Below, piece by piece: positions 1 to 64,000 of a DNA stretch of 64,000 bases. How positions within the stretch are numbered: position 1 is the first letter of the stretch; every line of letters begins with the position of its first letter. Below the pieces are notes generated by a model that was not told the DNA's origin, searched no databases, and worked only from the letters and a program-made list of their open reading frames with translations. The DNA comes from Pelagomonas calceolata (taxonomy: Eukaryota), in contig CAKKNE010000003.1 of NCBI GenBank assembly GCA_918797485.1, positions 3,968,001 through 4,032,000 on the forward strand. Direction: 5' to 3'. Both the position numbers and the translations under genes were made by a program.

Positions 1-1
1 A

Positions 2-1063
2 GTGGTCGTGAATCGTCAGTTCAAGAAGGAGTTCTACGACGCACAGATACTCACGGGCCGAGCTTGCATGGCGTTGACGGGCCAGGACTGCGAGGCCTCC
101 GCCGCCGAGGCCCGGAAATGGTACAGGGTCTGTGCCGACATGCATGGCACGAGGGAAGCGTATTGCATGCTCGGCGGGATAGCGAACGAGGGCGGGGCGT
201 CGAGCGTGCTCGCCGAGATGGTGAGCCCCCTCGGCGACGCTGCCATCGACCTAGACGAGTCGGAGCGATGCCTCCGCGCCGCGATCGCCGCCGATAATTC
301 TCCTCCGGGGTCCTACCATTTGTTAGCGCCGCCGGACCACGCGCTCGACGCCGCGAAAGTTGATTTGGCCATGACGTTGGCCGATAAGGCCTGGTTCGAT
401 CCCGAGGGAACCAATGCGCCCTATCTTCTCGCCGAGGCGGGTATTCTCCTCGACGCGGTCCTGGATCACGACGAGGTCCCGAGTGTGCACGAGGTGCCGT
501 TCCGCTACCCGCGCCGCGAGGCGGCCACGCTGAAGGCGCAGATGATCCAGAAAGGGGACGTGGCGGGGACCCCGACCGACGTCCTGGCGCTCATCGAGGC
601 CATACCCCCGGACGAACGCGACGCGAACTGCGACTACCTGCTGGGCAAGATCTACATGAGGCTCGACGAAGAGACGCCGAACGACGAGCACGCGGCGCGC
701 GCCTTCCATCACATCCACCGCGCGTTCGACGCGGGCCACCCGCGCACGCCTTTCGAAATGGGGCAGCTCGCGGAGCGCGGCCGCGGCACCGACCTGAGCT
801 TGTCCAATGCCTACTTCATGTATCTGCGTAACGCGTTTCACGGCGGCGACGGGAACGAGCGCTCCATCGCGCGCCTCGCCGAAGACGCCGCGGCGGGGCC
901 GCCCTACCCTCCGGAGCTCATCGAGACGATGGAGGACTTCGACGAGCTGCGGGCGTATGCCGACGAAAACGACGGAACCCTGAACGTGGAGGAGGCATTT
1001 GCCTTTTTGGGCATTGGGGCACAGTCGTCTTCTGACGACGACACGTACGACGACAGTGATTGA
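2..1063 (+). CDS. SEL1-like repeat protein, 5'-partial (runs off window start)
   Basis: Open frame from window edge; SEL1-type helices (AEARKWYRVCA, YLLGKIY, FEMGQLAERGRGTDLSLSNAYFMY); acidic tail. Confidence 0.7.
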   Translation: MVVNRQFKKEFYDAQILTGRACMALTGQDCEASAAEARKWYRVCADMHGTREAYCMLGGIANEGGASSVLAEMVSPLGDAAIDLDESERCLRAAIAADNSPPGSYHLLAPPDHALDAAKVDLAMTLADKAWFDPEGTNAPYLLAEAGILLDAVLDHDEVPSVHEVPFRYPRREAATLKAQMIQKGDVAGTPTDVLALIEAIPPDERDANCDYLLGKIYMRLDEETPNDEHAARAFHHIHRAFDAGHPRTPFEMGQLAERGRGTDLSLSNAYFMYLRNAFHGGDGNERSIARLAEDAAAGPPYPPELIETMEDFDELRAYADENDGTLNVEEAFAFLGIGAQSSSDDDTYDDSD

Positions 1064-1083
1064 CTAACCACGATAACTAGATA

Positions 1084-2442
1084 TTACGACTTCGACGTCT
1101 CCCCCCAGTCCGCCCGCACCTGGACCTCGGGAAACATGAACGACTGCGTCGACCAGCCCGCGTCCCGCAACGCGGTCCGCAGCGCCTCGCGACCCGCCCG
1201 CGCCTTTGATAGACCCTCGGTGCCTATTCTGAGTGATCGAGCGCGCGCATGTAAAGCATCCAACAGCGCGTCGTCGGTGGCGCCGTCCCGCAAAACGATC
1301 GCACCGTCCAGCACCAGGAAATCGTCCGTCGACGCCAACGCCACGTGCCGGTCGAGCTCGTCGCGCGACATGCCAGACGCCGCGGTCATCAGCGGCCGCA
1401 GGACACTCGTTCGCGTCGTCCGTGGCCTTCTTAATATACGTTCCCGCCGCGCGATGTCCCGGGGCGAGGGGCAAACGCCACTCTCGACGTACTCGTCAAC
1501 CACTAAAGTTGCCCGCTCAAAGTTCAACTGGCGAAAAACCACACAAGCGATCTCGCGGTACATGGCCCCGATCTCCAGCAGCGAGAGCGACCCGTAGATC
1601 GCTAATAACATCCTCGGGTTCGCCTGCGTCGAAGCCACGCCCAACTTCTTCGAGGCGACGAGGCCGATCAACAAACCTACGAGATCGACGACCGCAATTT
1701 GCGCTTCTCCCTTCGCAGTAACGTCGCCGAGGTTGTTCGTGGTCTCCGTCGCCGCAAAACTTCGATAGATGGCGGACCGCGTCGCCGTCGAGGTCAGCAT
1801 GCTAACTTGCTTGAGGCAGTTCGCGACTGTTGCTAATAGCAAGAACAGTAGTGGAAACGCGAACGTCGCGATCTGCAGCCCGTTGCCCGTCGCATACAAC
1901 AAAGAAGATCGGAACCGCCATCTTTTAGCGTCGCCGTCGAACTCCCGACCCATCCTCGCCGCCCAGCCGAGGCGCGTCACTTTCCCCAATGCGTCTTTGA
2001 GGACCCAGTCTACGGCTGCGGCCGCGCCCACGACCGCACCGCCCGCCGCGACGGCCCGCGCATCTCTCAATCCCACAGCCATGACCATGGCCTGGACCCC
2101 AAAGACATTTACGGTGGCGCTCAGTAAACGTTGCACGCAGCGCCATCGGGTATAAGATACGTATTCCTCGTTGACCGCTACTGGTAAAAAGATCCTCCGC
2201 AAGTTTCGTCGCGTCGACGCGTAGGCCCTATCCCTCAAGCTGCCGGCGGCGCCGTCGTTCCTATCTCTGAGGTATTCGGCGGACCCGTCGGTGCACTCGA
2301 CTTGCTGGCGCGAGCCGTCGCTGTCGATCTGGACGAGGCAGGCGTGCTGCGGTGGTGCGCGTCTTCCTAGAAACGACCGCGGGGCCACCAATGCGGCCGC
2401 CCGCGCCGCGAGCCCCAACAGCAAGTGCTGCCTGAGGATCAT
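1084..2442 (-). CDS. RUS1/DUF647 (root UVB-sensitive) family protein, probably plastid-targeted
   Basis: Motifs WVLKDALGK, FDGDAKRWR, NLGDVTAKGEAQ, LNFERA typical of DUF647; N-terminal signal-like peptide. Confidence 0.85.
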   Translation of the reverse strand: MILRQHLLLGLAARAAALVAPRSFLGRRAPPQHACLVQIDSDGSRQQVECTDGSAEYLRDRNDGAAGSLRDRAYASTRRNLRRIFLPVAVNEEYVSYTRWRCVQRLLSATVNVFGVQAMVMAVGLRDARAVAAGGAVVGAAAAVDWVLKDALGKVTRLGWAARMGREFDGDAKRWRFRSSLLYATGNGLQIATFAFPLLFLLLATVANCLKQVSMLTSTATRSAIYRSFAATETTNNLGDVTAKGEAQIAVVDLVGLLIGLVASKKLGVASTQANPRMLLAIYGSLSLLEIGAMYREIACVVFRQLNFERATLVVDEYVESGVCPSPRDIARRERILRRPRTTRTSVLRPLMTAASGMSRDELDRHVALASTDDFLVLDGAIVLRDGATDDALLDALHARARSLRIGTEGLSKARAGREALRTALRDAGWSTQSFMFPEVQVRADWGETSKS

Positions 2443-3138
2443 GGCTTACGGCGCAGCGGTCGTACGAGCGCAGGTCTCGAGCGCAGCAGCGGCGCAAAAT
2501 AGAGTCGTGCGGTAATCTGTGCAGCGCTGCGGTCTGATGTTGACTATACGGCTGGATTGCGATGGCTCCTATGCACCTCGCCGGCGGCAAAGGATTGATT
2601 TTGGAGTCGCCGCAGAGTTCCACGCGCGACGGCTCGCGCCCGGAGGCGTCGGCGAAGACGGGTGCGCTGCGCCGCGGCGTCCAAAGGCGGGAGACGCACC
2701 GCGCGCGTTCCCGTCGGGACCGCGGCCCTGCAGCGCAAGGGCCGGAGCGCCGCGGGAGCCGTCCCGCGGGACCCCGTGGTCTGGCGTCGCGGGGGTAATC
2801 TGTGCGGCTCCGCGTGGAGCAACTTGCGCTCAGTTTGCCGTGAGGCCCAGACCTGCCGCACATGCGGCACAGGGCAGCAAGCTCCACCGGAAGATAGTTA
2901 TATCTGGCCCCATCGTTGTCTGCGCGTCACACGGCTGCAAACCTGCACGGCTGCACCGATTCCTGTCGCCGCGCGCGCCGCACGCAGCGCACAGACCAGG
3001 TTCGCCTCACTGCTCTCACTGCCAGAGCTCTGCGACGCGGCACCCGCTGCGCGCGTGAAGCAAAAGAAGGAGTGCCTGGGCCCCGCCGCGGAGAACCACG
3101 CTGCCAGAAGGGAAAACGGCCGGCGGTGAAAAGGGACG

Positions 3139-4215
3139 ATGGCGCAAGTGCTCAAGCCCCCCGCGCGCCGCCGCAGTCCCTCCTCAGAACAATTTAAGAA
3201 AGATGCGGACCAGAGCCGCATGCTCCAGGCGCCCGCGCGCCGCCGCAGCGCCTCGTTCGAAAAGCCGGACTTGCCTCCGAGAACGCCAAGCAAAGCCGAG
3301 CTGCGAGAACTGGCCGAACGCGACTGGCGCCTCGAGGTCGTCCTGGCCACTTGTGTAGCAATCGCTCTCGGACTGGCCATCTTCCGGGACATGTACATTG
3401 GTGGGTTGGGAAGTTCGAACGGGAGGATTGTGTCCTTCCTGGCCTCGCTCAACGGCTGCGCCGGTTTTAGGAGACAGAAGAAAGCGGTACGAGCCCACAA
3501 AGCGCGGACCACAGAAAAGTTCCGGCGGCTCGAGTCGCTGCACCTCGCCGCGCCGAGTCCCCCTCGCCACAAGGTCCAACTCATGTGCATCGCTTTTAGT
3601 AACAAGTTCGCAACCCAGAGCATCGGGTCGTTGCTCGTCGGCGCGACTCCCGTGATCTTGAAGGGCTGGCGCCACGTGAGCAGCTGGTTTTTGGCCTTCG
3701 CGCTCGTCCAGATCGCGCCGAGGGATGTGGTCTACGACGCTCTCACGAGACATGTGTTTCTTGCGTTTGTGGTGAAAGTCGGCGCCGCGCTGTACAAGCT
3801 CCGCAAATTTAATTTTGTGGTGTCGGCGTGTCCTCATTGCTCCCTGCAGTTCCTGCTGATGGTCATGCTTGTCACAATAGACGGCAACAACGCGTGTAGT
3901 CGGTGCATGACCTGGCTCTGGATGCGCGGGACCGCCAATACGAAACGGAAGCACATTCTGAGAGGGATCGGAGCGTTCGCGGCGCGGTCGGGGCCCGTGC
4001 TGCTGGCCGCAGCCTTCATCAGAACAACGCGCTCGTGCAAGGACAAGTATGGGAAATTACTGGTGCTCGTCGTGTTTCTCCATAGAAATGGCTGCGCGGG
4101 GTTGTTGCTGCGGACGGCGCGGACGGCGCGAAGAGGTATGGATAGCCCGTCCTACGTCGGCGAGGCGTTCCCCGTGCGGAGGAGCCCGCGGCTGCGCGGG
4201 GAGAAGGTGGATTAA
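3139..4215 (+). CDS. Hypothetical multi-pass membrane protein
   Basis: 358-aa ATG ORF with several hydrophobic segments; duplicated N-terminal PARRRS motif; fits gene spacing. Confidence 0.55.
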   Translation: MAQVLKPPARRRSPSSEQFKKDADQSRMLQAPARRRSASFEKPDLPPRTPSKAELRELAERDWRLEVVLATCVAIALGLAIFRDMYIGGLGSSNGRIVSFLASLNGCAGFRRQKKAVRAHKARTTEKFRRLESLHLAAPSPPRHKVQLMCIAFSNKFATQSIGSLLVGATPVILKGWRHVSSWFLAFALVQIAPRDVVYDALTRHVFLAFVVKVGAALYKLRKFNFVVSACPHCSLQFLLMVMLVTIDGNNACSRCMTWLWMRGTANTKRKHILRGIGAFAARSGPVLLAAAFIRTTRSCKDKYGKLLVLVVFLHRNGCAGLLLRTARTARRGMDSPSYVGEAFPVRRSPRLRGEKVD

Positions 4216-4237
4216 CTTGTTGTTTTACACTATCACA

Positions 4238-4996
4238 TCACTCGGGCGTCGGCAGCAGCTTCTGGAGCGCTCCTAATAAACGCAGCTGCAGCGACCCCTT
4301 GAAGGGCTGGCACTCCGGGAAGGGCAGGGGGTTGCCCGTGCCCCAGAAGTAGCCGAAGGCCCCGCCTAGTCCTCCGGTATTTCCTGCGGTCCGATCTATC
4401 ACGTACCCCACGGTAAACAGCTCGACCTGGCCGTCTTCATTGAACGTCATGCTCAGCGCCTCCGGCGGTAGTTCTAGCGCCTTGCCCGTCGCCGCCGCGC
4501 CCATGAGCTCGCCCGTGTGCGTCGCCTTGGCCCTCGTTTGAAACCAGACCCGATTCGGTTCAAACACGTCCACCCGGAACGCGTGGTAGCGGTTGTTCAA
4601 GTTCGGAAAGGCCTTTAACAGATCGAAGGATCTGAGAGATGCGAGGAACTCCGCTTTCGTGAAGCCGATCTTCTCGCCCGTCGTCGACGTGGCCCCTCCC
4701 ACGAACGGCGCCACAAATCTAAAATTGTCGGCGTATATACTATCATCAAAAACGGCCGGGTCCTGGAGGTTCTGGTTTTTGACGATGACCTCTTTGGCTC
4801 TTGCTATCAAGTCGTCGGGGGCGATGGGGAAGCCCGTGCGGTCGCGGTTCGCTTGTAATGTCGCGGCCTCGTCGACGAAGCCGTACTGGTCCGTGACTTC
4901 GAGCAAGGCGCGCAGCGTGTGCGGTCGTCGCAGCGGCGTCGCGTGCTGGAACGAGCCGGCTAGGGAGAGCAGGGCTGCTAATGAGAGCGTGCGCAT
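4238..4996 (-). CDS. SnoaL/NTF2-like fold protein with signal/plastid presequence
   Basis: MRTLSLAALLSLAGSF presequence; FRVDVFEPNRVWF..ATHTG, GNTGGLGGAFG motifs seen in algal SnoaL-like proteins. Confidence 0.7.
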   Translation of the reverse strand: MRTLSLAALLSLAGSFQHATPLRRPHTLRALLEVTDQYGFVDEAATLQANRDRTGFPIAPDDLIARAKEVIVKNQNLQDPAVFDDSIYADNFRFVAPFVGGATSTTGEKIGFTKAEFLASLRSFDLLKAFPNLNNRYHAFRVDVFEPNRVWFQTRAKATHTGELMGAAATGKALELPPEALSMTFNEDGQVELFTVGYVIDRTAGNTGGLGGAFGYFWGTGNPLPFPECQPFKGSLQLRLLGALQKLLPTPE

Positions 4997-5594
4997 TGTT
5001 ATCGCTCTTCAAACTCGCACTGATGGTTGGGATTGCTTTCGCACGAGTCGTGAAGCCGCTCAAAGTCAGCTGTGCGGCACCTTGCGTCCTATGCTGGCAG
5101 CGTCAATGCCCAGTGTGCTGGAGGCTGATTTGTGACAGGGTCGCACGGCCCACGATTGGCACGGACGGGTCGTCAACCAGTCCCGGCATTGCTCTATCTC
5201 GCCCAGTGCCGGCGTCTGTCCTGACCCAAGCTAGCGTAACTCTGTCTCTAGCAAGCCATTCAAAATCGGTCTGCGGTGAGATCACCGGCGTTCAAGCGCT
5301 CGCTGGACGTAAAACTGGACGCCGCGCGGCTGTGAGGAGCTCACATTTAGGCTGATCTCGTAGCACAGCTGAAGAAACCGCGCGCCGCCGCGTCTGTGAG
5401 CCGTAAGACACCGCGCGCTCTGCGAGAGGGAACGCCGCGCGCGCGCCCTGACGCCCGCGCCGCGGCACAGCTAGACGCCCAGCCGCAGCGCGCGCACCAA
5501 CGCCATTGCACAAACGCGCGCGCGCGCTGAGACACGCACCGTGAGCCACGCACCGCCGCCGCAAACGCCCGACACACCGACGCAGGCCACAAAG

Positions 5595-8500
5595 ATGGAG
5601 CGCGCCCGCCGCACGGGCACGAAGAAGCAGTCCCGCGAGGCCGTGCGAGCGGCACTGCGCGCGGCCAGAGAGGGCGGCGCCGCAAGATCCGACCAGTGGG
5701 AGGCGAAGGAGGAAAAAGATGTGTACGAACAAGTAACGGAGCAGGAGTACGCCGACCTCGTGCGGAAGCGCCGCCAGAACGAGGACTTCGTCGTCGACGA
5801 CGACGGCCTCGGCTATTTTGACGACGGCGAGGAGCACTTCGGCGAGGACGTCGCGGAAGGCCTCGAGGAGGCCGCTCCCAAACAAAGAGGTGTGGTCCAC
5901 GCGCGGTCGAAGGACGCCGTGCGGAAGGCTAGAAAGTTGAAAGAAGCGCGCGCGGAGGGCGAGGAGCGCCAGACGACGAAGATGACGCAGTTCCTCGGCG
6001 GTGATGGAGAGAAGAAGGCGCCGAAGAAGCCCGTCGCCGCCGTGAAGCAACTAGACGCCTTCGAGTCGTTAATTGATGGGTTGGGGAGCGGTGCCGTGAC
6101 TGAACGGAAGTCCGTGGACCTGGGCGGCGGCCTCGGCTTCGCGAACGAGGCGCCGAGCGGCCCCAAAGTAGCGCCGACACCTAGACGCATGACCTACGAC
6201 GAGGTCAGCCCGATGCCGTTGTGGTCGGCTGGTGTGGATCTGGAAGCATCAATTGGAGGTGGTGGTGATGACATGGGCATGGGATTTGGGATGGCCGACG
6301 ATGATGTACCGGCCGCGTTGCCGGCGGCCCTGCCTTCCACCAAGGACGCCCCTCTGCCGCTCAAGGCGACCGCGGCCCCCAAGAAGAAGAGCCGCTTCTC
6401 GAAGAACGACGTCGTGGTCGAGGCGTCGACGGCCGCTCAGACGGCCATGGCCATGGACGTCCGCGCCCGCGTCCCTTGAGTCACGCGTCGACGGCGCCGA
6501 GGGCTCGGCACGCCATCGCCGCGACGCTCACGGGTCTCAACAACACAGGTCGACAAGCCCGCCGCGACCGAGGCCGCTCCCCAATTACCGGAGCGCATGG
6601 ATGTGGATGAAAGCGCCCCTCAAGCGGACCCGAATTATGGTGGCGGGAGTACGGTCGACAAGCTCGAGGAGACGGAGTGGCTGCGGGATTCCGAGGGCAA
6701 GCACTGCTGGCTCTACTGGCTCGATTGTGTGGAACAGTCTGGCTCTGTATACTTGCTCGGGAAGATCCGACTCGAAGGGGAGCAAGATAGATATGCCTCA
6801 GCTTGCTGCGTCGTGCGGAACGTCGAGCGGAGCTTCTTCATCTTGCCTCGAGTCGATTCCGAGACCGGTAGCCGTTACGGCATGAAGGACGTCTGGGAGG
6901 AGGCGCGGTCGGAATTGGTCCCGCGGTGCGTCCCCAAGTCCGAGCCCTTCAAGTGCAAGGGCGTCAAGCGCGGCTACGCCTTCGGCGACGACGACGTGCC
7001 CCGCGACGCCGACACGGAGTACCTGAAGGTCAAATATTCGGCCAAGAATCGGGCGCCGCCGGTCTCGTTGTGTAAACGAGGCGGCCGGTGCATCGAGAAG
7101 ATCCTCGGGGCCGGTTCCACACCTCTAGAACAATTCTTGATCAAGCGCAAGCTCATGGGGCCCTGCTGGGTGCGCATCGACGCGCCGGTGCAGCGCGACT
7201 CGAAGGTCTCGTGGTGCGTTTTGGAGGTCGAAGTGTCCGACGCGAAGAAAATAACCGTCGCGCGGGACTGCCCTTACTCGGCGCCTCCTCTCGTTTGTAC
7301 GACGCTCAGTGTCAAGACTGCCGTGAACCCCAAGAGCCATCAGCACGAGATCGTCGCGGTGGCGGCGCTCACTCACAGAGGTGTTGCCGTCGACGGGGCC
7401 ACTCCCGATGGAGGAAGGGGGGAAGATGCCCGGTTGTTCCAGCATTCCACCGAGAAGCAGGAGGCCGGGAGTCGCAGATGGACCTGCGTCGCGGCGCGGC
7501 CGCTCGGTGCGGAGATCGCCGGCGCGCAAGATACACCGTTGGATCCGAAGCTGCCTAGAGATCTCCACGGCGAGCTGAAGAAACCTACGCATGGTTTTTT
7601 AGCTGATAGAGGGACCGTCACGGTCGCACCCAACGAACGGGCACTCATCTCCGTGTTATTGGCGCGCTTGCAACGGGACGACCCGGACGTGCTCTGCGGG
7701 CACAACATCCTCGGCTTCGAGCTCGACGTCCTGTTAGCGCGAGCCCTGGCCCTCAAGGTGGGCAACGCCTGGTCGAAAGTAGGGAGGCTCAAGCGCAACA
7801 AGCCGCCTCATCGGTGGAAGGCCGCGTCGGGCCGGGACACGTTCCACGCGTCGGCCACTTCGGGGAGACTGATCTGCGACACTTATTTAGCCGCCAGAGA
7901 ACACTTAAGAGGGGCCACGACCTACGCGTTGGCGGCATTGGCTCAGACGCAGCTCGGTGTGCGAGGCCGCCGATCGCTGGAGCCGCGGGAAGTAGCTCAA
8001 CTCCTAGGAAGCGGCTCCCAGAACGTCTGTGGACTCCTGAGGCACGCCGCCGAGGACTGCCGGTTAGTAGAACGACTCGCATTACGTTTGCAGGTGCTCC
8101 CGCTGTCCAAACAACTTACAGCGATCTCGGGAAACCTACTAGCGCACACGTTGAAGGGCAAGCGCGCGGAACGCATCGAGTACCTCTTGTTACATGAGTT
8201 CCACCGCATGAAGTACCTCGCGCCCGAGAAGCAGCGGTATGATGCTGATGATGACGACGACGTCCGTGACTCAGCGTCCTTACGCCATCGACGCGACTCG
8301 TGCGGGGTCTCATGATTCGTTCACCACAGGTCGACCACAACAAGAAGAAGCGCAAGAAGACGGACCCGCACAAGCGCCAGAAGGCCGCGTATTCCGGCGG
8401 ACTTGTGTTGGAACCCAAAAAAGGGTTCTACGACAGCCACGTGCTACTGTTGGACTTCGCGTCGCTCTACCCTTCCATTATTCAGGAGTACGACCTCTGC

Positions 8501-10390
8501 TTTACCACTGTTGATTGGGCCCCCGTCGCCAAGCGCATGGAGGCCCGCGCGAACGGCGAGAGCGACGCGAAGAAGGCGAGGACCGAGGACGACGAGGTCG
8601 TCGAGGAGGCCGCGGAGGAGCTGCCGCCCTTACCTGATAGAGGCGACGGGGCCAAGGGAGTCCTGCCGCGCGTGCTCAAGAACATCATCTCGAAGCGGCG
8701 CGAGGTCAAGGGCCTGCTCAAAAAGGAGAAGAACGTGAAAAAACGGGAGACGTACGAGATCCGCCAGATGGCGCTGAAACTGACGGCGAACTCCATGTAC
8801 GGCTGTCTGGGTTTTTCCCATTCTAGATTCTACGCCAAACCGCTGGCCGCGCTCGTGACGTCGTTAGGTAGAGATACTTTACAAGCTACTGCTGACGTCG
8901 CCGAGAAGGAGTTAGGCCTCGAAGTCATTTACGGCGACACGGACAGTATCATGATCAACACGAGGACCGACGACCTCGCCGTCGTCAAGGACCTCGGTCT
9001 CAAGGTGAAGAAGGCCGTCAACAAGCGCTACCGGTTACTAGAACTCGAGCTCGACGGCATCTTCAAGACGATGCTCCTCCTCAAGAAGAAGAAATATGCT
9101 GCATTAGTTGTCAATGAAGATCCCAGAACCGGGGCCGTCAGCCTACACAAAGAAACTAAAGGCCTCGACATGGTGCGCCGCGACTGGTGCCCGCTGTCGA
9201 AGCGGACCGGTGCTAGAGTACTGGATTTCTTGCTGAGCGGTGATCAAGCGGACGTGGTGGTCGCGAACGTCCACAAGGTCCTGGAGGACGTCGGCAAGGA
9301 GGCGCGGGAGGGCCGCGTGTCCGTGGCCGATTATGTAGTTACAAGAGGCCTCAACAAGCCGGTGGAAAAATATCCCGACTCCAAGGCCCAGCCGCATTTG
9401 AGGGTCGCCAAGGCCATGCTCAAGGAGGGCCGGGCGGTCAACGTCGGCGACCACATTCCGTACGTCATCTGTCTGGATGAAAACGGCAACTCGTCGAACA
9501 AGGGCGTCGCCGAGCGGACCGTGCATCCCGACCACGTCGACCCCGACACGACGGCCGTGGACAAGCGGCCCGGCATGGAGAAGGAAGGGGCTCCCGCGGT
9601 CGTCACGCCCGGCGGGCCTACACCGAAGCCCAAGGTCGACGTCGAGTGGTACCTCGCGCAGCAGATCCTGCCGCCCATCGCGCGGTTATGTGAGCCCATC
9701 GCTGGGATGAGCAAGGCGTCCATCGCCGACCGCCTCGGCCTCGACGCTCGCAAGTTCGAGCAGCACATGGCTCGAAGCCAGCAGGCGCTGGCGGAAGCCG
9801 AGGGCCGCACGGCGGCGTTCGTCCCGATGGCGGTCCAGTCAGATGAACAAAGATTTGGGGACTGCGCTCCGGTTCTGGTCGAGTGCGCGGCTTGCGGCGT
9901 GACGAAGCCGCTGACGCTGTGGCCGAAGCGTTCCGAAGATTGTGCTGATGAGGCGCCGCCTGCTCTGAAGTGCCCGTCGTGCCAAGCGCGACTATTGGGG
10001 CACAAGTCGGCCGCGTCGTGCTTCTCTCGTCTCAGTGTCGCGTTACAGTTAGCTACCCGCGGCGCTTTGAAGAGATACTACGAGGGCTGGATGGTCTGCG
10101 ACGACTCGGCTTGCGGCGCGCGGACGCGGCAGCTGTCCGGCGCGGGCCCGCGGTGCCTCCGTAGAGGTTGCCGCGGCCGCATGGTCGCCGAGGAGAGCGA
10201 GAAGCGCATCTACACGCAGCTCTGCTACCAGAAGGCTTTATTTGCTGCTGATAGAGTCGCGTGCGCCCAGAACTCGGACGAGGCCGAGGTCTGCGCGTTC
10301 CTGGAGCGCCAGGTCGCGCAGGACGTGGAAGCTTCCGCCTACAACTTCGTGCGGCCGAGCATCTTCGCGGTCTTCGGCAAGTACGAGTGA
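5595..10390 (+). CDS. POLA1: DNA polymerase alpha catalytic subunit; exons 5595-6458, 6549-8261, 8330-10390
   Basis: N-terminal [16 protein letters not shown]-family motifs [29 protein letters not shown]-terminal Zn fingers; two GT-AG introns restore one frame. Confidence 0.95.
6459..6548 (+). other. Spliceosomal intron 1 of POLA1 (90 nt, GT-AG)
   Basis: GAC|gtccgcgc...caacacag|GTC; removes an in-frame TGA and keeps frame. Confidence 0.85.
8262..8329 (+). other. Spliceosomal intron 2 of POLA1 (68 nt, GT-AG)
   Basis: GAC|gtccgtga...caccacag|GTC; resolves the frame change between ORFs 6597 and 8300. Confidence 0.9.
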
Positions 10391-10436
10391 GTAGGCGCTC
10401 CCTTGCCCCCGCCTAAGAGGGTTTATTATTAGCAAT

Positions 10437-11111
10437 TTACGACCGGCGGCGCTTGCGGACGCGCGCGGCGACACTGTTCGGGTCCGGTGCTGGCGTTTTG
10501 CGACGCTTGCGAATGCGCGCGGCGACGGTGTCCGGGTTTGGTGCGGGCGTTCTGGCGGCTCGCGGCGGCTCGCCGAGGCGCGCGTCGACGGCGTGCAACA
10601 TGAGAGTAAGAAAATATCCATGCAAACCGAAGTGCGCACGTCTCCAGGCCGGGCGGGACGTCCAGTCCCACGGGATGGCGAGGAGGCCCTCCTCCTGCGT
10701 GTCGGAGAAGAGGCGCATCTTGCAGCAGAGGCGTAGGTGCCGGGACGGGATGCCGCAGGCCCGTGCCACTTTCTCGCGATAGTAGGAGAGGTGTGGTTCG
10801 AAACCGATTTTCATCGATCCGTAGACACCCCACTCTACGTGAACTTCGGGACACATTCGCATATGGAGAGTAACGGTAGCTTCTCTCCGGATCTTATAGT
10901 CTGCCAAAGTATTATTCCTTCTCCTCGAGCTGTGCGGCAAAGATTCGGGCCCCTTATCCTCGAGCTGCTTGCCCGCGAAGATGAGTCGCTGCAGCGTGGA
11001 CCGGATGCCCGTCCGGTCTTGCACGCGATGCTTGAGCGTCAGAACCGTATCCTCCGGCTCGATGTCGATGGTGTATGTGTTCCACCCGAGTCCTCTGACG
11101 AAAATTTGCAT
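10437..11111 (-). CDS. Ubiquitin-like domain protein with basic C-terminal repeats
   Basis: MQIFVR..TYTIDIEPEDTVLTLK..QRLIFAGKQLED..TLADYKI; no diGly after the UBL domain. Confidence 0.8.
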   Translation of the reverse strand: MQIFVRGLGWNTYTIDIEPEDTVLTLKHRVQDRTGIRSTLQRLIFAGKQLEDKGPESLPHSSRRRNNTLADYKIRREATVTLHMRMCPEVHVEWGVYGSMKIGFEPHLSYYREKVARACGIPSRHLRLCCKMRLFSDTQEEGLLAIPWDWTSRPAWRRAHFGLHGYFLTLMLHAVDARLGEPPRAARTPAPNPDTVAARIRKRRKTPAPDPNSVAARVRKRRRS

Positions 11112-11300
11112 GGCTGCTCAGGGCCGCAGGCTTTGTGGCCTCTCTGAGAAGTCCTCTCAGGACTCAGGAGAGCCAAATATCGGCCCAATCGCCTAATGGA
11201 TCGCGGCGCGTCGTCGACGCGTTGGCCGGGTCTTCGCGCTAGGCCCCAGGCGGCGACCACCCGCGCGAGCACCGCTACACAACTTGCCCTGGGCAAGCTA

Positions 11301-11324
11301 GCTAGCGGCTTGTAAGACACTAGC
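11301..11324. promoter_or_regulatory. Conserved upstream motif GCTAGCG-N4-TAAGACACTAGC
   Basis: gctagcggcttgtaagacactagc, ~190 bp upstream of the UBL gene; one of at least 12 copies. Confidence 0.6.
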
Positions 11325-11387
11325 AAGCGCGACGCCATCGACGCGGCGACGCCGCGGTAAGATTAAGGCCCTCTTAGCCCCCCCAAA

Positions 11388-11969
11388 TCAGACGCGCACG
11401 GACGCCACGCGCGGCAGCGTGCCCTCGACGCCGCCGAGCGAGACGTGCGACGCCAATAGCGCGCCCTCGCCGAACTCGCCGTAGTGGGGGCTCAACCGCT
11501 TCTTGAAGCGGAAGGGCTCCCGCGTGTCGTAGGGGACACCGGTCTGGGACGGAGCCTCCCTCACGAACGCGAGGTCGAGGCCTTCGCCTCTTATTGATGA
11601 AGCTTCATCCCCAATATGTTGCAGGATGAGGTCGTTCCAGAAGGGCGTGCCGTCCTTCTTGTAGTTTTTTAATACTCTTCTGCTGGAGGATGTGGACCGG
11701 AGCTCTCTTACTAACTCTCTCGCAGTAGTACAATCAGTCTCGGGCCCTTGCAATAATTCTTTATTGGTCCGCCCGAAGGCCTCCACGATGGAATAGCCGC
11801 AGGTCTCGGACCAAGAAGAGTTGCAGTGGACTATTGTGCCGTCCTTCGCGTCGCAGAGCACGATCGGTGTGCTACTCGCGTCGACCATGGCTTTCGCGGC
11901 GTCGAGGACGGTCTTCTGTTGTTTTTTTTCACTGAAGCAGTCGAGGATCAAGGAGAGGAGGGCGGCCAT
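11388..11969 (-). CDS. Stand-alone LOV/PAS domain protein lacking the photoactive Cys
   Basis: IVHCNSSWSETCGYS..GRTNKELLQGPETD..NYKKDGTPFWN resembles the LOV consensus (GRNCRFLQG; NYRKDGTPFWN). Confidence 0.8.
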   Translation of the reverse strand: MAALLSLILDCFSEKKQQKTVLDAAKAMVDASSTPIVLCDAKDGTIVHCNSSWSETCGYSIVEAFGRTNKELLQGPETDCTTARELVRELRSTSSSRRVLKNYKKDGTPFWNDLILQHIGDEASSIRGEGLDLAFVREAPSQTGVPYDTREPFRFKKRLSPHYGEFGEGALLASHVSLGGVEGTLPRVASVRV

Positions 11970-12420
11970 GGCGGCTCTCCGAGGCTGCTCTCAGTTCAAG
12001 GTTGTCAAGCTCGGGATGCCGCGCGCGGCCCGAACCGCCGGCCGCGCAGGGCCTCGAGGGCTTAAAAAAGGGCAACGGAACCTGGTCGCCGAACTCAGTG
12101 CAGCCTCGCGTCGACAGATGAGGTCACCCTGCACTCAGAGCAAAAGCAGCCAAAGCCTCAAAGTTGCCTATTCCGTCCCGGCCCTGTGGCCGTGCAGAGA
12201 CGTCGAGCCGTAGCTGAGCCCGCGGAGACGCGCTGACGTAGCTTGGGAGCAAACGCGCTAGCGTAGAGACACTAGCAAAGCAAGACAGAGCAAGCTGGGC
12301 CGCAGCGTCGTGACGCAGCAACGAGACTGCTAGAACTGTGCAAAAGTAGCATTTTTGCACCAGCGAACTGCCACGGCAGCTCCTAGCTCAAGACCTGCTG
12401 TGAACAGGGCAGGCAGCAGC

Positions 12421-13227
12421 ATGGCACTCGCAAGCATAGTGCTGCTCGCAGCCGCCGCCCAAGCGATGCGACCAGTCACGCGCCGCGCCCTCGCCACGGC
12501 ACCGGCCGCGCTCACACTGCCAGCAAAAGCAACATTTATAGAACGACGGGGCTCGCCCCAGTTCATCGAACGCGAGCTCCAATTACCAACGTTAAAACGA
12601 ACCATGACCCTCACCCAGGCCTTCGGGGCGGCGCGCGGCGCGGCCAAGGACGCGCCGGACGCCGGGGACCGGACGGGCACGTACGGCTGGCCCGGTGGTG
12701 ATTCCTTGGCGTACTACCTCGCGCGGCATCCCGAAATTGTGAAAAAGAAACGTATTCTGGAGCTGGGCTGCGGCACGGGCGCCGTCGGCATTGTCTGTAG
12801 TTGGTTGGGTGCTACGAAAGTGCTGCTGACCGACGGCTCACCGATAGTCCTGGAGACGACTTCTAGGAACCTCAAGGCGAACCGCGCCTCCAGAGCGTCC
12901 CTCCAACGACTAAGGTGGGGCTACGACGACGATTTAGCGAAGGCACAGGCCGGGACCTGGGATTTGGTCGTGGCCGCGGAGGTCGCTTACCAGCGCGAGA
13001 CGTTACCCGCATTTTTAGCTACCGTATCGACACTACTGGCAGAGGACGGCCGGGCGTTGGTCGTCATGACGCCGGAGCTGGCCGACAACGGCCGCGGTTT
13101 AGAAGGCGTCGAGAAGTTGATGCGGTCCGCGCCGGGCCTAGATCTTGTTTCTGTCGAATTGGGCGACGACGACGACGACGAGTCGCTGGGCACGGCGCGC
13201 TACACACTTAAAAGGCGTAAGACCTAG
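12421..13227 (+). CDS. METTL21/family-16 SAM-dependent protein methyltransferase with presequence
   Basis: TGTYGWPGG, ILELGCGTGAVG, VLLTDG, LRWG, DLVVAAEVAY motifs. Confidence 0.85.
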   Translation: MALASIVLLAAAAQAMRPVTRRALATAPAALTLPAKATFIERRGSPQFIERELQLPTLKRTMTLTQAFGAARGAAKDAPDAGDRTGTYGWPGGDSLAYYLARHPEIVKKKRILELGCGTGAVGIVCSWLGATKVLLTDGSPIVLETTSRNLKANRASRASLQRLRWGYDDDLAKAQAGTWDLVVAAEVAYQRETLPAFLATVSTLLAEDGRALVVMTPELADNGRGLEGVEKLMRSAPGLDLVSVELGDDDDDESLGTARYTLKRRKT

Positions 13228-13580
13228 TTGAGCTTCTTCGCCCGGCGCACGCGCGCCTGGCGGTCCGCCTTGAGCTGGGCGATCTCCGCCGCCACGCGTT
13301 CCGGCGTGCGGACCTGCAAGGACCCGGGCTCCGCGCCGACCTGCTCGTCGTGGCGCGCCAGGAATTTCTTCGAGCGCTCGTCCTCGGACGCCGCGTCGTC
13401 GTACTTGCCCATCCAGCCCAGGGCGAACTGGTTGTCCATCGAGTGCTTCGAGGACGGGCCCTTCGTCGTCAGCTTCTGCTCGCCGACGGGGCCGACCGAC
13501 AGGTGTGTCGCGGCGCGCGGCGCGGTCTGCGGCGCGAACGCCGCGGCGGCGCCGAGCATGAGGGCGAGGACGAGCTTCAT
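13224..13580 (-). CDS. Small plastid-targeted hypothetical protein
   Basis: MKLVLALMLGAAAAFAP bipartite presequence; strongly biased codon usage; cag|gtcaccATG acceptor just upstream. Confidence 0.75.
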   Translation of the reverse strand: MKLVLALMLGAAAAFAPQTAPRAATHLSVGPVGEQKLTTKGPSSKHSMDNQFALGWMGKYDDAASEDERSKKFLARHDEQVGAEPGSLQVRTPERVAAEIAQLKADRQARVRRAKKLN

Positions 13581-14221
13581 GGTGACCTGCGTGTGCGGGC
13601 ACCGTCATGCGTTCACGACGCCATCGACGCGACGGCGTGCGGCGCCGGCTCGACGGCGAGGGCGCGGGCCACGGGTCGTGCGACTCCTACCCATCGACGC
13701 GACGGCTGCGCGCGGCAGACGAGCCCTAGGAGCCCCTCTGGTGCTGCAAGCAGCTCGCAGCGATGCCGGCGCAGCGCGACAGCTGGACTGGGCAGTCAGT
13801 GACTGTCGTTATCGCGATTGAACGAGACTGATGCATGCATAGACGCCGGGGCGCGACGCGGGAGGCGGGACAACAAAAGTGGCACTCTTCAGGATCGGCG
13901 CTCGGTTGCCGCGCCGCCGGACCGCGCGCGATGGCTATAAGCGACGCGGAGAGTCTCGGAGACGGCTCCGGCGGTAGGACTACGAAACGGTAGCGCCACT
14001 AGGCCGTACGGGTGCAACCGTTGGCAGCCGCTTGGCGCATGGGAAACGGCGCAAGTGCGACGCCAAGCGGACGACACCAGACAACCTCGCGACGCGCACG
14101 GTCGCGCGCGGCGCCGCAGCAGCAGCGACTAGCGGCTAGATAGCGGCTGCCCCGGCACCCAGCACAAGGGCTGCCCCACAGACCACCGGCTGCCCCAGCA
14201 CCCATCACAGCAGCGAACAAC

Positions 14222-17200
14222 ATGGCCGCCGAAGACGAGGGCGACGGCCCCGTCGCCGCGTTGCTACGGGACGGCCTCGACGCCGAGGCGCCGGCGGAGC
14301 CCGCCGCCGCGCTGCGCCAGAGCGTCAACACGTCCTGGGACGCCTCCGCCGAACGGGCTGCCCTCCGCGACAACCTGAACGCCTACCTCACGCGCGAGGC
14401 CGCCGCCTATTCGGGCAAGGAGAACCAGTGGAAGAACGCCCAGGGCGAGAAGTCCGAGCTCGCGGCCACGCAAGCTAAATTGCTCCGCGAGGCCGAGGAG
14501 TTGAGAAGAAGGGAAGAGCTCGCGCTCGTCGCGAAGCGCGAGCGCGACGCGCGGGAGCAGGATCGCAAGCGGGCTACCGATGAAAGGGAAGCGGCCCTCG
14601 GGGCGCTGTCGCAAACGCTCGAGTCGCACTTTACGCGACTGGGCGCCGACGAAGCGAACGCCGCGCGGCGCCAGGCAGAACTGCGAGCGAGGAGCGACGA
14701 GGCCGCCGCGCGCCTCGAGGAGGTCAAAGCCCAGGACTTGCAGCGGAGGCAGGCCGCTGCGTGGCTCCGGGAAGAAATGGTCCGTTCCGAGCTCGAACGC
14801 GAGGAGCGCGAAGCGGCCATCGCCGCCACCGAAGCGACGCTTAGGGACGAACTGAAACGAGCCCGAGACGAACGGGAGGCCGCCGTCGCGACGCAGACGG
14901 CCGCGGAGGGCCGCCACGCGACGGCGCAGATGCGGGAAGACGCCTGCTTGGATAGGGAGGAAGCTGTTGAGAAACGAGAACTGGGCATGGACGCCATGGA
15001 GGCGTATCTGGCCGCGCGCGAGGCCTTCGCGGCCGAGGACGAGCGCGCGCGCCATACCCTTGCTCGAGATGTTGATGCGAGAGCCCACGCCATCGCTGCT
15101 GCTGATACGTTATCAAAACAACGGCTCGCCGCCCTCGGCGCGAAGTCCGAGCAGCTCGCGGCGACGCGCGATGACCTCGAGGCGCTGGCGCTGAAGGCGG
15201 ACGAGCGGAGCCGCATGGCGGACGACCGCGAGCGTCAGGCGCAACTCGCTGAAGAACGTGCGAAGGAGGAGCAGGCGCGGGCGCTGGCGTTGCTCGCCGA
15301 AGCCGAGGCGAAGCGGCGCGAGGCCGAGAAGGCGCTGGAGGACGCCCTACGGGAAGCCGCGAGGAAGGCGGAAGAAGCTCTGGAGAAGCGCGAGGCGCTG
15401 GACCGCGAGGCGGAGCTTGAGAGAAGGCGGTTGCTGGAACTCGCCGAGGCGAAGCGACGAGACCTGGAAAAGCAGTACGCGGACGAGCTGCGAAAGGCGT
15501 CGGACGAGGCGGCGGGAAAGCGGAAGCAGCTGGAAAATGATATTTTGAAAAGAATGGACAAGTTGGATGATCTGAAGAAGGAGCACGAGGAGAAGATCGA
15601 GAGCGAGAGAGCTAGGTTGCACGACCTCGCGCGCCACGGCGAGGAGCAGCGGCGCGAGATGCTCAAGGACGTGTCTGAGAGAGCAAAAGACGTCGCGGCG
15701 CGCGAGGAGCGCGTGCGGACGCAGAAGCCGCGCATCATCACGCAGACCGTGACTCATCATAAAGAACAACCTTCTCTTGGCGCGTTTGGGTCGTACGAGC
15801 CCGCGGCGTCGCCCGCGCCCACGCGGAGCCCACCACCGTCGTATGGGGCGCAGCCGACGCCGGCCGCGGACCCCTTCACGGATCCCTACGACGTCGCCGA
15901 GGCGAAAGCTGAAGATCTCTATGTCGAGGGCGAGACGCAGGAGGTGGTGCCCCAGCGGAAGCCGCGCATCGGGTTGGGTGCTCTCGCGAAATTAGGTGGT
16001 GCGGCGTCGCGGGCTAGGAAGGCCGCGGCCAAGAAGGCGCGCGAGGCCGAGGAGCGGGCGAAGAAGGAGGCCGAAGCGGCCGCGGCGAAGGAGGCTGCTG
16101 CGAAACGCGAGGCCGAGGAGGCCGCGGCGCGGGAAGCCAAAGCGCAAGCGGAGGCGGCCGAAGCCGCTCGTGCCGAAGAGGAGGCCAAGCGCTTGGCCGA
16201 AGAAGCCGCGGCCCGGGAAGCCGCCGCTCTGAAGGCGGCCGAGGAGGCGGCCCGTGCTGAAGAGGAAGCCAAGCGGGAGGCAGAGGCCGCCGCTGCGCGC
16301 GAGGCCAAGGCCCAGGAAGAGGCGGCCGAAGCGGCTCGTAAATTGGAGGAGTTGAAGCGCCAGGAGGCGGACGCCGCGAGAATCGCCGAGGCCGAGGCCC
16401 TGGCCAAAGAAGCTGCTGAGAAGGAACGGAAGGCCCAAGAAGCATCCGACGAGGCCGACCGCATCGCTGCCGAGAAGGCCGAGGCGGAAAGGATCGCGCA
16501 AGAGCGTGCTGACGCCGAGGCGAAAGAGAAGGAGGAGGCTGATAGGATCGCTGCCGAGAAGGCCGAGGCGGAACGTCTGCTGAAGGAGCAGGCCGAGGCA
16601 GAAGCTAAAAAGTCAGACGAGGCAGACCGGCTCGCGGCAGCAGCAGCTAAGGCCTCCGACGATGCCGACAAGGCTCAGAAGGAGGCTGAAGAAAAAGCCG
16701 ACGAGGCGGAGGAAGCCGTCGAGCGGGAGACTGAGGGCGAGGGTATTCTACCAGCTGCACGCACGATTGGGTTGGGCGCCGTGGAGCAGCTCGGCGGCGT
16801 GCAGCGCTCCGTACAACATCGCGCGCGTTCGCCGCCGGCGCCCACGTCCCCTTACGCGGGCGCTGAAGCTTATACCTTGGCCTATTCGGGCGCCCCGCCG
16901 TCGCAGATCCTGGCCGGGGCGCCGCCGCCGTTGCCGCCTCCGGTTCGGAACCCGACGGGGCCGACCAGCGCCCGAGAGAACGCGCTGGAAGCAAGGGAGC
17001 TGGCTTTGGAAGAGAGGTTGCGCTACGTCGAGGCCATGCTTGCGGCAAAAACGAGGATGGAGGGGAGTGTCTCGCGTGGAGCTGCTTCCCGCCACCCCTG
17101 GATCGAGCCTCGATCCGCGGAACCGCCCGCGCCGGGCAACGACGCCGGCGAGGTAGTGGCGTGGTGCCGCCGTGTCGGTGAGGCGTTAAATTCGCAGCAG

Positions 17201-18422
17201 CTGGCGGCCCACGACGCCGTCAAGCACGCGCACCACCAGATCAAGCTGACGGCCGCGCCGGCGTCGGGCGGCAACGCCTGGGCGTTATTACCGAGGGACG
17301 TGCGCCACGCGCTTCGGGATGCTGTCCAGCAGGGCGATGCCGTAAGAAGAGCCGTCACGGACCTGCAGGCGGTTCTTGTGAGGAGATTTTTAAGATTATG
17401 CTCCCAGAAAGACGGCCATGAGCCTGACTCGGCCCTGAAGGATGCTTTAAGGGTAGTGCGCGGGGCCGCTTCCAGGGAAGTTGTGAGACGAAAGGCGCTG
17501 TGCGCGGCGTTGCATGATGCCCAGTACAAGGCCGCAGAGGGGGTACTGAAAAGAATTCGGGACCGACCACCGTCGGCTTCTGTCGCTAGAGATCTCTTCC
17601 GGCTACGAAAGAACCGGTTCGACGCTTTGAGGTTGCGAACGCCGGCGGCCAAAGCAAGGTTCGCCGCAGCGACGGCGAAGTGGAGCTCGGCTGAGTTCCG
17701 CCGGTTGCTCAGACAACTCGCGCTGCAGTTCAACGGCGACCGCGCGCGGGCTTTCCCGGGGGGTGGTGCCTCGTCGCTAGAGCCGGGTGTGTTCTACGGT
17801 TTTGAGGATGCTGCCCAAGCTCACGCCCCGGCGCCGAGAGTGGAGTGTAGGTTCGACGACGACGGCGACGACGGCGGCCACGCGAACCGGGCCGCGCTCG
17901 TGTTCCAGAGCCCCAAGGATCTCGTGAACTGCTTCGAGGCGCTCGAGAACGACGGCCGATTGGACATCGTGGCGGTGTCGAACGGCTTCCTAAACTCGCT
18001 CAAAGATGTCGCCGACGAGAACACGAAGCCGACGCTAGCTCCTGTGTGGAAATCAACGAATGAGTTAGCCGGGGACAACGTCGCATCGATGGCGTGAGGC
18101 GCCTGAAATTTGATTTCCACACAGGTCAGCTCCCCATGAGGTCGCGCTCGCCGTCGACTTGTTGCGGCAAGGTATCCTCTGCGACGTTCGACTTAGACTC
18201 AGGGCGCTGGAGCGGCCCCAGCGCCACCTCGGCTCGCTGGCATTCTTAGCGGACGCGTCGACGCACGAGGAGATCCTCCTACCCATCTGGCCCGACGTGT
18301 GCCACTACGACGGCTGGTCCCCCAACATCAGCGCGCGGGACCGCGTGCCGACGGTGGCGAAGAGCGTGGACTTCGCGCCGCGCGACTACCGGAAACCTGC
18401 TAGGTGGGGGCAGACGAACTAA
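14222..18422 (+). CDS. Large Ala/Glu-rich coiled-coil protein with degenerate RelA/SpoT-like C-terminal domain; exons 14222-18033, 18125-18422
   Basis: 1291-aa ORF joined to ORF 18159 by a TIR-bounded intron (GC donor 18034 or GT donor 18046, both frame-compatible). Confidence 0.75.
18042..18124 (+). mobile_element. Introner (non-autonomous TIR DNA transposon), short 83-bp copy
   Basis: Perfect 15-bp TIR ctgtgtggaaatcaa / ttgatttccacacag; degenerate 8-bp TSD gctagctc / gtcagctc. Confidence 0.9.
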
Positions 18423-18435
18423 GTTTTGGTCGTTA

Positions 18436-21400
18436 CTAGAAGTTACTATCGAACCAGGGGCTAGAGGGCGCCGGCGGCGGCGGGAGGTCCTCCGGCGGGC
18501 CGCCCGACGACTCCGGCGGCGGCGGTGGCGGCGCGTCTGCGGTCGCGCCGAACGCGGTGGACGCACGAATGGCGGCGCGTAGCTTGTTCGTCGTCGCGTG
18601 GCTGTGGGTGCCCGCAGCCGTCGCCGCCGGTCCGTCGTCCGCCTCCATGTCGCCGGCCGAGAGCGCCACCAACAGTTTCGCGCTGAGCCAGCCGATCGTG
18701 TCGCCAGAAATCACGCAGCACCGTTCCGCGCCGTCGCGCGTCGTCGCTCGCTCGCGCACGGTCACAATGGTGCCGCTGGGCAGGTCCGCGACGAGCGGCG
18801 AGTCCAGCTCGACGCCCGCCCGCAGGCGCGCCCCGCTCTTGCCCGAGACGACGAAGACCGGTGCAGCGGGCCCGCCCGCGGTCTGGGCCCGACCGGCCTC
18901 GATGTCGGTCTTGCCCGCGCGCGACGGGAACCAGCTCGACCGCGACGGCGCTGGTGACGGGGCAGGCGCCGGCGCCGCGCTCGGCTGCGCCTCGAGGTCC
19001 TTCGCCGGCGCTGGCTGGGCCGGCGCCGCGCTTGTCTGCGCTTCCAGGTCTGTCCTCGGCGGTGGCTGAGCCGGCGCTGCGCTCGTCGGCGCTTCCAGGT
19101 CCGTTTCCGCCGCGGGCGCGGCCTTCTTCGTAGGTCCCCTGAACCAGTTCGACCCTGTCTTGCTCGTTTTTGCCGGAGCTGGCCGCGGTGCCGCCTTGGT
19201 CGGCGCCTTCTTGGTTGCTGCAGGCCTCGGCGCCGCCTTAGTCGACGTCTCGGCCGTGGCGGTCCTCTTGGCGACGGGCGCGCGGCCCTTGGCACTCGCG
19301 GAGCTTTTCGCGGGCGCGGCAGCCGTAGGCGCCGTGGACGCCTCCTGCGCCGCCGCGCCGTCGTCGTCATCGTCGTCTTTATCGCCGCCGACGTCGAGCG
19401 AGCTCGTGCTCCGGAAGTTCGAGAGGGCGCGAGCAAACATGGATCTCATGGACCCTTGCCGCTGTTCCGCTGCCCGCGGCGAGCTCCAGGGGCGGATCTC
19501 GGACGTCGAGGAGGGCCGCTTCGGCGTCGTCGCCTTGAGCTGCTTGCAAATGTCGGAAAAGCTCGGCCGCGCGTCCGGCTCGTCGGCCCACGCACTCTTC
19601 ATGAGTGAAATCATGTCACTAGGCATGGTCTTTGGAATGTCAGGCCGCGCGCGCTTGATCAGCACCTTCGAGAGGATCTGCTGCGGCTTGAGTCCCGCCC
19701 ATGGGAGGCGGCGGTCGTAGATTTCCCAGAGGACCATAGCGTAGGAGTAGACGTCGCTCTTCTCCGTGAACACGTTCTCATCAAGAAGCTCTGGCGCCAT
19801 GAAAGCGGGCGTACCCGCGAGGCCGCCGTCGCGCATCGTGCTGGCCGTCGTAGAGGTCTTCAAATCGTCGGCCTTGCCCAACCCAAAGTCAGAGATCTTG
19901 CCGCGGCCATCCAGCGTGAGCAAGACGTTCGCGGCCTTCAGGTCGCGGTGCTCGATCTTGCACGAGTAGAGGTAGGCCATGCCCTGGGCTACGTCGGAAG
20001 CCCAAAACCGTTTGTACTCCGGAGTAATTTCTTCGTCCTCTTTGACCAGCGCCTGTCGCAGCGAACCCCCCGGCATGTACTCCATCACTAAACCGAGGTA
20101 CGTGGCGTCAGTCGTGATGATACCCAGCACTTGCACGATCCGGGGATGTCTCAATCTAACCATGATCGACAACTCCGTCGCGAAGGACTGATACATCTTC
20201 ATGCGCTCCGCAGCGGGCACGCCAACCATATTAATGCATTTAATGCAGACCGTCTCCGCCGCGTACTCGGCAAGACGCACGACGGCCTGGCCGCCGCGCG
20301 CAAATGGATCCGGGTCTACGTATTCGGGCTTAATCTCGAAGTCCTTCAGGTTCTTGCGTTTGTCGCGCCGCGCGGCTCCGTGCTGGAGCTTTTTCTCCAG
20401 CGAATCGGATATATTTTTGACGTGTTCCTTAAATGATCCGTCGCGGTTCAGCGCGGCGAGAATCTGCTTATCCCTTTCAGCGCCCGCCTCAACGGCGGCC
20501 AACAAGTTCTCGTCGCGCCGCACGCCCGCGTTGACCGCCTTCATAATAGATCGGAGGTGCTGCCGGTCGCTGTTTTTGCGCTCCAACATGGCTCGCATGC
20601 CCTGGTCTAGTTTTGCGAGACCTTGGCGTACCTCGAGCCGGAACTCCTGCAATTCGGTCGCGATCTCCGTCGGCGGCACATGAGCATCGACAGCAACAGA
20701 GGTAATCGCGACGGCGTCCTCCGAGAGCGCCGCGGCCGCCTTCTCCTCGGATTCCCCTTTCTCGACGACGCGCTTCGCGACGAGCGCCGTGATGGACTGC
20801 TCGATCTGGTAGGTTCGCTCCATCATTTTCGCATCAATTGCCAACTGGTAGCTCAGCCGGAAGACGCCCAGCTGCTCGACGATGCGCTTATCGATGCGGC
20901 CCAGCTTCTTGACGTGGCTCTGCATGGTGAACGCGCGCTTGAGCCAGCCCTTCTGCCCGAAGGCGCGCACGGCCGCGTGGAATTCCTTCAGTAAGTCGAT
21001 GAGCCGCTGCATGTTCGCTTGGGCAATATCTTTGCCGTCTGAGCACTTCGAGACGTTCTTCGACATGAGATCAACCACGTCCAGGACGTCGATGACGCGC
21101 CGCGCCGCAACGAGGACGTCGTCGGCTTTCTCCGAGAACTCCTCGACGTCACCGAGAATTCCCTTGGCGACGTCGCAAAGCGGTCTGACGAGCGGCAGGC
21201 CGCTCGCAGCGCCGAGCAGTGCCGAGGTCACGGTCATGCCTCGTTCGACCACAGCCGTCGTGTCCTTGTGCCGCTGCAGCAGAGCCTCGCGGGTCTTCGG
21301 ATCGTAGCCGGTCTCCTCGGAGCCTCGAAGCGCGGCCGCTTCGTCGCCTTGCCGCAGCGCTGCCTTTGTCCGTCTCCTGCGCCAGACGACGCCGCCGCCG

Positions 21401-24400
21401 AAGAGTGCCAGCAGGACGACAGCCCCCACGGCGCCAATGCCCGCGCCCATCGCCGCGTCTGGGCCGCCGCCGCCGCCGCCGCCGGAGCTCCCTTCGCTGG
21501 CGCTGGTGGCCGGGGCGTCGTCGGTGGCGGGGGCGTCGTCGTCCGGCTCGGGTGCCAAAGCCGTCGTAGGCGTCCCGACCGTAGTCGTTTCGACGTCTGC
21601 GAAGTCTTCATCAACACCAGCTTCGGTCGCGGCCGTTTTCACTGCTGTGCTTACGTCCTCCGTCGAGCTGTCTTCGATCAACGCGCTGACAGATGCAGCT
21701 TCCTCCGCGGTCTCAACCTCGATAGTGTAGGTCACCACGACGCCAGCGTCGTCGAGGCGACGGCGCCGCGCTTGGGAGATGTCCACGGTCACCATGACGC
21801 CAGCGTCGTCGAGGCGACGGCGCCGCGCTTGGGAGATCTCCACGGTCACAAGAGACTCGTCCACCTCGTACAATGAGGCGACCGCTGCCACAAACACGTT
21901 GGTGCTGGCCAGCGCTGTCTCGTACGTGATGCCGTCGAAGGTGAGGTCGCCGGTCACGATAAATTCCGGCGTGCCCACGGGCGACGGCGTCGGGGGCAGC
22001 GGTTCTTGCCAGGAGCCAACACACCATACTTCACCGCAGTCGTTCTCGCACTGATCTCTCCCGTTCCAACAGACCTGTTTCGTCGACACCGCCGTACAGA
22101 CGCCGCAGTCTCCGGTGGAGCAGCAGTAGCCCGGAGCTGCCGTCGGGCTGCTCGTCGGACCCGGAGTCGGCCGCGGCGTCGGAGCAAAGACGGGCGCCGC
22201 CGTCGGATTTCCGGGCGTCGCGGTTGGCGAGGGCGACGGCCTCGGCGTGGGCGCTGGCGACGGCGAATGAGAGGGCCGAGGCGTCGGCGCTGGGATAGGC
22301 GACGGCGTGGGCCTGGGCGACGGAGCCGGCAACGGCGCTGGCGTCGGCGGCCGCGTCGGCAGGGGACTCGGAATCGGTGTGGGCCGCGGCGTGGGCTGCG
22401 GCGTCGGGCGCGGCGTCGGGCTGAAGACCGGGCTCGCCGTCGGGCTTCCCGGCGTGGTGGTCGGCGACGGCGATGGGCGCGGAGTCGGGCGCGGCGTAGG
22501 CGTCTGGGTCGGCGACGGCGTGGGTCGCGGTGTTGGCGACGACGTGGGTCGCGGCGTGGGCCTTTGCGTCGGCGCTGGCGTCGGCTTCGGCGTCGGCTTC
22601 GGCGTAGGGCGCGCGCTCGGCGTGGGCGTCGGCCTGGGCGACGGGCGCGGCGTCGGGCTCGGTGTGGGCTGGCGAGTTGGTCGAGCAGTGGGCCTCGGCG
22701 TCGGGCTGAAGACCGGGCGCGCCGTCGGGTCGCCAGGAGTGATGGTCGGCGACGGCGATGGGCGCGGCGTCGGCTGTCGCGTCGGCCGCGGGCTGGGTCG
22801 AGGCGTCGGCGCGAAGGCTGGCGCAGCAGTGGGATCACCGGGCACCGGCGTCGGGTGCGGCGAGGGCCTCGGGGTCGGGCGCGGCGACGGCAACGGCGTC
22901 GGCATAGGTGTGGGCTGCGGTGTAGGCTTCGGCGAGGGTGCGGGCGTCGGTCGCCATGTCGGGCGCTTGCTGGGCTCGGGCGACGGCTTCGGCGTGGGTG
23001 CAGGCGTCGGCCGCGGCGTCGGCGTCGATGTCGGTTGGGGAGTCGGGCGCAAGCTGGGCGCGGGCGTCGGTCGCCGCGTTGGCCGCTTGCTGGGCGCGGG
23101 CGTCGGCCGCGGCGTAGGAATCGGAGTCGGCTTCGGCGTCGGAGACGCCGTGGGGCGCGGCGAAGGAGACTGCGATGGCCGTGGAGTTGGACTTGGAAAC
23201 GTGGGGCGAGGCGTCGGACCAGGCGTCGGTCTTGGCGTCGGCCTCGGGCAGTTGGCGAGGTTGCTGACTTGCACGACGCCACACGACGTCGACGAGCACG
23301 GGGTGCCGCTGAACGCCGAGTGCAGTTCCACGCCATAGTCCACGCACCAGCCGAGGTCCTGGTTAAAGGCCGAGGCATACTCGAACATCTCCTCCATATC
23401 GATAACAGCTCCAACGCTCCAGCCACCAATGTCCTGATTGAAGGAGGATGCGTCCTGGAACAACTCGTTCATCGACGTTACACTAGAGGTATCCCAAGCG
23501 CTAATGTCCTCGTTGAAAGACGAGGCTTCCTCAAACAACTCATCCATGTCCGTTACCCCGCCAGTCTCCCACGTGGAAATGTGGCCGTACGTCGTCTCGG
23601 CGGCCGTCGCGTCCGCCAACCACGCTGCAACGGCAATTTTGATTTTCCAATTGACCATGATGTTGCCCGTGCGCGAGATGTCGCAGTCAACTCCCGCGAT
23701 GCCGCACGACGTCGACGAGCACGGGGTGCCGCTGAACGCGTAGTCCAGGTCCACGTCATCGGCCACGCACCAGCCGAGGTCCTGGTTGAAGGCTGAGGCG
23801 CCTTGGAACATCTCTTCCATATCGAGAACAGCTCCAACGTTCCAGCCGCTAATGTCCTGGTCGAAGGCCGAGGCATAATAGAACATGTATTCCATGGTCG
23901 TAACGCCAGAGGTATCCCACGCGCCGATGTCCTCGTTAAATGCCGCAGCACCGTTGCATTGCCCTTCCTCATCTTCGTCTTCATTTTCACTACTCCCACA
24001 AAACAACCACGACATGTCCGTCACCCCCCCGGTCTCCCACGTCGAGATGTGCCCGTACGTCGCCTCGGCGGCAGTCGCGTCTGCGAGCCACGCTACGGCT
24101 GCCCATTTGATTTTCCAGTTGACCATGATGTTTCCTGTCTTCGCAATATCGCAATCGCCAGAGTTCTCTGCTTGCGCGACGCCGCACGACGTCGACTCGC
24201 ACTGGGTGCTGGAGAACGCGTCCTCCGTGTCCACGTCGTCGGCCACGCACCAGCCGAGGTCCTGGTCGAAGGCCGAGTTACCGGGATCACCGTCGAACAT
24301 CATTTCCATACTTGTGACACTGTCGACGCTCCACTTGCCGATTGGTTGGTTGAACGATGAAGCCATGACGAACATCATATACATGCTCGTTACGCTGGAG

Positions 24401-26037
24401 GTATCCCATGCGCTGATGTCTTCGTTGAAGGACAATGCGGCCGTGTTGCAATCACTCCATCCTGGTATCGCACAAAACAAATACGCCATGTCAGTCACCC
24501 CCGATGTGTCCCAAGTCGAAATGTGGCCGTACGTCGCCTCGGCGGCCGACGCGTCCGCAAACCACGCATCGCGAGCCGTGTATATGGTGCTGTCGGTCAT
24601 GACGTAGCCCGCCATTGCCGTGAAGGCATAGACCTTGCCGCCGGTGCCAGCTTGCATGGCCGCGACCACGATTGTGTTGCCGTCGATCGCCACGGAGCCG
24701 CCGAAGCTGTCGTATGCCGCGGCATCGGAGGCACTCAGCTTGGCCAGGCCGTTCGTGACACCGCCGTCGTACGTGGCACCGCCGTCGTCCGTGCGGAAGA
24801 CGTAGGCGGAGCCCCTGTAGCCGTTCTCGTAGTGGGCACCCACCACGATGGTGTTGCCGGCGATCGCTACGGAGCCGCCGAAGCGGTCGTTCGTCGCGGC
24901 GTCGTCGGCCGTCAGCTTGATCTCTGTGTGCGTGTCCCAGCCGTCGCTCGTGCGGAAGACGTAGGCCGATCCCGAGCTGGAGCCGCTGTCGTCGTCGCCG
25001 TAGGCTCCAATCGCAATGGTGGCGCCGGCGATCGCCACGGAGTAGCCGAAGTTGTCGCTTGCTGCGGCGTCGGAGGCCGTCAGCTTGGCCACCTGACCGT
25101 ACGTGGCGCCGCCGTCGCTTGTGTGGAAGACGTAGGCTGCGCCTCTACTGGAGCTCTTGGTGTAGGCACCGACCACGATTGTCTCACCGTCGATGGCGAC
25201 AGATACTCCGAAGTAGTCGCCCGTCGCGGCGTCGGAGGCCGTCAGCTTGATCTCTGTGTACGTGCCCCAGTCGTCGCTCGTACGGAAGACGTAAACCGCG
25301 CCTGGCTCGAACGAGGGGGTCCCAGCCTTAGCGGCCCCGATCGCGATGGTGGCGCCGGAGATCGCCACGGAGTAGCCGAATAAATCCATATAACTGGCGT
25401 CGGAGGCCCCCAGCTTAGCCACCTGGCCGTACGTGACGCCGCCGTTGGTCGTGCGGAAGACGTAGGCCTTGCCAATACCCGCGAGTAAGCAAGGTCCCGA
25501 GCCGCACGACGAGTCCTTTTCCTCCCTGGCCCCGACCACGACGGTGTCGCCGTCGACGGCTACGGAGTAGCCGAGTTTGGCGTAATCTTTGCTGCCTGTG
25601 TACATGGCCACCTGCGCATAGGTGGCGCCCTCGTCAGCCGTCCGAAAGATGTAGGCTATGCCAGCTTCGTTGTATATATTGGTATCTCTCGTCGGATTCC
25701 CGACCACGACGGTGTTGCCGTCAACGGCTACGGACCAGCCGAACCAGTCGCTCGCCTCGCCATCGGAGGCCGTCAGTTTCGCAAGCTGCGCGTAGTATTC
25801 GCTCAGCCGCCGCCTGTCAAGCGACGTCGGCGCCGGCAGCCGACGGACAACTTCGCTCGAAGCCGCGCCGGGCTGGACCAACTGAAGCGCGCTGGACGCG
25901 TTCGTCGGGCGCCGCGGTCCGCGGAGCCGCGTTCGGGAGCCCGGGGCGCTCGCACCAGCGTTCGATTCCAGCAGCCGGCAGGGGGCAGCCAACAGTGCCA
26001 GGGCAGCCCAGAAGCAGCGGCAGCGCCGCGGCGGCAT
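18436..26037 (-). CDS. Single-pass receptor kinase: signal peptide, FG-GAP repeats, BspA-like DUF285 repeats, Pro/Thr stalk, TM, MLKL-like helical domain, TKL kinase, SH3-like domain
   Basis: Intronless ORF; first ATG 26037 precedes a signal peptide; FGxSVAIDGxTIVVGA repeats, WDTSxVTxM/FNQDLGW repeats, [23 protein letters not shown]. Confidence 0.9.
21739..21849 (-). repeat. Tandem duplication of a ~57-bp coding unit ([18 protein letters not shown] twice)
   Basis: acgccagcgtcgtcgaggcgacggcgccgcgcttgggagat occurs twice consecutively. Confidence 0.85.
22140..23250 (-). repeat. Mucin/extensin-like PTPRPT/PSP coding repeats
   Basis: About 370 aa of P-T/S-P-R repeats within the receptor ORF. Confidence 0.9.
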
Positions 26038-26299
26038 CGTTCGTGCGCCACTGCCTGGCTGGGGTTGTCTCGGGTGTCGGGCTTTGTTCACGTTCACTGT
26101 AGCGTTAGTCCCTATAGTCCTTAGCCTAAGGACCGCCACCACTGTAGCGCTCTCTCGCAGCGCTTCGGGCCGGGCCTGGGCATGCGCACGCCCCGCACGA
26201 CGCGCGCGCGCGACGTGTGCGAAAGACCACGAGCCATAGGACGCGAGGACCAGCCGTCGCCGCGACGACGTCCATAAAGAACCTAGTAGTATAGGCGGC

Positions 26300-27765
26300 C
26301 TAGCCGAGCGCCGCGAGCAGCCGCGCCTTGAGGACCTTCTTCAGGCCCTCCGTCGACAGGCCCCGCGCCTCGAGCGCGAGCTTAAGGTCGTAGACCTTCA
26401 TCTTCTCGACCTCGGCCGCCGTCAGCGCGTCGGCCGCCGGCCGCGCCGCGTCGGGCTCGACGTCCATCGCCGCCGCCGGCGCGGGCGCGGGCTCGGGCTC
26501 CGGCGCGGCGGGCGCCGCGCCGTCATCGCCGTCATCGCCGCCGGCGAGCGCGCCGAGGAGCCGCTCCTTCAGGACCTTCTTGAGCCCGTCCGTGGGCAGG
26601 CCCCGCGCCTCGAGCGCCGCGCGGAGCTCCGTGACCTGGGTGGTTTACGAAAGATCTCCGCGCCTTCTTTCGAAAGCGTTTTCGAGCGCGTCCAGTTTGA
26701 AGGGGCGCGGTCGAGCGACGACAAGGGGCGCCGGACGCGCGCCTTCATCTTCCCGACGTCCTCGGCCGACGGCCCGTCGACCTCCATCGCGGCCGGCGCC
26801 GGCGCGGGCGCGCCGGCCTCGTCGCCGAGCTCCGAGAAGCCGCCCGTCGAGGCCCGCGGCGCGGGCGGCGCGGGCGCGGCCGCGGGCGGCGCGGGCGGCG
26901 GCGGCGGCGGCGCGGCCGGCGCGGCCGGCGGCGGCGGCGGCGGTGCCGCCGCGCGCGGTGGTGGTGGTGGCGGCATCGACGGGGGCGGCGGCGGCGGCAC
27001 CGAGGGCACCGACGGCGGCGCGCCGGGCGGCGGCCCCGGCGGCGGCCCCGGCGGCGCCAGGCCCGGGATGACGCCGGCCCTGAGCTGCCGCTCGAGCGCG
27101 TCGACTTCCGCTGGAGTGGTGGCATTGGCCACCGCGCGCCGGATCGCCGCTTTTTGTTCGGCCGTGAGGTTCGCGAGGGCCGCGGGCGGTGCGCCGGACC
27201 GCGGCGGCGGCGGCGGCGGGTGTGCCGCGTCCGCCGTCGCCGAGACTAATGTTAAGTCCGCATTTGAAGGACCGTCTTCCGGGAACAGTTCTGAGGCCTT
27301 CTCCCGTTCTGCCGCTTTGATCTTCTTGAAGTCCAGGGTTTTCAGGGAGGGCACCGTCGCGATGAGGAACGAGCGGTAGTGCTCGAGGCGTTTTATCGGG
27401 TTGCCCACGCAAGCCAAATGCTGGAGCTTCGCGCACGACCTCAACCCCGCCAGCTGCGTGAGACTTTCGAGGCGGTTGTGGCACAACATGAGCGTTTCTA
27501 GCGAAGGTAATTGGTCGCCCAAGTTATCGTCAATTGTCGCGACGCGATTATTATGCAGTAACAGAGTAGTCAGCCGTCGGGCCGGCGCGAAGTTGCCCAC
27601 CCTCGTGATTTCGTTGTCGCTCAAATCTATAACATCGAACTGGTCCTTCAGCGTGCCGGTGTTCTCGATCGCGGCAATTTTGTAGCCCCTTAGGATCACT
27701 TCCCGCTCCCCGAGGGGGTTCATCCTTTGCGCCGCGTGGACGGCGAGGTCGGCGGTGAAGCGCAT
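26300..27765 (-). CDS. SNRPA1: U2 snRNP A' (LRR) with Pro-rich linker and two C-terminal SAP domains; exons 27765-26743, 26635-26300
   Basis: [47 protein letters not shown] intron 26636-26742 yields [28 protein letters not shown] and a second SAP-like repeat. Confidence 0.88.
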
Positions 27766-27973
27766 GGTCCTAGGGTGGCGGCGGCGGCGTGCGCGGCTGC
27801 GTCGCGGGCGGCCGCGCGGCGGCGGGCGCGGGCCTCAGCGAGGCGGCCTCGGATGCCAGCGGGGCGTGCGGCGGCGGCGGCTCCGACTGCGCGTGGCGGG
27901 AGCTCCCAGCAGGCACACAAAACACTACAGCTCGTCCTCTGCGGGACGCGTGTGGCGCGGGCGAGTCGCTGCG

Positions 27974-28033
27974 GCTAGCTAGCGCTTGTGTAAGACACTA
28001 GCATTGCTAGTGCCTTACAGGCCGCTAGCTAGC
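27974..28033. promoter_or_regulatory. Two inverted copies of the CTAG-bounded motif in a divergent promoter
   Basis: gctagctagcgcttgtgtaagacactagca-ttgctagtgccttacaggccgctagctagc, about midway between the U2A' and DCTPP1 starts. Confidence 0.65.
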
Positions 28034-28195
28034 GTCGTGTTGCGCAGCGCAATCAGCGCAAACTTGCACCGCTGGGCACCAGCGCTCGCGCACAGTTTTG
28101 AATAGTACTCACGCAGCCGTCGCTTCCAACCACGAGAGCTATAACTGCAAAACTGCACTCACTGCAGCACAAGCAGCACCCAAGCACTCGAACGC

Positions 28196-28735
28196 ATGGC
28201 CGCCGCAGCACTCCGCACCGCCGCACGGCACCTCGCCGCGCCGGCAGCCTTACTAGCCGCGTCGCAGTCGCGCTGCAACGAGCACGACGAGCGACTGGCC
28301 AACTTGAAAGCGGAGGTGATGCTGCTGCGCGGCGAGAACGCGCGGCTGCGGCGAGCGCTCGACGGCGACAGCCTCGACGTCGAGGCGCTGCGGCTGCGCA
28401 TCGCGGACTTCGCGCGGGAGCGCGACTGGGACCAGTTCCACACGCCGCGGAACATTTTGTTGGCGCTTGTGGGTGAGGTAGGAGAGCTCGCCGAATGCTT
28501 CCAGTGGAAATCAGAAGTTGCGCGGGGCCTGCCCGCCTTCTCCGAGCCCGAGCGGACGCACGTGGGCGAAGAGCTCGCGGACGTCCTCATCTACACCGTG
28601 CGCCTCGCCGACGTCTGCGGTATAGCGCTCGACGAGTGCGTGCCGCGGAAGATCGCCATGAACGCGCGCAAATATCCCGCCGACAAGGCGCGCGGCCGCA
28701 GCGACAAGTACACGGCGTATAGTTCTAAGTCTTAG
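28196..28735 (+). CDS. DCTPP1: dCTP pyrophosphatase 1 (MazG-like all-alpha NTP pyrophosphatase)
   Basis: FARERDWDQFHTPRNILLALVGEVGELAECFQW, EELADVLIY, KYPADKARG. Confidence 0.92.
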   Translation: MAAAALRTAARHLAAPAALLAASQSRCNEHDERLANLKAEVMLLRGENARLRRALDGDSLDVEALRLRIADFARERDWDQFHTPRNILLALVGEVGELAECFQWKSEVARGLPAFSEPERTHVGEELADVLIYTVRLADVCGIALDECVPRKIAMNARKYPADKARGRSDKYTAYSSKS

Positions 28736-29556
28736 ACCTTGAGTTTCGCGGCGGCGGCGGCGATGGCCTCGTCGTCAACGTCGTCCGCGCCCTCGTCGTC
28801 GAAGACCGACTTCTTCCCGACGCGCTGGGCCTTCTCGCCGTACGGGTCGTGGCCCTGGAAACAGTCGGGCAGCGCGACGGGGTCGCACCGCCCTTCCAGC
28901 CAGTCGTCCAGGCTCCTCCAATGTAAGGCCGTGATCTCGTACCAGGGGCTCACGTACTTGAACGAGTCCTGGACCGAGACGCAGCCCCAGTGGTCCCTCG
29001 ACGCGAGCGTCGACTCCGGGCCCGAGCCCAGCTCCGCGCCCAGAAACATCTCGACGTGGACGATGTTCCCTTTTTGTTGTTTCTTCCGGCCCTTGAAGTA
29101 CGTCCCTTCGACGAAGAGGAGGTCCCCCGGCCGCACCTCACTCAATTCAAGCTTCCGCGGCAGCGTCGCGAAGAGGTAGGCCTGGTTCCAGGGCCCGATA
29201 TCGAACCCGAAGTCCGGCCGCAATTGCCGCAGCGCCTTCCGGAAGAGAGCACAACAATCCAAATACTCCTTGAGGCCGTACAGCGCGTCGCCCGGCTTGT
29301 GGTAGCGCTCGGCGTAGGGGACGCCTACGCTCTCCAGGCATTTCGCGATGAACTTGGACCGTAATCTTGCCTTGTCGCCGGCCGGGTCCGCCGCGCGCCG
29401 TTCTGCCGCCCGGCGCCGCAATTCCTTCGTCGGCACCTGGCGCTGCTGCTGGCGTTTGCGGTTGCGGAACTGCTTGAACGCGTCTTGGAGCGAGGGGCCG
29501 TCGTTGAGCAGCGCCTCGTCCTGGCCATTGGCAGTCATCTCGGCCAGGGGGGCCAT
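28732..29556 (-). CDS. NlpC/P60-like papain-fold protein
   Basis: GVPY..LDCCAL..PGDLLF..HVEMFLG Cys/His arrangement; start at ATG 29556 assumed. Confidence 0.7.
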   Translation of the reverse strand: MAPLAEMTANGQDEALLNDGPSLQDAFKQFRNRKRQQQRQVPTKELRRRAAERRAADPAGDKARLRSKFIAKCLESVGVPYAERYHKPGDALYGLKEYLDCCALFRKALRQLRPDFGFDIGPWNQAYLFATLPRKLELSEVRPGDLLFVEGTYFKGRKKQQKGNIVHVEMFLGAELGSGPESTLASRDHWGCVSVQDSFKYVSPWYEITALHWRSLDDWLEGRCDPVALPDCFQGHDPYGEKAQRVGKKSVFDDEGADDVDDEAIAAAAAKLKV

Positions 29557-30054
29557 GGGCGGTGGTCTCAGCACCTAATAAGGTAGGTCTTACAAGTCCC
29601 GCCCCTGTCTTGACAGCACCCTCTGGGCAGCCTACCAGCGTCGTGTCGTGTCGCGGCCGTGGCGTCGGGCAGCGCACGGACTCTCGATTCGACGGTGTCG
29701 CTGCCGTGCGATGGGCGCAGTACGACACAGGCACCGACTGCCGCCCGCGCCCGGCGCCGGGCAAATACCCAACGACTCCGCTAGCCGAGCCGCCGCGATC
29801 GCAGCGATCCATGGGCCCTCCCGCTGGCCGCAGCGACTCGGTCGACGCCTCCAAGCGCAACCCGCACCAAGCTAGCGGCGGTAAGGCACTAGCAAGCTGG
29901 GCAAGCGGGACAAAAGCGCGGCCAACAATGGGTCGCTGACCGATTTCGACTGATCATATAGCGCAAAATATTGGCACGAACGCGCCGGACAAGCTGCTCC
30001 AGTCGCCGTTGCAGGCACGGCTGCAAAAGCCAGCCCTAGGCCACCGGCAGTCCC

Positions 30055-33000
30055 ATGGGCCTCACCTGCGCCAAGGCCGACGTGAAGACGCAAGCACCCC
30101 TTGAGGAGACCGAGGACGCCCAGGATCGTAGTGATGAGCTCCTCGAGCGGTGGCGGTCCGGCGAGCTCGCGCACCTGCAGCGCGTGTACCGGCGCCACGC
30201 GCGGCCGCCACAAACCCTGGACAGGGATGGACTGGTAGCAGCTTTAGAGTTGGAGGACCACGCCCACACGGATACTCTGTATGAGTTGTTCGGGACCGGT
30301 TCCTGTCGCGACTTCTGTCGAACGCTGAGCTGGTGGTGTAGGGGCGACGCCTCAGAAAGGAGGAGCTTCTTGTTTTGCTGGTTCGCCATCTCATCCACAG
30401 CCGACAAGGACGCGTTGGTCGGAGGCGACGCGTCATCCGCAGAGCTCCCGAAGAACATGTTGGGTGCCCTCTGTGCTTTGCTCGAAACGCCGCCGCCCTA
30501 CCACCTCTGCGCCAAAGGTACAGTAAGTTGGCGCAAGTTCGACGGTTGGGCGCGGACGTTGTCTGACGAGCAGGTCTGGGCCGCGCTACCTTTATCCATA
30601 GTGTCCCAACCGGAGACGGAGCGGGCGCTGGTCCTCGAGCATTGGCACGAGGGTAGTCCAGGAGATGTCTACCACGTGATTCCCAGGAGGTGGTGGGACT
30701 CCTGGTGTGCTTATGTGGGCTGGTCGAATTTAACACCACCCGCACCCGGCGCACGTTTGACCGTGAAGCCCGCCGGCGCATCGTCTGGTGTAAGGCCGCG
30801 CGACGTCGACGCGTCTTCATTAGAATCCGATCGAGACGGCGCACTCAGAGCCAAGATAGATATAGCTTGCGTTCCCGTTGATGTGTGGCGGCTCTTCGAG
30901 CAGTGGTACGGCGGCGGGCCGCTCTTCCCGCGACGGTTGCAAGAGGACGGGGCGTTGGATCTGTACCCCGTCTCCGTTTTTATCGACGAGTGCGATGCGA
31001 ACGGCCGGCCGCGGAACGCCTTTACGGCTAGACGAGCGGATCGGAAGGAGACGGTACAAACTTTTGCGAGGCGCCTCTCTGATGGTAATTCGCGCCTCTA
31101 CGCGACGTCGCCGACGGGCTGGCGCCGCTTGACACCTTCATCGAGATGTGACGAGGTGCTCGAGGCTGGTAGCACGTATCTGCTCGAGACGAAGATTGAG
31201 GGAGTCTGGCCCCGCGCGTCGTCACGATACGTTGTGGGTGACAGAGTATCAGCAAGGGACCACACGGAGCGGTGGCGCAGCGGTAAAGTCATAGCGGTGT
31301 CCGAGACGCGGGGCGTCAAAGTGCGTTTCGACAGTTTTAGTAGCAAGTGGGACGAGTGGCTCACAAGCGATCGGTTGCGACGAGAGGATGTGGATATTGA
31401 CGACGTGTCGTTATCGGAGGACGAAGAAGAGAGGCCCTCTTTACTTAAGGGTGCCGTGTCTTCGCTCAGACGAGTGCTCGGCTCCAATGAGGAGGAAGAG
31501 GAGGAAACGAGACGGCTGCCGGCCACCGGTCTCGCGAACCTGGGAAATACGTGTTTCCTGAACGCGGCGGTGCAGTGCCTGTCGCACGCTCCTATCTTGC
31601 GGGCGTATTGTCTTTCTGAGATGTATGCACAAGACATCAATCGGACGTCGCGACTGGGCTCGCAGGGCCGCGTCGTCGAGGCGTTCGCCGACTTACTGAG
31701 GCAGCTCCACGCTTCACAAATTTGCGTCCGCCCCGAAGGCTTCAAGAAGGTGCTCGGAAAATGTAAGCCCCAATTTGCGGGCTCGGAGCAGCAGGACTCC
31801 CAGGAATTTCTCACCGTGCGGGCGCGGCGTCCGTCTTCGTGATCACATGAGAGTCTACGCGCCTCGCGGTCGCGTCGATGGCGTCGATGCGGACGCGATG
31901 CCTCGACGCCGTCGACGCCGTCTTCATGATCATCAGAGAGTCGATGTGTCTCGTGGATGTCCAGAGGCAGCGTCGCGATTGTATATGTTCCACGCAGGAG
32001 CTGTTAGATGTCTTACATGAGGACGTCAACCTCATCCAGGAGAAGCCCTACGTGCCGGAGCCCGAGGATGCGGACGAGGCCCGCGACGGCTTGGTGGTCG
32101 CGGCGCGCGACGCGTTACGTCGCAGTCGCTTGCGAGACAAGTCGTTAATCAGCGACCTCTTCCAGGGCCAGCTCGTCGCCAAGAAGACGTGCAAGGTCTG
32201 CGCGCGGTCGTCCGTCAAATTCGAACCGTTTACGTCTTTGTCCTTGCCGGTACTGACTCGGCGTCTGTTTCTGTGGTTTTCTGAACTTCAAGTTCGCGTC
32301 GATGGCGTCGGCGCGACGTCACGCCGCCGCGGCGCCGTCGACGGGGCCGTGCGAGCGTCTCGTGAAGAGCCACGGCAGTTTCGTGAGTGTCGTTCGACGC
32401 AGGTCCCGGCGCCCGCTTCTCGCTCCTTCGTCGTCGCTGTCCTGCGCCTCGCGAAGCACGCCAACGGCCACCCCTCGCTTACCGTCAGGGTCGAGGCGCC
32501 TCGGTTAGGGGATGTGCGGGACCTGAAGAGTGCGATCGCGGCCGAAGTCAAGCTCACTCCGGACAGTTTGACGCTGTGCGACGTGGCCAGACACCGGATC
32601 TACCGCGTCCTGGACGAGGACACGCTACCCTTGGGAGCGTTGGGCGACTTTCCGCAAGTGACGGACGCGTCGAAACGCCTACTGATTGCGTACGAGCGGC
32701 CTCAGCTCGAACTCGCGAAAACACCAAGCATAGACTTTCCCTCGTCGTTTGAAGAACTAGCCGTCGGGCAGCGCCTCGACGCTTTAGATCATAAGCGCCA
32801 GTGGTACGTCGGGACCGTGGTTGATGATACCGAGCCGTGCCGAGACAAGAATTTCGGGAAACCAGGCTACATACGTATTAGATTTGACCGCTTCTCGGCG
32901 AAGTGGGACGAGTGCTTCTGTCGTGATGACTGGCCGGCCAAACTCCAGCCGCCGTACAGCAAGTCCAAGGGCAACCGGCTGGCGGCCTTCGAGATAGGTG

Positions 33001-34133
33001 TCGTCCACCGGCGACGCGCGGCGTTTTGAGGCGTTGCGGCGCCTTCACGTTGTTGCTGGGACTCGTATCATGTTGTGGGTCGTTTCTTTGTCGAATTTGA
33101 GTGAATTCGGACCGCGTCGGGGCCGTCGCGGCGCGTCGGAGAGACCGCATTCATGAAGATGGCGTCTTCACGAGACCGCGGCGCCTCCACGCCGTCGTCG
33201 TGATCCCACGAGGGTCTCCGTGGTCCTCAGGACGCCGTCGACGCGCTGCCACGTCGGACCGCGTCGAGCGACCGCGATGCTCCGCGCAGGTCGCCGAAGA
33301 AAGGCTTATTTGGGACGCCGTTTCTCGCACGCGTCGCCTCTGATAGGTCGTGTCGCGCGCTGAAGCGGGCCGTGCTGCGACAGGCCTCTCTCTATGGTTA
33401 TGAGGGCTCCGTCTCCGTGATATCGCGGGACTCGTTGTCAGACGTTGATATTGACCTCGACGCGTCCGATTCGTGCCGCTGCCTCGCAGATAGATTTTAC
33501 ATAGCGTTGAATTGGGACTCGTCTTCTACCTACCGGGAGCCCCTCTCTTTGCAGAAATTGCCACCGGTACCGACAAGTCCGAGGCACTACGACCTCGCGT
33601 CCTGTCTACAATCATTTTCAAGAGAAGAAACGCTGTCTCAAAATGATTCGTGGCGCTGCCCGCGATGCAAGAAGTCTGTGGAGGCTACTTCCTCAATAGG
33701 TTTGTGGCGCACGCCTGATGTATTAGTTATTCATTTGAAGCGGTTCCTGTGCACCGCGCGCTGGCGAGAAAAGTTGCGGACGGACGTCTCGTTTCCGAGA
33801 CGAGGCTTGGACCTCTCCAAGTTCTTACCGGCGGATGCCTACGCGGTCTACGACCTGTTTGGCGTCATCAACCATCTCGGGTCACTGAGTGGTGGGCACT
33901 ATACCGCTCATGTCAAGGTGTCGCCCTGTTCGTCGTTCGGGGAGGAGGAGGCGTCTATTGCGTTTGAGGAGAGTGAGAGGTGGTTCCATGTCGATGATGA
34001 TTTGGTCGAAGCGGCCAAACCAGAGGACGTCGTCACGGACGGGGCCTACGTCCTGTTTTATAGAAGAAGGCGGCTTTCCGGAAGGTTGGTGGTCGGCCAC
34101 ACGGCGGTCGGGCCGGTGGCGGCGGGGGTGTAA
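30055..34133 (+). CDS. Ubiquitin-specific protease (DUSP, UBL, Tudor/MBT-like inserts, C19 catalytic domain); exons 30055-31815, 31998-32249, 32403-~33010, 33290-34133
   Basis: Cys box GLANLGNTCFLNAAVQCL, QQDSQEFLT|ELLDVLHED, His box NHLGSLSGGHYTA, AYVLFY; three introns restore the frame (third donor is 33011 GC or 33023 GT). Confidence 0.9.
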
Positions 34134-34449
34134 CGATATAGTTGTGTGTGTCAACTTAGAGGTATAAATAAAAAGGCGCCGCTATCCCGCGGCGGCCCCC
34201 GATGCGCTACCGTCGCCGATCTGGGATTCCGGCGTCCGGCCTGCTCCCCCCCTCGCCGTCGTCGCCTCCGGGCCAATACTCGGGGCGACGGCGTACGTGG
34301 GCGGGGGCGGGGCGGGCGTGCGGTCACGCAGCCCCCGCGGCGGCCGGGTGGCTAGGCGGCCTAGCTCTAAGCAAAGCAGAAATAAATAATTCAAGTTAAG
34401 GAAGCCTGAGGAATATCCTAAAGGAAAGGACATATATAGACGGGGTGGG

Positions 34450-35877
34450 CTAGCAGAGCTTCTTCGCGAAGAATGAAGAGCTGCCGGCGGGTGGATGACC
34501 CCGGCTGAAATCGGCGCCGCCGGCGCAGCCGGGGTCGCGATACCGGTGGATGATGTATTTACCACAACAATCGTAGCCGCCGTCGAACCTATTCGTCGGG
34601 AGGCCGTTCACGTATACCCGCGTGCGTGTTCCGGAAATGGGGATCGGCAAACCCAGAGCACAACCGAGTCCCGACTCCTCGTACCGGTCCTCGTCGAGCG
34701 CCTTCTTCCTAGTGCAGAATAAGAACGTAGTAAACACCCAATTGCACTTCGGAATGCAAAGGCAGCCGCACCAGGTGCCCGCGAGGTCCCTCGTCTCGAC
34801 CTTTTGGAAGGTCCGCTTCTGCGAGCCTGGGCGTTTTTTGTAGCCACCGCTGGCCGTTCCGCGGGCCGAGAAAGTCATGCCACCGAAGGCATTGGTGCCC
34901 GGGTCGCGCGTCCGGACCTCGCCTGCTACTATCGGCCCGAGAAAATACACCGGTTCCCCGGGCGGGCATTTACAAAATAAACAGCTCGTACTCCACGTCT
35001 CGATCACGTCGGCCCCGAGCGGGACCACGGTCATCAACCTGCAAATCTCGCAATTATCACACTTGCAGCATTCCCTACCCTCACACGGGGCCGAGTACTC
35101 GCCCGAGATCTCGCCCGTGCTCAGCAGGCGGTCGCTCCGCGGGCCGGTGTAGAGGTCCGCCGGCGCGAGCGGCGGCGGGCGGCCGGCCCACTTGTCCGGG
35201 TCGAGGCCTCCGCTCGGCAGCGTGACGCGGTAGACCGACATAAAGCCTCCAAATCGGTACACGTAATCGCCATCTACTCGCCACTCGCACTCGCCTCCGC
35301 TCGGCAGCGTGACGCCCTCGAAGTCGGCGAAGCGGGTTGCGTTCTCGGCTCTCCTCTTCGCCTCTTCCGCCGCCCTCTTCAGCGCCTCCGCCGCCGCGAG
35401 GGCTTTTTTCAGCCTCGCCACCTCATCGTCCGCCTCCGTTGCGCCTGCCTCGCCGGCAGGCTCGCGCGATTCGTATACTCCGTGCCGCTGGTAGCTCGTG
35501 TCGTCCGGGCTGGCGGACCAGGAAATGTACCAGCCCCTGATTGCAAGAATGCCACTCGACGCGCCGTTCTGCACGAGCTCGTCGACGAGCTTTACGAGGG
35601 CGACGCGCACGTCTCCCCGCATCTTGATGGGCATCGCGGGGTCGTCGTCCTTCTCGTTCCAGCGCCCGAGGGACTCGATTGAGCCGCGTGCCGTTCCCTC
35701 GTTGGCGCGCTCCATTTCCTGACCCCGCGGCGCGGCCTCCATTCCCTCGCCCACGACCACTCCCAACACCGGCGCGGGTAGTTCCTCCACTGGGCTGGCT
35801 TCCGGCTGCCCCACGACCGGCTCCAAGACTGGCAGCGCTGCGTCGCCGCGAGACGCGCGAGACGCGCGGATATCCAA
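34450..35877 (-). CDS. Hypothetical protein with Cys-rich C-terminal region; true start uncertain
   Basis: 475-aa open frame, coiled-coil segment, duplicated VTLPSGG, Cys clusters; conserved upstream motif at 35888. Confidence 0.6.
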   Translation of the reverse strand: MDIRASRASRGDAALPVLEPVVGQPEASPVEELPAPVLGVVVGEGMEAAPRGQEMERANEGTARGSIESLGRWNEKDDDPAMPIKMRGDVRVALVKLVDELVQNGASSGILAIRGWYISWSASPDDTSYQRHGVYESREPAGEAGATEADDEVARLKKALAAAEALKRAAEEAKRRAENATRFADFEGVTLPSGGECEWRVDGDYVYRFGGFMSVYRVTLPSGGLDPDKWAGRPPPLAPADLYTGPRSDRLLSTGEISGEYSAPCEGRECCKCDNCEICRLMTVVPLGADVIETWSTSCLFCKCPPGEPVYFLGPIVAGEVRTRDPGTNAFGGMTFSARGTASGGYKKRPGSQKRTFQKVETRDLAGTWCGCLCIPKCNWVFTTFLFCTRKKALDEDRYEESGLGCALGLPIPISGTRTRVYVNGLPTNRFDGGYDCCGKYIIHRYRDPGCAGGADFSRGHPPAGSSSFFAKKLC

Positions 35878-36179
35878 TTCGGCAGCTGCTAGTGCCTGGC
35901 CGCTAGCGCGGATCTCCCGTACGCAGCCAGAGATGGGGCTCCGCCCACTAGTCCTAGCACCGTAACATCGACTACAAGAGATGCCTATTATCGCCCGTCA
36001 GGCGCTACTCCAGGCGTCGGGACCGCGGCAGGCGGGGCCCCATCCGTCGCCCGCGCGGCATTTGGTACGGACCCGGTCACCCGGGACCGCTCCCGCGGCG
36101 CGTAGAGAGGCCGCCGCCCCACGCGACGACGCGAAACGGAGAGAGCAGACAATTACAAAGGGGGCGGCGCGCGCGGCGC

Positions 36180-36425
36180 CTACTGCTTGAGCCGCGGCAG
36201 CTCGGTGAGCGGCGCCAGACACAATGCCTGCTGCCAGGTCAGGCGCCGCCGCAGCGACGGGCTCAGGGCGTCGCGGTCGCGGCGCAGCGCTTCCCGGAGG
36301 AAGGCGGGCGCGCGCGACGTATGCGTGACGGCCGGCCGCATCTCCTTGTCGGCCGCGGCGTCCTGCTGCGTCGCCTTGTTCGCGTCTCTCAGCTTCTGGC
36401 GCGCGAGGGCGGCGGAGAAGCCCAT
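36180..36425 (-). CDS. Possible small hypothetical protein (81 aa)
   Basis: ATG 36425 (MGFSAALARQKLR) with coding-like composition; no recognisable motif. Confidence 0.3.
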   Translation of the reverse strand: MGFSAALARQKLRDANKATQQDAAADKEMRPAVTHTSRAPAFLREALRRDRDALSPSLRRRLTWQQALCLAPLTELPRLKQ

Positions 36426-36998
36426 GCTTTTCGTTCTTTGCTGTGTTCTGGGAAGGCTCTTCACGCCCTTGGTGCGAGTTCTTACAGGGGCTCTTGCCTT
36501 GTGTTCTGCGAGAGGCTTTTCGGAGCTTCGCGGGCGGCGCAAATGGGCTGGACGCGGTAAGGCTGCCCGGTGGGTCCTTGCCGAGGCTGTGATATGATTA
36601 CGGGGGCGCGTCTGCGTGCGCTGCGGGCGTGTTCTTAGGGGCGAAGGCCGGACACCTCTGATCGAGCCCTTTTCCCAGGAACGTTGGGTGGGGGAATGCG
36701 GCCGGTCGCGTGCGAGCCACTGTGCCGCCGGGCCTGTGTCGTTAGATGGTTGGGGCAGCCCCGGCGACGCCTCGAGGCCGCGTCGCGGCCCCGCGGTGCG
36801 CGCGGCAATAGCGGGCCAGAATGCGAGCAAGCTAGCCCCAGCTCGGTCGCGCCACGGCTCCCGTCGCCGCCGACGGGGTAGCGAGGACGCCTCCGCTCGA
36901 CGTCAATCTAAACTTGTGTCACCAATCTCGAACAGATCATCAGTCAGGGCAATTCGGCCTGCAAACGGCCTGCCAGACGCCCACACATCGCAAAAAGC

Positions 36999-37753
36999 AT
37001 GCTCCGCACTGCACTACGACGCGCGCGACCCGCGAGCAGCGTTGCGCCGCGCCGCGGCATCGCCTCAGGTCAAAATTTGCTGCAGCTGTCGACCTCGGAC
37101 CTCCAGCCGGCCCGCACCTGGGACGCCGCCGAGGCCGACGGTGTGTGCGCGGCGTCCGGAAATGCGCCGTCGCCGCCGTCGCAGCTTTTTTCAGTCGAGT
37201 TACGACGGAGTCCCGCCGGACGCGCGCGCCGAGAGCACGGAGCGCGTGGAGCGCCGTCGTCGACGCGGCCGACACACACGCCGCGCTTAGGCTTCGCCGA
37301 CGCGGCCGACACGCGCCGCGCGCAGGCTTCGCCGGCACGTCCCTCCAGCAACTGTTCCAAGGGCGGAAAGTGGTGCTGTTCGCGCTGCCCGGCGCCTTTA
37401 CCGGAGTGTGCGAGAAGGGGCACGTGCCCTCGTTCGCGAAACTCGTCAATGAATTTCAACAGAAGGGCGTCGATGAAGTAGTATGTCTCGCTATAAACGA
37501 CCCCTACTGCATGAACGGCTGGGCCAAAGCGATGCAGACGAAGGGCATCTCCTTCTACGCCGACGCCGACGAGTCCTTCACGCGGGCTGTTTCCGAGACG
37601 CGCGACTGCACTGCTGATGCCCTCGGGCCGGGGGTCCGGTCGAACCGCTACGCCTGCGTCGTGGAGGACGGCGTCGTGGGCGCGTGCTTCGTGGAAGCGG
37701 GGCCGGGGGACTTGACCGTGAGTGATGGCGCGACGCTGCTGAAGGCGCTCTAA
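36999..37753 (+). CDS. Type II peroxiredoxin (PRX5-like), probably mitochondrial; exons 36999-37140, 37326-37753
   Basis: KVVLFALPGAFTGVC..GHVP, CLAINDPY, RSNRYA; Arg-rich presequence; GT-AG intron 37141-37325. Confidence 0.9.
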
Positions 37754-37942
37754 TTGATAGTATGTCTGCTTTGCTTCTTCGACGGCGTAGAACGGGGGCA
37801 GTGCGCATTGCTGCCCTGCGCGGGCGAGTCGCTCCCCGCACGCCGGCCACAGAAATGCCACATGTGAGTTTAAAGCACACACTACAAAATTACACGCGCC
37901 GCACCACCGCGTCGGCACGACCCGCGCAGAGCTCCGGAGCAA

Positions 37943-38755
37943 TCAAACGAGCTCCAGCCCCCGCTCGGACCGATCCGAAACGCAGTCCACGAGCGACGCG
38001 AGGCAGCGACACGCCAGAATCACGAGCCAGCCCGCCACGGCCAAACCCGCGTAAGCTAACAGCGCCACGAGCCCGAACTGGCCGTACGACGCCGCACCGA
38101 TCTCCCCGCACTTTAAAGCACCAAGCAATAGAGAAGCCGTCGCCGTGCCCGCGCCGGCGTAGCCACACGCGATCACGGTCACGAACCACTTCATGTTGCC
38201 CCGGAAACCACTTCCCGCAATGCACCGCCCAAACACCCCACAATGATGGTCAAAGTCCACGACGCACCGCTGGCACGTCGCGCAGTGGTGCGCGCGACTA
38301 TCGCGCGGTCTCCAGACGTGGCAGCGGACGCAGTAGACCCTTCCATCGTCTCCGGTGATGTTCTTCCGGCCTTTAGAACTCTCCGCGAGCTGGAGCCACG
38401 TCTTGACCGATGGCGGTGTCGGCGCGCACGTCAGCTTCGACCTTTTTATGACCGCACTGTCGTCGAACATGAGGCCCAGCAAACAAATGAGCGCAATAGA
38501 AGCTTCGCCGTAGACGAGCAGAGGCAGCCACCGCCGAAAGGCGTGGTCCGGCACGCAAGACATCAACTGAACACCGGTATGCGTGCCCGCGATGCAAGCC
38601 GCAATGATGCCCAGGACCACGCCAACCCCGGTGAAGGCCTCGGTCCGTCGCTCCGCGCCGCGCTTTTGCAAGGGAGGCAGCTTGAGCCAGTCTATCCCTT
38701 CCAAAGGTGCTTCTGCGTCCATCTGGGCGTCGGAGGCGACCCTTAACAGGGCCAT
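37943..38755 (-). CDS. DHHC palmitoyltransferase
   Basis: YCVRCHVWRP..AHHCATCQRCVVDFDHHCGVFGRCI plus four TM segments. Confidence 0.92.
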   Translation of the reverse strand: MALLRVASDAQMDAEAPLEGIDWLKLPPLQKRGAERRTEAFTGVGVVLGIIAACIAGTHTGVQLMSCVPDHAFRRWLPLLVYGEASIALICLLGLMFDDSAVIKRSKLTCAPTPPSVKTWLQLAESSKGRKNITGDDGRVYCVRCHVWRPRDSRAHHCATCQRCVVDFDHHCGVFGRCIAGSGFRGNMKWFVTVIACGYAGAGTATASLLLGALKCGEIGAASYGQFGLVALLAYAGLAVAGWLVILACRCLASLVDCVSDRSERGLELV

Positions 38756-39267
38756 GGGTTCGTCGAGGGCCCGTTCCAGGAGCGTGTTGCGGCCCTTCTC
38801 GCCGGCGGTCCAGGCGCGGTAGGCCCGGCTCAGGAAAGACGCCAGGATTTGTTCGTAGATCGCGGGTCAGAGAGGTAAGCGCGGTGGTGGTGGACGGGCG
38901 CGGCGGCGGGCGTGCGGGACGGTCACGAATCTCAGACTGCGCAGGCTCCTGAGCGTAGCGCGCTGCAGAGGTGGCTGCGCGAGGGCTCGACCGTCACGAA
39001 TGTCTATCTCTGTCGAATTTTCTGCCGCGTAGCGCCGGGTTAAGCTTGTCCAAAAAGGCGTGCTCGCTAGTGTCTTACGAACGCTAGCTCGGTTTTTGGG
39101 GCGTGAGCGTGCTTTGAGGACGCAAGGGGGCTGAGCATTACTCTTTGACTCCAAACGACTAGCGTTCGAAAGCCGCACCGAGCTTCGGCAGCCGTGCACG
39201 CCCGGGGAGTCCCAAAAGCCTCACAGCCTCTCCTCCGCAGCGGGAGACGCCATCGACGCGCCAAGCC

Positions 39268-40278
39268 ATGGCCGCCCTCGAGGAGGCCTTCGGAGAAGTC
39301 ATACAACGGCAAATCACCGACGACGCCTCCTTCACCAAATGGAAGGCGTCGGCCGCGCGGCGCGAGGTCGTCGCCTTCGTGACGCGTTTAAATAACTCCT
39401 GCGTCAACAAGCCGAATCTTAGTATAGACGCGGCCCCTTTGCAAATAAGGAAGCTCATGGACGCACTACGAGCAATAGCGAAGGGCTGCGACCAGTACCT
39501 CCCGACGCCGGGCGAGGCCCGACGGTACGGCAGCCCCATGTTCCGCGACTGGCACGCCTGGCTCGTCACAACCGCACCGGGGCTCCTAGCATCCCTAGGT
39601 TCCGACAGCGCCGAGCTTGCTGCGCGTTTAGCGGCTTCATTTGGCGATAGAACGAGAATCGACTACGGTACGGGCCACGAGGCCGCCTTCGTCGTGTTTT
39701 TACTTGGTTGCTTTAAACTCCAACTCATCAATGACGACGCTATCGATAGCGGTGCCGTCGTCTGCGGCTGTTTCGCGGAATACGTAAGGACGTGTAGAGT
39801 CGTCCAACGGTGTTTTGGCTTGGAGCCGGCCGGGAGCAAGGGCGTCTGGGCGCTGGACGACTACCAGTTGCTACCTTTTTTATTTGGCTGTTCGCAGTTG
39901 GCAGACGAAGAGCACGGGTTCGGCGACGAAGATACCGGTCTACTGACAGTAAACGCGGTTGCATTGTCCCAGCGAAGCATGTTCTACGAGTGCCTGGCGT
40001 TTGTGGATGAACAGACGGGCCAGACGCCGTTAGACGTGGCCGCGCCCATCCTGTTCAATTTGACGATGCAGCCGTGGCGCGTCAATGCAAGGCGGCTGCT
40101 GCGGTTGTTTGACGAGGAGGTATTAGGTCAGAAGCCCGTCGTGCAGCACATGCTGTTCGGCGAATTGCTACGAGCGGACTGGGATTCGAACACGGGCCCG
40201 TCCGAGGAGTCGGAGCGTTTGATGAGGATGAAGGCGGTCATGGACGCCGCCAATCGGAAGCTGGGGATCGGCTCGTAA
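39268..40278 (+). CDS. PTPA: PP2A activator PTPA (Rrd1/2 family)
   Basis: RYGSPMFRDW, SFGDRTRIDYGTGHE, LEPAGSKGVWALDDYQLLPFLFG, EVLGQKPVVQH. Confidence 0.93.
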   Translation: MAALEEAFGEVIQRQITDDASFTKWKASAARREVVAFVTRLNNSCVNKPNLSIDAAPLQIRKLMDALRAIAKGCDQYLPTPGEARRYGSPMFRDWHAWLVTTAPGLLASLGSDSAELAARLAASFGDRTRIDYGTGHEAAFVVFLLGCFKLQLINDDAIDSGAVVCGCFAEYVRTCRVVQRCFGLEPAGSKGVWALDDYQLLPFLFGCSQLADEEHGFGDEDTGLLTVNAVALSQRSMFYECLAFVDEQTGQTPLDVAAPILFNLTMQPWRVNARRLLRLFDEEVLGQKPVVQHMLFGELLRADWDSNTGPSEESERLMRMKAVMDAANRKLGIGS

Positions 40279-40687
40279 GCTCTTTTTGTTTCAAGTTGCG
40301 TTTTTCGAAGTGTTTTTCGCGCGGCGCGCGTTCGTTTGGCTTTCTGTTGACACGTCCCTAATCGACCGTTGCCGTCGGCGACGAGGACGTCCTCCAAACT
40401 CTGCGGAACGTCCGTTCGACGGTTCTAAAATCATGTAAAAACCCGTGACTGAGGTGTTTTGAGCCCAGCTCAGAGCAGCTCTTGCACCGCACAGGTTGCC
40501 TGCCTGCAAGTATCACGGTGTGCAAGACACGCTAGAGTAGTGTCCGTAGCTGTCCGCGACGAATAACAACACGCGAAGACGCTGTCGCCGCGCACTCAAC
40601 AGAGAGCGCATCAGCCAGCTCAGGCTGCATTTCAAAACGACGACGTCGCTGCGCCGAATCCTCTCGTTAGCGACATCCGTCCGCGCC

Positions 40688-42226
40688 ATGACGACCGCAG
40701 TGTGGTTCCGCAAGAACCTGAGAGTGCACGACAACGCCGCACTGACACAAGCGTGCGACGCCGAAAGTGTCTTACCGCTCTACTGCCTCGACCCGGCCTG
40801 GGCGACACCCAGTATTGTGGGACCGAACCGCTGCCGCTTCTTGTTGGAGAGCCTCGAGGATCTGGACGCGACGCTTAGGACCAGGTACGGCTCTAAGTTG
40901 CACGTCGTCGTCGGAGACCCGTCGGAAACGATAACAAAGCTGATACGGGACGGCACGATCACGAAAGTCGTCTTCGAGGAAGAAATAGCCGAGCCGCGCG
41001 AGCTAGAATTGGAGAAGCGCGTCGTGGAAGCACATCCAGATGAAGCGCAAGCCGTCCCCTCGACTCACCTGCTCTACGACGCCGACGCCGCGCTAGCCAA
41101 GGGCGCGCCGCCGACGAAGATGCCGGGCATGGTCACGCTCGCTGGCAAGCTCGGCGCGCCCGCGAAGCCATTAATGGCTCCGTCTACGTTGCCTCCTCGG
41201 CCCGACGTTACGAGTCCACCATTGCCGTCCCTCGAATCGTTGGGCTACTCACCAATAACAACGAAAGCGGCCTACGGCGTGCAAGGCGGCGAGTCGACGG
41301 GCTTACAACGATTACAAGAACAAATGAAGAGAGAAAATGGCAAGTGGGCGCGCGCCTTTGAAAAACCGAAGACAACCTCCGCGTCCTTCGAGGGCGAGCC
41401 CCCCACCACACTACTAAGCCCGTACGTCGCCTTCGGCTGCGTTTCGGTAAGGACCTTCCACCAAGCGCTCAAGGAGACGTACGCCAAGGGCCCGCACGCG
41501 CAGCCGCCTACCTCACTACTAGGCCAGCTCTACTTCCGCGAGATGTCCTATTTACTAGGACGCAAACATGGTGCCCCATTCGCCGAGCAGCCGTCGGTCG
41601 TGTGCAAGGACATCGACTGGGATACTGATGAAAGTGCAGAAAAACGTTTTCAGGCCTGGGAGCGAGGCAAGACGGGCTATCCTCTTATTGATGCGGCCAT
41701 GAGGCAATTACGAGAGCAGGGGTGGTTGCACCACCTCGCGAGGCACGCGGTCTCGTGTTTCCTGACGAGAGGCGACTTCTACTGCCACTGGACCCGAGGG
41801 AGGGACGTCTTCGATAGGGACCTACTGGACGCGGACTGGGCCATCAACAACTTCAACTGGCTCGGTCTTGCTGGTGTGGCGCCCTGGTCGCCGCCGTTCT
41901 TCCGCGTCTACAACCCGTTCAACGTGGGCTCGTCTTCCTTAAACGTGCGCGACGCCGAAGGCAAGTACGTGGACCGCTTCGTGCCCGAGCTCTCAAAGCT
42001 GCCTCCGCGACACAAGTACGCGCCCTGGCTCGCGCCGAAGAGCGACTTGTCCAAGGCCGGGGTCAAATTGGGCGAGACCTACCCGCGGCCCATCGTCGAC
42101 CACAAGGCCCAGAGCAAGGCCAACATCGAGCGCTTCAAGCAGGCGCAGCGCGCCGCGAAGGAGGCTTCTACGTCGAAGAAGCGCAAGGGGCCGCCGGTCC
42201 CGGCGAAGGCCAAGAAGAGCAAGTAG
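40688..42226 (+). CDS. Cryptochrome/(6-4) photolyase family protein with basic C-terminal tail
   Basis: WFRKNLRVHDN, LSPYVAFGCVS, GKTGYPLIDAAMRQL..GWLHHLARHAVSCFLTRGD, LLDADWAIN; HH motif of the (6-4)/animal-CRY clade. Confidence 0.93.
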   Translation: MTTAVWFRKNLRVHDNAALTQACDAESVLPLYCLDPAWATPSIVGPNRCRFLLESLEDLDATLRTRYGSKLHVVVGDPSETITKLIRDGTITKVVFEEEIAEPRELELEKRVVEAHPDEAQAVPSTHLLYDADAALAKGAPPTKMPGMVTLAGKLGAPAKPLMAPSTLPPRPDVTSPPLPSLESLGYSPITTKAAYGVQGGESTGLQRLQEQMKRENGKWARAFEKPKTTSASFEGEPPTTLLSPYVAFGCVSVRTFHQALKETYAKGPHAQPPTSLLGQLYFREMSYLLGRKHGAPFAEQPSVVCKDIDWDTDESAEKRFQAWERGKTGYPLIDAAMRQLREQGWLHHLARHAVSCFLTRGDFYCHWTRGRDVFDRDLLDADWAINNFNWLGLAGVAPWSPPFFRVYNPFNVGSSSLNVRDAEGKYVDRFVPELSKLPPRHKYAPWLAPKSDLSKAGVKLGETYPRPIVDHKAQSKANIERFKQAQRAAKEASTSKKRKGPPVPAKAKKSK

Positions 42227-42610
42227 AGCGTCGTTGTATGACCCGTGTAAAGTCCTTGATTGTATGACTCTCTGTGCGAACAGAGAATGAGAGAGAGAGA
42301 GTCGCTTATTGAACCCACCCCCAGGTAGTACGGACCCCGAGCGCTTCGAATGAGCTAGCGGCCTGTAAGACACACTAGCCAGCAATTTGTGCTCTGCGCA
42401 AAGTCGGCACGCGCGCCCCGCGCCCCGACGCCGTCGTCTTGGCGCTTGCCGAGTAGCGTTACCGAGCCTGCCCGGCGCTCCCTCCGACCAACGCATCGAT
42501 TGGAGGCTGCCCACACTTTGTCCCACCGGCACGCCACCGCCGCGCCGCGGGCAGCGCGTCGCCTCGTAGAGCTACCAAGCGTCACAGCGGGCTGCCCCGC
42601 CACCACCGAG

Positions 42611-44800
42611 ATGGCCATCGTCGAGTACGACACGGGCTCGAAGGGCTTTGATGGGTTCCTCACCTTCGTGTCCATCCTCATCTTGGTCCTGTTATCAGGC
42701 CTGTTCAGTGGCCTCACATTGGGACTGCTCGGCTTGGACCTCAGTGAGCTCGAAATTGTGAAGGGGGGAGGGTCGGCGACGGAGCGGCGGCGCGCGGCGA
42801 AGGTCATGGGCATCCGCAAGGACGGCAATAGGTTGTTGTGTACGTTATTGCTGGGCAATGTGGCGGTCAACGCTCTCTTGTCCATTTTTCTGTCTGGTGT
42901 CACCTCTGGTTTAATAGGGTTCTGCGTGTCGACGGCGCTCATCGTGGTTTTTGGCGAAATCCTCCCGCAAGCGATCTGCTCGCGCCATGCGCTGAAGATC
43001 GGGGAACTGGCGCTACCGATCGTGAACGTGATCATGGTCGTGCTGGCGCCGGTCTCCGTGCCCCTGAAGACGGTGCTCGACAAGTTGTTAGGTGATAGCG
43101 TCGGTACCATACATACGAAGACGGAGATGATCCAGTACGTGAAGCTGCAGCACGAGCGCGGTCCGCGACGCGGCGTCGTGCATCGGTCGACGCTTCACGA
43201 GACCTCTCGTTCCGCGCGCAGGCGACCTCAACGAAGATGAGAGGACCATCATGCAAGGGGCCATGGATATGAAGGTGAAGACGGCGCGGGAGGTCATGAC
43301 GCCGCTCGAGGACGCGTATATGCTGGAGGAGTCGTGCAAATTATCGTTCGCCGTCGTCCGGGACATCTTCGACCACGGGTTTTCCCGAGTGCCGGTCTAC
43401 GCAAGGGAACGACAACATGTCGTCGGGTTATTATTTGTAAAAGATTTGATCTTCGTGGACCCGGAGGACGAGGTACCTCTGGCAGAGTACCTGCGGGTCT
43501 TCGAGCGGTCGATTGAGCTCGTCGACGCCGAGTCCAATTTGGATGACGTCCTGCGCATCTTCAAGCGCGGCCGCGGCCACCTCGCGCTCGTGCTGGGGCA
43601 GCCGCGGAAATCATCGATGGTCGAGGCCGACTGCCTGTCGCCCCTGCACGGCAGCGACAAGTCGTTCATCGTCGGGCTCGTTACGTTGGAAGCTGTGTGG
43701 AAATCAACCAGTGCGTCGGGTGCACAAGTCATTTCTCGGCGATGACGCGGCCGTGCTGGCTCCGTCAAGCAATGAGGAACCGGCATCGCCACGCCATCGA
43801 GCAGGCGTCGCGTCGATGGCGTGGAGGACGACGCGATGATTCAGCACGAACGCGCCGTGAACTTTTGATTTCCACACAGGTTGGAAGACATTATTGAGGA
43901 GATCTTAGGCGACGAGATCATCGACGAGACGGACGTGTACGTGGACGTCGACAACCATGTGAAAGTGGACGGCAGGAGCAAATTCGGTCGGCGGGCGGCG
44001 TCCTCCTGCGGGTGATTCAACGTGCGAGCGTCGCGGCGGCGGCGTGGGGGGTCGGACGCTGTCTCGGGGGAGCTCGCACGCTATCGACGCGACCCGTCGC
44101 GCATCTACGCCTCCCTAGAGTACGCCATCGACGCGACGCGTCCCGCGCAGATTTCACTAAATTGCGACGCCTGGACAGCGCCGTCGTCGACGCTACTCTG
44201 ACAGAGGCGGAGGTGAAGGCAATAGCTCAGCACCTCGGCGGCGAGCTCAAACAACCCGCCGACGCGTTAATGGCGCTGGTCCGGAGAGCGTCGGTCGTCG
44301 ATCACGAGCGCAGGACGCCCGAGGCCGAGCTCGACGCCGGCCGACCGCCGGAGCCCTCCGACGTCGTCTACGAGCGGGGCTTTCCCGCGAACTTCGCTAC
44401 TCTTGTACTATCGGGAAAGCTGTCAGTGAAAGCCGGCGTGGACGGGTTCCGCGCCGAGGCGGGGCCCTGGACCTTGTTAGGTGCGGGCGCGTTACGACAT
44501 GAAGACTTCGTGCCCGACTTTTCCGCTCACGTGGCCACGGACAGCGTCAGATGTGTCTACCTCTCGCACGCCGAGAAGTCGAACGCGCCGCGTCGTGCCC
44601 GCAAGGATGATATGAGGCGGTCGCCGTCGCGCGAACGGCGGCGCTTACGTAGAGACCGGCGCGTCGGCGACCGGCGGGGCGCGCGGTCGGCGCTCGGGCT
44701 GGGCCGCGAACTGGGGCGCCCGGCGGGGCGGCGGGACCCGTCGTCGCGGTCCCTGAGTTTTGATTCGCCGGTGCGCGGGACACCTCCTCCCGTAACGTGA
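42611..44800 (+). CDS. CNNM/DUF21-CBS metal transporter with C-terminal CNBH-like domain; exons 42611-43160, 43222-43684, 43880-43986, 44151-44800
   Basis: LSGLFSGLTLGLLGLD, LLCTLLLGNVAVN, FGEILPQA, GFSRVPVY; splicing gives GLVTLEDIIEEILGDEIIDETD. Confidence 0.93.
43693..43879 (+). mobile_element. Introner (non-autonomous TIR DNA transposon), 187 bp, forming CNNM intron 43685-43879
   Basis: Perfect 15-bp TIR ctgtgtggaaatcaa / ttgatttccacacag flanked by perfect 8-bp TSD gttggaag (43685-43692, 43880-43887). Confidence 0.95.
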
Positions 44801-44818
44801 ACACTAATAAATAATTAC

Positions 44819-45487
44819 CTACCGCGCCGCCACCGCCTCGGCGTTCGCCCGCCGCCGCTCCCGATACGACTCGTCCGACGCCCACTTGGAGTAGTCGTTG
44901 AGCAGCGTCTGCAGGAAGCCCCGGATGATCTGATTCGTCGCGACGCGCATGACACTGTTCCCTGTAACCTCCAAACTCCGCCGCGGGATCAACCGAAAGG
45001 GCCCCGGCGGCGCCACATCGACAGCCAAATCGACGGAACAGTCGATGCGCCTCGTACTACCATCGACCCACGTCATTTCGGCCGTCACGCGAAAATCGAA
45101 GCAGTCGTTAATTCGTCGTACCAATGCATCAGTACCCTTCAAAGTGCACGACGTGCCTCGCACCACCACACTATGCTCGTTCGAGTCGACGACGCATTGC
45201 ACGTGCGGCGAGACCGTCAGGAAGAAGAACTTGACGGGCGGGACCACTAACTCAAAAAGCTCCTGGTCTCCATTTGAACCTTTTCGTCTTAAATCGGCGC
45301 CGTAGGGCAGGTCCAACAACGCGTACTGCGCCGTCGGCAGGCGCATGTACTCGGTGAGTGTCGGGTTTTGAGGCGCGGTGGGGGGTAAGGGCGCGGAGCG
45401 CTGCGAGGCGACGCGGACCTTCGTGTCGTAGGGCCTCCGCTGCGTCGACAGCGCCGCGGCGGCGTGCAGGACCAATGTGAGCCGCAT
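44819..45487 (-). CDS. DUF1997 family protein, probably plastid-targeted
   Basis: LTEYMRLPTAQYALLD, PPGPFRLIPRRSLEVTGN..L.NDYSKWA; presequence MRLTLVLHAAAALS. Confidence 0.8.
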   Translation of the reverse strand: MRLTLVLHAAAALSTQRRPYDTKVRVASQRSAPLPPTAPQNPTLTEYMRLPTAQYALLDLPYGADLRRKGSNGDQELFELVVPPVKFFFLTVSPHVQCVVDSNEHSVVVRGTSCTLKGTDALVRRINDCFDFRVTAEMTWVDGSTRRIDCSVDLAVDVAPPGPFRLIPRRSLEVTGNSVMRVATNQIIRGFLQTLLNDYSKWASDESYRERRRANAEAVAAR

Positions 45488-45838
45488 CGTGGTCGGCGCC
45501 ACGGCTGCCTCGAGTTGGCTCCACTGCAAGAATTGATCGTCTGTGTGTCGGAACGCGTCGAAACCGTACGAATGAGTGCGATTAGCGCCGATAATAGGCC
45601 AATAGCCACAGCTTGCGCAATTGCTAGTGTCTTACATGACGCTAGCTGGCGCCGACGGTCGCAGTGGGTTTGGCGTGTTTTTTGGACCCGCTGACGGCTG
45701 TTGCACGCAGAGACGCTGCGCACGTCTTCTCTGAGCAGTCCTGTGGCCGCGCGCCAGTCGCCGCGCACCAGTAAGCTCGCCGCAGCCGACGCCAGCCGAC
45801 GCGACGCGCAGCACGCCCGCCGACGCGCAAGCGCAGCC

Positions 45839-46621
45839 ATGCGCCTCTCGCCCGCCAGCCTCGCCGCCGCGGCGTCGCAGGTCGACAAAGCACAAACGGA
45901 ACTGCCGCAGCTCCACCACGCGTCGGCGCTGCGGAACCGCGTTCCCATCCTCAAGGCTCTGCTGAAGTTACTCCCGAACGAAGAAGTGGTAGGAGACGCC
46001 TGCGAGATCGGCGCGGGAACGGGAGCCCTACTAGAAGTCCTCGCACCGGGCTTCCCAGGAATAAATTGGCTGCCGACCGAATTCGTCCCTCAAGAACCCG
46101 TCGAGGTCGAGAACCAGTGGGCGGCGCACGGGAAAATTGGAAGAAGATTAGGCAGTGAACTGGAGACGTTAGATGCCCATTTGCAGCCCTTCGCGAACGT
46201 GCTGCCGTCCGTGGCCGTCGATCTGCTGGACGAGAACTGGTTCGAGAACGTGGGGTCGTTGGATTTGCTCGTGTGTTGCAACGTGCTCCATGTCTCGCCC
46301 TGGGCCTGCTCCGAGGCTTTATTTGAAGGTGCTGGTGAAGTTCTGAGACCTGGAGGGCAATTACTCATTTACGGCCCTTTTAAAGTTAATGGCGAATTCA
46401 TCGGCGACGACGACGGCGCGGGCAACCGCAAGTTCGATGCCAAGTTGAGGGAGAACAGCGTGGAGTGGGGCCTGCGCGACGTCGATGATTTGAACCGGTT
46501 GGCGTCGTATGCCGGTCTGGAGGCGAAGAAACGTATTGACATGCCGGCGAACAACCTGCTGCTCCAGTTCGTCAAGGTGCGCACGGGGCCGCTCGGGCGC
46601 ATCGCCGAGTGCTTCATGTGA
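45839..46621 (+). CDS. DUF938/METTL26-like SAM-dependent methyltransferase
   Basis: SALRNRVPILKAL, EIGAGTG, CNVLHVSPW, YGPF, NRKFDAKLR..WGLRD, MPANN. Confidence 0.9.
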   Translation: MRLSPASLAAAASQVDKAQTELPQLHHASALRNRVPILKALLKLLPNEEVVGDACEIGAGTGALLEVLAPGFPGINWLPTEFVPQEPVEVENQWAAHGKIGRRLGSELETLDAHLQPFANVLPSVAVDLLDENWFENVGSLDLLVCCNVLHVSPWACSEALFEGAGEVLRPGGQLLIYGPFKVNGEFIGDDDGAGNRKFDAKLRENSVEWGLRDVDDLNRLASYAGLEAKKRIDMPANNLLLQFVKVRTGPLGRIAECFM

Positions 46622-47068
46622 GGTCGTCCTCCTGTGTAAGTGATATGACTGTGATACTTCTGTTGCGTCGTGCCGCGTGGCACTTCCGTAGAGAGCTAAC
46701 TTTAGACGTTTATAATCGATGCGTGCGCGTCGATGGCGTATGGGGGCAGCTTGCCATCATCACCTGATACATCTATGCTCGCTAGTGCCTTTACAGACCG
46801 CTAGCTGTGAAACCTGGACAACAACTGGCCTACGGCTTTATTTACGGCATTCGCCATTCATAGGGCGTAAAGTTTTGCGTGTGAGAACCACGGTCGGTCG
46901 CGTGGTCTCGTGTCGAGACGTCACAATTGTGAGACGACGGAAAGCAAAGTTCTTGTGGATCTTTACCTTAGCCTTGCTCGTACGCAACCGCAGTATCCGC
47001 GGCCGCAAAAACTTGCCTCGGGGAAGTGCAGTGACAAATTCAACCACCGGCGGTGTACGTATCATTGC

Positions 47069-47310
47069 CATGGCGAGCACGGTCCCGCCCTGCGGCCGGG
47101 GTTCGGTCCAGCCGCTCTGGGACAGCACTAGAGGTAAATACGTCGAGGTCGAATGCCCGCACGCGTACCGCGTCGAACGTTCGTGTAATGCACCACACGC
47201 CATCGACGACGCGATTCCACACAGGCAACACCATCACCCGAGCGCGCTACGGAACCGCGTCCCGATCCTGAGGGCGCTCATGGAGTATCTCCCGGGCGGC
47301 GAGAGCTTCT
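47069..47310 (+). pseudogene. Truncated 5' fragment of a second DUF938 paralog
   Basis: HHPSALRNRVPILRALMEYLPG matches HHASALRNRVPILKALLKLLP of 45839; intron-like 47159-47224; similarity stops before the SAM-binding motif. Confidence 0.7.
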
Positions 47311-48334
47311 GGCTACCGAACATATTAGGGAAACCAGTCGCATCAGATAGAGCATCTGAATAGAAGTCGTCGTGCTCCTCTTTGTAGGTGCCGATCACGA
47401 ACACGGCAGCCGTCTCCGACCCGATCTGCAGCGCCTTTTGAACGGCGGGTGCGTCCGCGACGCCGTCTTGGTTCGGGTCCAGGAGCTCCGCGATCACGTT
47501 CGCGGCGAACTTGACGTTGTTCGCCGGAACCTCGTTATGACCGATCACTAGGACTCCGAACGGACACATGACCTGGTCGTAGCCTACGTTGGCGAGATTT
47601 TTCGCCGTGTCCCGGGAGAGGCCGCACTCCTCGCGCGCGGCGTCGGGCGTCATCAGCTCGAACGGCGTGTCCACTGGGCCGAAGTCGTGGCACGCGTCGT
47701 CTTTGGACTCCCGTGTGCAAGGACCGGGGCAACTGGCCTGGAACGTTGTTGTTGGGCTTGACGTGGGAGGCGGGGGTGGCGTATCGAGCGCGGGGCAAGA
47801 TTTACTCGGCCCTTTTCCCTCATTGTTGTTGTATGTGCACTTGCCGTCTTGCCAGATGCAGCAGTCGCCGCACAGCTCGCAGTTCGCCTGGTCCTCGTTA
47901 CCCACCCAATCCTCACAAAACCAGTTGGCGCCCCAATCCCAGTACGCGTACGGGATGTTATCCGCACATTCTGCGCGCGTCTGAGTAGGGCGGCACTCGA
48001 TCTCCGGCGTCTCCGCCGCGTCGACCTTTTTCCCGCCACCGAAGCAGCACGCGTGGCAATCTGCCGCCCCGTTGCTCGGCAGACCTGAGACCATCGTTGT
48101 GCAGGCGGCAGGCGCATGGAATTGCGAGCATTTCTCACAACTCGGGACCTCGTCAAAGTTGCAAAATTCGCCCTTTGCGCACGGGCTGCCGTCAGGGGTG
48201 CACGCCGTCTGTCCGGTGCATTGCCCATTGCCACCGGACGTAGCCGACGTCACTTCCTTTTTCCCGCCGGAATGAGGAAACCCGTGGTGCGGGTGGCCGG
48301 CGGCGAGCGAGCAGAGGAGCGCAATGCTCCACAT
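47234..48334 (-). CDS. Secreted Cys-rich protein, probably 3'-truncated at ~47305
   Basis: Signal peptide MWSIALLCSLAAG, Cys-rich modules, FGVLVIG..AANVIAELLDPNQDGVAD; the last ~25 codons are antisense of the DUF938 fragment. Confidence 0.65.
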   Translation of the reverse strand: MWSIALLCSLAAGHPHHGFPHSGGKKEVTSATSGGNGQCTGQTACTPDGSPCAKGEFCNFDEVPSCEKCSQFHAPAACTTMVSGLPSNGAADCHACCFGGGKKVDAAETPEIECRPTQTRAECADNIPYAYWDWGANWFCEDWVGNEDQANCELCGDCCIWQDGKCTYNNNEGKGPSKSCPALDTPPPPPTSSPTTTFQASCPGPCTRESKDDACHDFGPVDTPFELMTPDAAREECGLSRDTAKNLANVGYDQVMCPFGVLVIGHNEVPANNVKFAANVIAELLDPNQDGVADAPAVQKALQIGSETAAVFVIGTYKEEHDDFYSDALSDATGFPNMFGSQKLSPPGRYSMSALRIGTRFRSALG

Positions 48335-48596
48335 GCCTTCTTGTGTGCTTAACTAGTCTTCCTATTTTTGTGTGGCTGTGAAGCTGTATGGTTTTTCTAC
48401 AGGTTAGACCGTCGTCGCTGTTTGGTTCGCGCGCTGTGTGAGTGGGCCTGAGGCTCGTAGAAAGCCCTGAACGCGCCAATTGCTTATGGTAACTCACAGT
48501 TCAAGCTCCGTGCGCAAAATTCTGTGAAAAACCCGTGTCCTCGATATGTTACGCCCTCAAACGACACACGTATTCATACGTAGCATAACTTAGGCC

Positions 48597-49625
48597 CTAG
48601 CAGCTCTCCCCCTCAAACAACGCCGCGCCGGCGTAGTAGTAGATCAGGCTGATGACCATGACGCCCGAACCGAGCACGTTCGCGGCCCCAATCGGCGACC
48701 CGAAGCAAATATAGGACGCCAACGACGTCGCCGGGATGCTGAGAGCGGTAGCATACGTTTTGGCGATGGAGTCAGCGTACCGCAACAAAAAGGACACCGC
48801 CAGGCCACAACTACCGTTCGCCACCACCACGACGCACGCCCAGCCGTTGAAGCCGTGAAACAGCGACGTCGAGGCGGAAGGACCGATCTCGTTGCGATAG
48901 ATCAAAGCGCATAGATTAGCTAAGATGCCAAATACATATAACTGGACGTTCTGGAAGTGGATCGACGCCTTGTTGCCCTTCATGAAGGCCTCCGTAAAAA
49001 CACCCATCGTCGCACTTAGAAAAACACAGACGAGCGCCGACGCGTAGCCGAACAAAGCCCCTTCGAACAAATGATCCGAAGTCGACGTTAATTGCGACAC
49101 CGCGGCGCCGATCGTGAGTAGTGTCAGGGCGAGCCATTTTCCTCTAGATAATTTCCTTGATAGTAAAACTTGACCCGCCAAGCCCGTCGCGACGATCTTC
49201 AAATTCCCGAGGATCTGAAACGTCGGCGCGTCGACATAATATAAAGTAACAAAATTCAGGTTGTTGAGCACTTGGTACGCGACGCCCGGCACGGCGGCCG
49301 TCGCTACGGAAGCGGCCGTGCACTGCAACGCTCGTTTCCGGTCTATTTCGTTTAGAGTTGATAACTCTCTCATGAGAAAAAATGCTGAACACACGATCTT
49401 GAAGGTTTCGGATAATAATGTGGACGCGACGACCTTGTAGGGGTACTCTCGCTGGCCGCCTTTCGACGCGATGGCCGCGAGCGCTTGCGTGACCGAAAAA
49501 GCGCAGAGCAACGCCGCTACCAACGTCGTGGGCAGCTTCGTCTTTTCGGCGGCTGGTTGCTTCATCTTGGGGCGGCTCTGGCTCTCGGGCGTCGCGACCG
49601 GCGCCGCCGGGACGGCCCGTTGCAT
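48597..49625 (-). CDS. Nucleotide-sugar transporter (SLC35A-like)
   Basis: ETFKIV, VPGVAYQVLNNL, TFQILGNLKIVATG, NVQLYVFG, LRYADSIAK; multiple TM helices. Confidence 0.9.
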   Translation of the reverse strand: MQRAVPAAPVATPESQSRPKMKQPAAEKTKLPTTLVAALLCAFSVTQALAAIASKGGQREYPYKVVASTLLSETFKIVCSAFFLMRELSTLNEIDRKRALQCTAASVATAAVPGVAYQVLNNLNFVTLYYVDAPTFQILGNLKIVATGLAGQVLLSRKLSRGKWLALTLLTIGAAVSQLTSTSDHLFEGALFGYASALVCVFLSATMGVFTEAFMKGNKASIHFQNVQLYVFGILANLCALIYRNEIGPSASTSLFHGFNGWACVVVVANGSCGLAVSFLLRYADSIAKTYATALSIPATSLASYICFGSPIGAANVLGSGVMVISLIYYYAGAALFEGESC

Positions 49626-49949
49626 GCGCTTGCGGAGGACGGGCGCCGTCGCTGGTGCTCGGCTATGGAGCTGCTGGGGGCGCACGACGCGTCGGCTAGC
49701 GTCAAGTTCTAGCCTGCTGTAGGAACCGAGATGCCGGGGGGCGGCGCAATGCGGCGTCGACTAGCGTGCTGGCAGCGCTGGCACTCGCTGGACTGCAGCT
49801 TTCCAAACTACTATATAGCGAGCTCTAATAGCGTAAAGCTGCGCTCCCAAAAAAATAATTGCTCCGCAAAAAAAGCTAGCGGTGTGTAAGACACTAGCAA
49901 GCAAACTTGAACGCAGTATGCAGCTGTTTGAGTACCGTTCAGTTCGCTA

Positions 49950-51400
49950 ATGGTCCAAAGAGATCAATGGGACACGTACTGGGGGGCGAAAAAATTAATT
50001 TTTTTTAATTCGCGAAATTGACGACGCCACCATGGCGGGCGCGTCGGTGGAATCCTGTCGATTCGTGGTCCTGAGGTCTCCGCGAGGTCGCCTAGGGTCG
50101 TATAATACATGTGCAATCGCCTACGCCGCCTACGCCGCCGCTTCTAGAGTAAGATACATCTCCCATGGTCCTTTGCGCTATACCTCTATTGGCCATGATT
50201 TGCCAAAGATTTCGATCCAGAGCTCTCTGGGGAGCCCCAAGCTCTCGCGCATGCGGCGTAGCCGACTACCCGACCCCATACCTATCCCGGAGGGAGTCCG
50301 CGAGCCGATCTGCATCCGAAAAAAGTAAATAATTTGGGCCCGATGGCGCCCCGTTCCCGTCAAAAACGTCAATTACCCGAGGGCCCCCAGTAGTCGCCGT
50401 AGCGGTCTCGTTGGACCCCATACTACCCCAGCGATAGTGGATTACAAGTATATGCCATCTACATTATAAGAAGGGTACTTTTGGCAGCCCGCGCTCGGGA
50501 CGTGAACATCTTTATCTGGACCTCGCGCAAGTCGGTCGATCATGAAATAAATGATCCTGTCCTGGTCCATGGTGATGGTACACGGGCTGATGGTCGCAGG
50601 TCCAGGTCTAACGCCAAAATTAGCGAGATAGTGGGCTCGCGGCCGAGCCGAGCCGCGCGGAGCATCGTGGGGTCTCAAGCAATGTAGTAGCCGCTCAGGC
50701 CGGTTAGCTGGCCCGTCCCACAACAAAAGCGCCTGAAAATCGAATTTATTTCACAACTCACTGGTCTGGGGCCAATTCAGTGCCCCGCGTACGCACCGTC
50801 GCCCGCGGAGAACGGGCAAGTCGGTCGATCGTGAATAGAACAACGGCTTTATGGTCCATCTGGGTAGTTGCGTCGCTGATACTCGCAGGGTTAGGATCTG
50901 AGACCGGCTACGCCTAAACGTGGGGTCGCGAAGATGACGAATCGTGCCGCTCTAACGGGTCATCTAAAGTAGTTAGATAAGTGTTCAATCGGCCTAGATG
51001 GACTCTACCCCCAACAAACGGAAGGAAATGAACATAAACGCGAGAGTTGTCTAGTAAAATTCTTTTCCCGCCCTCCGAGCGCGGGCCGTCGGCTCCGGTT
51101 CCGTCGATTATGCATGAAAACTGGGCTGGAGTTGATATGATGTATCATTTGGACGGTAGAAGGCGCCGTCAATCGCTGGTGTATTTTGGCGAGCCGCAAG
51201 ACCTAGTGATCTAGCGTATCGACACACTAGGAATCCGTATATATATATATATATGGATATATACTAGATGTATACATGTGTACAGGCCTAGGCGGATGGC
51301 TTTTGAAATTAGACCTCTCCGACTGACCCCCGAATAGTGAAGTTCAGAGCTTAATTCCCGCTCTGGCGTCGACGGCGTAGGGACTATGACACCGAATTAA
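49950..51400. other. Noncoding lower-GC island with a degenerate 289-bp-offset repeat and (TA)n tract
   Basis: No credible ORF; visibly more A/T than flanks; repeated blocks at 50527/50816; TA microsatellite at ~51238-51253. Confidence 0.6.
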
Positions 51401-51403
51401 AAC

Positions 51404-54400
51404 TTACTTGCCCTTCGACCCCCACTTCTTTCTCATCTCCCGCCGCCGCCTGACGGCCTCGGCGCGCTGCTGCTGGGCCAGCCAGGACCCCGCGGCGGGT
51501 TTTTCATTGCGCGCGGCGCGCTGCTCCGCGGCCCGTTTCCGCGCCCGGTCCAGCGCCGTCTCGCGCGGCTTCGACTGCGTCCCGCGCACGTGCACGACCC
51601 TAGGTCTCAACTGCAAGCGCGACGACGACGACGTCGTCGTCCGCGACGACCGCACCATCGGTCTGGGTGAAACGAGGTTGCCGCCGCAGTTGTCGCCGCG
51701 CCCTTCCGACATCGCACTGACATCTTCCAAATCACAGAAGAAGGACGTACCACTACGCGACGACTGATCCGCGCAGACGCGGGGCTCGCGGTAGCCCATC
51801 GTGGCCAACAGTAGCTTCGCCTGCTCGCTGCCCGAGATCTGGCGCCATAACCCGCAGGCCAGGCCCGGCGTGTAGTTGCCCATGAGCTCCGTCGCCGATC
51901 TTTTTTTGATTCTCTTGACGGACGGGTCATCAGACAACTGCTTGGCGCAGTCGATTCTGTTACTATCGACGTTGTCGATCTCGAGGAAGCGGAGCATGGC
52001 CCTTAATGTAGGTTCCGTGCTCCTCACGAGGTCCTCATATCTCAAAACGCGCACGGCCCGTCCGGACGACGCGAGGTCGGCGTGCATCATCGCGTAGCCT
52101 GTGTGAGAGTAGAGTCGACGGTGGACAAGGAAAGGACGCCGCCAAAAGCACGCATCCACTTGCAGCCCATGCACCGCGCGAACATGGCGAACCTAGGGGA
52201 GGTCACGTCGCGCTCGCCCGCGGCGTTCGCGTGGCCTCCCGCTATGCGCCGGTTGTACTCGCTCCAGATCGCGTCGAACGGATGTCGTACCAGCAATATG
52301 ATGCGTTCGGCCGTGGTCTGCGGCATGTACTTCGCCGGGTTCAGGTGCGCCTTCACCACTAACACAGCACCGCTATCCACGCCTTCCGCCGGCAACAACC
52401 TCATGAGGTCAACGTCATCGTAAACCGATCCCGTGTAGTAGCCCGACGCGTGCTCTAACAGTAACCGCGTCCAGGTGTTGCCCGAGCCCGGGAAGGACGC
52501 TAGGACGGCCGGTTTCGAGCTTTCGGGGCGGAATGTCCGCGTCTGGTAGGCGCCGCAGGTTTTTAGCGTTGCAGCTCGCTCGGGGCAGCACTCTTCCAAT
52601 TTCGGCGTCTGCAGCTCGGACCACCACAGCTTCACGATTGTCGAAGACACCGTAGGTAATAAGCAGTCGACGGAGAAGCTACAGGCCATGAGCTTGGGCT
52701 GCACGGCTGCCACTTGACTTTCTGAGGCGGTTTCCGTAAACCTTTCCACTAATAGCGAAGCCACGGCGGTCTTCCGCGTCGCATCGACGATACCAGCTGT
52801 CAAGGACCGTCGTCGTTGGTCCCTTCTTGCCAGCGCTTCGGCTTCGGTCACGCGAGGTGCCCTAAATGTGCGTAAAGGCGGCGTGCCACAGAGAGGCCCC
52901 AGCGCCGCGTACTGCGGCGCGCCGACGCTCCAAGTTAATTGAGCGCCGCCTTGTAAACCCATGGTGCCGAAAACTAAGGAGCGCAACGGTCCCGGCTTGG
53001 AGATTTGTACTGAGGCCGGTATCGTCGGTTCCGCTGCATGAGGCGCCGGCGTTATTGCCTTCCACGTGAACAAGGACGAGCCCCAGGCCGTCTTCTTCTT
53101 CTTCTTTTTGATGAGCGGGGCGTCGTCGTCGGACGCTCGACCACCGGCCATCCGTGGAGCGGGCGTCGTCATTTGTTCGAGCTTCGCCGCCGTCTCGGCC
53201 CCCAGCAGCTTCTCGCGCATCTTCTGGAGGCGCTTGAGGCGATCATCGGAGGCGCCGCGCAGCCTCGGTGGGTCATCGGCGCCGCGCAGCCTCGGTGGCG
53301 GTGCGTCGTCCTGGGCGCCGCGCAGCCTCGGCGGCGTCGCCTCGTAGGCCCAGTCTCCTCCCTTGTTAGGTTCGTCGTCGCCCTCCGTGTCCAGATTCAC
53401 GCCGTCGTCGCCCTGATCGTCGTCGGACTCGTCGCCAGACACGTCCGCCTCGACGCCAGCATCTAACCAATCACCTTCCGGCACCTTGCCCTGGTCGAGC
53501 CACGCCTCGGCCTCCTTCTCAGGGGTGTCATCATCATCATTTTCTGGTGCTAGTTTCGGTTCTCTCGGCGCATCATCATCATGCTGCGCTATTGGCGCAT
53601 CGTCGTCGTCCTGCGTCTTTACGAGCTCGAAGAAGCCCGCTGCTTTCAAGCGCCGGCCGGTCCAGAGGCGCGGGAGCCAGCGGCGGCGGCGGCGGCGGCG
53701 CTCCAGAGGCGGCCTTTCTGACACCGGTTCGTCGACCTGTTCCTGGAAGAAGCTACGAGGCGGCCGCGTCGGCCGCGGCGACGGTCGCCGGGAAGGCCTT
53801 GGGGTGGGCATGAACGTCGGCCGCGGCGTCGCGGGGTACCATTTTCTGGAACCAACGTCCAACGCCGCGACGTGCCTCTGGCAGAAGTGCATCTGCTTCG
53901 GTCTAAAAGCTCGTGATTTGGTCTGGTCGTACAGCATCTGGATGTGTTCTGACGTTGTTTGGGGAGATGCTAATCTAGTTTGATCATCTAGGGTAGTAAC
54001 AGATAGCAGTGGCAATAAAGCGGCCACATCTAACGCTCTTCGACCATTATCGCTCAGCTTGGCCAGCAACTCCGCGACGTCCCGCGTGAGGAGCAGGAAC
54101 CCCTCGGCCAACTGTAAGGGCGGCAGTATATCAGAGGGCGCCACACATTGAAATTTCGTCCAAGCGAACTGAAATAAGGGCCGCTTTTTTATTTCTTCTC
54201 TAATACGATGGACGCAGAGCAGCGACCGGTCGTTCGTCGCCAAGACATGTGATAGTTGTTTTTTTTCTTGTAGAACGCGGCTTATTATTTTTAATTCTGC
54301 ACTAAGCTCGTCGCCTTGACTCAGGACCTCGACGCCCACATCTTTATGACGGTCGTATTCCCGTACCAGATCTTGCTGTAATCCGGTTCTATTCGTCGAT

Positions 54401-54837
54401 TGAGCGTCGACCACAAAAAACTCGTAGGAGACGCCCTCGAGACCTCTGAGCCAGCGCAGCCACGTCCGACGGGCACCCTCTCGACGCTCCGCCCCGTCTC
54501 GGGTTAAGTCGCTCCGGATCGCGATGTGTAGCGTCGTCGCGTCGCACTTCCCGCAGGCTCGTTGTGCGACGGTCACTTCCGAGCTCAATCCATAATGACC
54601 GGCGCGCTGCTGCGCGCTCGACCAGATGCGAGTGAAGAGTCCGCTCTGTTGCGTTGGAGTGCGGTTGCTGAGCATCGGCAGGTGCGACAGCTGCGCGACC
54701 GTGGCTAACAATATCATGCAAGCGATGCCGCCGCGCGCGCCTCGGCCCGCGCCTCTTGGCCGCGGTTTCGTCGGTGACGGTGGGGCGTGGCGCGCGACGC
54801 GCGGCGGGTGGGGCTGCTTCTTGCGGCGCGGGGCCAT
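51404..54837 (-). CDS. Type II membrane protein: GT31-like glycosyltransferase domain + WSCD-like sulfotransferase; exons 54837-52152, 52098-51404
   Basis: N-terminal anchor; RREGARRTW (GT31-like); LASFPGSGNTWTRLLLE, LLVRHPFDAIWSE, LRYEDL (sulfotransferase); 53-nt GT-AG intron 52099-52151 joins the ORFs. Confidence 0.8.
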
Positions 54838-55290
54838 GCTTCCAGGCTCTCCCCAGTGAGGGACACTTTCTGGTGCGCTCCGCGGACGAGCTGCCCCGTG
54901 CGCAGCAATGCTGCGGCGCGCCCGCGCGACGCAACGGGCTGCGTTTGCCCCGCTGCCGCTGAGGCCTCGGTATCCCGCGCGCCGCGGCGCTTCGGCGCTT
55001 GTGCCTAGTGTCTTACCGCTAGCGCGTACTCAGGCCATAGGAGCGGTCATCGGAGCTAGTGGCGTCCAGGCGTACTCCGAGGAGCGCTCGGTGCCACTAG
55101 CAGCAACGCCCACGCCGAGATCTACAAGGACTCTGTCCCGGTCTGCGACTACTCGGACGGCCACTAGTGGAAGTGAATACATTACAGGCTAACAGTTGGG
55201 GAGCCGGCCGTGTGCGCGGCGGCGAGGGACTTTCTTTTTTTCTTGATCTTTTTTCGGGCGGGGGACGAGGGGAATGATGGTGAGCGACGT

Positions 55291-56898
55291 TCACCGGTGC
55301 AGCGCGAGCGTCTCGTCGATCTCCCGCCCTAACGCGTCCGTGCACTGCGTGAGCTGGAGCGACCGCCGGAACGGGTTCTCGATCAACAGGCCGATTTCCC
55401 GCAGGCCCAAGAGCGCCCACGACGCGAGGCCGACGACGACGGGCAAAACGACGGCCGGCACGGTCGGCGCGAGGCAGAGCGGCAGCGTGAAGCACCACAC
55501 CGACAGGAAGCGCGACGTGTGCCGCGCGTAGTGCAACGGTACCGGTGTCTGCACGATCCGCTCGGCGCGCGCGATCGTGCTTCGTAGATCCGCGACGCGC
55601 TTGAGCAGGTACAACCGCTCTCTGACCGTAAAGGAGTCGTCGGGCGCGTACGATACACTTTTGATCTCCTGGGCGATCTTCGTCGTGATCGCGAGGGGCA
55701 TGTTCGAGGACCGCGCGACGGCGTCGCGCGTCTCGGCGCCCGCCCGCCGCAGCGCGCGCCACAAGTCTAGAGGCGCGTAGTAGGCCGCCAATTCTCGCAG
55801 CCCGACACCGGCTTCGGGATCTCTCGGAGCGTCGTATTTCAGGCGATGGAGCTGGTCCAACGCTTCCTCCGCCTTCAGATCCGTGGGCACGCCCAACGCC
55901 GCGGCGACCTCCGGGCTCTTCCTCAGCGAGCGCACGAAATCGTCGCGCGCGATGACTTCGCCGCTATCCTTACCGCCCATGCGCCGGAAGAGGCGCAGCA
56001 CCTCTTTTTCGCCGACGCAGGCCGCGTCCTTCGCCTCGGCCGCGCTCGGGGCGCCGCCCGACGTCGGCGAGAACCGGAAGCCCTGCAAATGGAGCTGCAG
56101 CGCGATCGGGAACGCTTTCAGGAGCGACGAAATTCGGTCCGCGCGCTGGACGCCGATTTCTCTCCGATATAAACCAGCAAATTCAACAACATCGCGCGCC
56201 GCCGTCGCGACGCTCCCAAAAATGCTCCGGCCGTCCCAGAATCGATTATACGCCGTGTTCGTTCTGAATACCAGTAATAGGGACAGCGCGCCACCGACGA
56301 GCGTGTGCATGCCCGTGCCGAGCGGCTTGACGAAGGGCCGGAAGACGCGGTACCACGCCGCCACCAGGGAGGACCACACGACAATTGACGCGAGCGGGTT
56401 GCTGATGCGTCTCAACACGTACGACTGCGGCCACGTCGAGAGGCAGTGGAGCCAGTCCTTCGACTGCGTCTTGCCCGAGGCGTCCGCAACCGGCGCGAAA
56501 CCGCCCGGTCTCCTCATTTCTAGGTCGAGGCCGAAGGACGAGCCCTCCTCGTCCTCCTTGGTCGTCGCCACATCGTCGACGACCGGAATCTCCAGCGCCA
56601 AGTATGGCTCAATGCTGCTCCGCGCGCCGAAAAGGCCCGACGGCGCCGCCGCCGACGCCGCCGCGTAGATCTTTTCGTCGTCGCCGGCGGTGTCCGAGTC
56701 GCTAATTTCGATTAGCGGTTCTGTGGCGGTGTAGCGGATGACGCTGCGCCGCGTAACCGCGCTGCGGCATGATTGGCTGAGCTGCGACGTGCTGGCAGTT
56801 GTCCGTAATTTTTGCGGAGTGTGGAGCGAAACGGCACCCAAGATCGCCGTCAACGCAATGAAGCACCGCAGGGGCCTCGTACGCGATGCAAAAGCCAT
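55291..56898 (-). CDS. Bestrophin-like (UPF0187) channel, probably plastid-targeted
   Basis: LSLLLVFRTNTAYNRFWDGR, ERIVQTPVPLHYARHTSRFL, EIGLLIENPF; signal + transit-like N-terminus. Confidence 0.92.
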   Translation of the reverse strand: MAFASRTRPLRCFIALTAILGAVSLHTPQKLRTTASTSQLSQSCRSAVTRRSVIRYTATEPLIEISDSDTAGDDEKIYAAASAAAPSGLFGARSSIEPYLALEIPVVDDVATTKEDEEGSSFGLDLEMRRPGGFAPVADASGKTQSKDWLHCLSTWPQSYVLRRISNPLASIVVWSSLVAAWYRVFRPFVKPLGTGMHTLVGGALSLLLVFRTNTAYNRFWDGRSIFGSVATAARDVVEFAGLYRREIGVQRADRISSLLKAFPIALQLHLQGFRFSPTSGGAPSAAEAKDAACVGEKEVLRLFRRMGGKDSGEVIARDDFVRSLRKSPEVAAALGVPTDLKAEEALDQLHRLKYDAPRDPEAGVGLRELAAYYAPLDLWRALRRAGAETRDAVARSSNMPLAITTKIAQEIKSVSYAPDDSFTVRERLYLLKRVADLRSTIARAERIVQTPVPLHYARHTSRFLSVWCFTLPLCLAPTVPAVVLPVVVGLASWALLGLREIGLLIENPFRRSLQLTQCTDALGREIDETLALHR

Positions 56899-57163
56899 TT
56901 CTTAGGGTGTTAGCTGCATTTATGCGGCAACGCACAGCCACCAATTGTCGCGCGTTCCCTGCATCTCGAGTCGCATCTCGGCGGTCCGCGTCTGGTAGGA
57001 TAGGTCATCACGGAGTCCCAGACGGGGTTTTGGGGGACCGACAAGTGAAAGCAGAGGGATCTGGGACGCCGTTGCGACGCTCCCCATCAACAAGAAGCAG
57101 AGGCGCGCCCCGCGGACGCGCGGTACACGAGCAGTAGAAGGACACCAAGCTTAGGCCCCCAAC

Positions 57164-59311
57164 CTACGACCAGATGCGGAACGTGCAGTCCGTCGACGTC
57201 GACACCAGTAACGTATCGGCGGGGTCGAAGCAGACCCCCTGGACGGCATCTTCATGTCCTCTACCACTCCATAGCACGCTCGACAGGTCGTCCGTCGAGT
57301 AGCCGTGCACGAGACCATCATCCCCAGCACACACGATCCTCGTCCCAGATCGGTCGAAGCAGACCTTGTTGACTGGGTGTGTCGACACGTGGATCGTGCC
57401 GATCTCCGTGACCGTGCGCACGTCCCAGAGCTTGACCACGCCGTCCGCGTCGCAACTGGCAACCACGTCGCCGCGCGCGTTGCAGGCGACGCCGTTGCAC
57501 GCGTTCGTGTGTCCATAAAAAGTCTGCACGCATAATGCCGACCGGGCGTCCCAGATCGACACGGTCTTGTCGCCGGAGGCCGTGCAGATGTTGTTCGAGA
57601 AGGGCTGCCAGGCGCAGGCGTTCACGCTGTCGACGTGGCCCCGCAGCGTCTGCCGACATCTCAGGGAGGACAGGTCCCACAATCTAGTCGTATGGTCCAT
57701 CGAGCACGACGCCAAAAAGTCACCGGTATGGTGGAACGCGCAGTCCCAGACCGCTTGCGTGTGGTCCGAGAAGGTGTGGGCGCAGGCGGCACCTGCGGGG
57801 ACGCGAACGCGTGACCGTCGCGGTCGCGGCGACGGGTTCAGTACACTGAGTCAGCACCGGCAAAATCCCAAATTTTGACCGTTCTATCTCCAGAAGCCGT
57901 CGCAAGATGACTGCCAGCAGGATGGAAATCAACCCCAGAAATCCAATCTCTATGACCTTCGCCGGACATGACCAGGTCGCAGTTCGGGACGGACCAGAGC
58001 TTCCAGGTGGCATCATCAGAAACAGTGGCCTGCGTGAGACCGACGTCGTCGCGACACCGCCTCCGTTCACTCACGCGACGCGTAGGCTCTCATGCGGCCG
58101 CGTCGACGGCGTCGAGGCGCCACGGCATCGCGACGACGCCATCGACGCGAATCAGAAAAGTTGGGAAACGAAAGGTCGGAAACGGACGCCGCGTCCGCAC
58201 CAGGATCGGTTTATGAGGGTGAAAAGCTGCAGCAGATACGGCGTTGACGTGGCCCTTGAAGGTCCTTCTCAACTGATACCGCTCGATGCCCGGCGGGTCG
58301 AAGGTTAAGGACGCGTAGGGGTTCGGCACCGAATCCCGAGGTGGCAGCTTCGAATCCGCGCCGCGCTTCGGCCGCGGCGGCTTCGGCGTGGCTGGGGCCT
58401 TCGTGGCCGCGGCCTTCTCGGCCTGGAGCTGCTGCACTTGCGCTTCTAGTGTGTGTACTCTAGCCTTGATCCGATCCCGCTCGAGCCGCGTGAGCATCTT
58501 CTCCTTCATGGCCACCTCGTACTTCTTCTGGAGGTCCTTGAGGGTCGGCTCGTACGACAGGTAGTGCTTCCGCAACCGCTGGAGGTCCGTCGTAAGCTTC
58601 GCTTTTTCCTGAACGACCTGCGGCGGTTTCGCGTGATGTGGGCGTCTGTTTGCGTCGCGAGGCGTCTCTATGTGATCGTCTCCACGAGAGAAGATGCATG
58701 GTGGTCTTCTTTCCGATTTTGGGCGGGATTTGAGCGATTCGAGGACGCCGCGATCGCACGCGCCGGTGGTGCATGCGATGGAAGTCGCGCTCCTTGCGGA
58801 ACTTGTCCCAGGTGCCCTGGGCTTTTTCGGTTATGATGCGCATCTTGTCGAGCTGCTGTTGTAAGGCTACTACTCTCTCATCGAGGTCCTGGTTCCGGAC
58901 ATATATGTCGGGAACCGTGTCCGTGTACACTTCGGCCAGCTTCCCCTTCTGCTGGAGGTCGTACCACTCGCTGTTGAAGTTATCTAGGGTCCTCGACATG
59001 CCCACCTTGATCAGGAAGTTGCGTATAAAATCGTCGACCACTTCAGGTCTGACTTGAGTTAACGTCGGTTTGGCCGCCGGTGTTCCTATGTCCCTTTGGG
59101 AGGCTACCGTGCTTCCGGCTCTTGATTTTTCGTCTAATCTTTGTACACTGGCAAGAGCGGCAGCGAAGTCTTCATCATCGTCGTCGTCGTCGTCCTCGTC
59201 GTCCGGCGCTTCGACGGCATCATAATCAAATTCGTCGGCCTCATCATCACTTATCTCATACTGTTCCACGACCTCGACCTCGTTCTGGGCGTCGAGGGCG
59301 GCCTCGTCCAT
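57164..59311 (-). CDS. SPAG16: Flagellar central-pair WD40 protein PF20/SPAG16; exons 59311-58760, 58617-58201, 58029-57858, 57792-57164
   Basis: RPEVVDDFIRNFL, KERDFHRMHHRR|VVQEK, HYLSYEPTL, WD40 repeats; three GT-AG introns restore the frame. Confidence 0.88.
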
Positions 59312-59761
59312 GGCGCTCGTGGGGCTGCCCTGTCCTCGCGGCTGCTGGGGCTGCCTCGCACGCGTCGCGCGGCAGCCTTTTTTTGGGTGAGCTGTGCGCG
59401 GTGGCTAAGCTGTAAGCTACCGGTGAGCTCGCGTCACTCACGTGCTTTGCTCGGGCCGGACGGCGCAAATTAGCCCAGCCGCTGTTGGATGAAACGCCCG
59501 ACGCCACTAGGCTTTGAACGCTAGTGTCCGTCCGGCAGCAGTCCTGGGCGGCCGGAGGAGTGCTCGTGCTGGGTCCACGCCTCGCTCGAACGCTGCCGCC
59601 GTTGGCTGGCCTCTCGAGAAGTTTGCTTTTGCCTTGCCTGCTCTCCGGCGCAAATAGGCACGCCCACGCGCTCCGCGAACGCAGAGCGGCGTCCAGCAGT
59701 GCGACGACGTACATATCTCCTCGCTGCGGCAGCGTGACGCCTGCTCCACGACGCACAGCGA

Positions 59762-60545
59762 ATGCGTTGCTCGTTCATCGCATTAGCTGCGCTTATTACG
59801 AGCGTAAACGGCCTATCCGCGACGCGCCGCCGCCTGCCCGTATCGCGCGAAGAGCCCGCGACGCGCGCTATCAAGAAGAACCTCGCCCGCGCCTTCGCGG
59901 TTCCACTCGTCGCCGGCGCTGCGTCTCGTGTAGAGCCAGTCCGCAAGCTCATGGCAGGATTCGACCGCATCCGCGTCGGCCTCGTCGCCGGCACCGTCGG
60001 CGCGGCCATTCTAGGAGGCTGCTACTTCATCTTCTCGTTCTGCGTCATGGACGCCTTGAATCAGCAAGACCCACAGACGGCCATCAATACGATGAACAGC
60101 ATCAACGTCGTCATCGTGAACCCCAAGTTCATCGCAGCATTTATGGGCACGCCGCTCATATGCTGCTGGCTGGTCGCCGAGGCCCTGGCGGTGGGAGTAG
60201 GCTCGTCGACGGACGTCGCGCTCATGCTCGGCCCGGCGTCCTTGCCGGGATCGCGCCGACGGCGTCGCCCTCACGCCGTCGACGCGACGCAGGTTCGGCG
60301 GCGCGCTCACGCTCATCGTCGGCGAGTTCCTCGAGACGATCATATGTCACATCCCGAAGAACGACGCCCTCGCGGCGCACAAAAAGGGCGGAAACGACGC
60401 CGAGGTCTGGGCGCGCTACTACACGTCCTGGACGGCCTGGAACCACGTGCGGATGGTCGCGTCCCTCGCGACGGTGGTCCAATTCTCGCTCGCGCTCTTC
60501 TACCGCGGGGCACGCCTCGGAGGCGGCTATGGCGGCCTGCCGTAA
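59762..60545 (+). CDS. DUF1772/anthrone oxygenase-like membrane protein with presequence; exons 59762-~60225, 60293-60545
   Basis: GCYFIFSFCVMDAL..MNSINV; after the intron HIPKNDALA..WARY..WTAWNHVR; donor is GC 60226 or GT 60238. Confidence 0.85.
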
Positions 60546-60796
60546 GTGTAGTAAGGATTGTGTACATGTGCTTTTCTCCTCCTCTAACATGTACCGTCAT
60601 AACACATTCCGTCGACGGACGATGTACACGCGTGTTCTTTCGAAATGCTAGAGTGTGTCGACACGCTAGCATCGACTCGGCGCGCCAAAAAGCTGCCTAA
60701 AAAGCTCGTACGAACCTCGTACGCGCGCGAGGTCTCGGCATCCACCCCGCACGCCATCGCCGCGCAGCTCTACGGCAGTAAAACAGAGCAGCAGCC

Positions 60797-61876
60797 ATGC
60801 CCTCCAAAGCCCAGCAGCGCTACCTGCTGGCCAGCGCCGTCGCGGGCGTCGCCGCAGCCATCAGAATCATCAGAAGACGCAACATCCACGTACCACCGCA
60901 ACCGCTCCCAGCCGATTTCCCCGTCACACCCAAAGATGTCGTCGACGCCGCGAAACGCGTCAGGCCGCACGTCCACCGGACGCCAGTCTTAACGTGCCAT
61001 GGCCTCGACGAGCTGGCCGGGCGCTCCCTGAAGTTCAAGTGCGAGGTCTTCCAGCGGACGGGGTCGTTCAAGATCCGCGGGGCCACAAATGCAGCTTTGC
61101 AAGCGCCCGAGAACGCGCCCCTCGTGACGCACAGTTCGGGCAACCACGCCCAGGCCCTGGCCCTGGCAGCTAGATCCACAAACCGCGAGGCCCACGTCGT
61201 CATGCCGCGGACGGCGCCGGCCGTGAAGCGCGCCGCGGTCGCGGGCTACGGGGCTCATATAACATTATGCGAACCTACCAACAAAGCAAGGGCCGAAGCC
61301 GCTCAAAAAAAGACCGAGGAGGTCCAAGGTTATTTTGTGCACCCGTCCAATGAACCTAGAGTCATCTCGGGACAGGGGTCGGTCGCGGTCGAATTTTTGG
61401 AGCAATGTTCGGACCTGGACGCGTTGGTCGTGCCGGTCGGCGGCGGCGGCCTCATTGGCGGCATTGCGGTGTACGCGAAGTGGAAGCGGCCTTCGTTGAA
61501 GATCATTGGGGCTGAACCGAAAAACGTGGATGATGCTTATAGGTCCAAACAGAAAGGTGAATTAGTAGGCCACGACGACCGGGATAGTGTGGCGGACGGC
61601 CTGAAGACGCTCCTGGGGTCGAACACGTGGCCCGTGGTCCGCGATTTGGTCGACGAAATTATCACTGTGGAGGAGAGCGAGATCAAAAAAGCGACGGCGT
61701 TAATATGGGGCCGCATGAAGCTGTGCATCGAGCCGTCGGCGGGCGTGGGCGTCGCGTGTGTCTTGTCCGAGGCGTTCCGGGCGAGGTATCCCGCGGACGA
61801 GTACGGGACGGTGGGGGTCATCTTGTGCGGCGGGAATTTGGATTTGGCGAAGGCTTCGGCGAAGCTGTTCGCGTAA
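60797..61876 (+). CDS. Serine racemase / PLP-dependent serine-threonine dehydratase
   Basis: FKCEVFQRTGSFKIRGA, THSSGNHAQA, PVGGGGL, IEPSAG, ILCGGNLD. Confidence 0.92.
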   Translation: MPSKAQQRYLLASAVAGVAAAIRIIRRRNIHVPPQPLPADFPVTPKDVVDAAKRVRPHVHRTPVLTCHGLDELAGRSLKFKCEVFQRTGSFKIRGATNAALQAPENAPLVTHSSGNHAQALALAARSTNREAHVVMPRTAPAVKRAAVAGYGAHITLCEPTNKARAEAAQKKTEEVQGYFVHPSNEPRVISGQGSVAVEFLEQCSDLDALVVPVGGGGLIGGIAVYAKWKRPSLKIIGAEPKNVDDAYRSKQKGELVGHDDRDSVADGLKTLLGSNTWPVVRDLVDEIITVEESEIKKATALIWGRMKLCIEPSAGVGVACVLSEAFRARYPADEYGTVGVILCGGNLDLAKASAKLFA

Positions 61877-62227
61877 GTTTAGTATGGATTGTACTGCTGT
61901 GTCTCGGTGCTGCGTCTCTATGCTGCGTCTGCTCGATGGCGTAGCATGCGGGTTGTGTCGAAGGCAAGCTTTCGGTTGTGGAAGCCGTCTCCTCTCGCGC
62001 TCCTCGACTCTCTGCGTACGTCCCAGAAGAGCGATTCATCGGCGAAAATAATTTAGCTAGTATCTTACCGGCGCTAGCTAATTACACAAGATCGACAGAC
62101 GCGCACTTTTTGTCCTTCTCACGCTGGCTGTGCGCCCTAAACTCGCCCGTTGAGTGATTTCCGACAAGCCTGTCTGTGCGGCCAGCCCTGGTGAAAGCGC
62201 GGTCCGCCCCGAAAGCGCAGCCGCGCC

Positions 62228-64000
62228 ATGCAGCTGCTGAATGTGCTAGCTCTCCTTTTCGGCTGCCCATGCGGCGCCTTCGCCCCGACGACGAGACGGC
62301 CCCGGCTCACGCTCAGGTCGACGCCGACGGAAGCCGAGATCGACGTCGACGCGCTGCGGGACGCCGTCGCCTGCGCCGAGGGCGATTGCGCGGCCCGCAC
62401 GTACCACGTCGACCAGCTCAAGTCCACGCTCGAAGCCGCCATCGGCGACCAGCTCGAGGCCCAGAAGGCCCTGGACGACGCGAAACGGGCGTTACGCGAC
62501 GGCGAGGCGCTCGACGCGCGGGCGCGCGCCGAGGCGGAGCGCCAAGCGGCGCGGGACAAGGCCGAGGCCGAGCGTAGAGAGTTGGAGGAGCGCCGCGCCG
62601 CGGAGGCCGCCGAGCGCGAGGCCGCGGCCCAGGCGGCGCGCGAGAGGGCGGACGCGGAGCGGCGCGCGTTCGAGGAGCGCCGCGCCGCCGAGGCGCAGGC
62701 CGCGCGCGACAAGGCCGAGGCCGAGAAGCGCGAGCTCGAGGCTAAGAGAATCGCCGATGCGGAAGCTAGGGAAGCGGAAGCGGCGGCCGCGAAGGAGCGC
62801 GCCGAAATCGAACGGCGCGAGCTCGAGGCGAGGAGAATAGCGGAAGCGGAAGCTCGGGAAGCGGAGGCGGCGGCCGCGAAGGAGCGCGCCGAAATCGAAC
62901 GGCGCGAGCTCGAGGCGAGGAGAATAGCGGAAGCGGAAGCTCGGGAAGCGGAGGCGGCGGCGGCGCGCGAGCGCGCGGACGCGGAGCGGAAAGCGCGCGA
63001 GGCCGCGGCGGCCGAGGCGCGCGTAACGGCCGAGCGCGAGCGTGCCGAGGCGGCGGCGCGCGCCGCGGCGGAGACCGCGGCGCGCGAGGCCGAGGCCCAG
63101 GCGGCGCGGGAGCGGGCCGAGCGCGAGCGCGCGGACCTCGAGGCCCGGCGCGCCGCCGAGGCCGAGGCCCAGCGCGTGGCGCGAGCCAAGGCGGACGCCG
63201 AGAGTGAAGCCAGGCGCAAAGCCGAGGCGGAGGCGCGCCAGGCCGAGATCGAGGCGAAGCGCGTCGCCGACGCCGAGGCCGCGCGGCTCGCCGACGTCGC
63301 GCGGCAAACTAAGGCCGCCGAGCGGCGCGACCGCATGGACGAGGTCAAAGCGAAGATCAAGTCGGCATCACGGAAAGGCAAGGCCGTCGGCCTGCCGGCC
63401 ATGCTCGGCGTGAATTTGAACTTCGGTCCTGACGACGAGGGCGGCGAGCAGGGCCCGAGCGACACGCCGGCGGCGGCGACGCCCGAGCCATCAACGGGCT
63501 ACGTCCCCGACGGCCTCACGAAGGAGCAGTACGCCGCGATCAAAGCCAAAGAACAAAAATCAACCAATCTGGGAGCGTGGGGTAGTAAAGTCGGCGGCGC
63601 GTCGGGGCCGCAAAGGGGCGACCTCATGTCGCAGCCCACCATCTGGACCGACCCGGCGAAGTTCTTCCGGGAAGATCAAAAGTTGAAATACGAGGCGGCC
63701 CAGTCCGACGCGTCGCGGCCGAACATCTACGCGTCGGGCGAGAGTTCTTTTGAGCAGTGGCAGTCGAAGCTGATCAACGACCTCTCGGCGAAGAAGCCTG
63801 AGCCGACGCCGGTCGCGGAAGAGGTGGATCCCGAGGCGGCGGAGGCGAAGAACCAGGAGATCGTGCAGGCGCTCGGCGCGGTCGCGGCGGCGGGCGCCGG
63901 GGCGCTCGTGGTTGCCGGAGTTGTGGAGGCCGAAGCAGCGATAGCGACCGGTACCGCGGCGGCGGCGGTGCTGGGCACGGTCGTGTCGTCGGCCGTGGCC
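62228..64000 (+). CDS. Plastid-targeted Ala/Glu/Arg-rich coiled-coil protein, 3'-partial (absent from the ORF track because no stop in window)
   Basis: ATG 62228 MQLLNVLALLFGCPCGAFAP presequence; open to window end; GYVPDGLTKEQY motif; hydrophobic segment near the end. Confidence 0.8.
   Translation, partial: MQLLNVLALLFGCPCGAFAPTTRRPRLTLRSTPTEAEIDVDALRDAVACAEGDCAARTYHVDQLKSTLEAAIGDQLEAQKALDDAKRALRDGEALDARARAEAERQAARDKAEAERRELEERRAAEAAEREAAAQAARERADAERRAFEERRAAEAQAARDKAEAEKRELEAKRIADAEAREAEAAAAKERAEIERRELEARRIAEAEAREAEAAAAKERAEIERRELEARRIAEAEAREAEAAAARERADAERKAREAAAAEARVTAERERAEAAARAAAETAAREAEAQAARERAERERADLEARRAAEAEAQRVARAKADAESEARRKAEAEARQAEIEAKRVADAEAARLADVARQTKAAERRDRMDEVKAKIKSASRKGKAVGLPAMLGVNLNFGPDDEGGEQGPSDTPAAATPEPSTGYVPDGLTKEQYAAIKAKEQKSTNLGAWGSKVGGASGPQRGDLMSQPTIWTDPAKFFREDQKLKYEAAQSDASRPNIYASGESSFEQWQSKLINDLSAKKPEPTPVAEEVDPEAAEAKNQEIVQALGAVAAAGAGALVVAGVVEAEAAIATGTAAAAVLGTVVSSAVA
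62726..62965 (+). repeat. 87-bp (29-aa) tandem coding repeats
   Basis: cggcgcgagctcgaggcgaggagaatagcggaagcggaagctcgggaagc at 62813 and 62900, diverged copy near 62726. Confidence 0.85.

Follow-up and report, generated by a model that had tools for sequence, protein, structure and literature searches.

The stretch of Pelagomonas calceolata DNA analysed here (64,000 nucleotides, hereafter the window) bears on the question of how an inserted transposon turns into an ordinary, well-spliced intron. Stages of this maturation stand side by side, with one 8-mer, CGGCGTCC, at one position and with young copies devoid of it, which renders the process testable.

Introns of the window

The window holds 16 coding introns (Table 1), of which 14 are old, including the intermediate one with its donor at 57857, and two are young (18034 and 43685). 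Two more candidates, at ~13.58–13.74 kb on the minus and ~47.16–47.23 kb on the plus strand, were excluded, as their donors could not be fixed. A first-pass annotation had listed 13 donors followed by the motif; all 13 strings were recovered at their coordinates, with six introns confirmed by RNA and seven by restored reading frames only. Missing from that list were 18034–18124 and 43685–43879, both young and without motif, and the intron at 57857, which has three mismatches. The RNA evidence stems from a single sample, whose poly(A) reads (runs X21–X24) were mapped to positions 26001–46000; there, seven introns were precisely removed in 4/4 runs, with GY...AG ends like those of major (U2-type) spliceosomal introns; these joints are the best of a longer list with 68 weaker ones besides, and 26742 is not among the joints listed.

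Table 1. Coding introns of the window, with the start of the motif relative to the donor.
Position	Strand	Intron	Gene	Motif	Evidence
6459..6548	+	old, GT-AG	DNA polymerase alpha catalytic subunit (Pfam DNA_pol_B and zf-DNA_Pol)	CCGCGTCC at +9 (6467–6474)	frame restored
8262..8329	+	old, GT-AG	DNA polymerase alpha catalytic subunit	CAGCGTCC at +11 (8272–8279)	frame restored
18034..18124	+	young introner, GC donor, duplication 6/8		none; TIR CTGTGTGGAAATC at +9	frame restored, sequence
26636..26742	−	old, GC-AG	LRR gene (LRR_9 domain), presumably U2A'-like	CGGCGCCC at +10 (26726–26733)	frame restored; junction agrees with second repeat of the protein
31816..31997	+	old, GT-AG	presumably ubiquitin-specific-protease-like	exact at +10 (31825–31832)	RNA joints, 4/4 runs
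32250..32402	+	old, GT-AG		CGGCGTCT at +10 (32259–32266)	RNA joints
33011..33289	+	old, GC-AG		CGGCGTTT at +9 (33019–33026)	RNA joints (cut slides by 2; GC-AG compatible), frame
37141..37325	+	old, GT-AG	presumably peroxiredoxin-like	exact at +10 (37150–37157)	RNA joints, 68–144 reads/run
43161..43221	+	old, GT-AG	CNNM gene (Pfam CNNM)	CGGCGTCG at +11 (43171–43178)	RNA joints
43685..43879	+	young introner, spliced; 8-bp duplication perfect (43685–43692 = 43880–43887)		none; left TIR at +9, 13-bp TIRs	RNA joints, 36–69 reads/run; 8 ambiguous letters
43987..44150	+	old, GT-AG		exact at +10 (43996–44003)	RNA joints
52099..52151	−	old, GT-AG, 53 nt		exact at +11 (52134–52141)	frame restored
57793..57857	−	intermediate, GT-AG, duplication remnant 6/8	WD40 gene, presumably SPAG16-like	CAGTGTAC at +10 (57841–57848)	frame restored
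58030..58200	−	old, GT-AG		exact at +10 (58184–58191)	frame restored
58618..58759	−	old, GT-AG		exact at +10 (58743–58750)	frame restored
60226..60292	+	old, GC-AG, duplication remnant 6/8		exact at +9 (60234–60241)	frame restored

Young introners

The 72 young copies considered, which were picked for at most two mismatches in the TIR, consist of an 8-bp duplication starting with GT or GC, followed at +9 by a 13-bp TIR that is 92–100% conserved per position (n=72). They fit the TIR and target-duplication layout of introners fully; a donor derived from the duplication and a 3′ splice site from the element have been described in the same arrangement for Symbiodinium (PMC9860276, legend of Fig. 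2B). The duplication is intact at 7/8 or more positions in 56/72 copies and matches at 5/8 or fewer in ten despite intact TIRs, and is hence an imperfect clock. Where the duplication is intact, the left end does not always change in the direction of the motif: T6-to-C and G7-to-A substitutions are frequent, and T2, which faces the acceptor A, gives way early and to any of the other three bases. The 43685 introner lacks the full motif and yields 36–69 junction reads per run, similar to the two introns with the motif that flank it in this gene (7–61 and 22–53).

A fixed octamer in old introns

The motif starts at +9, +10 or +11 in 3, 8 and 3 of the 14 old window introns, respectively, and in 6, 20 and 6 of all 32 old introns. 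Within the window, 10/112 bases deviate from CGGCGTCC and 12/14 old introns have at most one mismatch. To this extent the earlier statement that nearly every donor is followed by the motif holds; it is overstated insofar as young introners splice without the full motif. By comparison, at most one mismatch at +9 to +11 is seen for 0.91% of 22,020 GT/GC sites (binomial p ~3e-23, with the caveat that the motif was defined on those very window introns). A core of C-G-G at motif positions 1, 3 and 5 is found in 16/16 window introns, joined by T6 in 15/16 (background 1.7%). Positions C1 (31/32), G3 (32/32), G5 (32/32) and T6 (30/32) are also the best kept among the old introns, and these same four are common to the motif and the young TIR, from which the motif departs at 4/8 positions. 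When the 7–14 rival GT/GC sites within 30 nt are considered, the donor actually used stands out as the single site with the best motif in 11/14 window introns.

The first-pass annotation had proposed a comparison of the motif with the rest of the intron. Identity to the consensus amounts to 232/256 (91%) in the motif versus 94/256 in the next eight bases, a pooled value that is inflated because 18/32 old introns were selected by motif match. For the window introns, which were selected independently of the motif, the respective values are 102/112 and 53/112.

Metagenome loci were additionally inspected with a motif-blind intron caller, which upon leave-one-out was exact for only 7/16 window introns. 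Low-GC loci (11/121, cut-off 52% GC) and the duplicate L045 were dropped before counting, as were 77 young and 25 short-exon calls from a total of 181. Among 79 motif-blind calls the exact motif occurs at +9, +10 and +11 in two, four and one, and once across 30 other offsets; alternative donors with the motif were found for 11/79 calls in frame versus 0/79 and 0/79 out of frame. Only 11/42 strict calls have at most one mismatch at the called donor. Counts of GT/GC upstream of every motif match in these loci, made without intron calls, gave no clear peak (GT at offsets 8/9/10 = 10/8/5 of 97; range 1–13), and motif matches near a body motif were too few to use (seven exact). The motif is also present in contigs with a GC3 of ~0.97 (window 0.78), which look like a second pelagophyte; L027 carries it exactly, in an intron that splits a Cupin_8 domain. 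None of the 32 old introns had an orthologous counterpart among the metagenome loci.

Decay of the element and shift of the donor

In old introns the target duplication has faded to chance level, with 60/192 matches at +3 to +8 versus 53 expected (p 0.14); none of the 32 retains 7/8 or more, and five keep 6/8. A duplication of 9 or 10 bp was considered as well and rejected, since +9 and +10 match in 8 and 9 of 32 introns versus 8.6 and 10.0 expected and no such family was found. Remaining similarity takes the form of short patches: 21/32 old introns match another old intron and 13/32 a young copy. A palindromic body motif is kept in many of them, in either orientation. Several intermediates connect both ends of the series. 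L057 shares 82% identity over 94 nt with a young copy and yet has CCGCGTCG at +10, while L044 and L070 start with CGGTGC and have duplications of 8/8 and 7/8.

The canonical GTRAG donor, which the first-pass annotation had called essentially absent, indeed occurs in 0/32 old introns and 0/72 young copies. Other familiar signals are similarly scarce, with an exon-end AG in 4/32 and a CTRAY branch motif in 1/32 old introns. The donors of old introns thus lack GTRAG, yet they are not featureless: C occupies +4 in 25/32 and G occupies +5 in 21/32, and the combination CG is found in 18/32 old introns (8/14 in the window alone) versus 5/72 young copies. Judging from this distribution, old donors have shifted towards GYNCG.

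A proposed route from transposon end to splice signal

Our preferred explanation, to which we assign a probability of about one half, is that the motif is a remodelled copy of the left TIR, which selection has retained as an accessory signal for the 5′ splice site; its reader would probably be a sequence-specific spliceosome protein. The pathway would begin, as displayed by the young copies, with insertion of an introner, whereby the 8-bp duplication beginning with GT or GC becomes the donor, the right end supplies CAG, and the left TIR CTGTGTGG lands at +9 with the core C1, G3, G5 and T6 already present. Body, TIR tail and duplication would then decay. The left end would proceed from CAGTG/CGGTG via CCGCGTCG and CAGTGTCC to CGGCGTCC, with the spacing settling mostly at +10 and the donor tending to GYNCG; the sequences form a graded set, whose order in time we infer. 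Finally, a factor bound at +9 to +18 could help to fix the donor among many GT/GC sites, which would be useful because these introns lack GTRAG, the exon-side AG and the CTRAY branch motif. Since young copies with the core alone splice well, the motif would act as an enhancer rather than a requirement. It is the conservation pattern that supports the reading as a splicing signal. The signal may even predate the transposons, whose success would then be due to an end that fits it.

A protein reader is preferred over an RNA because the U6 results were negative. Base pairing of the motif with a spliceosomal RNA, be it the segment before the ACAGA box in a variant U6 or a 5′-extended or shifted U1, presupposes the same origin and selection and is unlikely, albeit the most serious of the rivals. 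The motif does overlap the stretch of the human U6 extended helix, in which SNU23 contacts +9 and +10 and PRP38 contacts +13 (PMC10943123), and a G partner would tolerate the C-to-T changes seen eight times in 128 bases at motif positions 1, 4, 7 and 8, while G3 and G5 are unchanged in 64. Against this, 13/24 motif substitutions are not wobble-compatible with the partner GGACGCUG. Furthermore, metagenome contigs with ~2000 stretches bearing a young introner end were searched for a U6 in which a wobble-tolerant motif complement precedes the conserved core by at most 10 nt. There were 0 matches, a null that presupposes an exactly matching core and assembled snRNA genes, and the U6 searched may not be that of this organism. 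A looser pattern gave 0 matches in viral contigs, which contain neither the introner end nor a U6. In eukaryote contigs from prokaryote assemblies the U6 segment upstream of the core is identical in 13/15 loci, which are without pelagophyte marks and served only as a reference for conserved U6; its pairing with the motif is no better than 37% of 630 permutations. An Rfam search found no snRNA in the window or in 16 long loci. Of the lineage-specific splicing signal suggested earlier, the conservation pattern speaks for the signal, whereas extended pairing with U6 finds no support in the metagenome, viral and eukaryote contigs searched. The annotation of P. calceolata includes U1C, U1-70K, LUC7, SNRNP27, SNU23, RBM22 and a METTL16-family gene (PMC9481584, supplement 4); the reader protein itself is putative. 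Pairing of the motif with the 3′ end of its own intron, by which a remnant of the TIR stem would connect the two splice sites in the manner of euglenid non-conventional introns, is very improbable. Positions 1, 3 and 5 do complement −1, −3 and −5 in 31, 32 and 32 of 32 introns, with C at −5 in 16/16 window introns, but such invariant pairs are uninformative either way. The own right ends are complementary at 147/256 positions versus 148 with permuted ends, i. e. without covariation, all four introns with A at −4 retain C4, and the predicted pairing with the last 12 nt is 0.055 versus 0.10 in shuffled controls. The right ends, previously described as near-complements of the motif, are so at class level, with 0/32 at position 2, 8/32 at position 7 and 4/32 at position 8.

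A neutral relic would require an ancient introner family with asymmetric ends and CGGCGTCC on the left, now unmaintained. This appears improbable, even though the position is correct, young copies are spliced although they lack the motif, left and right ends already differ at position 2 where duplications are intact, and old introns have body patches in common with each other and with young copies. Conservation drops sharply after position 8, the spacing ranges from +9 to +11, the donor has shifted too, and no duplication-flanked family starting with the motif was found in ~360 kb (the motif gave 20 matches, control words gave 17, 17 and 3, and the young TIR gave 138). Of the eroded left TIR proposed in the first-pass annotation, the origin is upheld by the 72 young copies, whose TIR lies at +9, and by the graded intermediates; erosion alone fails because conservation ends at the last base of the motif, duplications are at chance and right ends are complementary at class level only. 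TIR relic and splicing signal, originally offered as alternatives, are not exclusive, and the evidence supports both together. Similarly improbable is that the motif is maintained for a function in the DNA itself, as a binding site, chromatin or transcription signal, or arose by GC-biased drift with selection against a TIR hairpin that hides the 3′ AG. The early loss of T2 to three other bases would suit the latter, and the palindromic body motif, retained either way round, indicates that DNA-level constraints may act on these elements. Neither version predicts a specific 8-mer on a single strand within 1 nt of a fixed donor distance, and the in-frame specificity among the motif-blind calls is left unexplained.

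If the remodelled TIR is indeed a selected splice signal, it would constitute a sharply positioned 5′ splice-site element beyond the usual −3 to +6 window. In a bolder version, which we consider tentative and somewhat less probable than not, pelagophytes would have domesticated a DNA-transposon end as a core splice signal. Their spliceosome, having largely lost GTRAG, the exon AG and the branch consensus as guides, would fix the donor via CGGCGTCC ~10 nt into the intron, using a dedicated protein or a rewired snRNA. New introners would be spliced at once because the TIR brings half of the signal, which selection would later complete. A functional motif would help to predict genes in an abundant marine group, for which ~14% GC donors are predicted (bioRxiv 10.1101/2024.10.30.620910), and might account for the high score of Aureococcus for ‘non-canonical’ donors (PMC11347168).

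Comparison with known systems

Introners of Aureococcus anophagefferens were reportedly described by Huff et al. in 2016. Pelagophyte introners resemble those found here in being ~200-nt elements with GT/GC donors, AG acceptors and TIRs (putative IEs of P. calceolata, bioRxiv 10.1101/2021.10.25.465678). The pertinent passages describe TIRs of repeated elements, whereas here the motif outlasts the TIR in old introns, most of them unique; a fixed 8-mer of this kind is not described in these passages, and Supplementary Note 3 and the logo of Fig. S3 (PMC9481584) may show it. The donor of Micromonas, AG|GTGCGT, likewise has C at +4 and G at +5, and this picoalga, too, is GC-rich and has introners as well as numerous GC donors (PMC3879977). 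Unlike the introns studied here, those of Micromonas retain the exon AG and an NCTGAC branch motif, and the passages on its splice sites mention no downstream motif (PMC3879977). In the human B complex the extended U6/5′ splice-site helix with SNU23 and PRP38 overlaps intron positions +9 to +13, as the motif does; the contacts described are mainly with charged side chains and no fixed intron motif is mentioned alongside them (PMC10943123), in contrast to the fixed motif of P. calceolata.

Splicing also accommodates TIR-bearing introns in the case of euglenid non-conventional introns and the transposon-derived introns of Amoebophrya and Fritillaria (PMC11282704). Compared with introns of the euglenid type, those described here have canonical GY-AG ends and neither a covarying nor a predicted terminal stem. 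Donor-proximal intronic enhancers bound by TIA1/Nam8, as well as G-triplets, consist of loosely defined U-rich or G-rich stretches, whose distance from the donor varies. The present motif would follow the same principle, an intronic element just past a weak donor that aids its recognition; in P. calceolata the motif is a sharply defined GC-rich 8-mer that deviates from +10 by no more than 1 nt and occupies the position of a transposon end.

Introns and Motif Position in the Window

The window is eukaryotic, with a GC content of 57-71% per 2 kb, and the closest named relative of its photolyase comes from Aureococcus anophagefferens (68%), which places the organism among the pelagophyte algae. 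The 8-mer CGGCGTCC, hereafter the motif, occurs 25 times compared to 10 expected occurrences. The 16 coding introns found all restore an open frame (16/16); seven coincide with joints seen in four of four poly(A) runs (one sample, region 26001-46000), and the other nine were assigned by frame. Fourteen are "old", i.e. without intact terminal inverted repeats (TIRs), and two are young introners, intron-making DNA transposons with intact TIRs. The position-fixed motif described in the first-pass annotation was borne out: counted from the first donor base, it starts at +9, +10 and +11 in three, eight and three of the 14 old introns, with mismatches at 10 of 112 bases, and the position is reproducible outside the window. 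That it follows nearly every donor holds for the old introns, of which 12 of 14 carry it with at most one mismatch, compared to 0.91% of 22,020 GT/GC sites, but not for the two young introners, which lack it. Its core (C1, G3, G5, T6) is present at +9 to +11 in 15 of the 16 introns.

Features of the window (coordinates are window positions)
Feature	Position (strand)	Observation	Reading
Young introner	43685-43879	Perfect 8-bp target-site duplication and 13-bp TIRs; splicing frequency like its neighbours' (RNA joints)	
Subclass with GACT or ACT immediately 5' of the motif (e.g. TGACTCAGCGTCC)	8262, 32250, 57857(-)	Also in metagenome loci L033 and L121	Suggests a longer signal variant or a distinct old family
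Recurrent motif between genes, approximately GCTAGCG-N-GTAAGACACTAGC	11297-11324, 12267, 27974-28015, 29884, 35897(-), 39075(-), 40526, 42354, 45632(-), 46790(-), 49875, 55013(-), 60660	Upstream of many genes, often between divergent genes	Resembles a core promoter element or factor site
Body motif CGCCATCGACGCG, also as reverse complement	Approximate; introns: 8283, 31871, 32295, 44123, 58149(-); intergenic: 11335, 39249, 46725	Retained by many old introns, with no fixed orientation; also in the young 203-bp element	Possible binding site for a transposase or host factor
Fragment like the start of the 45839 gene	47100-47310 (+)	Possible intron near 47159-47226, absent from the 45839 gene	Possible partial duplicate of that gene
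Intron-like segment	13582-13745 (-)	Body motifs, acceptor at about 13586; no donor with a good motif	Probable 5' UTR intron
Spliceosomal protein gene	26300-27765 (-)	LRR_9 match, proline-rich stretch, two C-terminal repeats	Presumably U2A'-like; repeats taken to be SAP-like

Motif-Blind Test in Metagenome Loci

A scan for the right end of young introners yielded 121 stored loci (357 kb), in which introns were predicted with a caller built without the donor motif and trained with the first 25 intron bases masked. Since it placed only 7 of 16 window introns exactly in a leave-one-out run and made nine extra calls, this caller is noisy. It made 181 calls, 77 of them young; 79 others, flanked on each side by 45 nt of exon or more, formed the test set. 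Among these, the exact motif was found seven times at +9 to +11 and once over the other 30 offsets, while alternative donors carried it in 11/79 cases when in frame and in 0/79 and 0/79 when out of frame. Tallying donors upstream of motif matches in the loci, independently of intron calls, gave no clear peak.

The loci split by third-codon-position GC into a window-like group (about 0.73-0.88; window 0.78) and a group at about 0.96-0.99. A protein from the latter resembles those of pelagophytes (65% to Chrysophaeum; up to 73% for other clusters), and we infer a second species, from composition rather than from a tree. In L027, a locus of the high-GC group, a Cupin_8 domain is interrupted by an intron with the exact motif. 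Four loci of this group (L009, L043, L058, L121) harbor a 203-bp element whose TIR is the same but whose interior differs, read as transposon ends shared or transferred between pelagophytes.

Origin and Possible Function of the Motif

CTGTGTGGAAATC lies at +9 in 72 young copies, directly after an 8-bp duplication starting with GT or GC, so that the duplication supplies the donor and the right end of the element the acceptor. For comparison, 32 old introns were assembled from the 14 in the window and 18 from the loci, the latter picked for at most two mismatches, two of them after donor re-picking. Their best-kept motif positions are C1, G3, G5 and T6, the four in common with the TIR. Left ends can be graded, with some donors re-picked, from CTGTGTGG via CAGTGCAT or CGGTGCAT, CCGCGTGG, CCGCGTCG and CAGTGTCC to CGGCGTCC, and the intron of L057 has CCGCGTCG at +10 though it is alignable to a young copy. 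Judged by these sequence comparisons, the motif is likely TIR-derived.

The first-pass annotation had left the choice between an eroded left TIR and a lineage-specific splicing signal. As it had proposed to check, the motif outlasts its surroundings: consensus identity in the 32 old introns is 232/256 for the motif versus 94/256 for the following eight bases (window only, 102/112 versus 53/112). The duplications are at chance in old introns (60/192 matches versus 53 expected, p 0.14) and intact in 0/32 of them versus 56/72 young copies, and CG at donor +4/+5 is found in 18/32 old introns, 5/72 young copies and 3/32 corresponding exon positions. The right ends, previously regarded as near-complements of the motif, show this relation only in part: at positions 2, 7 and 8 most of them fail to complement the motif, and no covariation of the motif with the 3' end of its own intron was detected in the 32 old introns. 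Nor did the introner loci reveal a duplication-flanked family that begins with the motif. Against a signal, duplications are also poor in 10 of the 72 young copies, recent copies include substitutions that do not lead towards the motif, and young copies splice without the full motif, which is thus dispensable there. On balance, the motif is probably functional, and conservation argues for a role in splicing with a probability of about three in four.

The introns are no less unusual on the 3' side than on the 5' side: C is found at -5 in 16/16 window introns, and the 32 old introns mostly end in C(A/G)CAG, with G as the next exon base in 30/32 and a CTRAY branch motif in 1/32.

Candidate Readers and Comparison with Known Systems

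The U6 core used for searches agrees with Rfam U6 in the loci retrieved with it. No U6 complementary to the motif was found in the metagenome and viral contigs searched; the relevant U6 segment is identical in 13 of 15 eukaryotic U6 loci, and it pairs with the motif no better than 37% of permutations. Folding gave no pairing of the motif with the intron 3' end either, and a protein is therefore the default putative reader, by exclusion. Eukaryotic snRNA clusters (U1, U2, U4, U5, U6, SRP, 5S, tRNA) also occur on contigs filed under prokaryote assemblies (L125, L130, L131, L135, L136), likely as contamination.

The motif string was not found in any of 14 papers from a literature search; the supplementary note and logo on P. 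calceolata introners may already show it as "TIR". The GC content and intron features of the window are similar to those described for P. calceolata in bioRxiv 10.1101/2021.10.25.465678, and a donor from the duplication with an acceptor from the element is a layout that PMC9860276 reports for some introner families. In the human B complex, the extended U6/5'ss helix, SNU23 and PRP38 lie over +9 to +13, according to PMC10943123.

What the first reader, a model, noticed from the sequence alone, without database searches (positions are those of the whole stretch)
6484..60764. Internal CGCCATCGACGCG motif in both orientations in most introns and some intergenic sites
Seen (exact or 1-2 mismatches) in introns at 6484/6511, 8283, 13619, 18082, 31871, 32295, 33233, 43792/43809, 44079/44123, 47198, 58099/58137 and 60274, and outside introns at 11333, 39248, 46726 and 60752. 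Often paired in opposite orientations, able to form a hairpin. Orientation independence argues against a branch-point role and for a DNA-level site (transposase subterminal site, methylation/nucleosome-linker signal or protein binding site). It also lies inside both intact introners, linking otherwise dissimilar introns to one origin.
Basis: partly seen in the sequence, partly recalled or inferred. Interest (0 to 1): 0.7.

Follow-up and report, generated by a model that had tools for sequence, protein, structure and literature searches.

The report
Protected DNA word in algal introns
A 14-letter DNA word sits inside the small jumping elements that made many introns of this marine alga, is usually spared when those elements lose pieces, and also stands in older introns that have no element ends, so it is likely a protein-binding site that helps keep such introns tolerable.

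Summary
The motif is real: 19 hits (≤1 mismatch) against 0.65 expected, 14 of them in 2.3 kb of introns, and it beats Markov backgrounds up to order 6. The window is a pelagophyte, likely Pelagomonas calceolata. The word, ACGCC(A/G)TCGACGCG, is the conserved internal box of two young 203-nt introner (MITE) families with the same inverted ends and 8-bp target duplications; 57 of 77 copies keep it. These elements insert either way round, which accounts for both orientations. In family A, deletions spare the box (7 of 48 touch it, 21 expected) and shared substitutions avoid it. Single-copy substitutions are not clearly depleted. The box also stands in introns without transposon ends and in 5' UTRs. 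The Aureococcus family with the same ends and length lacks it (0 of 8). It is not a branch point, is not needed for splicing, and shows no CG-linker signature. Best reading: a DNA site for a host protein (0.4); transposase site 0.25. No binder was identified. A single origin for all introns is not shown.

The parts
6484..6523 (.). Box pair (reverse 6484, forward 6511) in intron 6459-6548 of DNA polymerase alpha
   Evidence: intron from open spliced frame
8282..8297 (+). Single perfect box in intron 8262-8329 of DNA polymerase alpha
   Evidence: frame change between tblastn pieces; no stable fold
10581..10593 (-).
11333..11345 (+). Single perfect box, intergenic, just after the GTAAGACACTAGC motif at 11312
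13619..13631 (+). Perfect box upstream of a minus-strand gene, in a likely 5' UTR intron whose donor is uncertain; second copy with 2 mismatches at 13689
   Evidence: no RNA
18034..18132 (+). Short family-B introner: element 18042-18124 (83 nt), target duplication 18034-18041 / 18125-18132 (6 of 8 match), GC donor, reverse box at 18082
   Evidence: spliced frame open
31816..31997 (+). Intron of older family D with reverse box 31871 and forward box 31907 (2 mismatches), forming a hairpin
   Evidence: RNA joint
32250..32402 (+). Intron of family D with reverse box 32295 and forward box 32333 (2 mismatches)
   Evidence: RNA joint
33011..33289 (+). GC-AG intron of family D with forward box 33233
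   Evidence: RNA joint
37141..37325 (+). Intron with only a 2-mismatch box (37255); spliced
   Evidence: (144 and 115 joint reads)
39248..39260 (+). Single perfect box in the 5' UTR, 7 nt before the ATG at 39268 of the PTPA gene
   Evidence: ungapped contig 39108-40261 of run X5
43161..43221 (+). Intron without a box (none at ≤2 mismatches), spliced
   Evidence: (14 and 31 joint reads)
43685..43887 (+). Family-A introner: element 43693-43879 (187 nt), perfect 8-bp duplication 43685-43692 / 43880-43887, half-site 43791-43800, full reverse box 43809-43822
   Evidence: RNA joint 43684>43880 with 8 letters fitting both sides
43987..44150 (+). Intron with two direct forward boxes (44079, 44123) and no stable fold
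   Evidence: RNA joint
46726..46738 (-). Single perfect box, intergenic, 105 nt after the stop of the DUF938 gene
47134..47224 (+). Likely decayed reversed introner (end remnant, box with 2 mismatches at 47198) in an almost unexpressed stretch; intron status uncertain
   Evidence: sequence; depth near zero
58030..58200 (-). Intron of family D in a WD40 gene with box pair 58099/58137 forming a 17-bp stem
   Evidence: open spliced frame
60226..60292 (+). GC-AG intron with box pair 60252 (2 mismatches) / 60274; flanks match family A over 43 nt at 81%
   Evidence: open spliced frame
60752..60764 (+). Box with 1 mismatch, 32 nt before the ATG at 60797
61925..61942 (-). Isolated half-site plus flank, 18 of 18 identical to family B, after a stop codon

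Best explanation
The word is the conserved internal box of this alga's intron-making mini-transposons and is likely a binding site on DNA for a host protein, which would explain why it is kept after the element's ends are lost. Shown: two 203-nt families carry it, insert in both directions, and in family A lose sequence inward from about 32 nt inside either end while sparing the box. Inferred: copies that lose the whole box are removed by selection, or a bound protein blocks the deletion. Also inferred: the 9-nt core ACGCC(A/G)TCG is the recognised part, and the sites in older introns and 5' UTRs are kept by the same factor. The likely role is to organise chromatin or transcription over introns whose own splice signals are minimal. 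No binder was identified.
For: Box in 57 of 77 A/B elements, including 17 of 30 that are 110 nt or shorter. Deletions: 7 of 48 touch it against 21 under uniform placement; left-anchored 3 of 34 (p=8e-4); right-anchored 4 of 12 (p=4e-5). 40 of 48 are anchored ~32 nt from an end. Most breakpoints are unique and short copies are no more diverged than full ones (0.047 vs 0.054), so most are probably one-off events rather than spreading sub-families. Outside young elements the box is the only part of the element that is common: 61-67 hits against 0-6 for most internal 13-mers. Its edges are sharp, and among 37 hits no mismatch falls in seven core positions. The core, over both copies in family A, shows fewer rare substitutions: single-copy 0.8% vs 1.9% (p=0.026), ≤2 copies 1.1% vs 3.1% (p=6e-4). 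The Aureococcus family has the same ends and length but no box (0 of 8), and its host DNA has 0 full boxes in 40 kb. Direct pairs and singles are common, so a hairpin is not required.
Against: Over the whole 14-mer, single-copy substitutions are not depleted (1.6% vs 1.8%, p=0.75); the overall deficit (2.5% vs 6.3%) comes from variants shared by 3 or more copies. That fits constraint on spreading lineages better than selection after insertion. The core test was defined, and the reverse core alone is not significant (p=0.25 and 0.07). 20 of 77 elements and 5 of 18 window introns lack the box, and one boxless intron is spliced. Some of the 61 outside hits lie in older A/B copies with worn ends: 6 of 9 sites with the element's flank show end remnants. 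The mask removes good end sequences by design, so the end-versus-box count is biased. Coding DNA does not avoid the word. The deletion nulls are simple uniform models. No chromatin, binding or orthologous-intron data were available.
Confidence: 0.4

Rival explanations
1. The box is an internal transposase-binding site needed for the element to move. It is common in the genome only because many introner families carried it, and copies decay neutrally once inserted.
For: Shared variants avoid it (0 of 14 columns vs 22 of 99, p=0.07; column permutation P=0.006) while single-copy ones do not. Two to four copies in inverted layout. 8-bp duplications and short inverted ends as in hAT elements, whose transposases bind subterminal repeats (passages of PMC3143072 and PMC3260210).
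Against: Elements with the same ends and length in Aureococcus lack it. Family A has none in its first 110 nt. Family D introns and UTR singles have it without end repeats or target duplications. Most short copies have unique breakpoints. No autonomous element was found.
Confidence: 0.25
2. The box acts in RNA, as a hairpin arm or splicing enhancer that helps remove introns with weak GT/GC donors.
For: Strong intron enrichment. Reverse-then-forward pairs are three times background with variable loops, and several fold into long stems (z -2.0 to -2.9 for 31860, 43780, 58090, 60226).
Against: The core is not palindromic yet is kept in both senses (16 of 24 and 7 of 12). Distance to the acceptor runs from 19 to 127 nt. 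Introns at 8262 and 43987 do not fold better than shuffles. Short A copies often keep the full box and drop its partner arm. A boxless intron is spliced. It occurs in exonic UTR and intergenic DNA.
Confidence: 0.2
3. No function. The box survives through repair bias: hairpin-templated correction of the stem, deletions halting at the stem, or conversion among abundant copies.
For: The two cores in family A pair in a stem of about 12 bp, and both are low in substitutions. Eleven of 34 left-anchored deletions end in positions 113-131, within the hairpin.
Against: 17 of 61 outside boxes have no partner within 70 nt. Mismatches concentrate in the right half of the word, not at its CG sites. 14 bp is short for gene conversion (general knowledge).
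Confidence: 0.12
4. The word is a by-product of CG-dense methylated nucleosome linkers, as reported for Aureococcus.
For: Four CG pairs in 13 nt. CG transitions are mildly raised in family A (4.7% vs 3.1%, p=0.012). Linker methylation by DNMT5 in Aureococcus is cited in PMC9998398 (passage).
Against: Exceeds order-6 Markov expectation. No CG period near 200 bp and flat CG density round the box. Absent from the Aureococcus loci examined.
Confidence: 0.03

Closest known systems
Introner elements of Aureococcus anophagefferens (Huff, Zilberman and Roy 2016; not read, known from recall and from passages in PMC10228655, PMC7789003 and the Gozashti preprint)
   Same: Terminal inverted repeats, target duplication, insertion in both orientations. 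The family found here in an Aureococcus locus has the same ends and 203-nt length.
   Different: The Aureococcus copies examined lack the box (0 of 8). No internal box appears in the passages seen.
Pelagomonas calceolata introner elements (Guerin et al. 2022, PMC9481584: main-text passages and Supplementary Note 3 read; Gozashti et al. 2022, PMC9860276: passages and supplementary table rows)
   Same: Intron length peak near 210 bp, 956 putative elements, GT and GC donors, conserved inverted ends.
   Different: Neither source, in the parts seen, describes an internal motif, deletions anchored 32 nt from the ends, or the box in other introns and UTRs. Gozashti lists TSD and TIR as '?' for one Pelagomonas MAG.
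Subterminal transposase-binding repeats of hAT elements (Ac AAACGG, Herves CG/AATTCAT; passages of PMC3260210, PMC3143072)
   Same: Short internal word in elements with 8-bp duplications, retained in non-autonomous derivatives.
   Different: Those are 6-8 nt and repeated near both ends. This box is 14 nt, in one or two full copies, off-centre, missing from a sister family with the same ends, and common outside elements.

Membership tests
Pelagophyte TIR introner (MITE), for elements at 18042 and 43693 | Terminal inverted repeats | tested here: met
   15-nt inverted ends in both, and in 87 distinct sites
Pelagophyte TIR introner (MITE), for elements at 18042 and 43693 | Target-site duplication supplying the donor, element end supplying AG | tested here: met
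   8 of 8 at 43685 with RNA joint; 6 of 8 at 18034
Pelagophyte TIR introner (MITE), for elements at 18042 and 43693 | Multi-copy family, about 200 nt, both orientations, presence/absence between strains | tested here: met
   203-nt full length; 24 forward, 12 reverse; L222 has an element where the window's gene at 14222 has none
Pelagophyte TIR introner (MITE), for elements at 18042 and 43693 | Insertion into nucleosome linkers | not testable with these tools
   No MNase data; no CG period seen
Pelagophyte TIR introner (MITE), for family D and other box-bearing introns | Inverted ends and target duplication | tested here: not met
   First 8 intron bases match the 8 bases after AG at only 1-5 positions in family D; no A/B ends at their borders; internal homology of 73-87% among copies
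hAT subterminal transposase site | Repeated near both element ends | tested here: not met
   Family A: half-site at 115-124 and box at 133-146 of 203, none in the first 110 nt
hAT subterminal transposase site | Shared by elements with the same terminal repeats | tested here: not met
   0 of 8 family C elements; different species, so its transposase may differ
hAT subterminal transposase site | Present in the autonomous element, bound by its transposase, needed for excision | not testable with these tools
   No autonomous element found in the fetched loci; no genome held
Spliceosomal branch site | One strand only, near-fixed distance from the acceptor | tested here: not met
   7 forward and 7 reverse; 19-127 nt from the acceptor
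DNMT5 methylated-linker CG signature | CG enrichment with nucleosome periodicity | tested here: not met
   No peak near 200 bp in 218 kb, flat CG round 61 boxes; power limited
DNMT5 methylated-linker CG signature | Methylation of the site | not testable with these tools
   No bisulfite data
Known structured RNA family | Rfam match | tested here: not met
   0 matches at gathering threshold in the window

The most novel reading that the evidence does not exclude
A Pelagomonas DNA-binding protein marks introns from the DNA side. Introners picked up its site because it lets a new insertion with only a GT/GC dinucleotide as donor be spliced during transcription, and the genome's intron code (this box plus the GCGGCGTCC word at +9 of older introns) was built by transposons.
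Probability: 0.15. Interest if true: 0.8.

Novelty: new variant of a known kind. Interest (0 to 1): 0.5.

Why it matters
Introners are a main known source of new introns, but what lets a host tolerate them after insertion is open. Here the element has a measurable internal constraint that its same-ended Aureococcus relative lacks, and the same word is the second most over-represented non-microsatellite word in 283 kb outside young elements. It gives a defined 14-bp bait for a pull-down and a defined mutation for a reporter in a cultured alga with chromosome-scale genomes. If the binder is the transposase, it would identify the missing autonomous partner. If it is a host factor, it would be a case of transposon-spread DNA sites serving intron maintenance.

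Tried and rejected
No whole genome is held and the metagenome records are not searchable as genomes, so orthologous old introns could not be compared. RNA support covers only 29500-49499; introns elsewhere rest on reading frames. Viral scans gave chance matches: L012, with two end-like words 2 kb apart, is a phage with no duplication or transposase. L256 is a bacterial contig with an element end fragment at its tip. Splitting family A by age suggested the box decays in older copies, but an odd/even-column check showed the age ranking was noise (0.068 vs 0.067), so that argument was dropped. A search for elements by ends alone gave 11 further sites, one of them chimeric; 6 had the box at ≤1 mismatch, too few to decide. 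Codon shuffling showed no avoidance in coding DNA. The idea that GCGGCGTCC is the left end of family D after an 8-bp duplication was rejected because the duplication is absent. Rows dropped: 16 of 121 metagenome loci were left out as bacterial, unassigned or overlapping; L144 and L253 were left out of the A/B alignments; elements over 330 nt were left out. The family B reference rests on 2 near-full copies, so B was not used for substitution statistics. The ≤3-mismatch mask hid part of the 58030 intron. Resemblances to the YY1 site and to bacterial REP hairpins are recalled, untested and not used.
Full report
Setting. The window is 63% GC and about 79% coding by my annotation. The best named relative of its DNA polymerase alpha is from Aureococcus anophagefferens at 67% identity. 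Three of four proteins looked up lie on a 5.39-Mb contig, which fits the 4-6 Mb chromosomes reported for Pelagomonas calceolata (passage). The species name is my inference. No genome was held.

Observation. The 13-mer occurs 19 times at ≤1 mismatch against 0.65 in shuffles. Fourteen hits are in 2.26 kb of introns, 4 in 11.4 kb of other non-coding DNA and 1 in 50.4 kb of coding DNA. Markov backgrounds of order 1-6 trained on non-coding DNA do not explain it (18 seen, at most 4.5 expected), nor on independent loci (38 seen, 10.8 expected). RNA reads confirm seven introns between 29500 and 49499. Nine others give open spliced frames and two are uncertain. Eleven of 18 carry the box at ≤1 mismatch, 19-127 nt from the acceptor, equally in both senses. 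The boxless intron at 43161 is spliced.

The elements. Two introns are intact introners with 15-nt inverted ends and 8-bp duplications that supply the donor. This gave 87 distinct sites including the window's two. Full length is 203 nt. Families A (53) and B (24) lie in loci of about 63% GC and carry the box: A has a half-site plus one full copy, B has two of each. 57 of 77 keep it at ≤1 mismatch. Family C (8 copies, 66-74% GC loci) has the same ends and length but no box; one of its loci encodes a protein identical to an A. anophagefferens kinase. A coding-strand model called 24 elements forward, 12 reverse and 39 unclear of 75. All 12 reverse calls have a duplication ending in AC or GC, as a co-opted donor requires. 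The box is kept in 16 of 24 and 7 of 12.

Constraint in family A. Forty of 48 deletions are anchored about 32 nt inside one end. Only 7 touch the box against 21 under uniform placement. Left-anchored ones reach it 3 times in 34, right-anchored ones 4 times in 12. Short copies are as young as full ones and most breakpoints are unique. Substitutions are 2.5% in the box and 6.3% elsewhere, but single-copy substitutions are 1.6% and 1.8%. The deficit therefore comes from shared variants, which counts against strong selection on single bases after insertion. Restricting to the 9-nt core in both copies, a definition taken afterwards, single-copy changes are 0.8% vs 1.9% (p=0.026); the reverse core alone is not significant.

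Outside the young elements. In 283 kb with young elements masked, the box has 61-67 near matches, while most internal 13-mers of A and B have 0-6 and GC-rich ones sit near expectation. End sequences have 2-5, but the mask biases that number down. The consensus is A-CGCC(A/G)TCGACGCG-AC with sharp edges; in 37 hits no mismatch falls in seven core positions. Some sites are older A/B copies with worn ends (6 of 9 with the element's flank). Others belong to a separate, older family D (window introns 31816, 32250, 33011, 58030; loci L156, L211, L220), 73-87% alike over 60-80 nt, with no end repeats or duplications, where the box often stands as a reverse-forward hairpin. Not every D copy has an intact box at the same place. 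Singles, direct pairs and inverted pairs all occur, and the introns at 8262 and 43987 do not fold better than shuffles. The site at 39248 is in an ungapped contig of a run guessed to be RNA, 7 nt before the start codon. No CG periodicity or local CG excess was seen, and coding DNA does not avoid the word.

Mechanism. Shown: the box is the part of these elements that deletions spare and that recurs across otherwise unalignable families. Inferred: a protein reads it on DNA. I favour a host factor (0.4) because same-ended Aureococcus elements move without it and because it stands in introns and UTRs with no element ends. A transposase site (0.25) is favoured by the shared-versus-single-copy pattern. 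An RNA role (0.2), repair bias (0.12) and a methylated-linker by-product (0.03) follow. None was tested directly.

Prior work. Introners with inverted ends are described for both genera: PMC9481584 (passages, Supplementary Note 3; one picture-only supplement unreadable, figures not seen), PMC9860276 and its preprint (passages and table rows; the SI Appendix was not held), PMC10228655 and PMC7789003 (passages). Huff et al. 2016 was not read and may show internal logos. The Sibbald preprint was seen in passages only, without supplements. A full-text search for the word, its complement and the end repeat gave two unrelated papers. Topic searches listed nothing on such a box; most listed papers were seen as listings only, and subscription journals are mostly absent. 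The scan's own notes hold nothing on this genome or look-alike DNA and only analogous cases in other organisms.

Verdict. A real, constrained internal box of a known kind of element, not found in print, with an unidentified binder. New variant of a known kind; interest 0.5.

Noticed in passing
window introns, e.g. 31824-31832, 37149-37157, 43995-44003, 58184-58192 (-), 58743-58751 (-): GCGGCGTCC (≤2 mismatches) starts at +8 to +10 of the donor in 13 of 14 introns that are not A/B introners (background 4% per position elsewhere in the same introns). It is strand-specific and bases +3 to +8 vary freely, so it is a likely extended 5' splice signal. Also seen after GT in loci L185, L191, L211, L213.
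   Followed up: partly
window 11312, 27990, 28006, 29881, 39066, 45623, 49886, 55004, 62056 and others: GTAAG(A/G)CACTAGC, usually preceded by GCTAGC, sits in intergenic DNA between gene starts (12 hits at ≤2 mismatches vs 1.4 expected). It is the top over-represented word in 283 kb and absent from 40 kb of family C (Aureococcus-type) loci. Likely a promoter element.
   Followed up: partly
family A elements (L137-L250, window 43693-43879): 40 of 48 internal deletions start or end about 32 nt inside an element end, symmetrically, suggesting a protein footprint or nucleosome edge.
   Followed up: partly
L155:1029-1121 and L156 near 3540-3680: Orthologous genes (94-98% alike) carry different introners, one B and one A, a few bases apart: likely parallel insertion. 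L162 has two elements where L197 has none; L222 has one where the window's gene at 14222 has none.
   Followed up: partly
window 43693-43880: Thousands of polyA reads from other copies of the element map here on both strands, so many copies are present in RNA unspliced or in UTRs.
   Followed up: no
window about 49950-51400: A 1.4-kb low-GC stretch without a long ORF, 85% alike to L137:1-784 and bounded by a 17-nt imperfect inverted repeat that resembles the box (50120-50136, 51365-51381); possibly another mobile element.
   Followed up: partly
window 46842-47360: Almost unexpressed stretch with a short piece resembling the start of the neighbouring DUF938 gene at 45839; likely a gene fragment.
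   Followed up: no
window 34175-34378: A repeated sequence at the 3' ends of two convergent genes, 94% alike to L178:4707-4884, attracting reads from other loci.
   Followed up: no
window 18436-26037 (-): A 2,500-residue protein with tandem repeats, a long Pro-Thr tract, a likely membrane helix and a C-terminal kinase-like part, read from the sequence only.
   Followed up: no

Follow-up and report, generated by a model that had tools for sequence, protein, structure and literature searches.

Four-helix bundles of the MLKL type have otherwise been described in cytosolic animal, plant and fungal proteins. In animal MLKL and Arabidopsis MLKL3, both cytosolic, the bundle stands first in the chain and is followed by a brace and a kinase-fold domain that is a pseudokinase. 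Killing by MLKL is reported to be compromised by N-terminal tags (PMC7305131). Wheat and Aegilops Pm13 (MLKL-K) is described as having an MLKL-type bundle, a helical brace and an intact kinase in the same order as the protein analyzed here, but it has no signal peptide, is cytoplasmic or nuclear, and carries a kinase of the plant RLK type (DLSV) (PMC10951266, PMC11297308). Among proteins that join an MLKL-type bundle to an active kinase, Pm13 is the only one for which we found tests; in these, neither the bundle alone nor the bundle with its brace was lethal, whereas brace plus kinase was lethal in a kinase-dependent manner, and the authors propose that the bundle is autoinhibitory (PMC11297308). 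In basidiomycete BaMLKL and Goodbye-like NLR domains, which head NACHT NLRs, the MLKL core of four helices is preceded by one further helix at the N-terminus; the death function of such fungal domains is stated there to be open (bioRxiv 2022.03.16.484565). Finally, plant RLKs and protist transmembrane kinases provide the layout of a repeat ectodomain, stalk, one membrane segment and a cytoplasmic kinase. The terms MLKL, FG-GAP and pelago- do not occur in the main text of a survey of protist transmembrane kinases (PMC10463195). No algal MLKL-type receptor kinase was found in the literature, a search that may miss mentions in genome-paper tables or supplements.

The window analyzed here is a 64-kb stretch of the genome of the alga Pelagomonas calceolata, and translation reveals one reading frame of 2533 codons with no internal stops (Table 1). 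We predict that its product, P0001, is a single-pass type I receptor kinase of this pelagophyte. From the N-terminus, it comprises FG-GAP repeats (presumably a beta-propeller, as expected from the family), DUF285 blocks, a stalk, a transmembrane segment, a helical domain, a TKL kinase and a weak SH3b match. This domain series had been proposed from the sequence letters, and it is borne out by Pfam matches, a hydropathy scan and motif positions, with the qualification that the putative signal peptide was recognized by inspection only (the 19-residue scan did not mark it). Three parts were absent from that original prediction, namely the stem, the extra helix ahead of the bundle, and the brace and coiled-coil linker. 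In the 19-residue hydropathy scan, one peak alone exceeds 1.6 (residues 1533-1551, value 2.25). It marks the predicted transmembrane helix, whose position between an N-terminal ectodomain and the kinase, directly followed by a basic run, gives the type I layout. The overall plan, including the putative signal peptide, is like that of plant RLKs and protist transmembrane kinases; unlike them, P0001 has a structured juxtamembrane region of about 340 residues that holds an MLKL-type bundle.

Table 1. Features of P0001 and its gene, with positions in the 64-kb window.
Feature	Position	Strand	Residues	Basis or remark
Whole ORF	18436..26037	-	2533 aa	Stop-free
Likely signal peptide	25978..26037	-	1-~20	Basic start, then hydrophobic stretch; inspection only; similar start in L011
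Seven FG-GAP_2 repeats	24619..25782	-	86-473	Pfam E 8.6e-97 in 7 stretches; motif positions
Three DUF285 (BspA-like) blocks	23245..24612	-	476-931	Pfam E 1.2e-79 in 3 stretches; block starts
Pro/Thr-rich stalk	22138..23244	-	932-1300	41% Pro, 19% Thr
Small Cys-rich module	22018..22128	-	1304-1340	
Membrane-proximal stem, ~170 aa	21463..21981	-	1353-1525	RRRRL at 1405 and 1424
Single predicted transmembrane helix	21382..21441	-	1533-1552	Followed by WRRRR
Extra helix alpha0 before bundle	21208..21291	-	1583-1610	AlphaFold helix H4-31
MLKL_N-like four-helix bundle	20830..21198	-	1614-1736	
Brace-like helix and helical linker	20353..20829	-	1737-1895	AlphaFold; first part is predicted self-association surface
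TKL-group protein kinase	19528..20352	-	1896-2170	Every catalytic motif present
Low-complexity Ala/Pro/Lys tail	18838..19527	-	2171-2400	Synonymous about equal to nonsynonymous differences versus L001 and L002
SH3b-like domain	18670..18837	-	2401-2456	SH3_3 E 0.0011, 19.5 bits, cut-off 27

The small Cys-rich module recurs in eight relatives (L002, L003, L007-L011 and L013). No Pfam family matched the stem, in which the two RRRRL motifs form a possible candidate processing site. Misassembly was ruled out as the source of the architecture: L008 and L011 run from ectodomain to bundle in a single frame, independent chains join ectodomain, transmembrane segment, bundle and kinase (P0152, P0043, P0096, P0091, P0127 and P0261), and, outside the Pro-rich stalk, GC content in each block is highest at codon position three. 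The gene's neighbors in the window are housekeeping genes, and no paralogue was found within the window. A tblastx synteny scan of relatives yielded mostly noise and real synteny in L001 alone, where the order downstream of the gene is retained.

The helical domain is very probably of the MLKL_N type. The original prediction, which quoted letters that lie at residues 1614-1703 (window 21198-20929), compared the helical segment to the MLKL N-terminal domain, a comparison now supported by family-level profile matches, by clustering in the Atlas and by structural superposition. Specifically, MLKL_N (PF22215) is the best Pfam family for the P0001 segment, with 17 bits and E 0.004 against a cut-off of 27, and it is matched by 32 of the 62 aligned family members at E <= 0.1, versus 5 of 62 for the next families. 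Among the latter is RPW8, itself a relative of MLKL_N; HeLo and MCAfunc are absent from the 25 most frequent Pfam families in the same 62 proteins. One relative, P0029, exceeds the MLKL_N cut-off (27.6 bits) and is linked to P0001 at E 2.7e-22. The top Atlas cluster (score 0.96, 211 of 256 features) carries MLKL_N in 36% of its members, and the clusters nearest to the bundle are fungal (Mucoromycota, Basidiomycota). Further Atlas rows for MCAfunc (0.86) and TNFAIP8 (0.87) are leads only.

An AlphaFold model of the bundle (pLDDT 79.5) superposes on human MLKL 6ux8 (Z 11.2, rmsd 2.9, 119 aligned), MLKL 4btf (Z 10.5, rmsd 3.0, 100 aligned) and AtMLKL3 6ka4 (Z 11.3, rmsd 3.1, 126 aligned), in each case end to end from the first residue of the known structure and with 10-14% sequence identity. 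Could the segment nevertheless be a four-helix bundle of no particular kind, with no relation to MLKL? The sub-threshold score of P0001 itself would allow this, and the structural fit is not unique, given that GCP4 (Z 13.5), a gamma-tubulin complex chain (Z 13.2) and Sla2 (Z 11.8) score above or level with MLKL. Foldseek, proposed as a check at the outset, returned no PDB match at E <= 0.001 for either bundle model; its non-significant rows for one model include the NRG1.1 CC-R domain (rank 26) and MLKL 6zvo (rank 43). PDB sequence searches also gave no significant match, human MLKL at E 1.5 not being counted. Against these points stand the preponderance of MLKL_N among family members, the P0029 bridge, the Atlas cluster and the superposition of three MLKL structures from their first residues, and we regard a generic bundle as very unlikely.

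Conserved features of the bundle include P1615 (99%), D1716 (98%) and a GWLKRAW-type motif at 1697-1703, for which 92 aligned rows show G in 89%, W in 75%, and a basic residue in 77% at 1700 and 84% at 1701. The alpha0 region has conserved positions of its own (G1600, L1608 and G/A1611). With this helix included, the five-helix model finds its best natural match in the pore-forming CAMP factor (Z 13.4, rmsd 4.0, 135 aligned), a likeness that may reflect a common arrangement only.

The kinase, as predicted, is of the TKL group and intact in its motifs. Pfam PK_Tyr_Ser-Thr matches residues 1927-2167 (E 1.8e-53), and the motifs VCIK (1930), alphaC E1955, HRDLKAAN (2030), DFG (2050) and GTPAFMAPE (2075) are all present. 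Unlike MLKL, P0001 is therefore not a pseudokinase, since it retains the VxxK Lys, the alphaC Glu, HRD, DFG and APE. The nearest solved kinases are mostly of the TKL group (CTR1, TNNI3K, RIPK1), with MLKs also among them. The HRD-loop and DFG motifs are retained in the 10 relatives that have both a transmembrane segment and a kinase, except that P0093 reads DFA. Beyond the tail, the SH3b-like domain is 94% identical in L001 and L002.

Modeling also points to self-association just below the membrane. A four-copy model of residues 1580-1760 scored 0.37, compared with 0.11 for the best of three controls. The mark for this score was reached by 21 of the 30 solved homodimers in the calibration and by none of its 23 single chains; four copies lie beyond that calibration. 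For eukaryotic proteins the same mark was passed by 17 of 29 homodimers and 0 of 30 single chains, but by only 1 of 7 that have no older solved relative. Runs share at least 87% of contacts with pLDDT of at least 71, and the interface lies mainly at residues 1714-1756, that is, in helix 4 and the brace, with one of the four copies hardly taking part. Cutting the helix may have produced this predicted oligomer artificially, or the model may be reproducing solved coiled coils.

By sequence comparison, the layout of P0001 is that of a pelagophyte family represented in Pelagomonas, Chrysophaeum and Aureoumbra. The core of transmembrane segment, bundle and kinase is conserved, while ectodomains (FG-GAP, DUF285, GDSL, C-type lectin, SRCR) are exchanged. 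Paralogues with swapped ectodomains, which the original prediction had proposed to look for, do exist: L003 carries DUF285 only, L011 FG-GAP only, L008 a GDSL-like domain and P0163 a short Cys module, on cores that are 80-97% alike. Relative to L001, synonymous and nonsynonymous differing codons number 21 and 7 in the bundle (123 codons), 63 and 20 in the kinase (273), 7 and 10 in the stem (84), and 38 and 37 in the tail (319), with a similar pattern relative to L002. The bundle is under purifying selection, as is the kinase.

The bundle and the kinase are nonetheless separable. Among 120 kinase relatives, 70 are too short upstream to judge; of the 50 with at least 150 residues there, 30 carry the bundle and 20 do not. 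Conversely, bundles of this type occur in relatives with no detected kinase, joined to ankyrin, TPR or Roc-COR-CHAT partners, and some cytosolic relatives, P0144 for one, have NACHT-like domains, as in fungi. A TM-like segment lies upstream of the bundle in 29 of 152 relatives, an MG- start fitting a loose acylation pattern is seen in 12 of 152 (several doubtful), and some paralogues include EF-hand modules.

What, then, might the bundle do? We see an even chance that P0001 acts as a receptor kinase with a variable sensor, its bundle and brace first restraining the kinase and then gathering it into clusters. The two helical elements would form a switch just below the membrane and, on binding of a partner to the variable ectodomain, would bring kinases together, so that phosphorylation, and not a pore, would be the result. 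By analogy with Pm13, the bundle would autoinhibit and signaling would depend on the kinase, plausibly directed towards defense or cell death. The predicted four-helix fold and brace self-association suit such a switch, as does the equivalent of MLKL residue 1, which falls at about residue 1614, some 60 residues past the membrane. Because it lies behind the extra helix and the transmembrane segment, the bundle has no free N-terminus, unlike that of MLKL. Pm13, from which the autoinhibition step is drawn, is a single plant protein of another kinase lineage that has neither the 1500-residue ectodomain and membrane segment ahead of the bundle nor the SH3b-like tail of P0001. Also weighing against the switch, the bundle is not obligatory in the kinase clade, as the 20 relatives without it attest, and in the ankyrin, TPR and Roc-COR-CHAT relatives it cannot be a kinase brake because no kinase is detected there; in these it looks like an effector.

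The original prediction favored a bundle that is itself the death effector. Ligand-driven clustering and self-phosphorylation, or a cut, would free it, and it would then kill the infected cell by making holes in the membrane or conducting Ca2+. MLKL-like sequence and fold, the conserved basic-aromatic GWLKRAW-type motif, frequent placement at membranes, the NACHT-like, TPR, ankyrin, Roc-COR and CHAT partners, the EF-hands and even the CAMP factor likeness are consistent with this idea. However, no cleavage site was identified on the cytoplasmic side of the P0001 membrane segment, and the fungal counterparts that share the extra helix leave the matter open (bioRxiv 2022.03.16.484565). A lethal bundle is less likely because its N-terminus is blocked, the kinase is intact, and in Pm13 the kinase rather than the bundle is reported to kill (PMC11297308); we consider it unlikely. 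Alternatively, P0001 might sense cell-surface glycans, adhesion or the environment with no link to death, its bundle being a co-opted scaffold or decoy. The housekeeping neighborhood, the absence of a paralogue from the window and the synteny downstream in L001 fit this view, as do GDSL and lectin ectodomains that suggest carbohydrates. P. calceolata is reported to have many DUF285 genes (75), and DUF285 to respond to light and nitrate (bioRxiv 10.64898/2026.09.29.755320), whereas another report describes a flux of such genes between a giant virus and its pelagophyte host (bioRxiv 2024.10.30.620910). The immune-type architectures of cytosolic relatives and the swapping of ectodomains among close copies together make a non-immune sensor quite improbable. 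Exchange of ectodomains on closely similar cores is typical of non-self recognition. An immune role for the proposed kinase switch is suggested by architecture only.

It is a doubtful but conceivable extension that pelagophytes use one-chain death receptors against giant viruses or other attackers, in which a single polypeptide crossing the membrane would carry a shuffled sensor, an active RIPK-like kinase and an executioner of the MLKL type. If true, the animal receptor-RIPK-MLKL necroptosis pathway would be compressed into a single gene. Type I receptors with an MLKL-type bundle under the membrane would in any case extend the superfamily to stramenopile cell-surface signaling, and they supply definite candidates for the recognition of non-self by phytoplankton of blooms and the open ocean. 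Is an MLKL-type bundle a killer or a regulator when its N-terminus is blocked and its kinase is active? This question becomes directly testable. The family supplies natural variants as controls, both with different ectodomains and with or without the bundle; P0199, with a stalk, a transmembrane segment and a kinase, lacks it.

Our analysis confirms the observation of a predicted receptor with a very probably MLKL-type bundle, whose type I layout, with the bundle between the transmembrane (TM) segment and the kinase, is a distinct variant. The ectodomain described in the original prediction is recovered in one 2533-codon reading frame, as is its single predicted TM segment, which is followed by RRRR. 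The signal peptide is putative, as judged by eye. The kinase, claimed to be an intact TKL enzyme, retains VCIK, the alphaC Glu, [11 protein letters not shown] and APE, and its closest solved kinases are mostly TKL (CTR1, E 2e-40; TNNI3K and RIPK1, E about 5e-32). The SH3b-like domain is also found, but the match is weak. Full-text literature searches returned no receptor kinase carrying a juxtamembrane bundle of MLKL type, in agreement with the original prediction, in which the architecture is not known to be characterised, and no paper on MLKL in Pelagomonas. Similarly, a term search of the main text of a protist TM kinase survey (PMC10463195) finds no mention of MLKL.

Features of the receptor gene, and short introns of its metagenomic relatives (L numbers, locus positions)
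Feature	Position	Strand	Evidence
Receptor ORF, 2533 codons	18436-26037	-	ORF call
FG-GAP_2 repeats, seven	receptor ectodomain	-	Pfam
DUF285 blocks, three	receptor ectodomain	-	Pfam
Pro/Thr stalk	aa 932-1300	-	composition
Cys module	aa 1304-1340	-	
TM, sole strong hydrophobic segment	aa 1533-1551	-	
Protein kinase	C-terminal to bundle	-	Pfam
SH3b-like domain		-	SH3_3 match weak, E 0.0011
Short intron, L001	~1500-1643		
Short intron, L002	~1791-1871		
Short introns, L005	~400-508, ~663-741		
Short introns, L008	~3078-3147, ~3281-3334, ~4367-4520		

The proposal that the helical segment resembles the MLKL N-terminal domain is supported by the family and is compatible with superposition. In the receptor itself, aa 1580-1760 alone reach 17 bits (E 0.004) against MLKL_N, below the cut-off of 27. 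A phmmer search with the domain at E <= 0.001 yields 168 relatives; the best 150 were used. When the query and 61 shorter relatives are aligned, 32 of these 62 members match MLKL_N at E <= 0.1, and RPW8 and CCDC28 are each matched by five. MLKL_N is among the best five families in at least seven of 75 relatives (from the 150) scanned at E <= 0.001, and one of the 75, P0029, exceeds the cut-off (27.6 bits) while also matching RPW8 (E 5e-6). In the ESM Atlas, the domain lies at 0.96 (211 of 256 features) to a fungal cluster with MLKL_N in 36% of its members; a second, longer query, which together with the first counts as one source of evidence, returned the same clusters, with plant MLKL_N/MCAfunc clusters at 0.84-0.86. 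Conserved positions across the 92 rows spanning the domain include P1615 (99%), D1716 (98%), D1640 (90%), G1697 (89%), R1647 (88%), C1621 (82%) and W1698 (75%).

The AlphaFold model of aa 1580-1760 (pLDDT 89.5) contains helices at 1583-1610, 1617-1633, 1639-1664, 1669-1695 and 1702-1759, and superimposes on the human MLKL N-terminal domain (Z 10.5, rmsd 2.9, 120 aligned) and AtMLKL3 (Z 10.2, rmsd 3.4, 129 aligned). Residue 1 of both proteins pairs with aa 1614, and the first helix is therefore extra relative to MLKL. Basidiomycete MLKL-like domains likewise have an extra N-terminal helix, according to a report whose authors call a death function open (bioRxiv 2022.03.16.484565). Designed proteins (Z 14.2 and 13.5), CAMP factor (13.4) and GCP4 (12.0) rank above MLKL. 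In a trimmed model (pLDDT 79.5) that lacks the extra helix and most of the last one, AtMLKL3 ranks 4th (Z 11.3), human MLKL 5th (11.2), mouse MLKL 11th (10.5) and the NRG1.1 CC-R domain 22nd (9.8) among 48,161 chains; GCP4 (13.5), a gamma-tubulin complex chain (13.2) and Sla2 (11.8) score higher than all of these. Structure by itself is compatible with MLKL ancestry and does not discriminate, because helical bundles at Z below about 13 may represent a common arrangement, as the tool warns, and because Foldseek gave no match at E <= 0.001 for either model. Sequence and structure jointly make MLKL-type ancestry very probable, and we regard a bundle unrelated to MLKL as highly improbable.

We favor, at roughly even chances, a reading in which ligand binding to the ectodomain would cluster the receptor, clustering would lift inhibition by the bundle, and the freed kinase would provide the output. 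This is preferred over a bundle that forms pores, whether tethered or released, because two results count against direct killing. In published work, N-terminal tags compromise killing by MLKL (PMC7305131), and 1613 residues precede the bundle in the receptor. Likewise, neither the Pm13 bundle alone nor bundle plus brace causes death, whereas the brace-kinase portion does so in a kinase-dependent manner, and the authors propose that the bundle autoinhibits (PMC11297308; architecture also in PMC10951266). A pore-former thus seems unlikely. The predicted self-association of aa 1580-1760 fits, but falls short of establishing, brace-type clustering: a four-copy complex scores 0.37 versus 0.11 for the best control, although calibration used two copies, leaving a four-copy job outside it, the run did not use our family alignment, and the cut helix could pair artificially. 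Contacts recur between runs to at least 87%, and pLDDT is no lower than 71; aa 1714-1756 form most of the interface, in which one copy scarcely participates. In calibration, 21 of 30 solved homodimers reached the score mark, compared with 0 of 23 single chains; for eukaryotes the values are 17 of 29 and 0 of 30, and only 1 of 7 where no older solved relative exists.

A sensor with no immune role is also conceivable, since the 75 DUF285 genes of P. calceolata respond to light and nitrate in one study (bioRxiv 10.64898/2026.09.29.755320), and DUF285 alone is therefore no sign of defence. Against this, two reports describe movement of DUF285 genes between Aureococcus and a giant virus that infects it (bioRxiv 2024.10.30.620910, PMC5917014), and we consider such a sensor distinctly unlikely. 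Kinase output after relief of inhibition by the bundle remains our preferred reading.

Judging from the relatives' sequences, the receptor architecture is a family rather than a one-off. A TM-like segment lies at most 200 residues upstream of the domain in 29 of 152 relatives, 10 of which also have a kinase loop downstream; 12 fit a loose MG- acylation pattern, several doubtfully; 60 begin the domain within 45 residues of the protein start, many being fragments; 23 have other sequence upstream; and in 28 the domain start is not covered. Where a species is named, the receptor-type members are P0043, P0093 and P0086 of Chrysophaeum taylorii and P0096 of Aureoumbra lagunensis, and the non-receptor members are P0042, P0045 and P0048 of Chrysophaeum and P0051 of the haptophyte Prymnesium parvum. 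In a quick midpoint-rooted tree of 92 domains, 25 of the 26 rows labelled by hand as TM group in a single clade of 39 rows, with support that is not strong (SH-aLRT 88). Bundle partners in non-receptor relatives are kinase, ankyrin, TPR, LRR, NACHT-like, Roc-COR or CHAT domains; in P0048, a Roc-COR-CHAT protein, the same MLKL-like bundle lies close to the C-terminus. MG-C/S/A starts, typical of N-myristoylation or palmitoylation, occur in P0016, P0034, P0037, P0044, P0068, P0079, P0080, P0097, P0118 and P0134. An acylated MG- start may be a second means of holding the bundle at the membrane.

The search for paralogues with swapped ectodomains succeeded among the relatives. Ectodomains contain FG-GAP_2 (P0043, P0096, P0261), FG-GAP_3 (P0091), three SRCR domains (P0127) or FG-GAP plus a C-type lectin (P0152). 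Among 14 metagenome loci, the ectodomain is DUF285 alone in L003 (which shows a frame break or a short intron near 1463), FG-GAP alone in L011 (which changes frame near 1052) and GDSL-like in L008; in all three a stem-TM-bundle stretch follows, with about 75-82% DNA identity to the window. C-terminal modules also vary (SH3b, SH3b plus EF-hand-like, or EF-hand). P0163, a UniRef protein labelled P. calceolata, is 97% identical to the receptor in the bundle and 93-97% in the TM, with another, short ectodomain and a kinase only 66-69% identical; this pattern suggests recent exchange of a TM-bundle cassette between paralogues. In the stem (aa 1353-1525), a short tandem duplication at 21754-21825 doubles an RRRRL motif; L003 and L011 carry a related double-basic form and L008 a single site.

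The bundle is optional in the clade to which the kinase belongs: 30 of the 120 kinase relatives have it, 20 do not (for example P0199, with stalk, TM, kinase and OTU), and 70 are too short upstream to judge. Nine kinases of the clade (P0194, P0213, P0215, P0217, P0219, P0220, P0233, P0237, P0254) bear other short, helical-looking N-terminal domains with a hydrophobic first segment. The bundle profile found no match in these domains, and Pfam scans of five gave no N-terminal family but a weak DUF7902 in P0233; they are possibly further effector domains.

Against L001 and L002, the bundle is under constraint equal to that of the kinase. In raw counts of differing codons (synonymous:nonsynonymous, not dN/dS), L001, which is syntenic with the window downstream of the receptor gene, gives 21:7 in the bundle (123 codons), 63:20 in the kinase (273), 7:10 in the stem (84) and 38:37 in the tail (319); the corresponding counts for L002 are 20:7, 53:16, 18:21 and 30:36. 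In close relatives, short introns that end in CACAG or CGCAG interrupt the gene at aa ~1655, 1697, 1785, 1833, 1938 and 2042, whereas the window gene runs through without a break at these points. Such a pattern is like that of recently inserted introner elements.

The 64-kb window contains no paralogue of the receptor gene, and neighbours with a Pfam match are housekeeping genes (an LRR_9 protein, family B DNA polymerase, ubiquitin protease, photolyase and PTPA). Convergent with the receptor gene is a 1291-codon, Ala/Arg/Glu-rich ORF (14222-18097, +), syntenic in L001, for which a Pfam search returned no family at E <= 0.01. At its 3' end is an 85-bp element (18041-18125) with perfect 16-nt inverted ends, missing at that spot in L001, and its ends are similar to the intron ends of the close relatives.

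What the first reader, a model, noticed from the sequence alone, without database searches (positions are those of the whole stretch)
26300..27765. Spliceosomal U2A' fused to a poly-Pro linker and two SAP DNA-binding domains
Seen only after splicing a GC-AG intron (26636-26742): [28 protein letters not shown] and [28 protein letters not shown] follow the LRR core. Established: U2A'/Lea1 is normally an LRR protein with a short tail, and SAP motifs bind DNA/RNA. Inference: a U2 snRNP subunit tethered to chromatin or nascent RNA, notable in a genome with atypical transposon-derived introns.
Basis: partly seen in the sequence, partly recalled or inferred. Interest (0 to 1): 0.7.

Follow-up and report, generated by a model that had tools for sequence, protein, structure and literature searches.

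The report
Stramenopile-wide SAP tail on U2A'
This core splicing protein (U2A') carries a flexible tail ending in a predicted nucleic-acid-binding SAP domain, as it does in water moulds, brown algae and many of their relatives, so the tail is likely an old lineage trait that may tether the splicing particle to RNA or DNA, not an adaptation to this alga's transposon-born introns.

Summary
The gene is real. It is a minus-strand U2A' (LRR core plus helical hairpin), followed by a proline-rich linker and two Pfam SAP domains; the SAP exon is in frame only if the intron is spliced. The public Pelagomonas calceolata record already has LRR + SAP but uses a GT donor 6 nt downstream. U2A'-SAP occurs in oomycetes, brown algae, Nannochloropsis, Chattonella, Aureococcus and deeper lineages, and 18 of the 20 fusion-bearing species I could match to a published introner survey have no introners. 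The intron shows no introner marks and seems to sit at a position shared with older relatives. On a 50-row tree, 22 of 23 SAP-bearing rows group with the named stramenopiles (95/96), consistent with one early gain and later losses; Gefionella falls outside. Only the doubling of SAP looks local. Likely role: an accessory, non-specific nucleic-acid tether on U2 snRNP, like the SAP + poly-Pro end of human SF3b145 (untested). I found no paper discussing it. Modest interest.

The parts
26743..27765 (-). Exon 1 of U2A' (SNRPA1/Lea1 orthologue): LRR core, helical hairpin, Pro-rich linker and the first 9 residues of SAP1
   Evidence: RNA depth about 45-85 over the LRR part, on the expected strand
27280..27762 (-). 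LRR core (aa 2-162), the part that binds U2B'' and U2 snRNA in solved U2A' structures
   Evidence: Pfam LRR_9 E=6e-49; Foldseek 1a9n E=2e-21, rmsd 0.8-1.2
27061..27180 (-). Conserved C-terminal helical hairpin of U2A' (aa about 196-235), also present in human U2A'
   Evidence: alignment to human U2A' runs to aa 238; two predicted helices, pLDDT about 90
26770..27060 (-). Proline/alanine-rich linker (aa about 236-332), predicted without secondary structure
26546..26769 (-). SAP domain 1, split by the intron between the conserved K and V near its start
   Evidence: Pfam SAP; alignment of 37 SAP domains
26636..26742 (-). The public model uses the in-frame GT at 26736 (101-nt intron)
   Evidence: no junction read listed
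26300..26635 (-). Exon 2: rest of SAP1, acidic/Pro spacer, SAP2, stop
   Evidence: same exon with both SAPs and an open frame in L003
26303..26425 (-). SAP domain 2, an intronless tandem copy of SAP1 (96 of 129 nt identical)
   Evidence: RNA depth 6-10 on the expected strand in 3 of 4 runs, 0 in the fourth

Best explanation
This gene encodes the alga's U2A' with a proline-rich tail that ends in two SAP domains once the intron is removed; the tail is likely inherited from an early stramenopile and likely acts as an accessory, non-sequence-specific tether that would hold U2 snRNP near nascent RNA or DNA. Shown here: U2A' identity; two SAP domains in the spliced frame; transcription of the SAP2 end on the right strand; a single C-terminal SAP on U2A' across oomycetes, brown algae, Nannochloropsis, Chattonella, Aureococcus and unnamed deeper lineages. 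Inferred: one early gain with later losses; splicing at the GC donor; a recent local duplication of SAP in Pelagomonas; and the mechanism. In that mechanism the LRR core docks on U2B''/U2 snRNA as in all eukaryotes, while a linker of roughly 100 or more disordered residues lets the small basic helix-extension-helix reach nucleic acid outside the particle and raise U2 snRNP's residence there. Two copies would add avidity. The tail is probably not needed for catalysis, because several stramenopile-clade U2A' proteins lack it.
For: Identity. Gene and neighbours match published rows Pca_3p22100-22120, where 22110 is listed as U2A' with PF14580 + PF02037. Spread: 73 of 438 U2A'-like proteins fetched carry a SAP by my local HMM (the searches were enriched for fusions on purpose, so this is not a frequency). 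Pfam confirmed SAP above cut-off in every one of the 15 U2A' proteins with a positive local-HMM score that I scanned, and in P0281, which my threshold missed. The Chattonella record is a transcript model marked complete, so the fusion exists in at least one mRNA-derived protein. Selection: in 72 of 73 the SAP is single and in all 73 it lies within 12 residues of the C-terminus, while the stretch between LRR and SAP varies from 82 to 357 aa with 1-34% proline. Six SAP positions including G, K and R are invariant in 37 of 37 aligned domains, median net charge +3 (partly circular, since an HMM picked them). Tree: 22 of 23 SAP-bearing rows lie with all named stramenopiles on one side of a 95/96 branch. 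Analogy: human SF3b145 is SAP + poly-P + DUF382 + PSP, whereas the P. calceolata SF3B2 row lists only DUF382 and PSP. Nearest solved SAPs are those of the RNA-processing proteins 1zrj and 2do1.
Against: No binding data exist for this SAP; RNA versus DNA cannot be told from sequence. No junction read was listed, and a few reads lie inside the intron (depth 2 and 0.73 in two of four runs). RNA depth over the SAP end is 5-10 times below the LRR part and zero over the linker; this fits GC and repeat drop-out, which the tool flagged, but a shorter isoform is not excluded. 11 of the 33 rows on the stramenopile side of the tree lack SAP; some are visibly partial or mis-modelled, others look complete. 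SAP is promiscuous in this species: 59 hits in the held part of the published table, including an Era GTPase, a DEAD-box helicase and an aldo-keto reductase among the 13 I saw. Named animal, plant and green-algal U2A' rows have no SAP.
Confidence: 0.6

Rival explanations
1. The SAP is a promiscuous module that landed on U2A' and gives only generic nuclear or chromatin retention, with no specific role in splicing; the second copy in Pelagomonas is drift in a genome rich in SAP fusions.
For: 59 SAP hits in the held part of the P. calceolata table, on unrelated enzymes among the 13 seen. Reads from another gene share a 31-nt stretch with SAP1 (loose ends). The domain is absent from several stramenopile-clade U2A' proteins. 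Only 1 of 73 SAP-bearing U2A' proteins has two copies. This rival probably does explain the duplication.
Against: The first SAP is kept at the C-terminus from oomycetes to brown algae while the linker is rewritten. A SAP tail also appears on U2A' outside the clade (Gefionella, Pfam E=8e-12; P0282, weak, below cut-off), which suggests recurrence.
Confidence: 0.2
2. The SAP tail is a protein-binding module, for example docking U2 snRNP to export or chromatin factors, with the poly-Pro linker recruiting WW/GYF/SH3-type partners.
For: Korneta et al. list WW, GYF and SH3 among the spliceosome's disorder-binding domains, and poly-P regions on several U2 proteins. The linker is Pro-rich in many orthologues.
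Against: Proline content falls to 1-9% in brown algae and several unnamed lineages that keep the SAP. The invariant basic and glycine positions are those of nucleic-acid-binding SAPs (role of the residues recalled).
Confidence: 0.1
3. In this alga the intron is mostly retained or the transcript ends early, so the main product is a U2A' without SAP (398 aa if unspliced).
For: Weak GC donor. No junction row; reads inside the intron in 2 of 4 runs; much lower depth on the SAP side.
Against: The intron-only bin has depth 0 in two runs whose SAP2 bins have 6-10. In L003 the intron has a 16-nt insertion while exon 2 changes only by in-frame deletions and keeps both SAPs. The public gene model splices it.
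Confidence: 0.07
4. The fusion is an adaptation for splicing transposon-derived (introner) introns.
For: P. calceolata has 956 putative introners with GT and GC donors. Both named pelagophytes with the fusion are introner-positive. The doubling of SAP was seen only in P. calceolata-like sequences.
Against: 18 of 20 matched fusion-bearing species are introner-negative, and all 26 oomycete rows of the table are scored 0. The fusion looks older than pelagophytes. Introner-positive Aureococcus has one SAP, like oomycetes. The gene's own intron lacks introner marks.
Confidence: 0.03

Closest known systems
U2A' (human SNRPA1, yeast Lea1; PDB 1a9n, 5xjc, 3jb9)
   Same: LRR core and C-terminal helical hairpin; E=4e-44 by sequence; rmsd 0.8-1.2 over about 161 columns.
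   Different: Human U2A' ends at 255 aa; this protein adds about 215 aa of linker and two SAP domains.
Stramenopile U2A'-SAP proteins already in public databases, many labelled 'SAP domain-containing protein' (oomycetes, Ectocarpus, Nannochloropsis, Chattonella, Aureococcus)
   Same: Same order LRR - hairpin - low-complexity linker - C-terminal SAP. The P. calceolata record P0083 is this protein apart from the donor choice.
   Different: They have one SAP; this has two. The public P. calceolata model carries a 2-residue insert in SAP1 from the GT donor that none of the other 36 aligned domains has.
Human SF3b145 (SF3B2) N-terminus, and the SAP insertion in SF3a60 (SF3A3)
   Same: A SAP next to poly-Pro disorder on a U2 snRNP subunit; proposed but not shown to bind nucleic acid.
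   Different: Different subunit and opposite end of the chain; no homology of the host proteins. P. calceolata SF3B2 is annotated without SAP.
SAP domains of hnRNP UL1 (1zrj), SARNP/Hcc-1 (2do1) and SDE2
   Same: Nearest solved SAPs by sequence, E=0.001 and 0.04; SDE2 has a SAP, binds RNA and affects splicing. The name hnRNP UL1 for 1zrj is recalled.
   Different: Those are hnRNP, export or step-specific factors, not core snRNP subunits.
Pelagophyte introner elements
   Same: GC donors occur in them.
   Different: They are repeat families with terminal inverted repeats and a length peak near 210 nt; this intron is 107 nt with none of these marks found.

Membership tests
U2A' (SNRPA1/Lea1) | N-terminal LRR_9 domain whose best matches are U2A' chains | tested here: met
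U2A' (SNRPA1/Lea1) | Conserved C-terminal helical hairpin after the LRR | tested here: met
U2A' (SNRPA1/Lea1) | Sole orthologue in the genome | tested here: inconclusive
U2A' (SNRPA1/Lea1) | Binds U2B'' and U2 snRNA in U2 snRNP | not tested
   Inferred from orthology; no complex prediction was run
SAP domain (PF02037) | Profile match above the curated cut-off, two stretches | tested here: met
   63 bits against 23.9
SAP domain (PF02037) | Helix-extension-helix fold with conserved hydrophobic, G, K and R positions | tested here: met
   predicted helices 344-353/362-375 and 424-433/442-453, pLDDT about 80-93; invariant positions
SAP domain (PF02037) | Binds DNA or RNA | not testable with these tools
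   needs a binding assay
Introner element (the intron) | Terminal inverted repeats | tested here: not met
   longest exact match between the two ends was 5 nt
Introner element (the intron) | Target-site duplication | tested here: not met
   longest direct match around the ends was 4 nt and not at the boundaries
Introner element (the intron) | Many similar copies in the genome | tested here: inconclusive
   no copy in the 64-kb window, best other match 14 nt; the rest of the genome was not available
Introner element (the intron) | Recent, lineage-specific position | tested here: not met
   ORFs or models of P0006/P0099, P0012 and Ectocarpus P0358 leave the SAP consensus at the same K/T-V point; inferred from protein, DNA not seen
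GC-AG U2-type intron | Junction reads place the donor at 26742 | tested here: inconclusive
   no joint listed; comparative evidence favours it; the public model disagrees

The most novel reading that the evidence does not exclude
Stramenopiles carry on U2A' the SAP-plus-poly-proline tether that animals carry on SF3b145: a convergent solution in which U2 snRNP needs a flexible nucleic-acid anchor for co-transcriptional recruitment, and the subunit that bears it is interchangeable. The tail on Gefionella U2A' would be a further independent origin, and the single-gene U2A' tail would be the simplest place to test what spliceosomal SAP domains do.
Probability: 0.2. Interest if true: 0.55.

Novelty: new variant of a known kind. 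Interest (0 to 1): 0.3.

Why it matters
It removes the introner story but leaves a lineage-wide change to a core spliceosome subunit that databases record only as domain labels. If the tail is a tether, stramenopiles offer a clean genetic test of what SAP domains do on U2 snRNP, which is unsettled even for human SF3b145 in the passages I read. The fusion may also serve as a rare-genomic-change marker for stramenopiles. Practically, the public gene model probably has the wrong donor, and models of some relatives (P0358, possibly P0011) probably miss the SAP exon.

Tried and rejected
The loose ends at 26607-26637 looked at first like junction reads but continue into unrelated sequence on both sides; they are another SAP-bearing gene. 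I tried to read the donor from the 1.42 depth of bin 26720-26781 in X21; it fits neither donor cleanly and was dropped. No whole genome was held, so intron copy number and SAP paralogues were checked only in the window (no other SAP, no intron copy). The metagenome scan gave 3 loci: L003 informative, L001 cut 5 nt into the intron, L002 an unrelated chance match. For P0003, P0010, P0086 and P0096 the frameshifted ORFs do not fix the second base of the donor, so they are used only for the downstream GT. The FastTree was a first look; the tree cited is (LG+G4, no mixture model, 50 hand-picked rows, first 250 residues, midpoint root); I ran no AU test. Strict compensation between SF3B2 and U2A' was considered and not adopted: P. 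calceolata SF3A3 keeps PF13297, which I recall as the SAP-like SDE2/SF3A3 domain, and named plant U2A' rows lack SAP although I recall plant SF3B2 lacking it too. No complex prediction was run, as no protein partner is proposed. Earlier scan findings: none returned. Literature: 'spliceosom + stramenopile + SAP domain' gave 0 papers; 'SAP domain + promiscuous + domain fusion' 0; 'U2A + SAP domain + U2 snRNP' 17, none about stramenopiles by title and abstract start.

Full report
What is there. The minus strand holds an ORF from ATG 27765. Read without splicing it ends after 398 aa. Removing 26742-26636 (107 nt, GC...AG, phase 0) gives 452 aa ending at 26300. Exon 1 matches Pfam LRR_9 (E=6e-49) and exon 2 matches SAP in two stretches (E=1.5e-17). 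The best PDB hits by sequence and by fold are U2A' chains. The AlphaFold model of the public record (mean pLDDT 79, pTM 0.49) shows a confident LRR, a helical hairpin at 202-229, an unstructured linker and two small helical SAP units.

It is already annotated. A cluster look-up returned a Pelagomonas calceolata record, P0083, named 'SAP domain-containing protein'. It equals the window's product except for two extra residues from a GT donor at 26736. The genome paper's gene table lists Pca_3p22110 as U2A' with PF14580 and PF02037, between an FG-GAP/DUF285 kinase and a dCTP diphosphatase, the same neighbours as in the window.

Is the intron spliced, and where? Four raw RNA runs, at most one sample and about 6-12% of each read, cover the LRR part at depth about 45-85 and the SAP2 end at 6-10 in three runs and 0 in the fourth, on the expected strand. 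The linker has no depth; the tool flagged skipped repeats there. The intron-only bin has depth 0, 0, 2 and 0.73. No joint was listed at the intron, the threshold being three reads. So splicing is not shown directly. Comparative evidence favours the GC donor. In locus L003 the GC is kept, the downstream GT is gone, the intron is 123 nt with an in-frame stop, and exon 2 keeps both SAPs. By back-reading of frameshifted ORFs, P0096 and P0010 also lack a G at that place, while P0003, P0086 and P0093 are compatible with the window. In the more distant P0006/P0099 the ORF has Val, hence GT, exactly at the position of the GC and then leaves the SAP consensus. The public model's two extra residues are an insert found in 1 of 37 aligned SAP domains. 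Against this, the public model was built partly from transcript alignments, so its GT may have read support, and both donors may be used in this strain. I put the GC donor at about 75%.

Is the intron an introner? The paper reports 956 putative introners with GT and GC donors and terminal inverted repeats and a length peak near 210 nt. This intron is 107 nt. Its longest end-to-end inverted match is 5 nt, its longest direct match 4 nt, and it has no copy in the window. Sequences from P0006/P0099, P0012 and the Ectocarpus siliculosus model P0358 all leave the SAP consensus at the same point, which suggests an old shared intron position. That is inferred from protein only. It is probably not an introner.

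How widespread is the fusion? Three homologue searches and one profile-free scan of cluster representatives gave 438 U2A'-like proteins, 73 with a SAP by a local HMM, and only P0083 with two. The queries contained SAP, so this is enriched and not a frequency; only the best 120-150 rows of those searches were listed. Named carriers include Phytophthora, Pythium, Globisporangium, Peronospora, Plasmopara, Bremia, Hyaloperonospora, Peronosclerospora, Aphanomyces, Saprolegnia, Thraustotheca, Ectocarpus sp., Pylaiella, Cladosiphon, Nannochloropsis oceanica, Chattonella subsalsa and Aureococcus, plus a record labelled GSMAST32, which I read as MAST-3, and the malawimonad Gefionella okellyi ('malawimonad' is recalled). 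Every named oomycete row listed has PF02037; no named animal, plant or green-algal row or 33 does. Non-carriers among named stramenopiles: Chrysophaeum taylorii P0011, Vaucheria P0258, E. siliculosus P0358 and the partial Aureococcus model P0008. No named diatom was retrieved.

Introner test. In Gozashti et al. Supplementary Table 4 I could match 20 fusion-bearing species by name: 2 are introner-positive (P. calceolata, Aureococcus) and 18 negative (all oomycetes; one matched with a spelling variant). All 26 oomycete rows are scored 0, as are the two Ectocarpus and three Nannochloropsis rows. Carriers absent from the part of the table I read, such as Chattonella, Cladosiphon, Pylaiella and N. 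oceanica, were not counted.

History. On a 50-row tree of the first 250 residues (239 columns, LG+G4), 22 of 23 SAP-bearing rows and all named stramenopiles fall on one side of a 95/96 branch; 11 of the 33 rows there lack SAP, and Gefionella lies outside with weak placement. The label needs at least 7 changes. One early gain, several losses or missed exons, and a separate or older origin in Gefionella is the simplest reading. Rows were hand-picked, the root is the midpoint, and no AU test was run. SAP1 and SAP2 are 96 of 129 nt identical, and two copies were seen only in P. calceolata-like sequences (P0083, P0269, L003), so the duplication looks local.

Mechanism. The core should act as ordinary U2A' (orthology; established knowledge). 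The SAP stays at the C-terminus while the linker varies in length and composition, and its core G, K, R and L positions are invariant, which points to selection on the domain rather than on the linker. SAP domains are described as nucleic-acid-binding modules. Human U2 snRNP already has a SAP next to poly-Pro disorder on SF3b145 and a SAP insertion in SF3a60; the P. calceolata SF3B2 row has no SAP, though its SF3A3 keeps PF13297. I therefore favour an accessory, non-specific tether (0.6). A generic passenger role is the main rival (0.2): the published table has 59 SAP hits in its held part, on diverse proteins among the 13 I saw. Nothing here tests binding.

Literature seen. PMC9481584: passages of the main text, passages of supplement 2, rows of supplement 4 (cut when stored); supplement 5 could not be read. 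PMC9860276: passages and parts of its supplement. PMC3424538, PMC8450105, PMC7898707: passages only. Other papers: search listings only. Huff et al. 2016 was not read. Searches found no paper discussing a U2A'-SAP fusion; the library lacks most subscription journals, so this is weak evidence of absence.

Verdict. Observation confirmed; interpretation partly supported; introner link rejected. A new variant of a known kind at the level of description, already present as database labels. Interest 0.3.

Noticed in passing
window 18436-26037 (-): Single 2,533-aa ORF with 7 FG-GAP repeats, 3 DUF285 blocks, a long Pro/Thr stalk, an apparent membrane segment and a TKL-type kinase: a receptor-like kinase built from bacterial-type surface repeats. 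Already listed as Pca_3p22100.
   Followed up: partly
window 26607-26637: RNA reads from another gene share this 31-nt stretch of SAP1 and run through the intron position uninterrupted, so near-identical SAP modules occur elsewhere in the genome.
   Followed up: no
published P. calceolata gene table: 59 SAP hits in the held part, including fusions to an Era GTPase, an MSS116-like helicase, an endonuclease VIII, a THUMP methylase and an aldo-keto reductase: a possible SAP expansion that reaches proteins with organellar or metabolic annotation.
   Followed up: no
proteins P0227, P0282, P0076: U2A' proteins outside the stramenopile side of the tree with a SAP (Gefionella), a weak SAP (P0282, below cut-off) or a SAP-like helical end with no Pfam hit (P0076): possible repeated gains.
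   Followed up: partly
proteins P0273, P0325, P0284, P0267: Unnamed stramenopile-side U2A' proteins without SAP whose long tails end in Lys/Arg-rich repeats, perhaps another kind of basic tether or localisation signal.
   Followed up: no
window 28196-28735 (+) and 28732-29574 (-): A MazG-like dCTP diphosphatase and a convergent ORF with a weak NlpC/P60 match (E=0.05); their stop codons overlap by 4 nt.
   Followed up: no
L003, intron: The homologous intron carries a 16-nt tandem duplication, making it 123 nt.
   Followed up: yes
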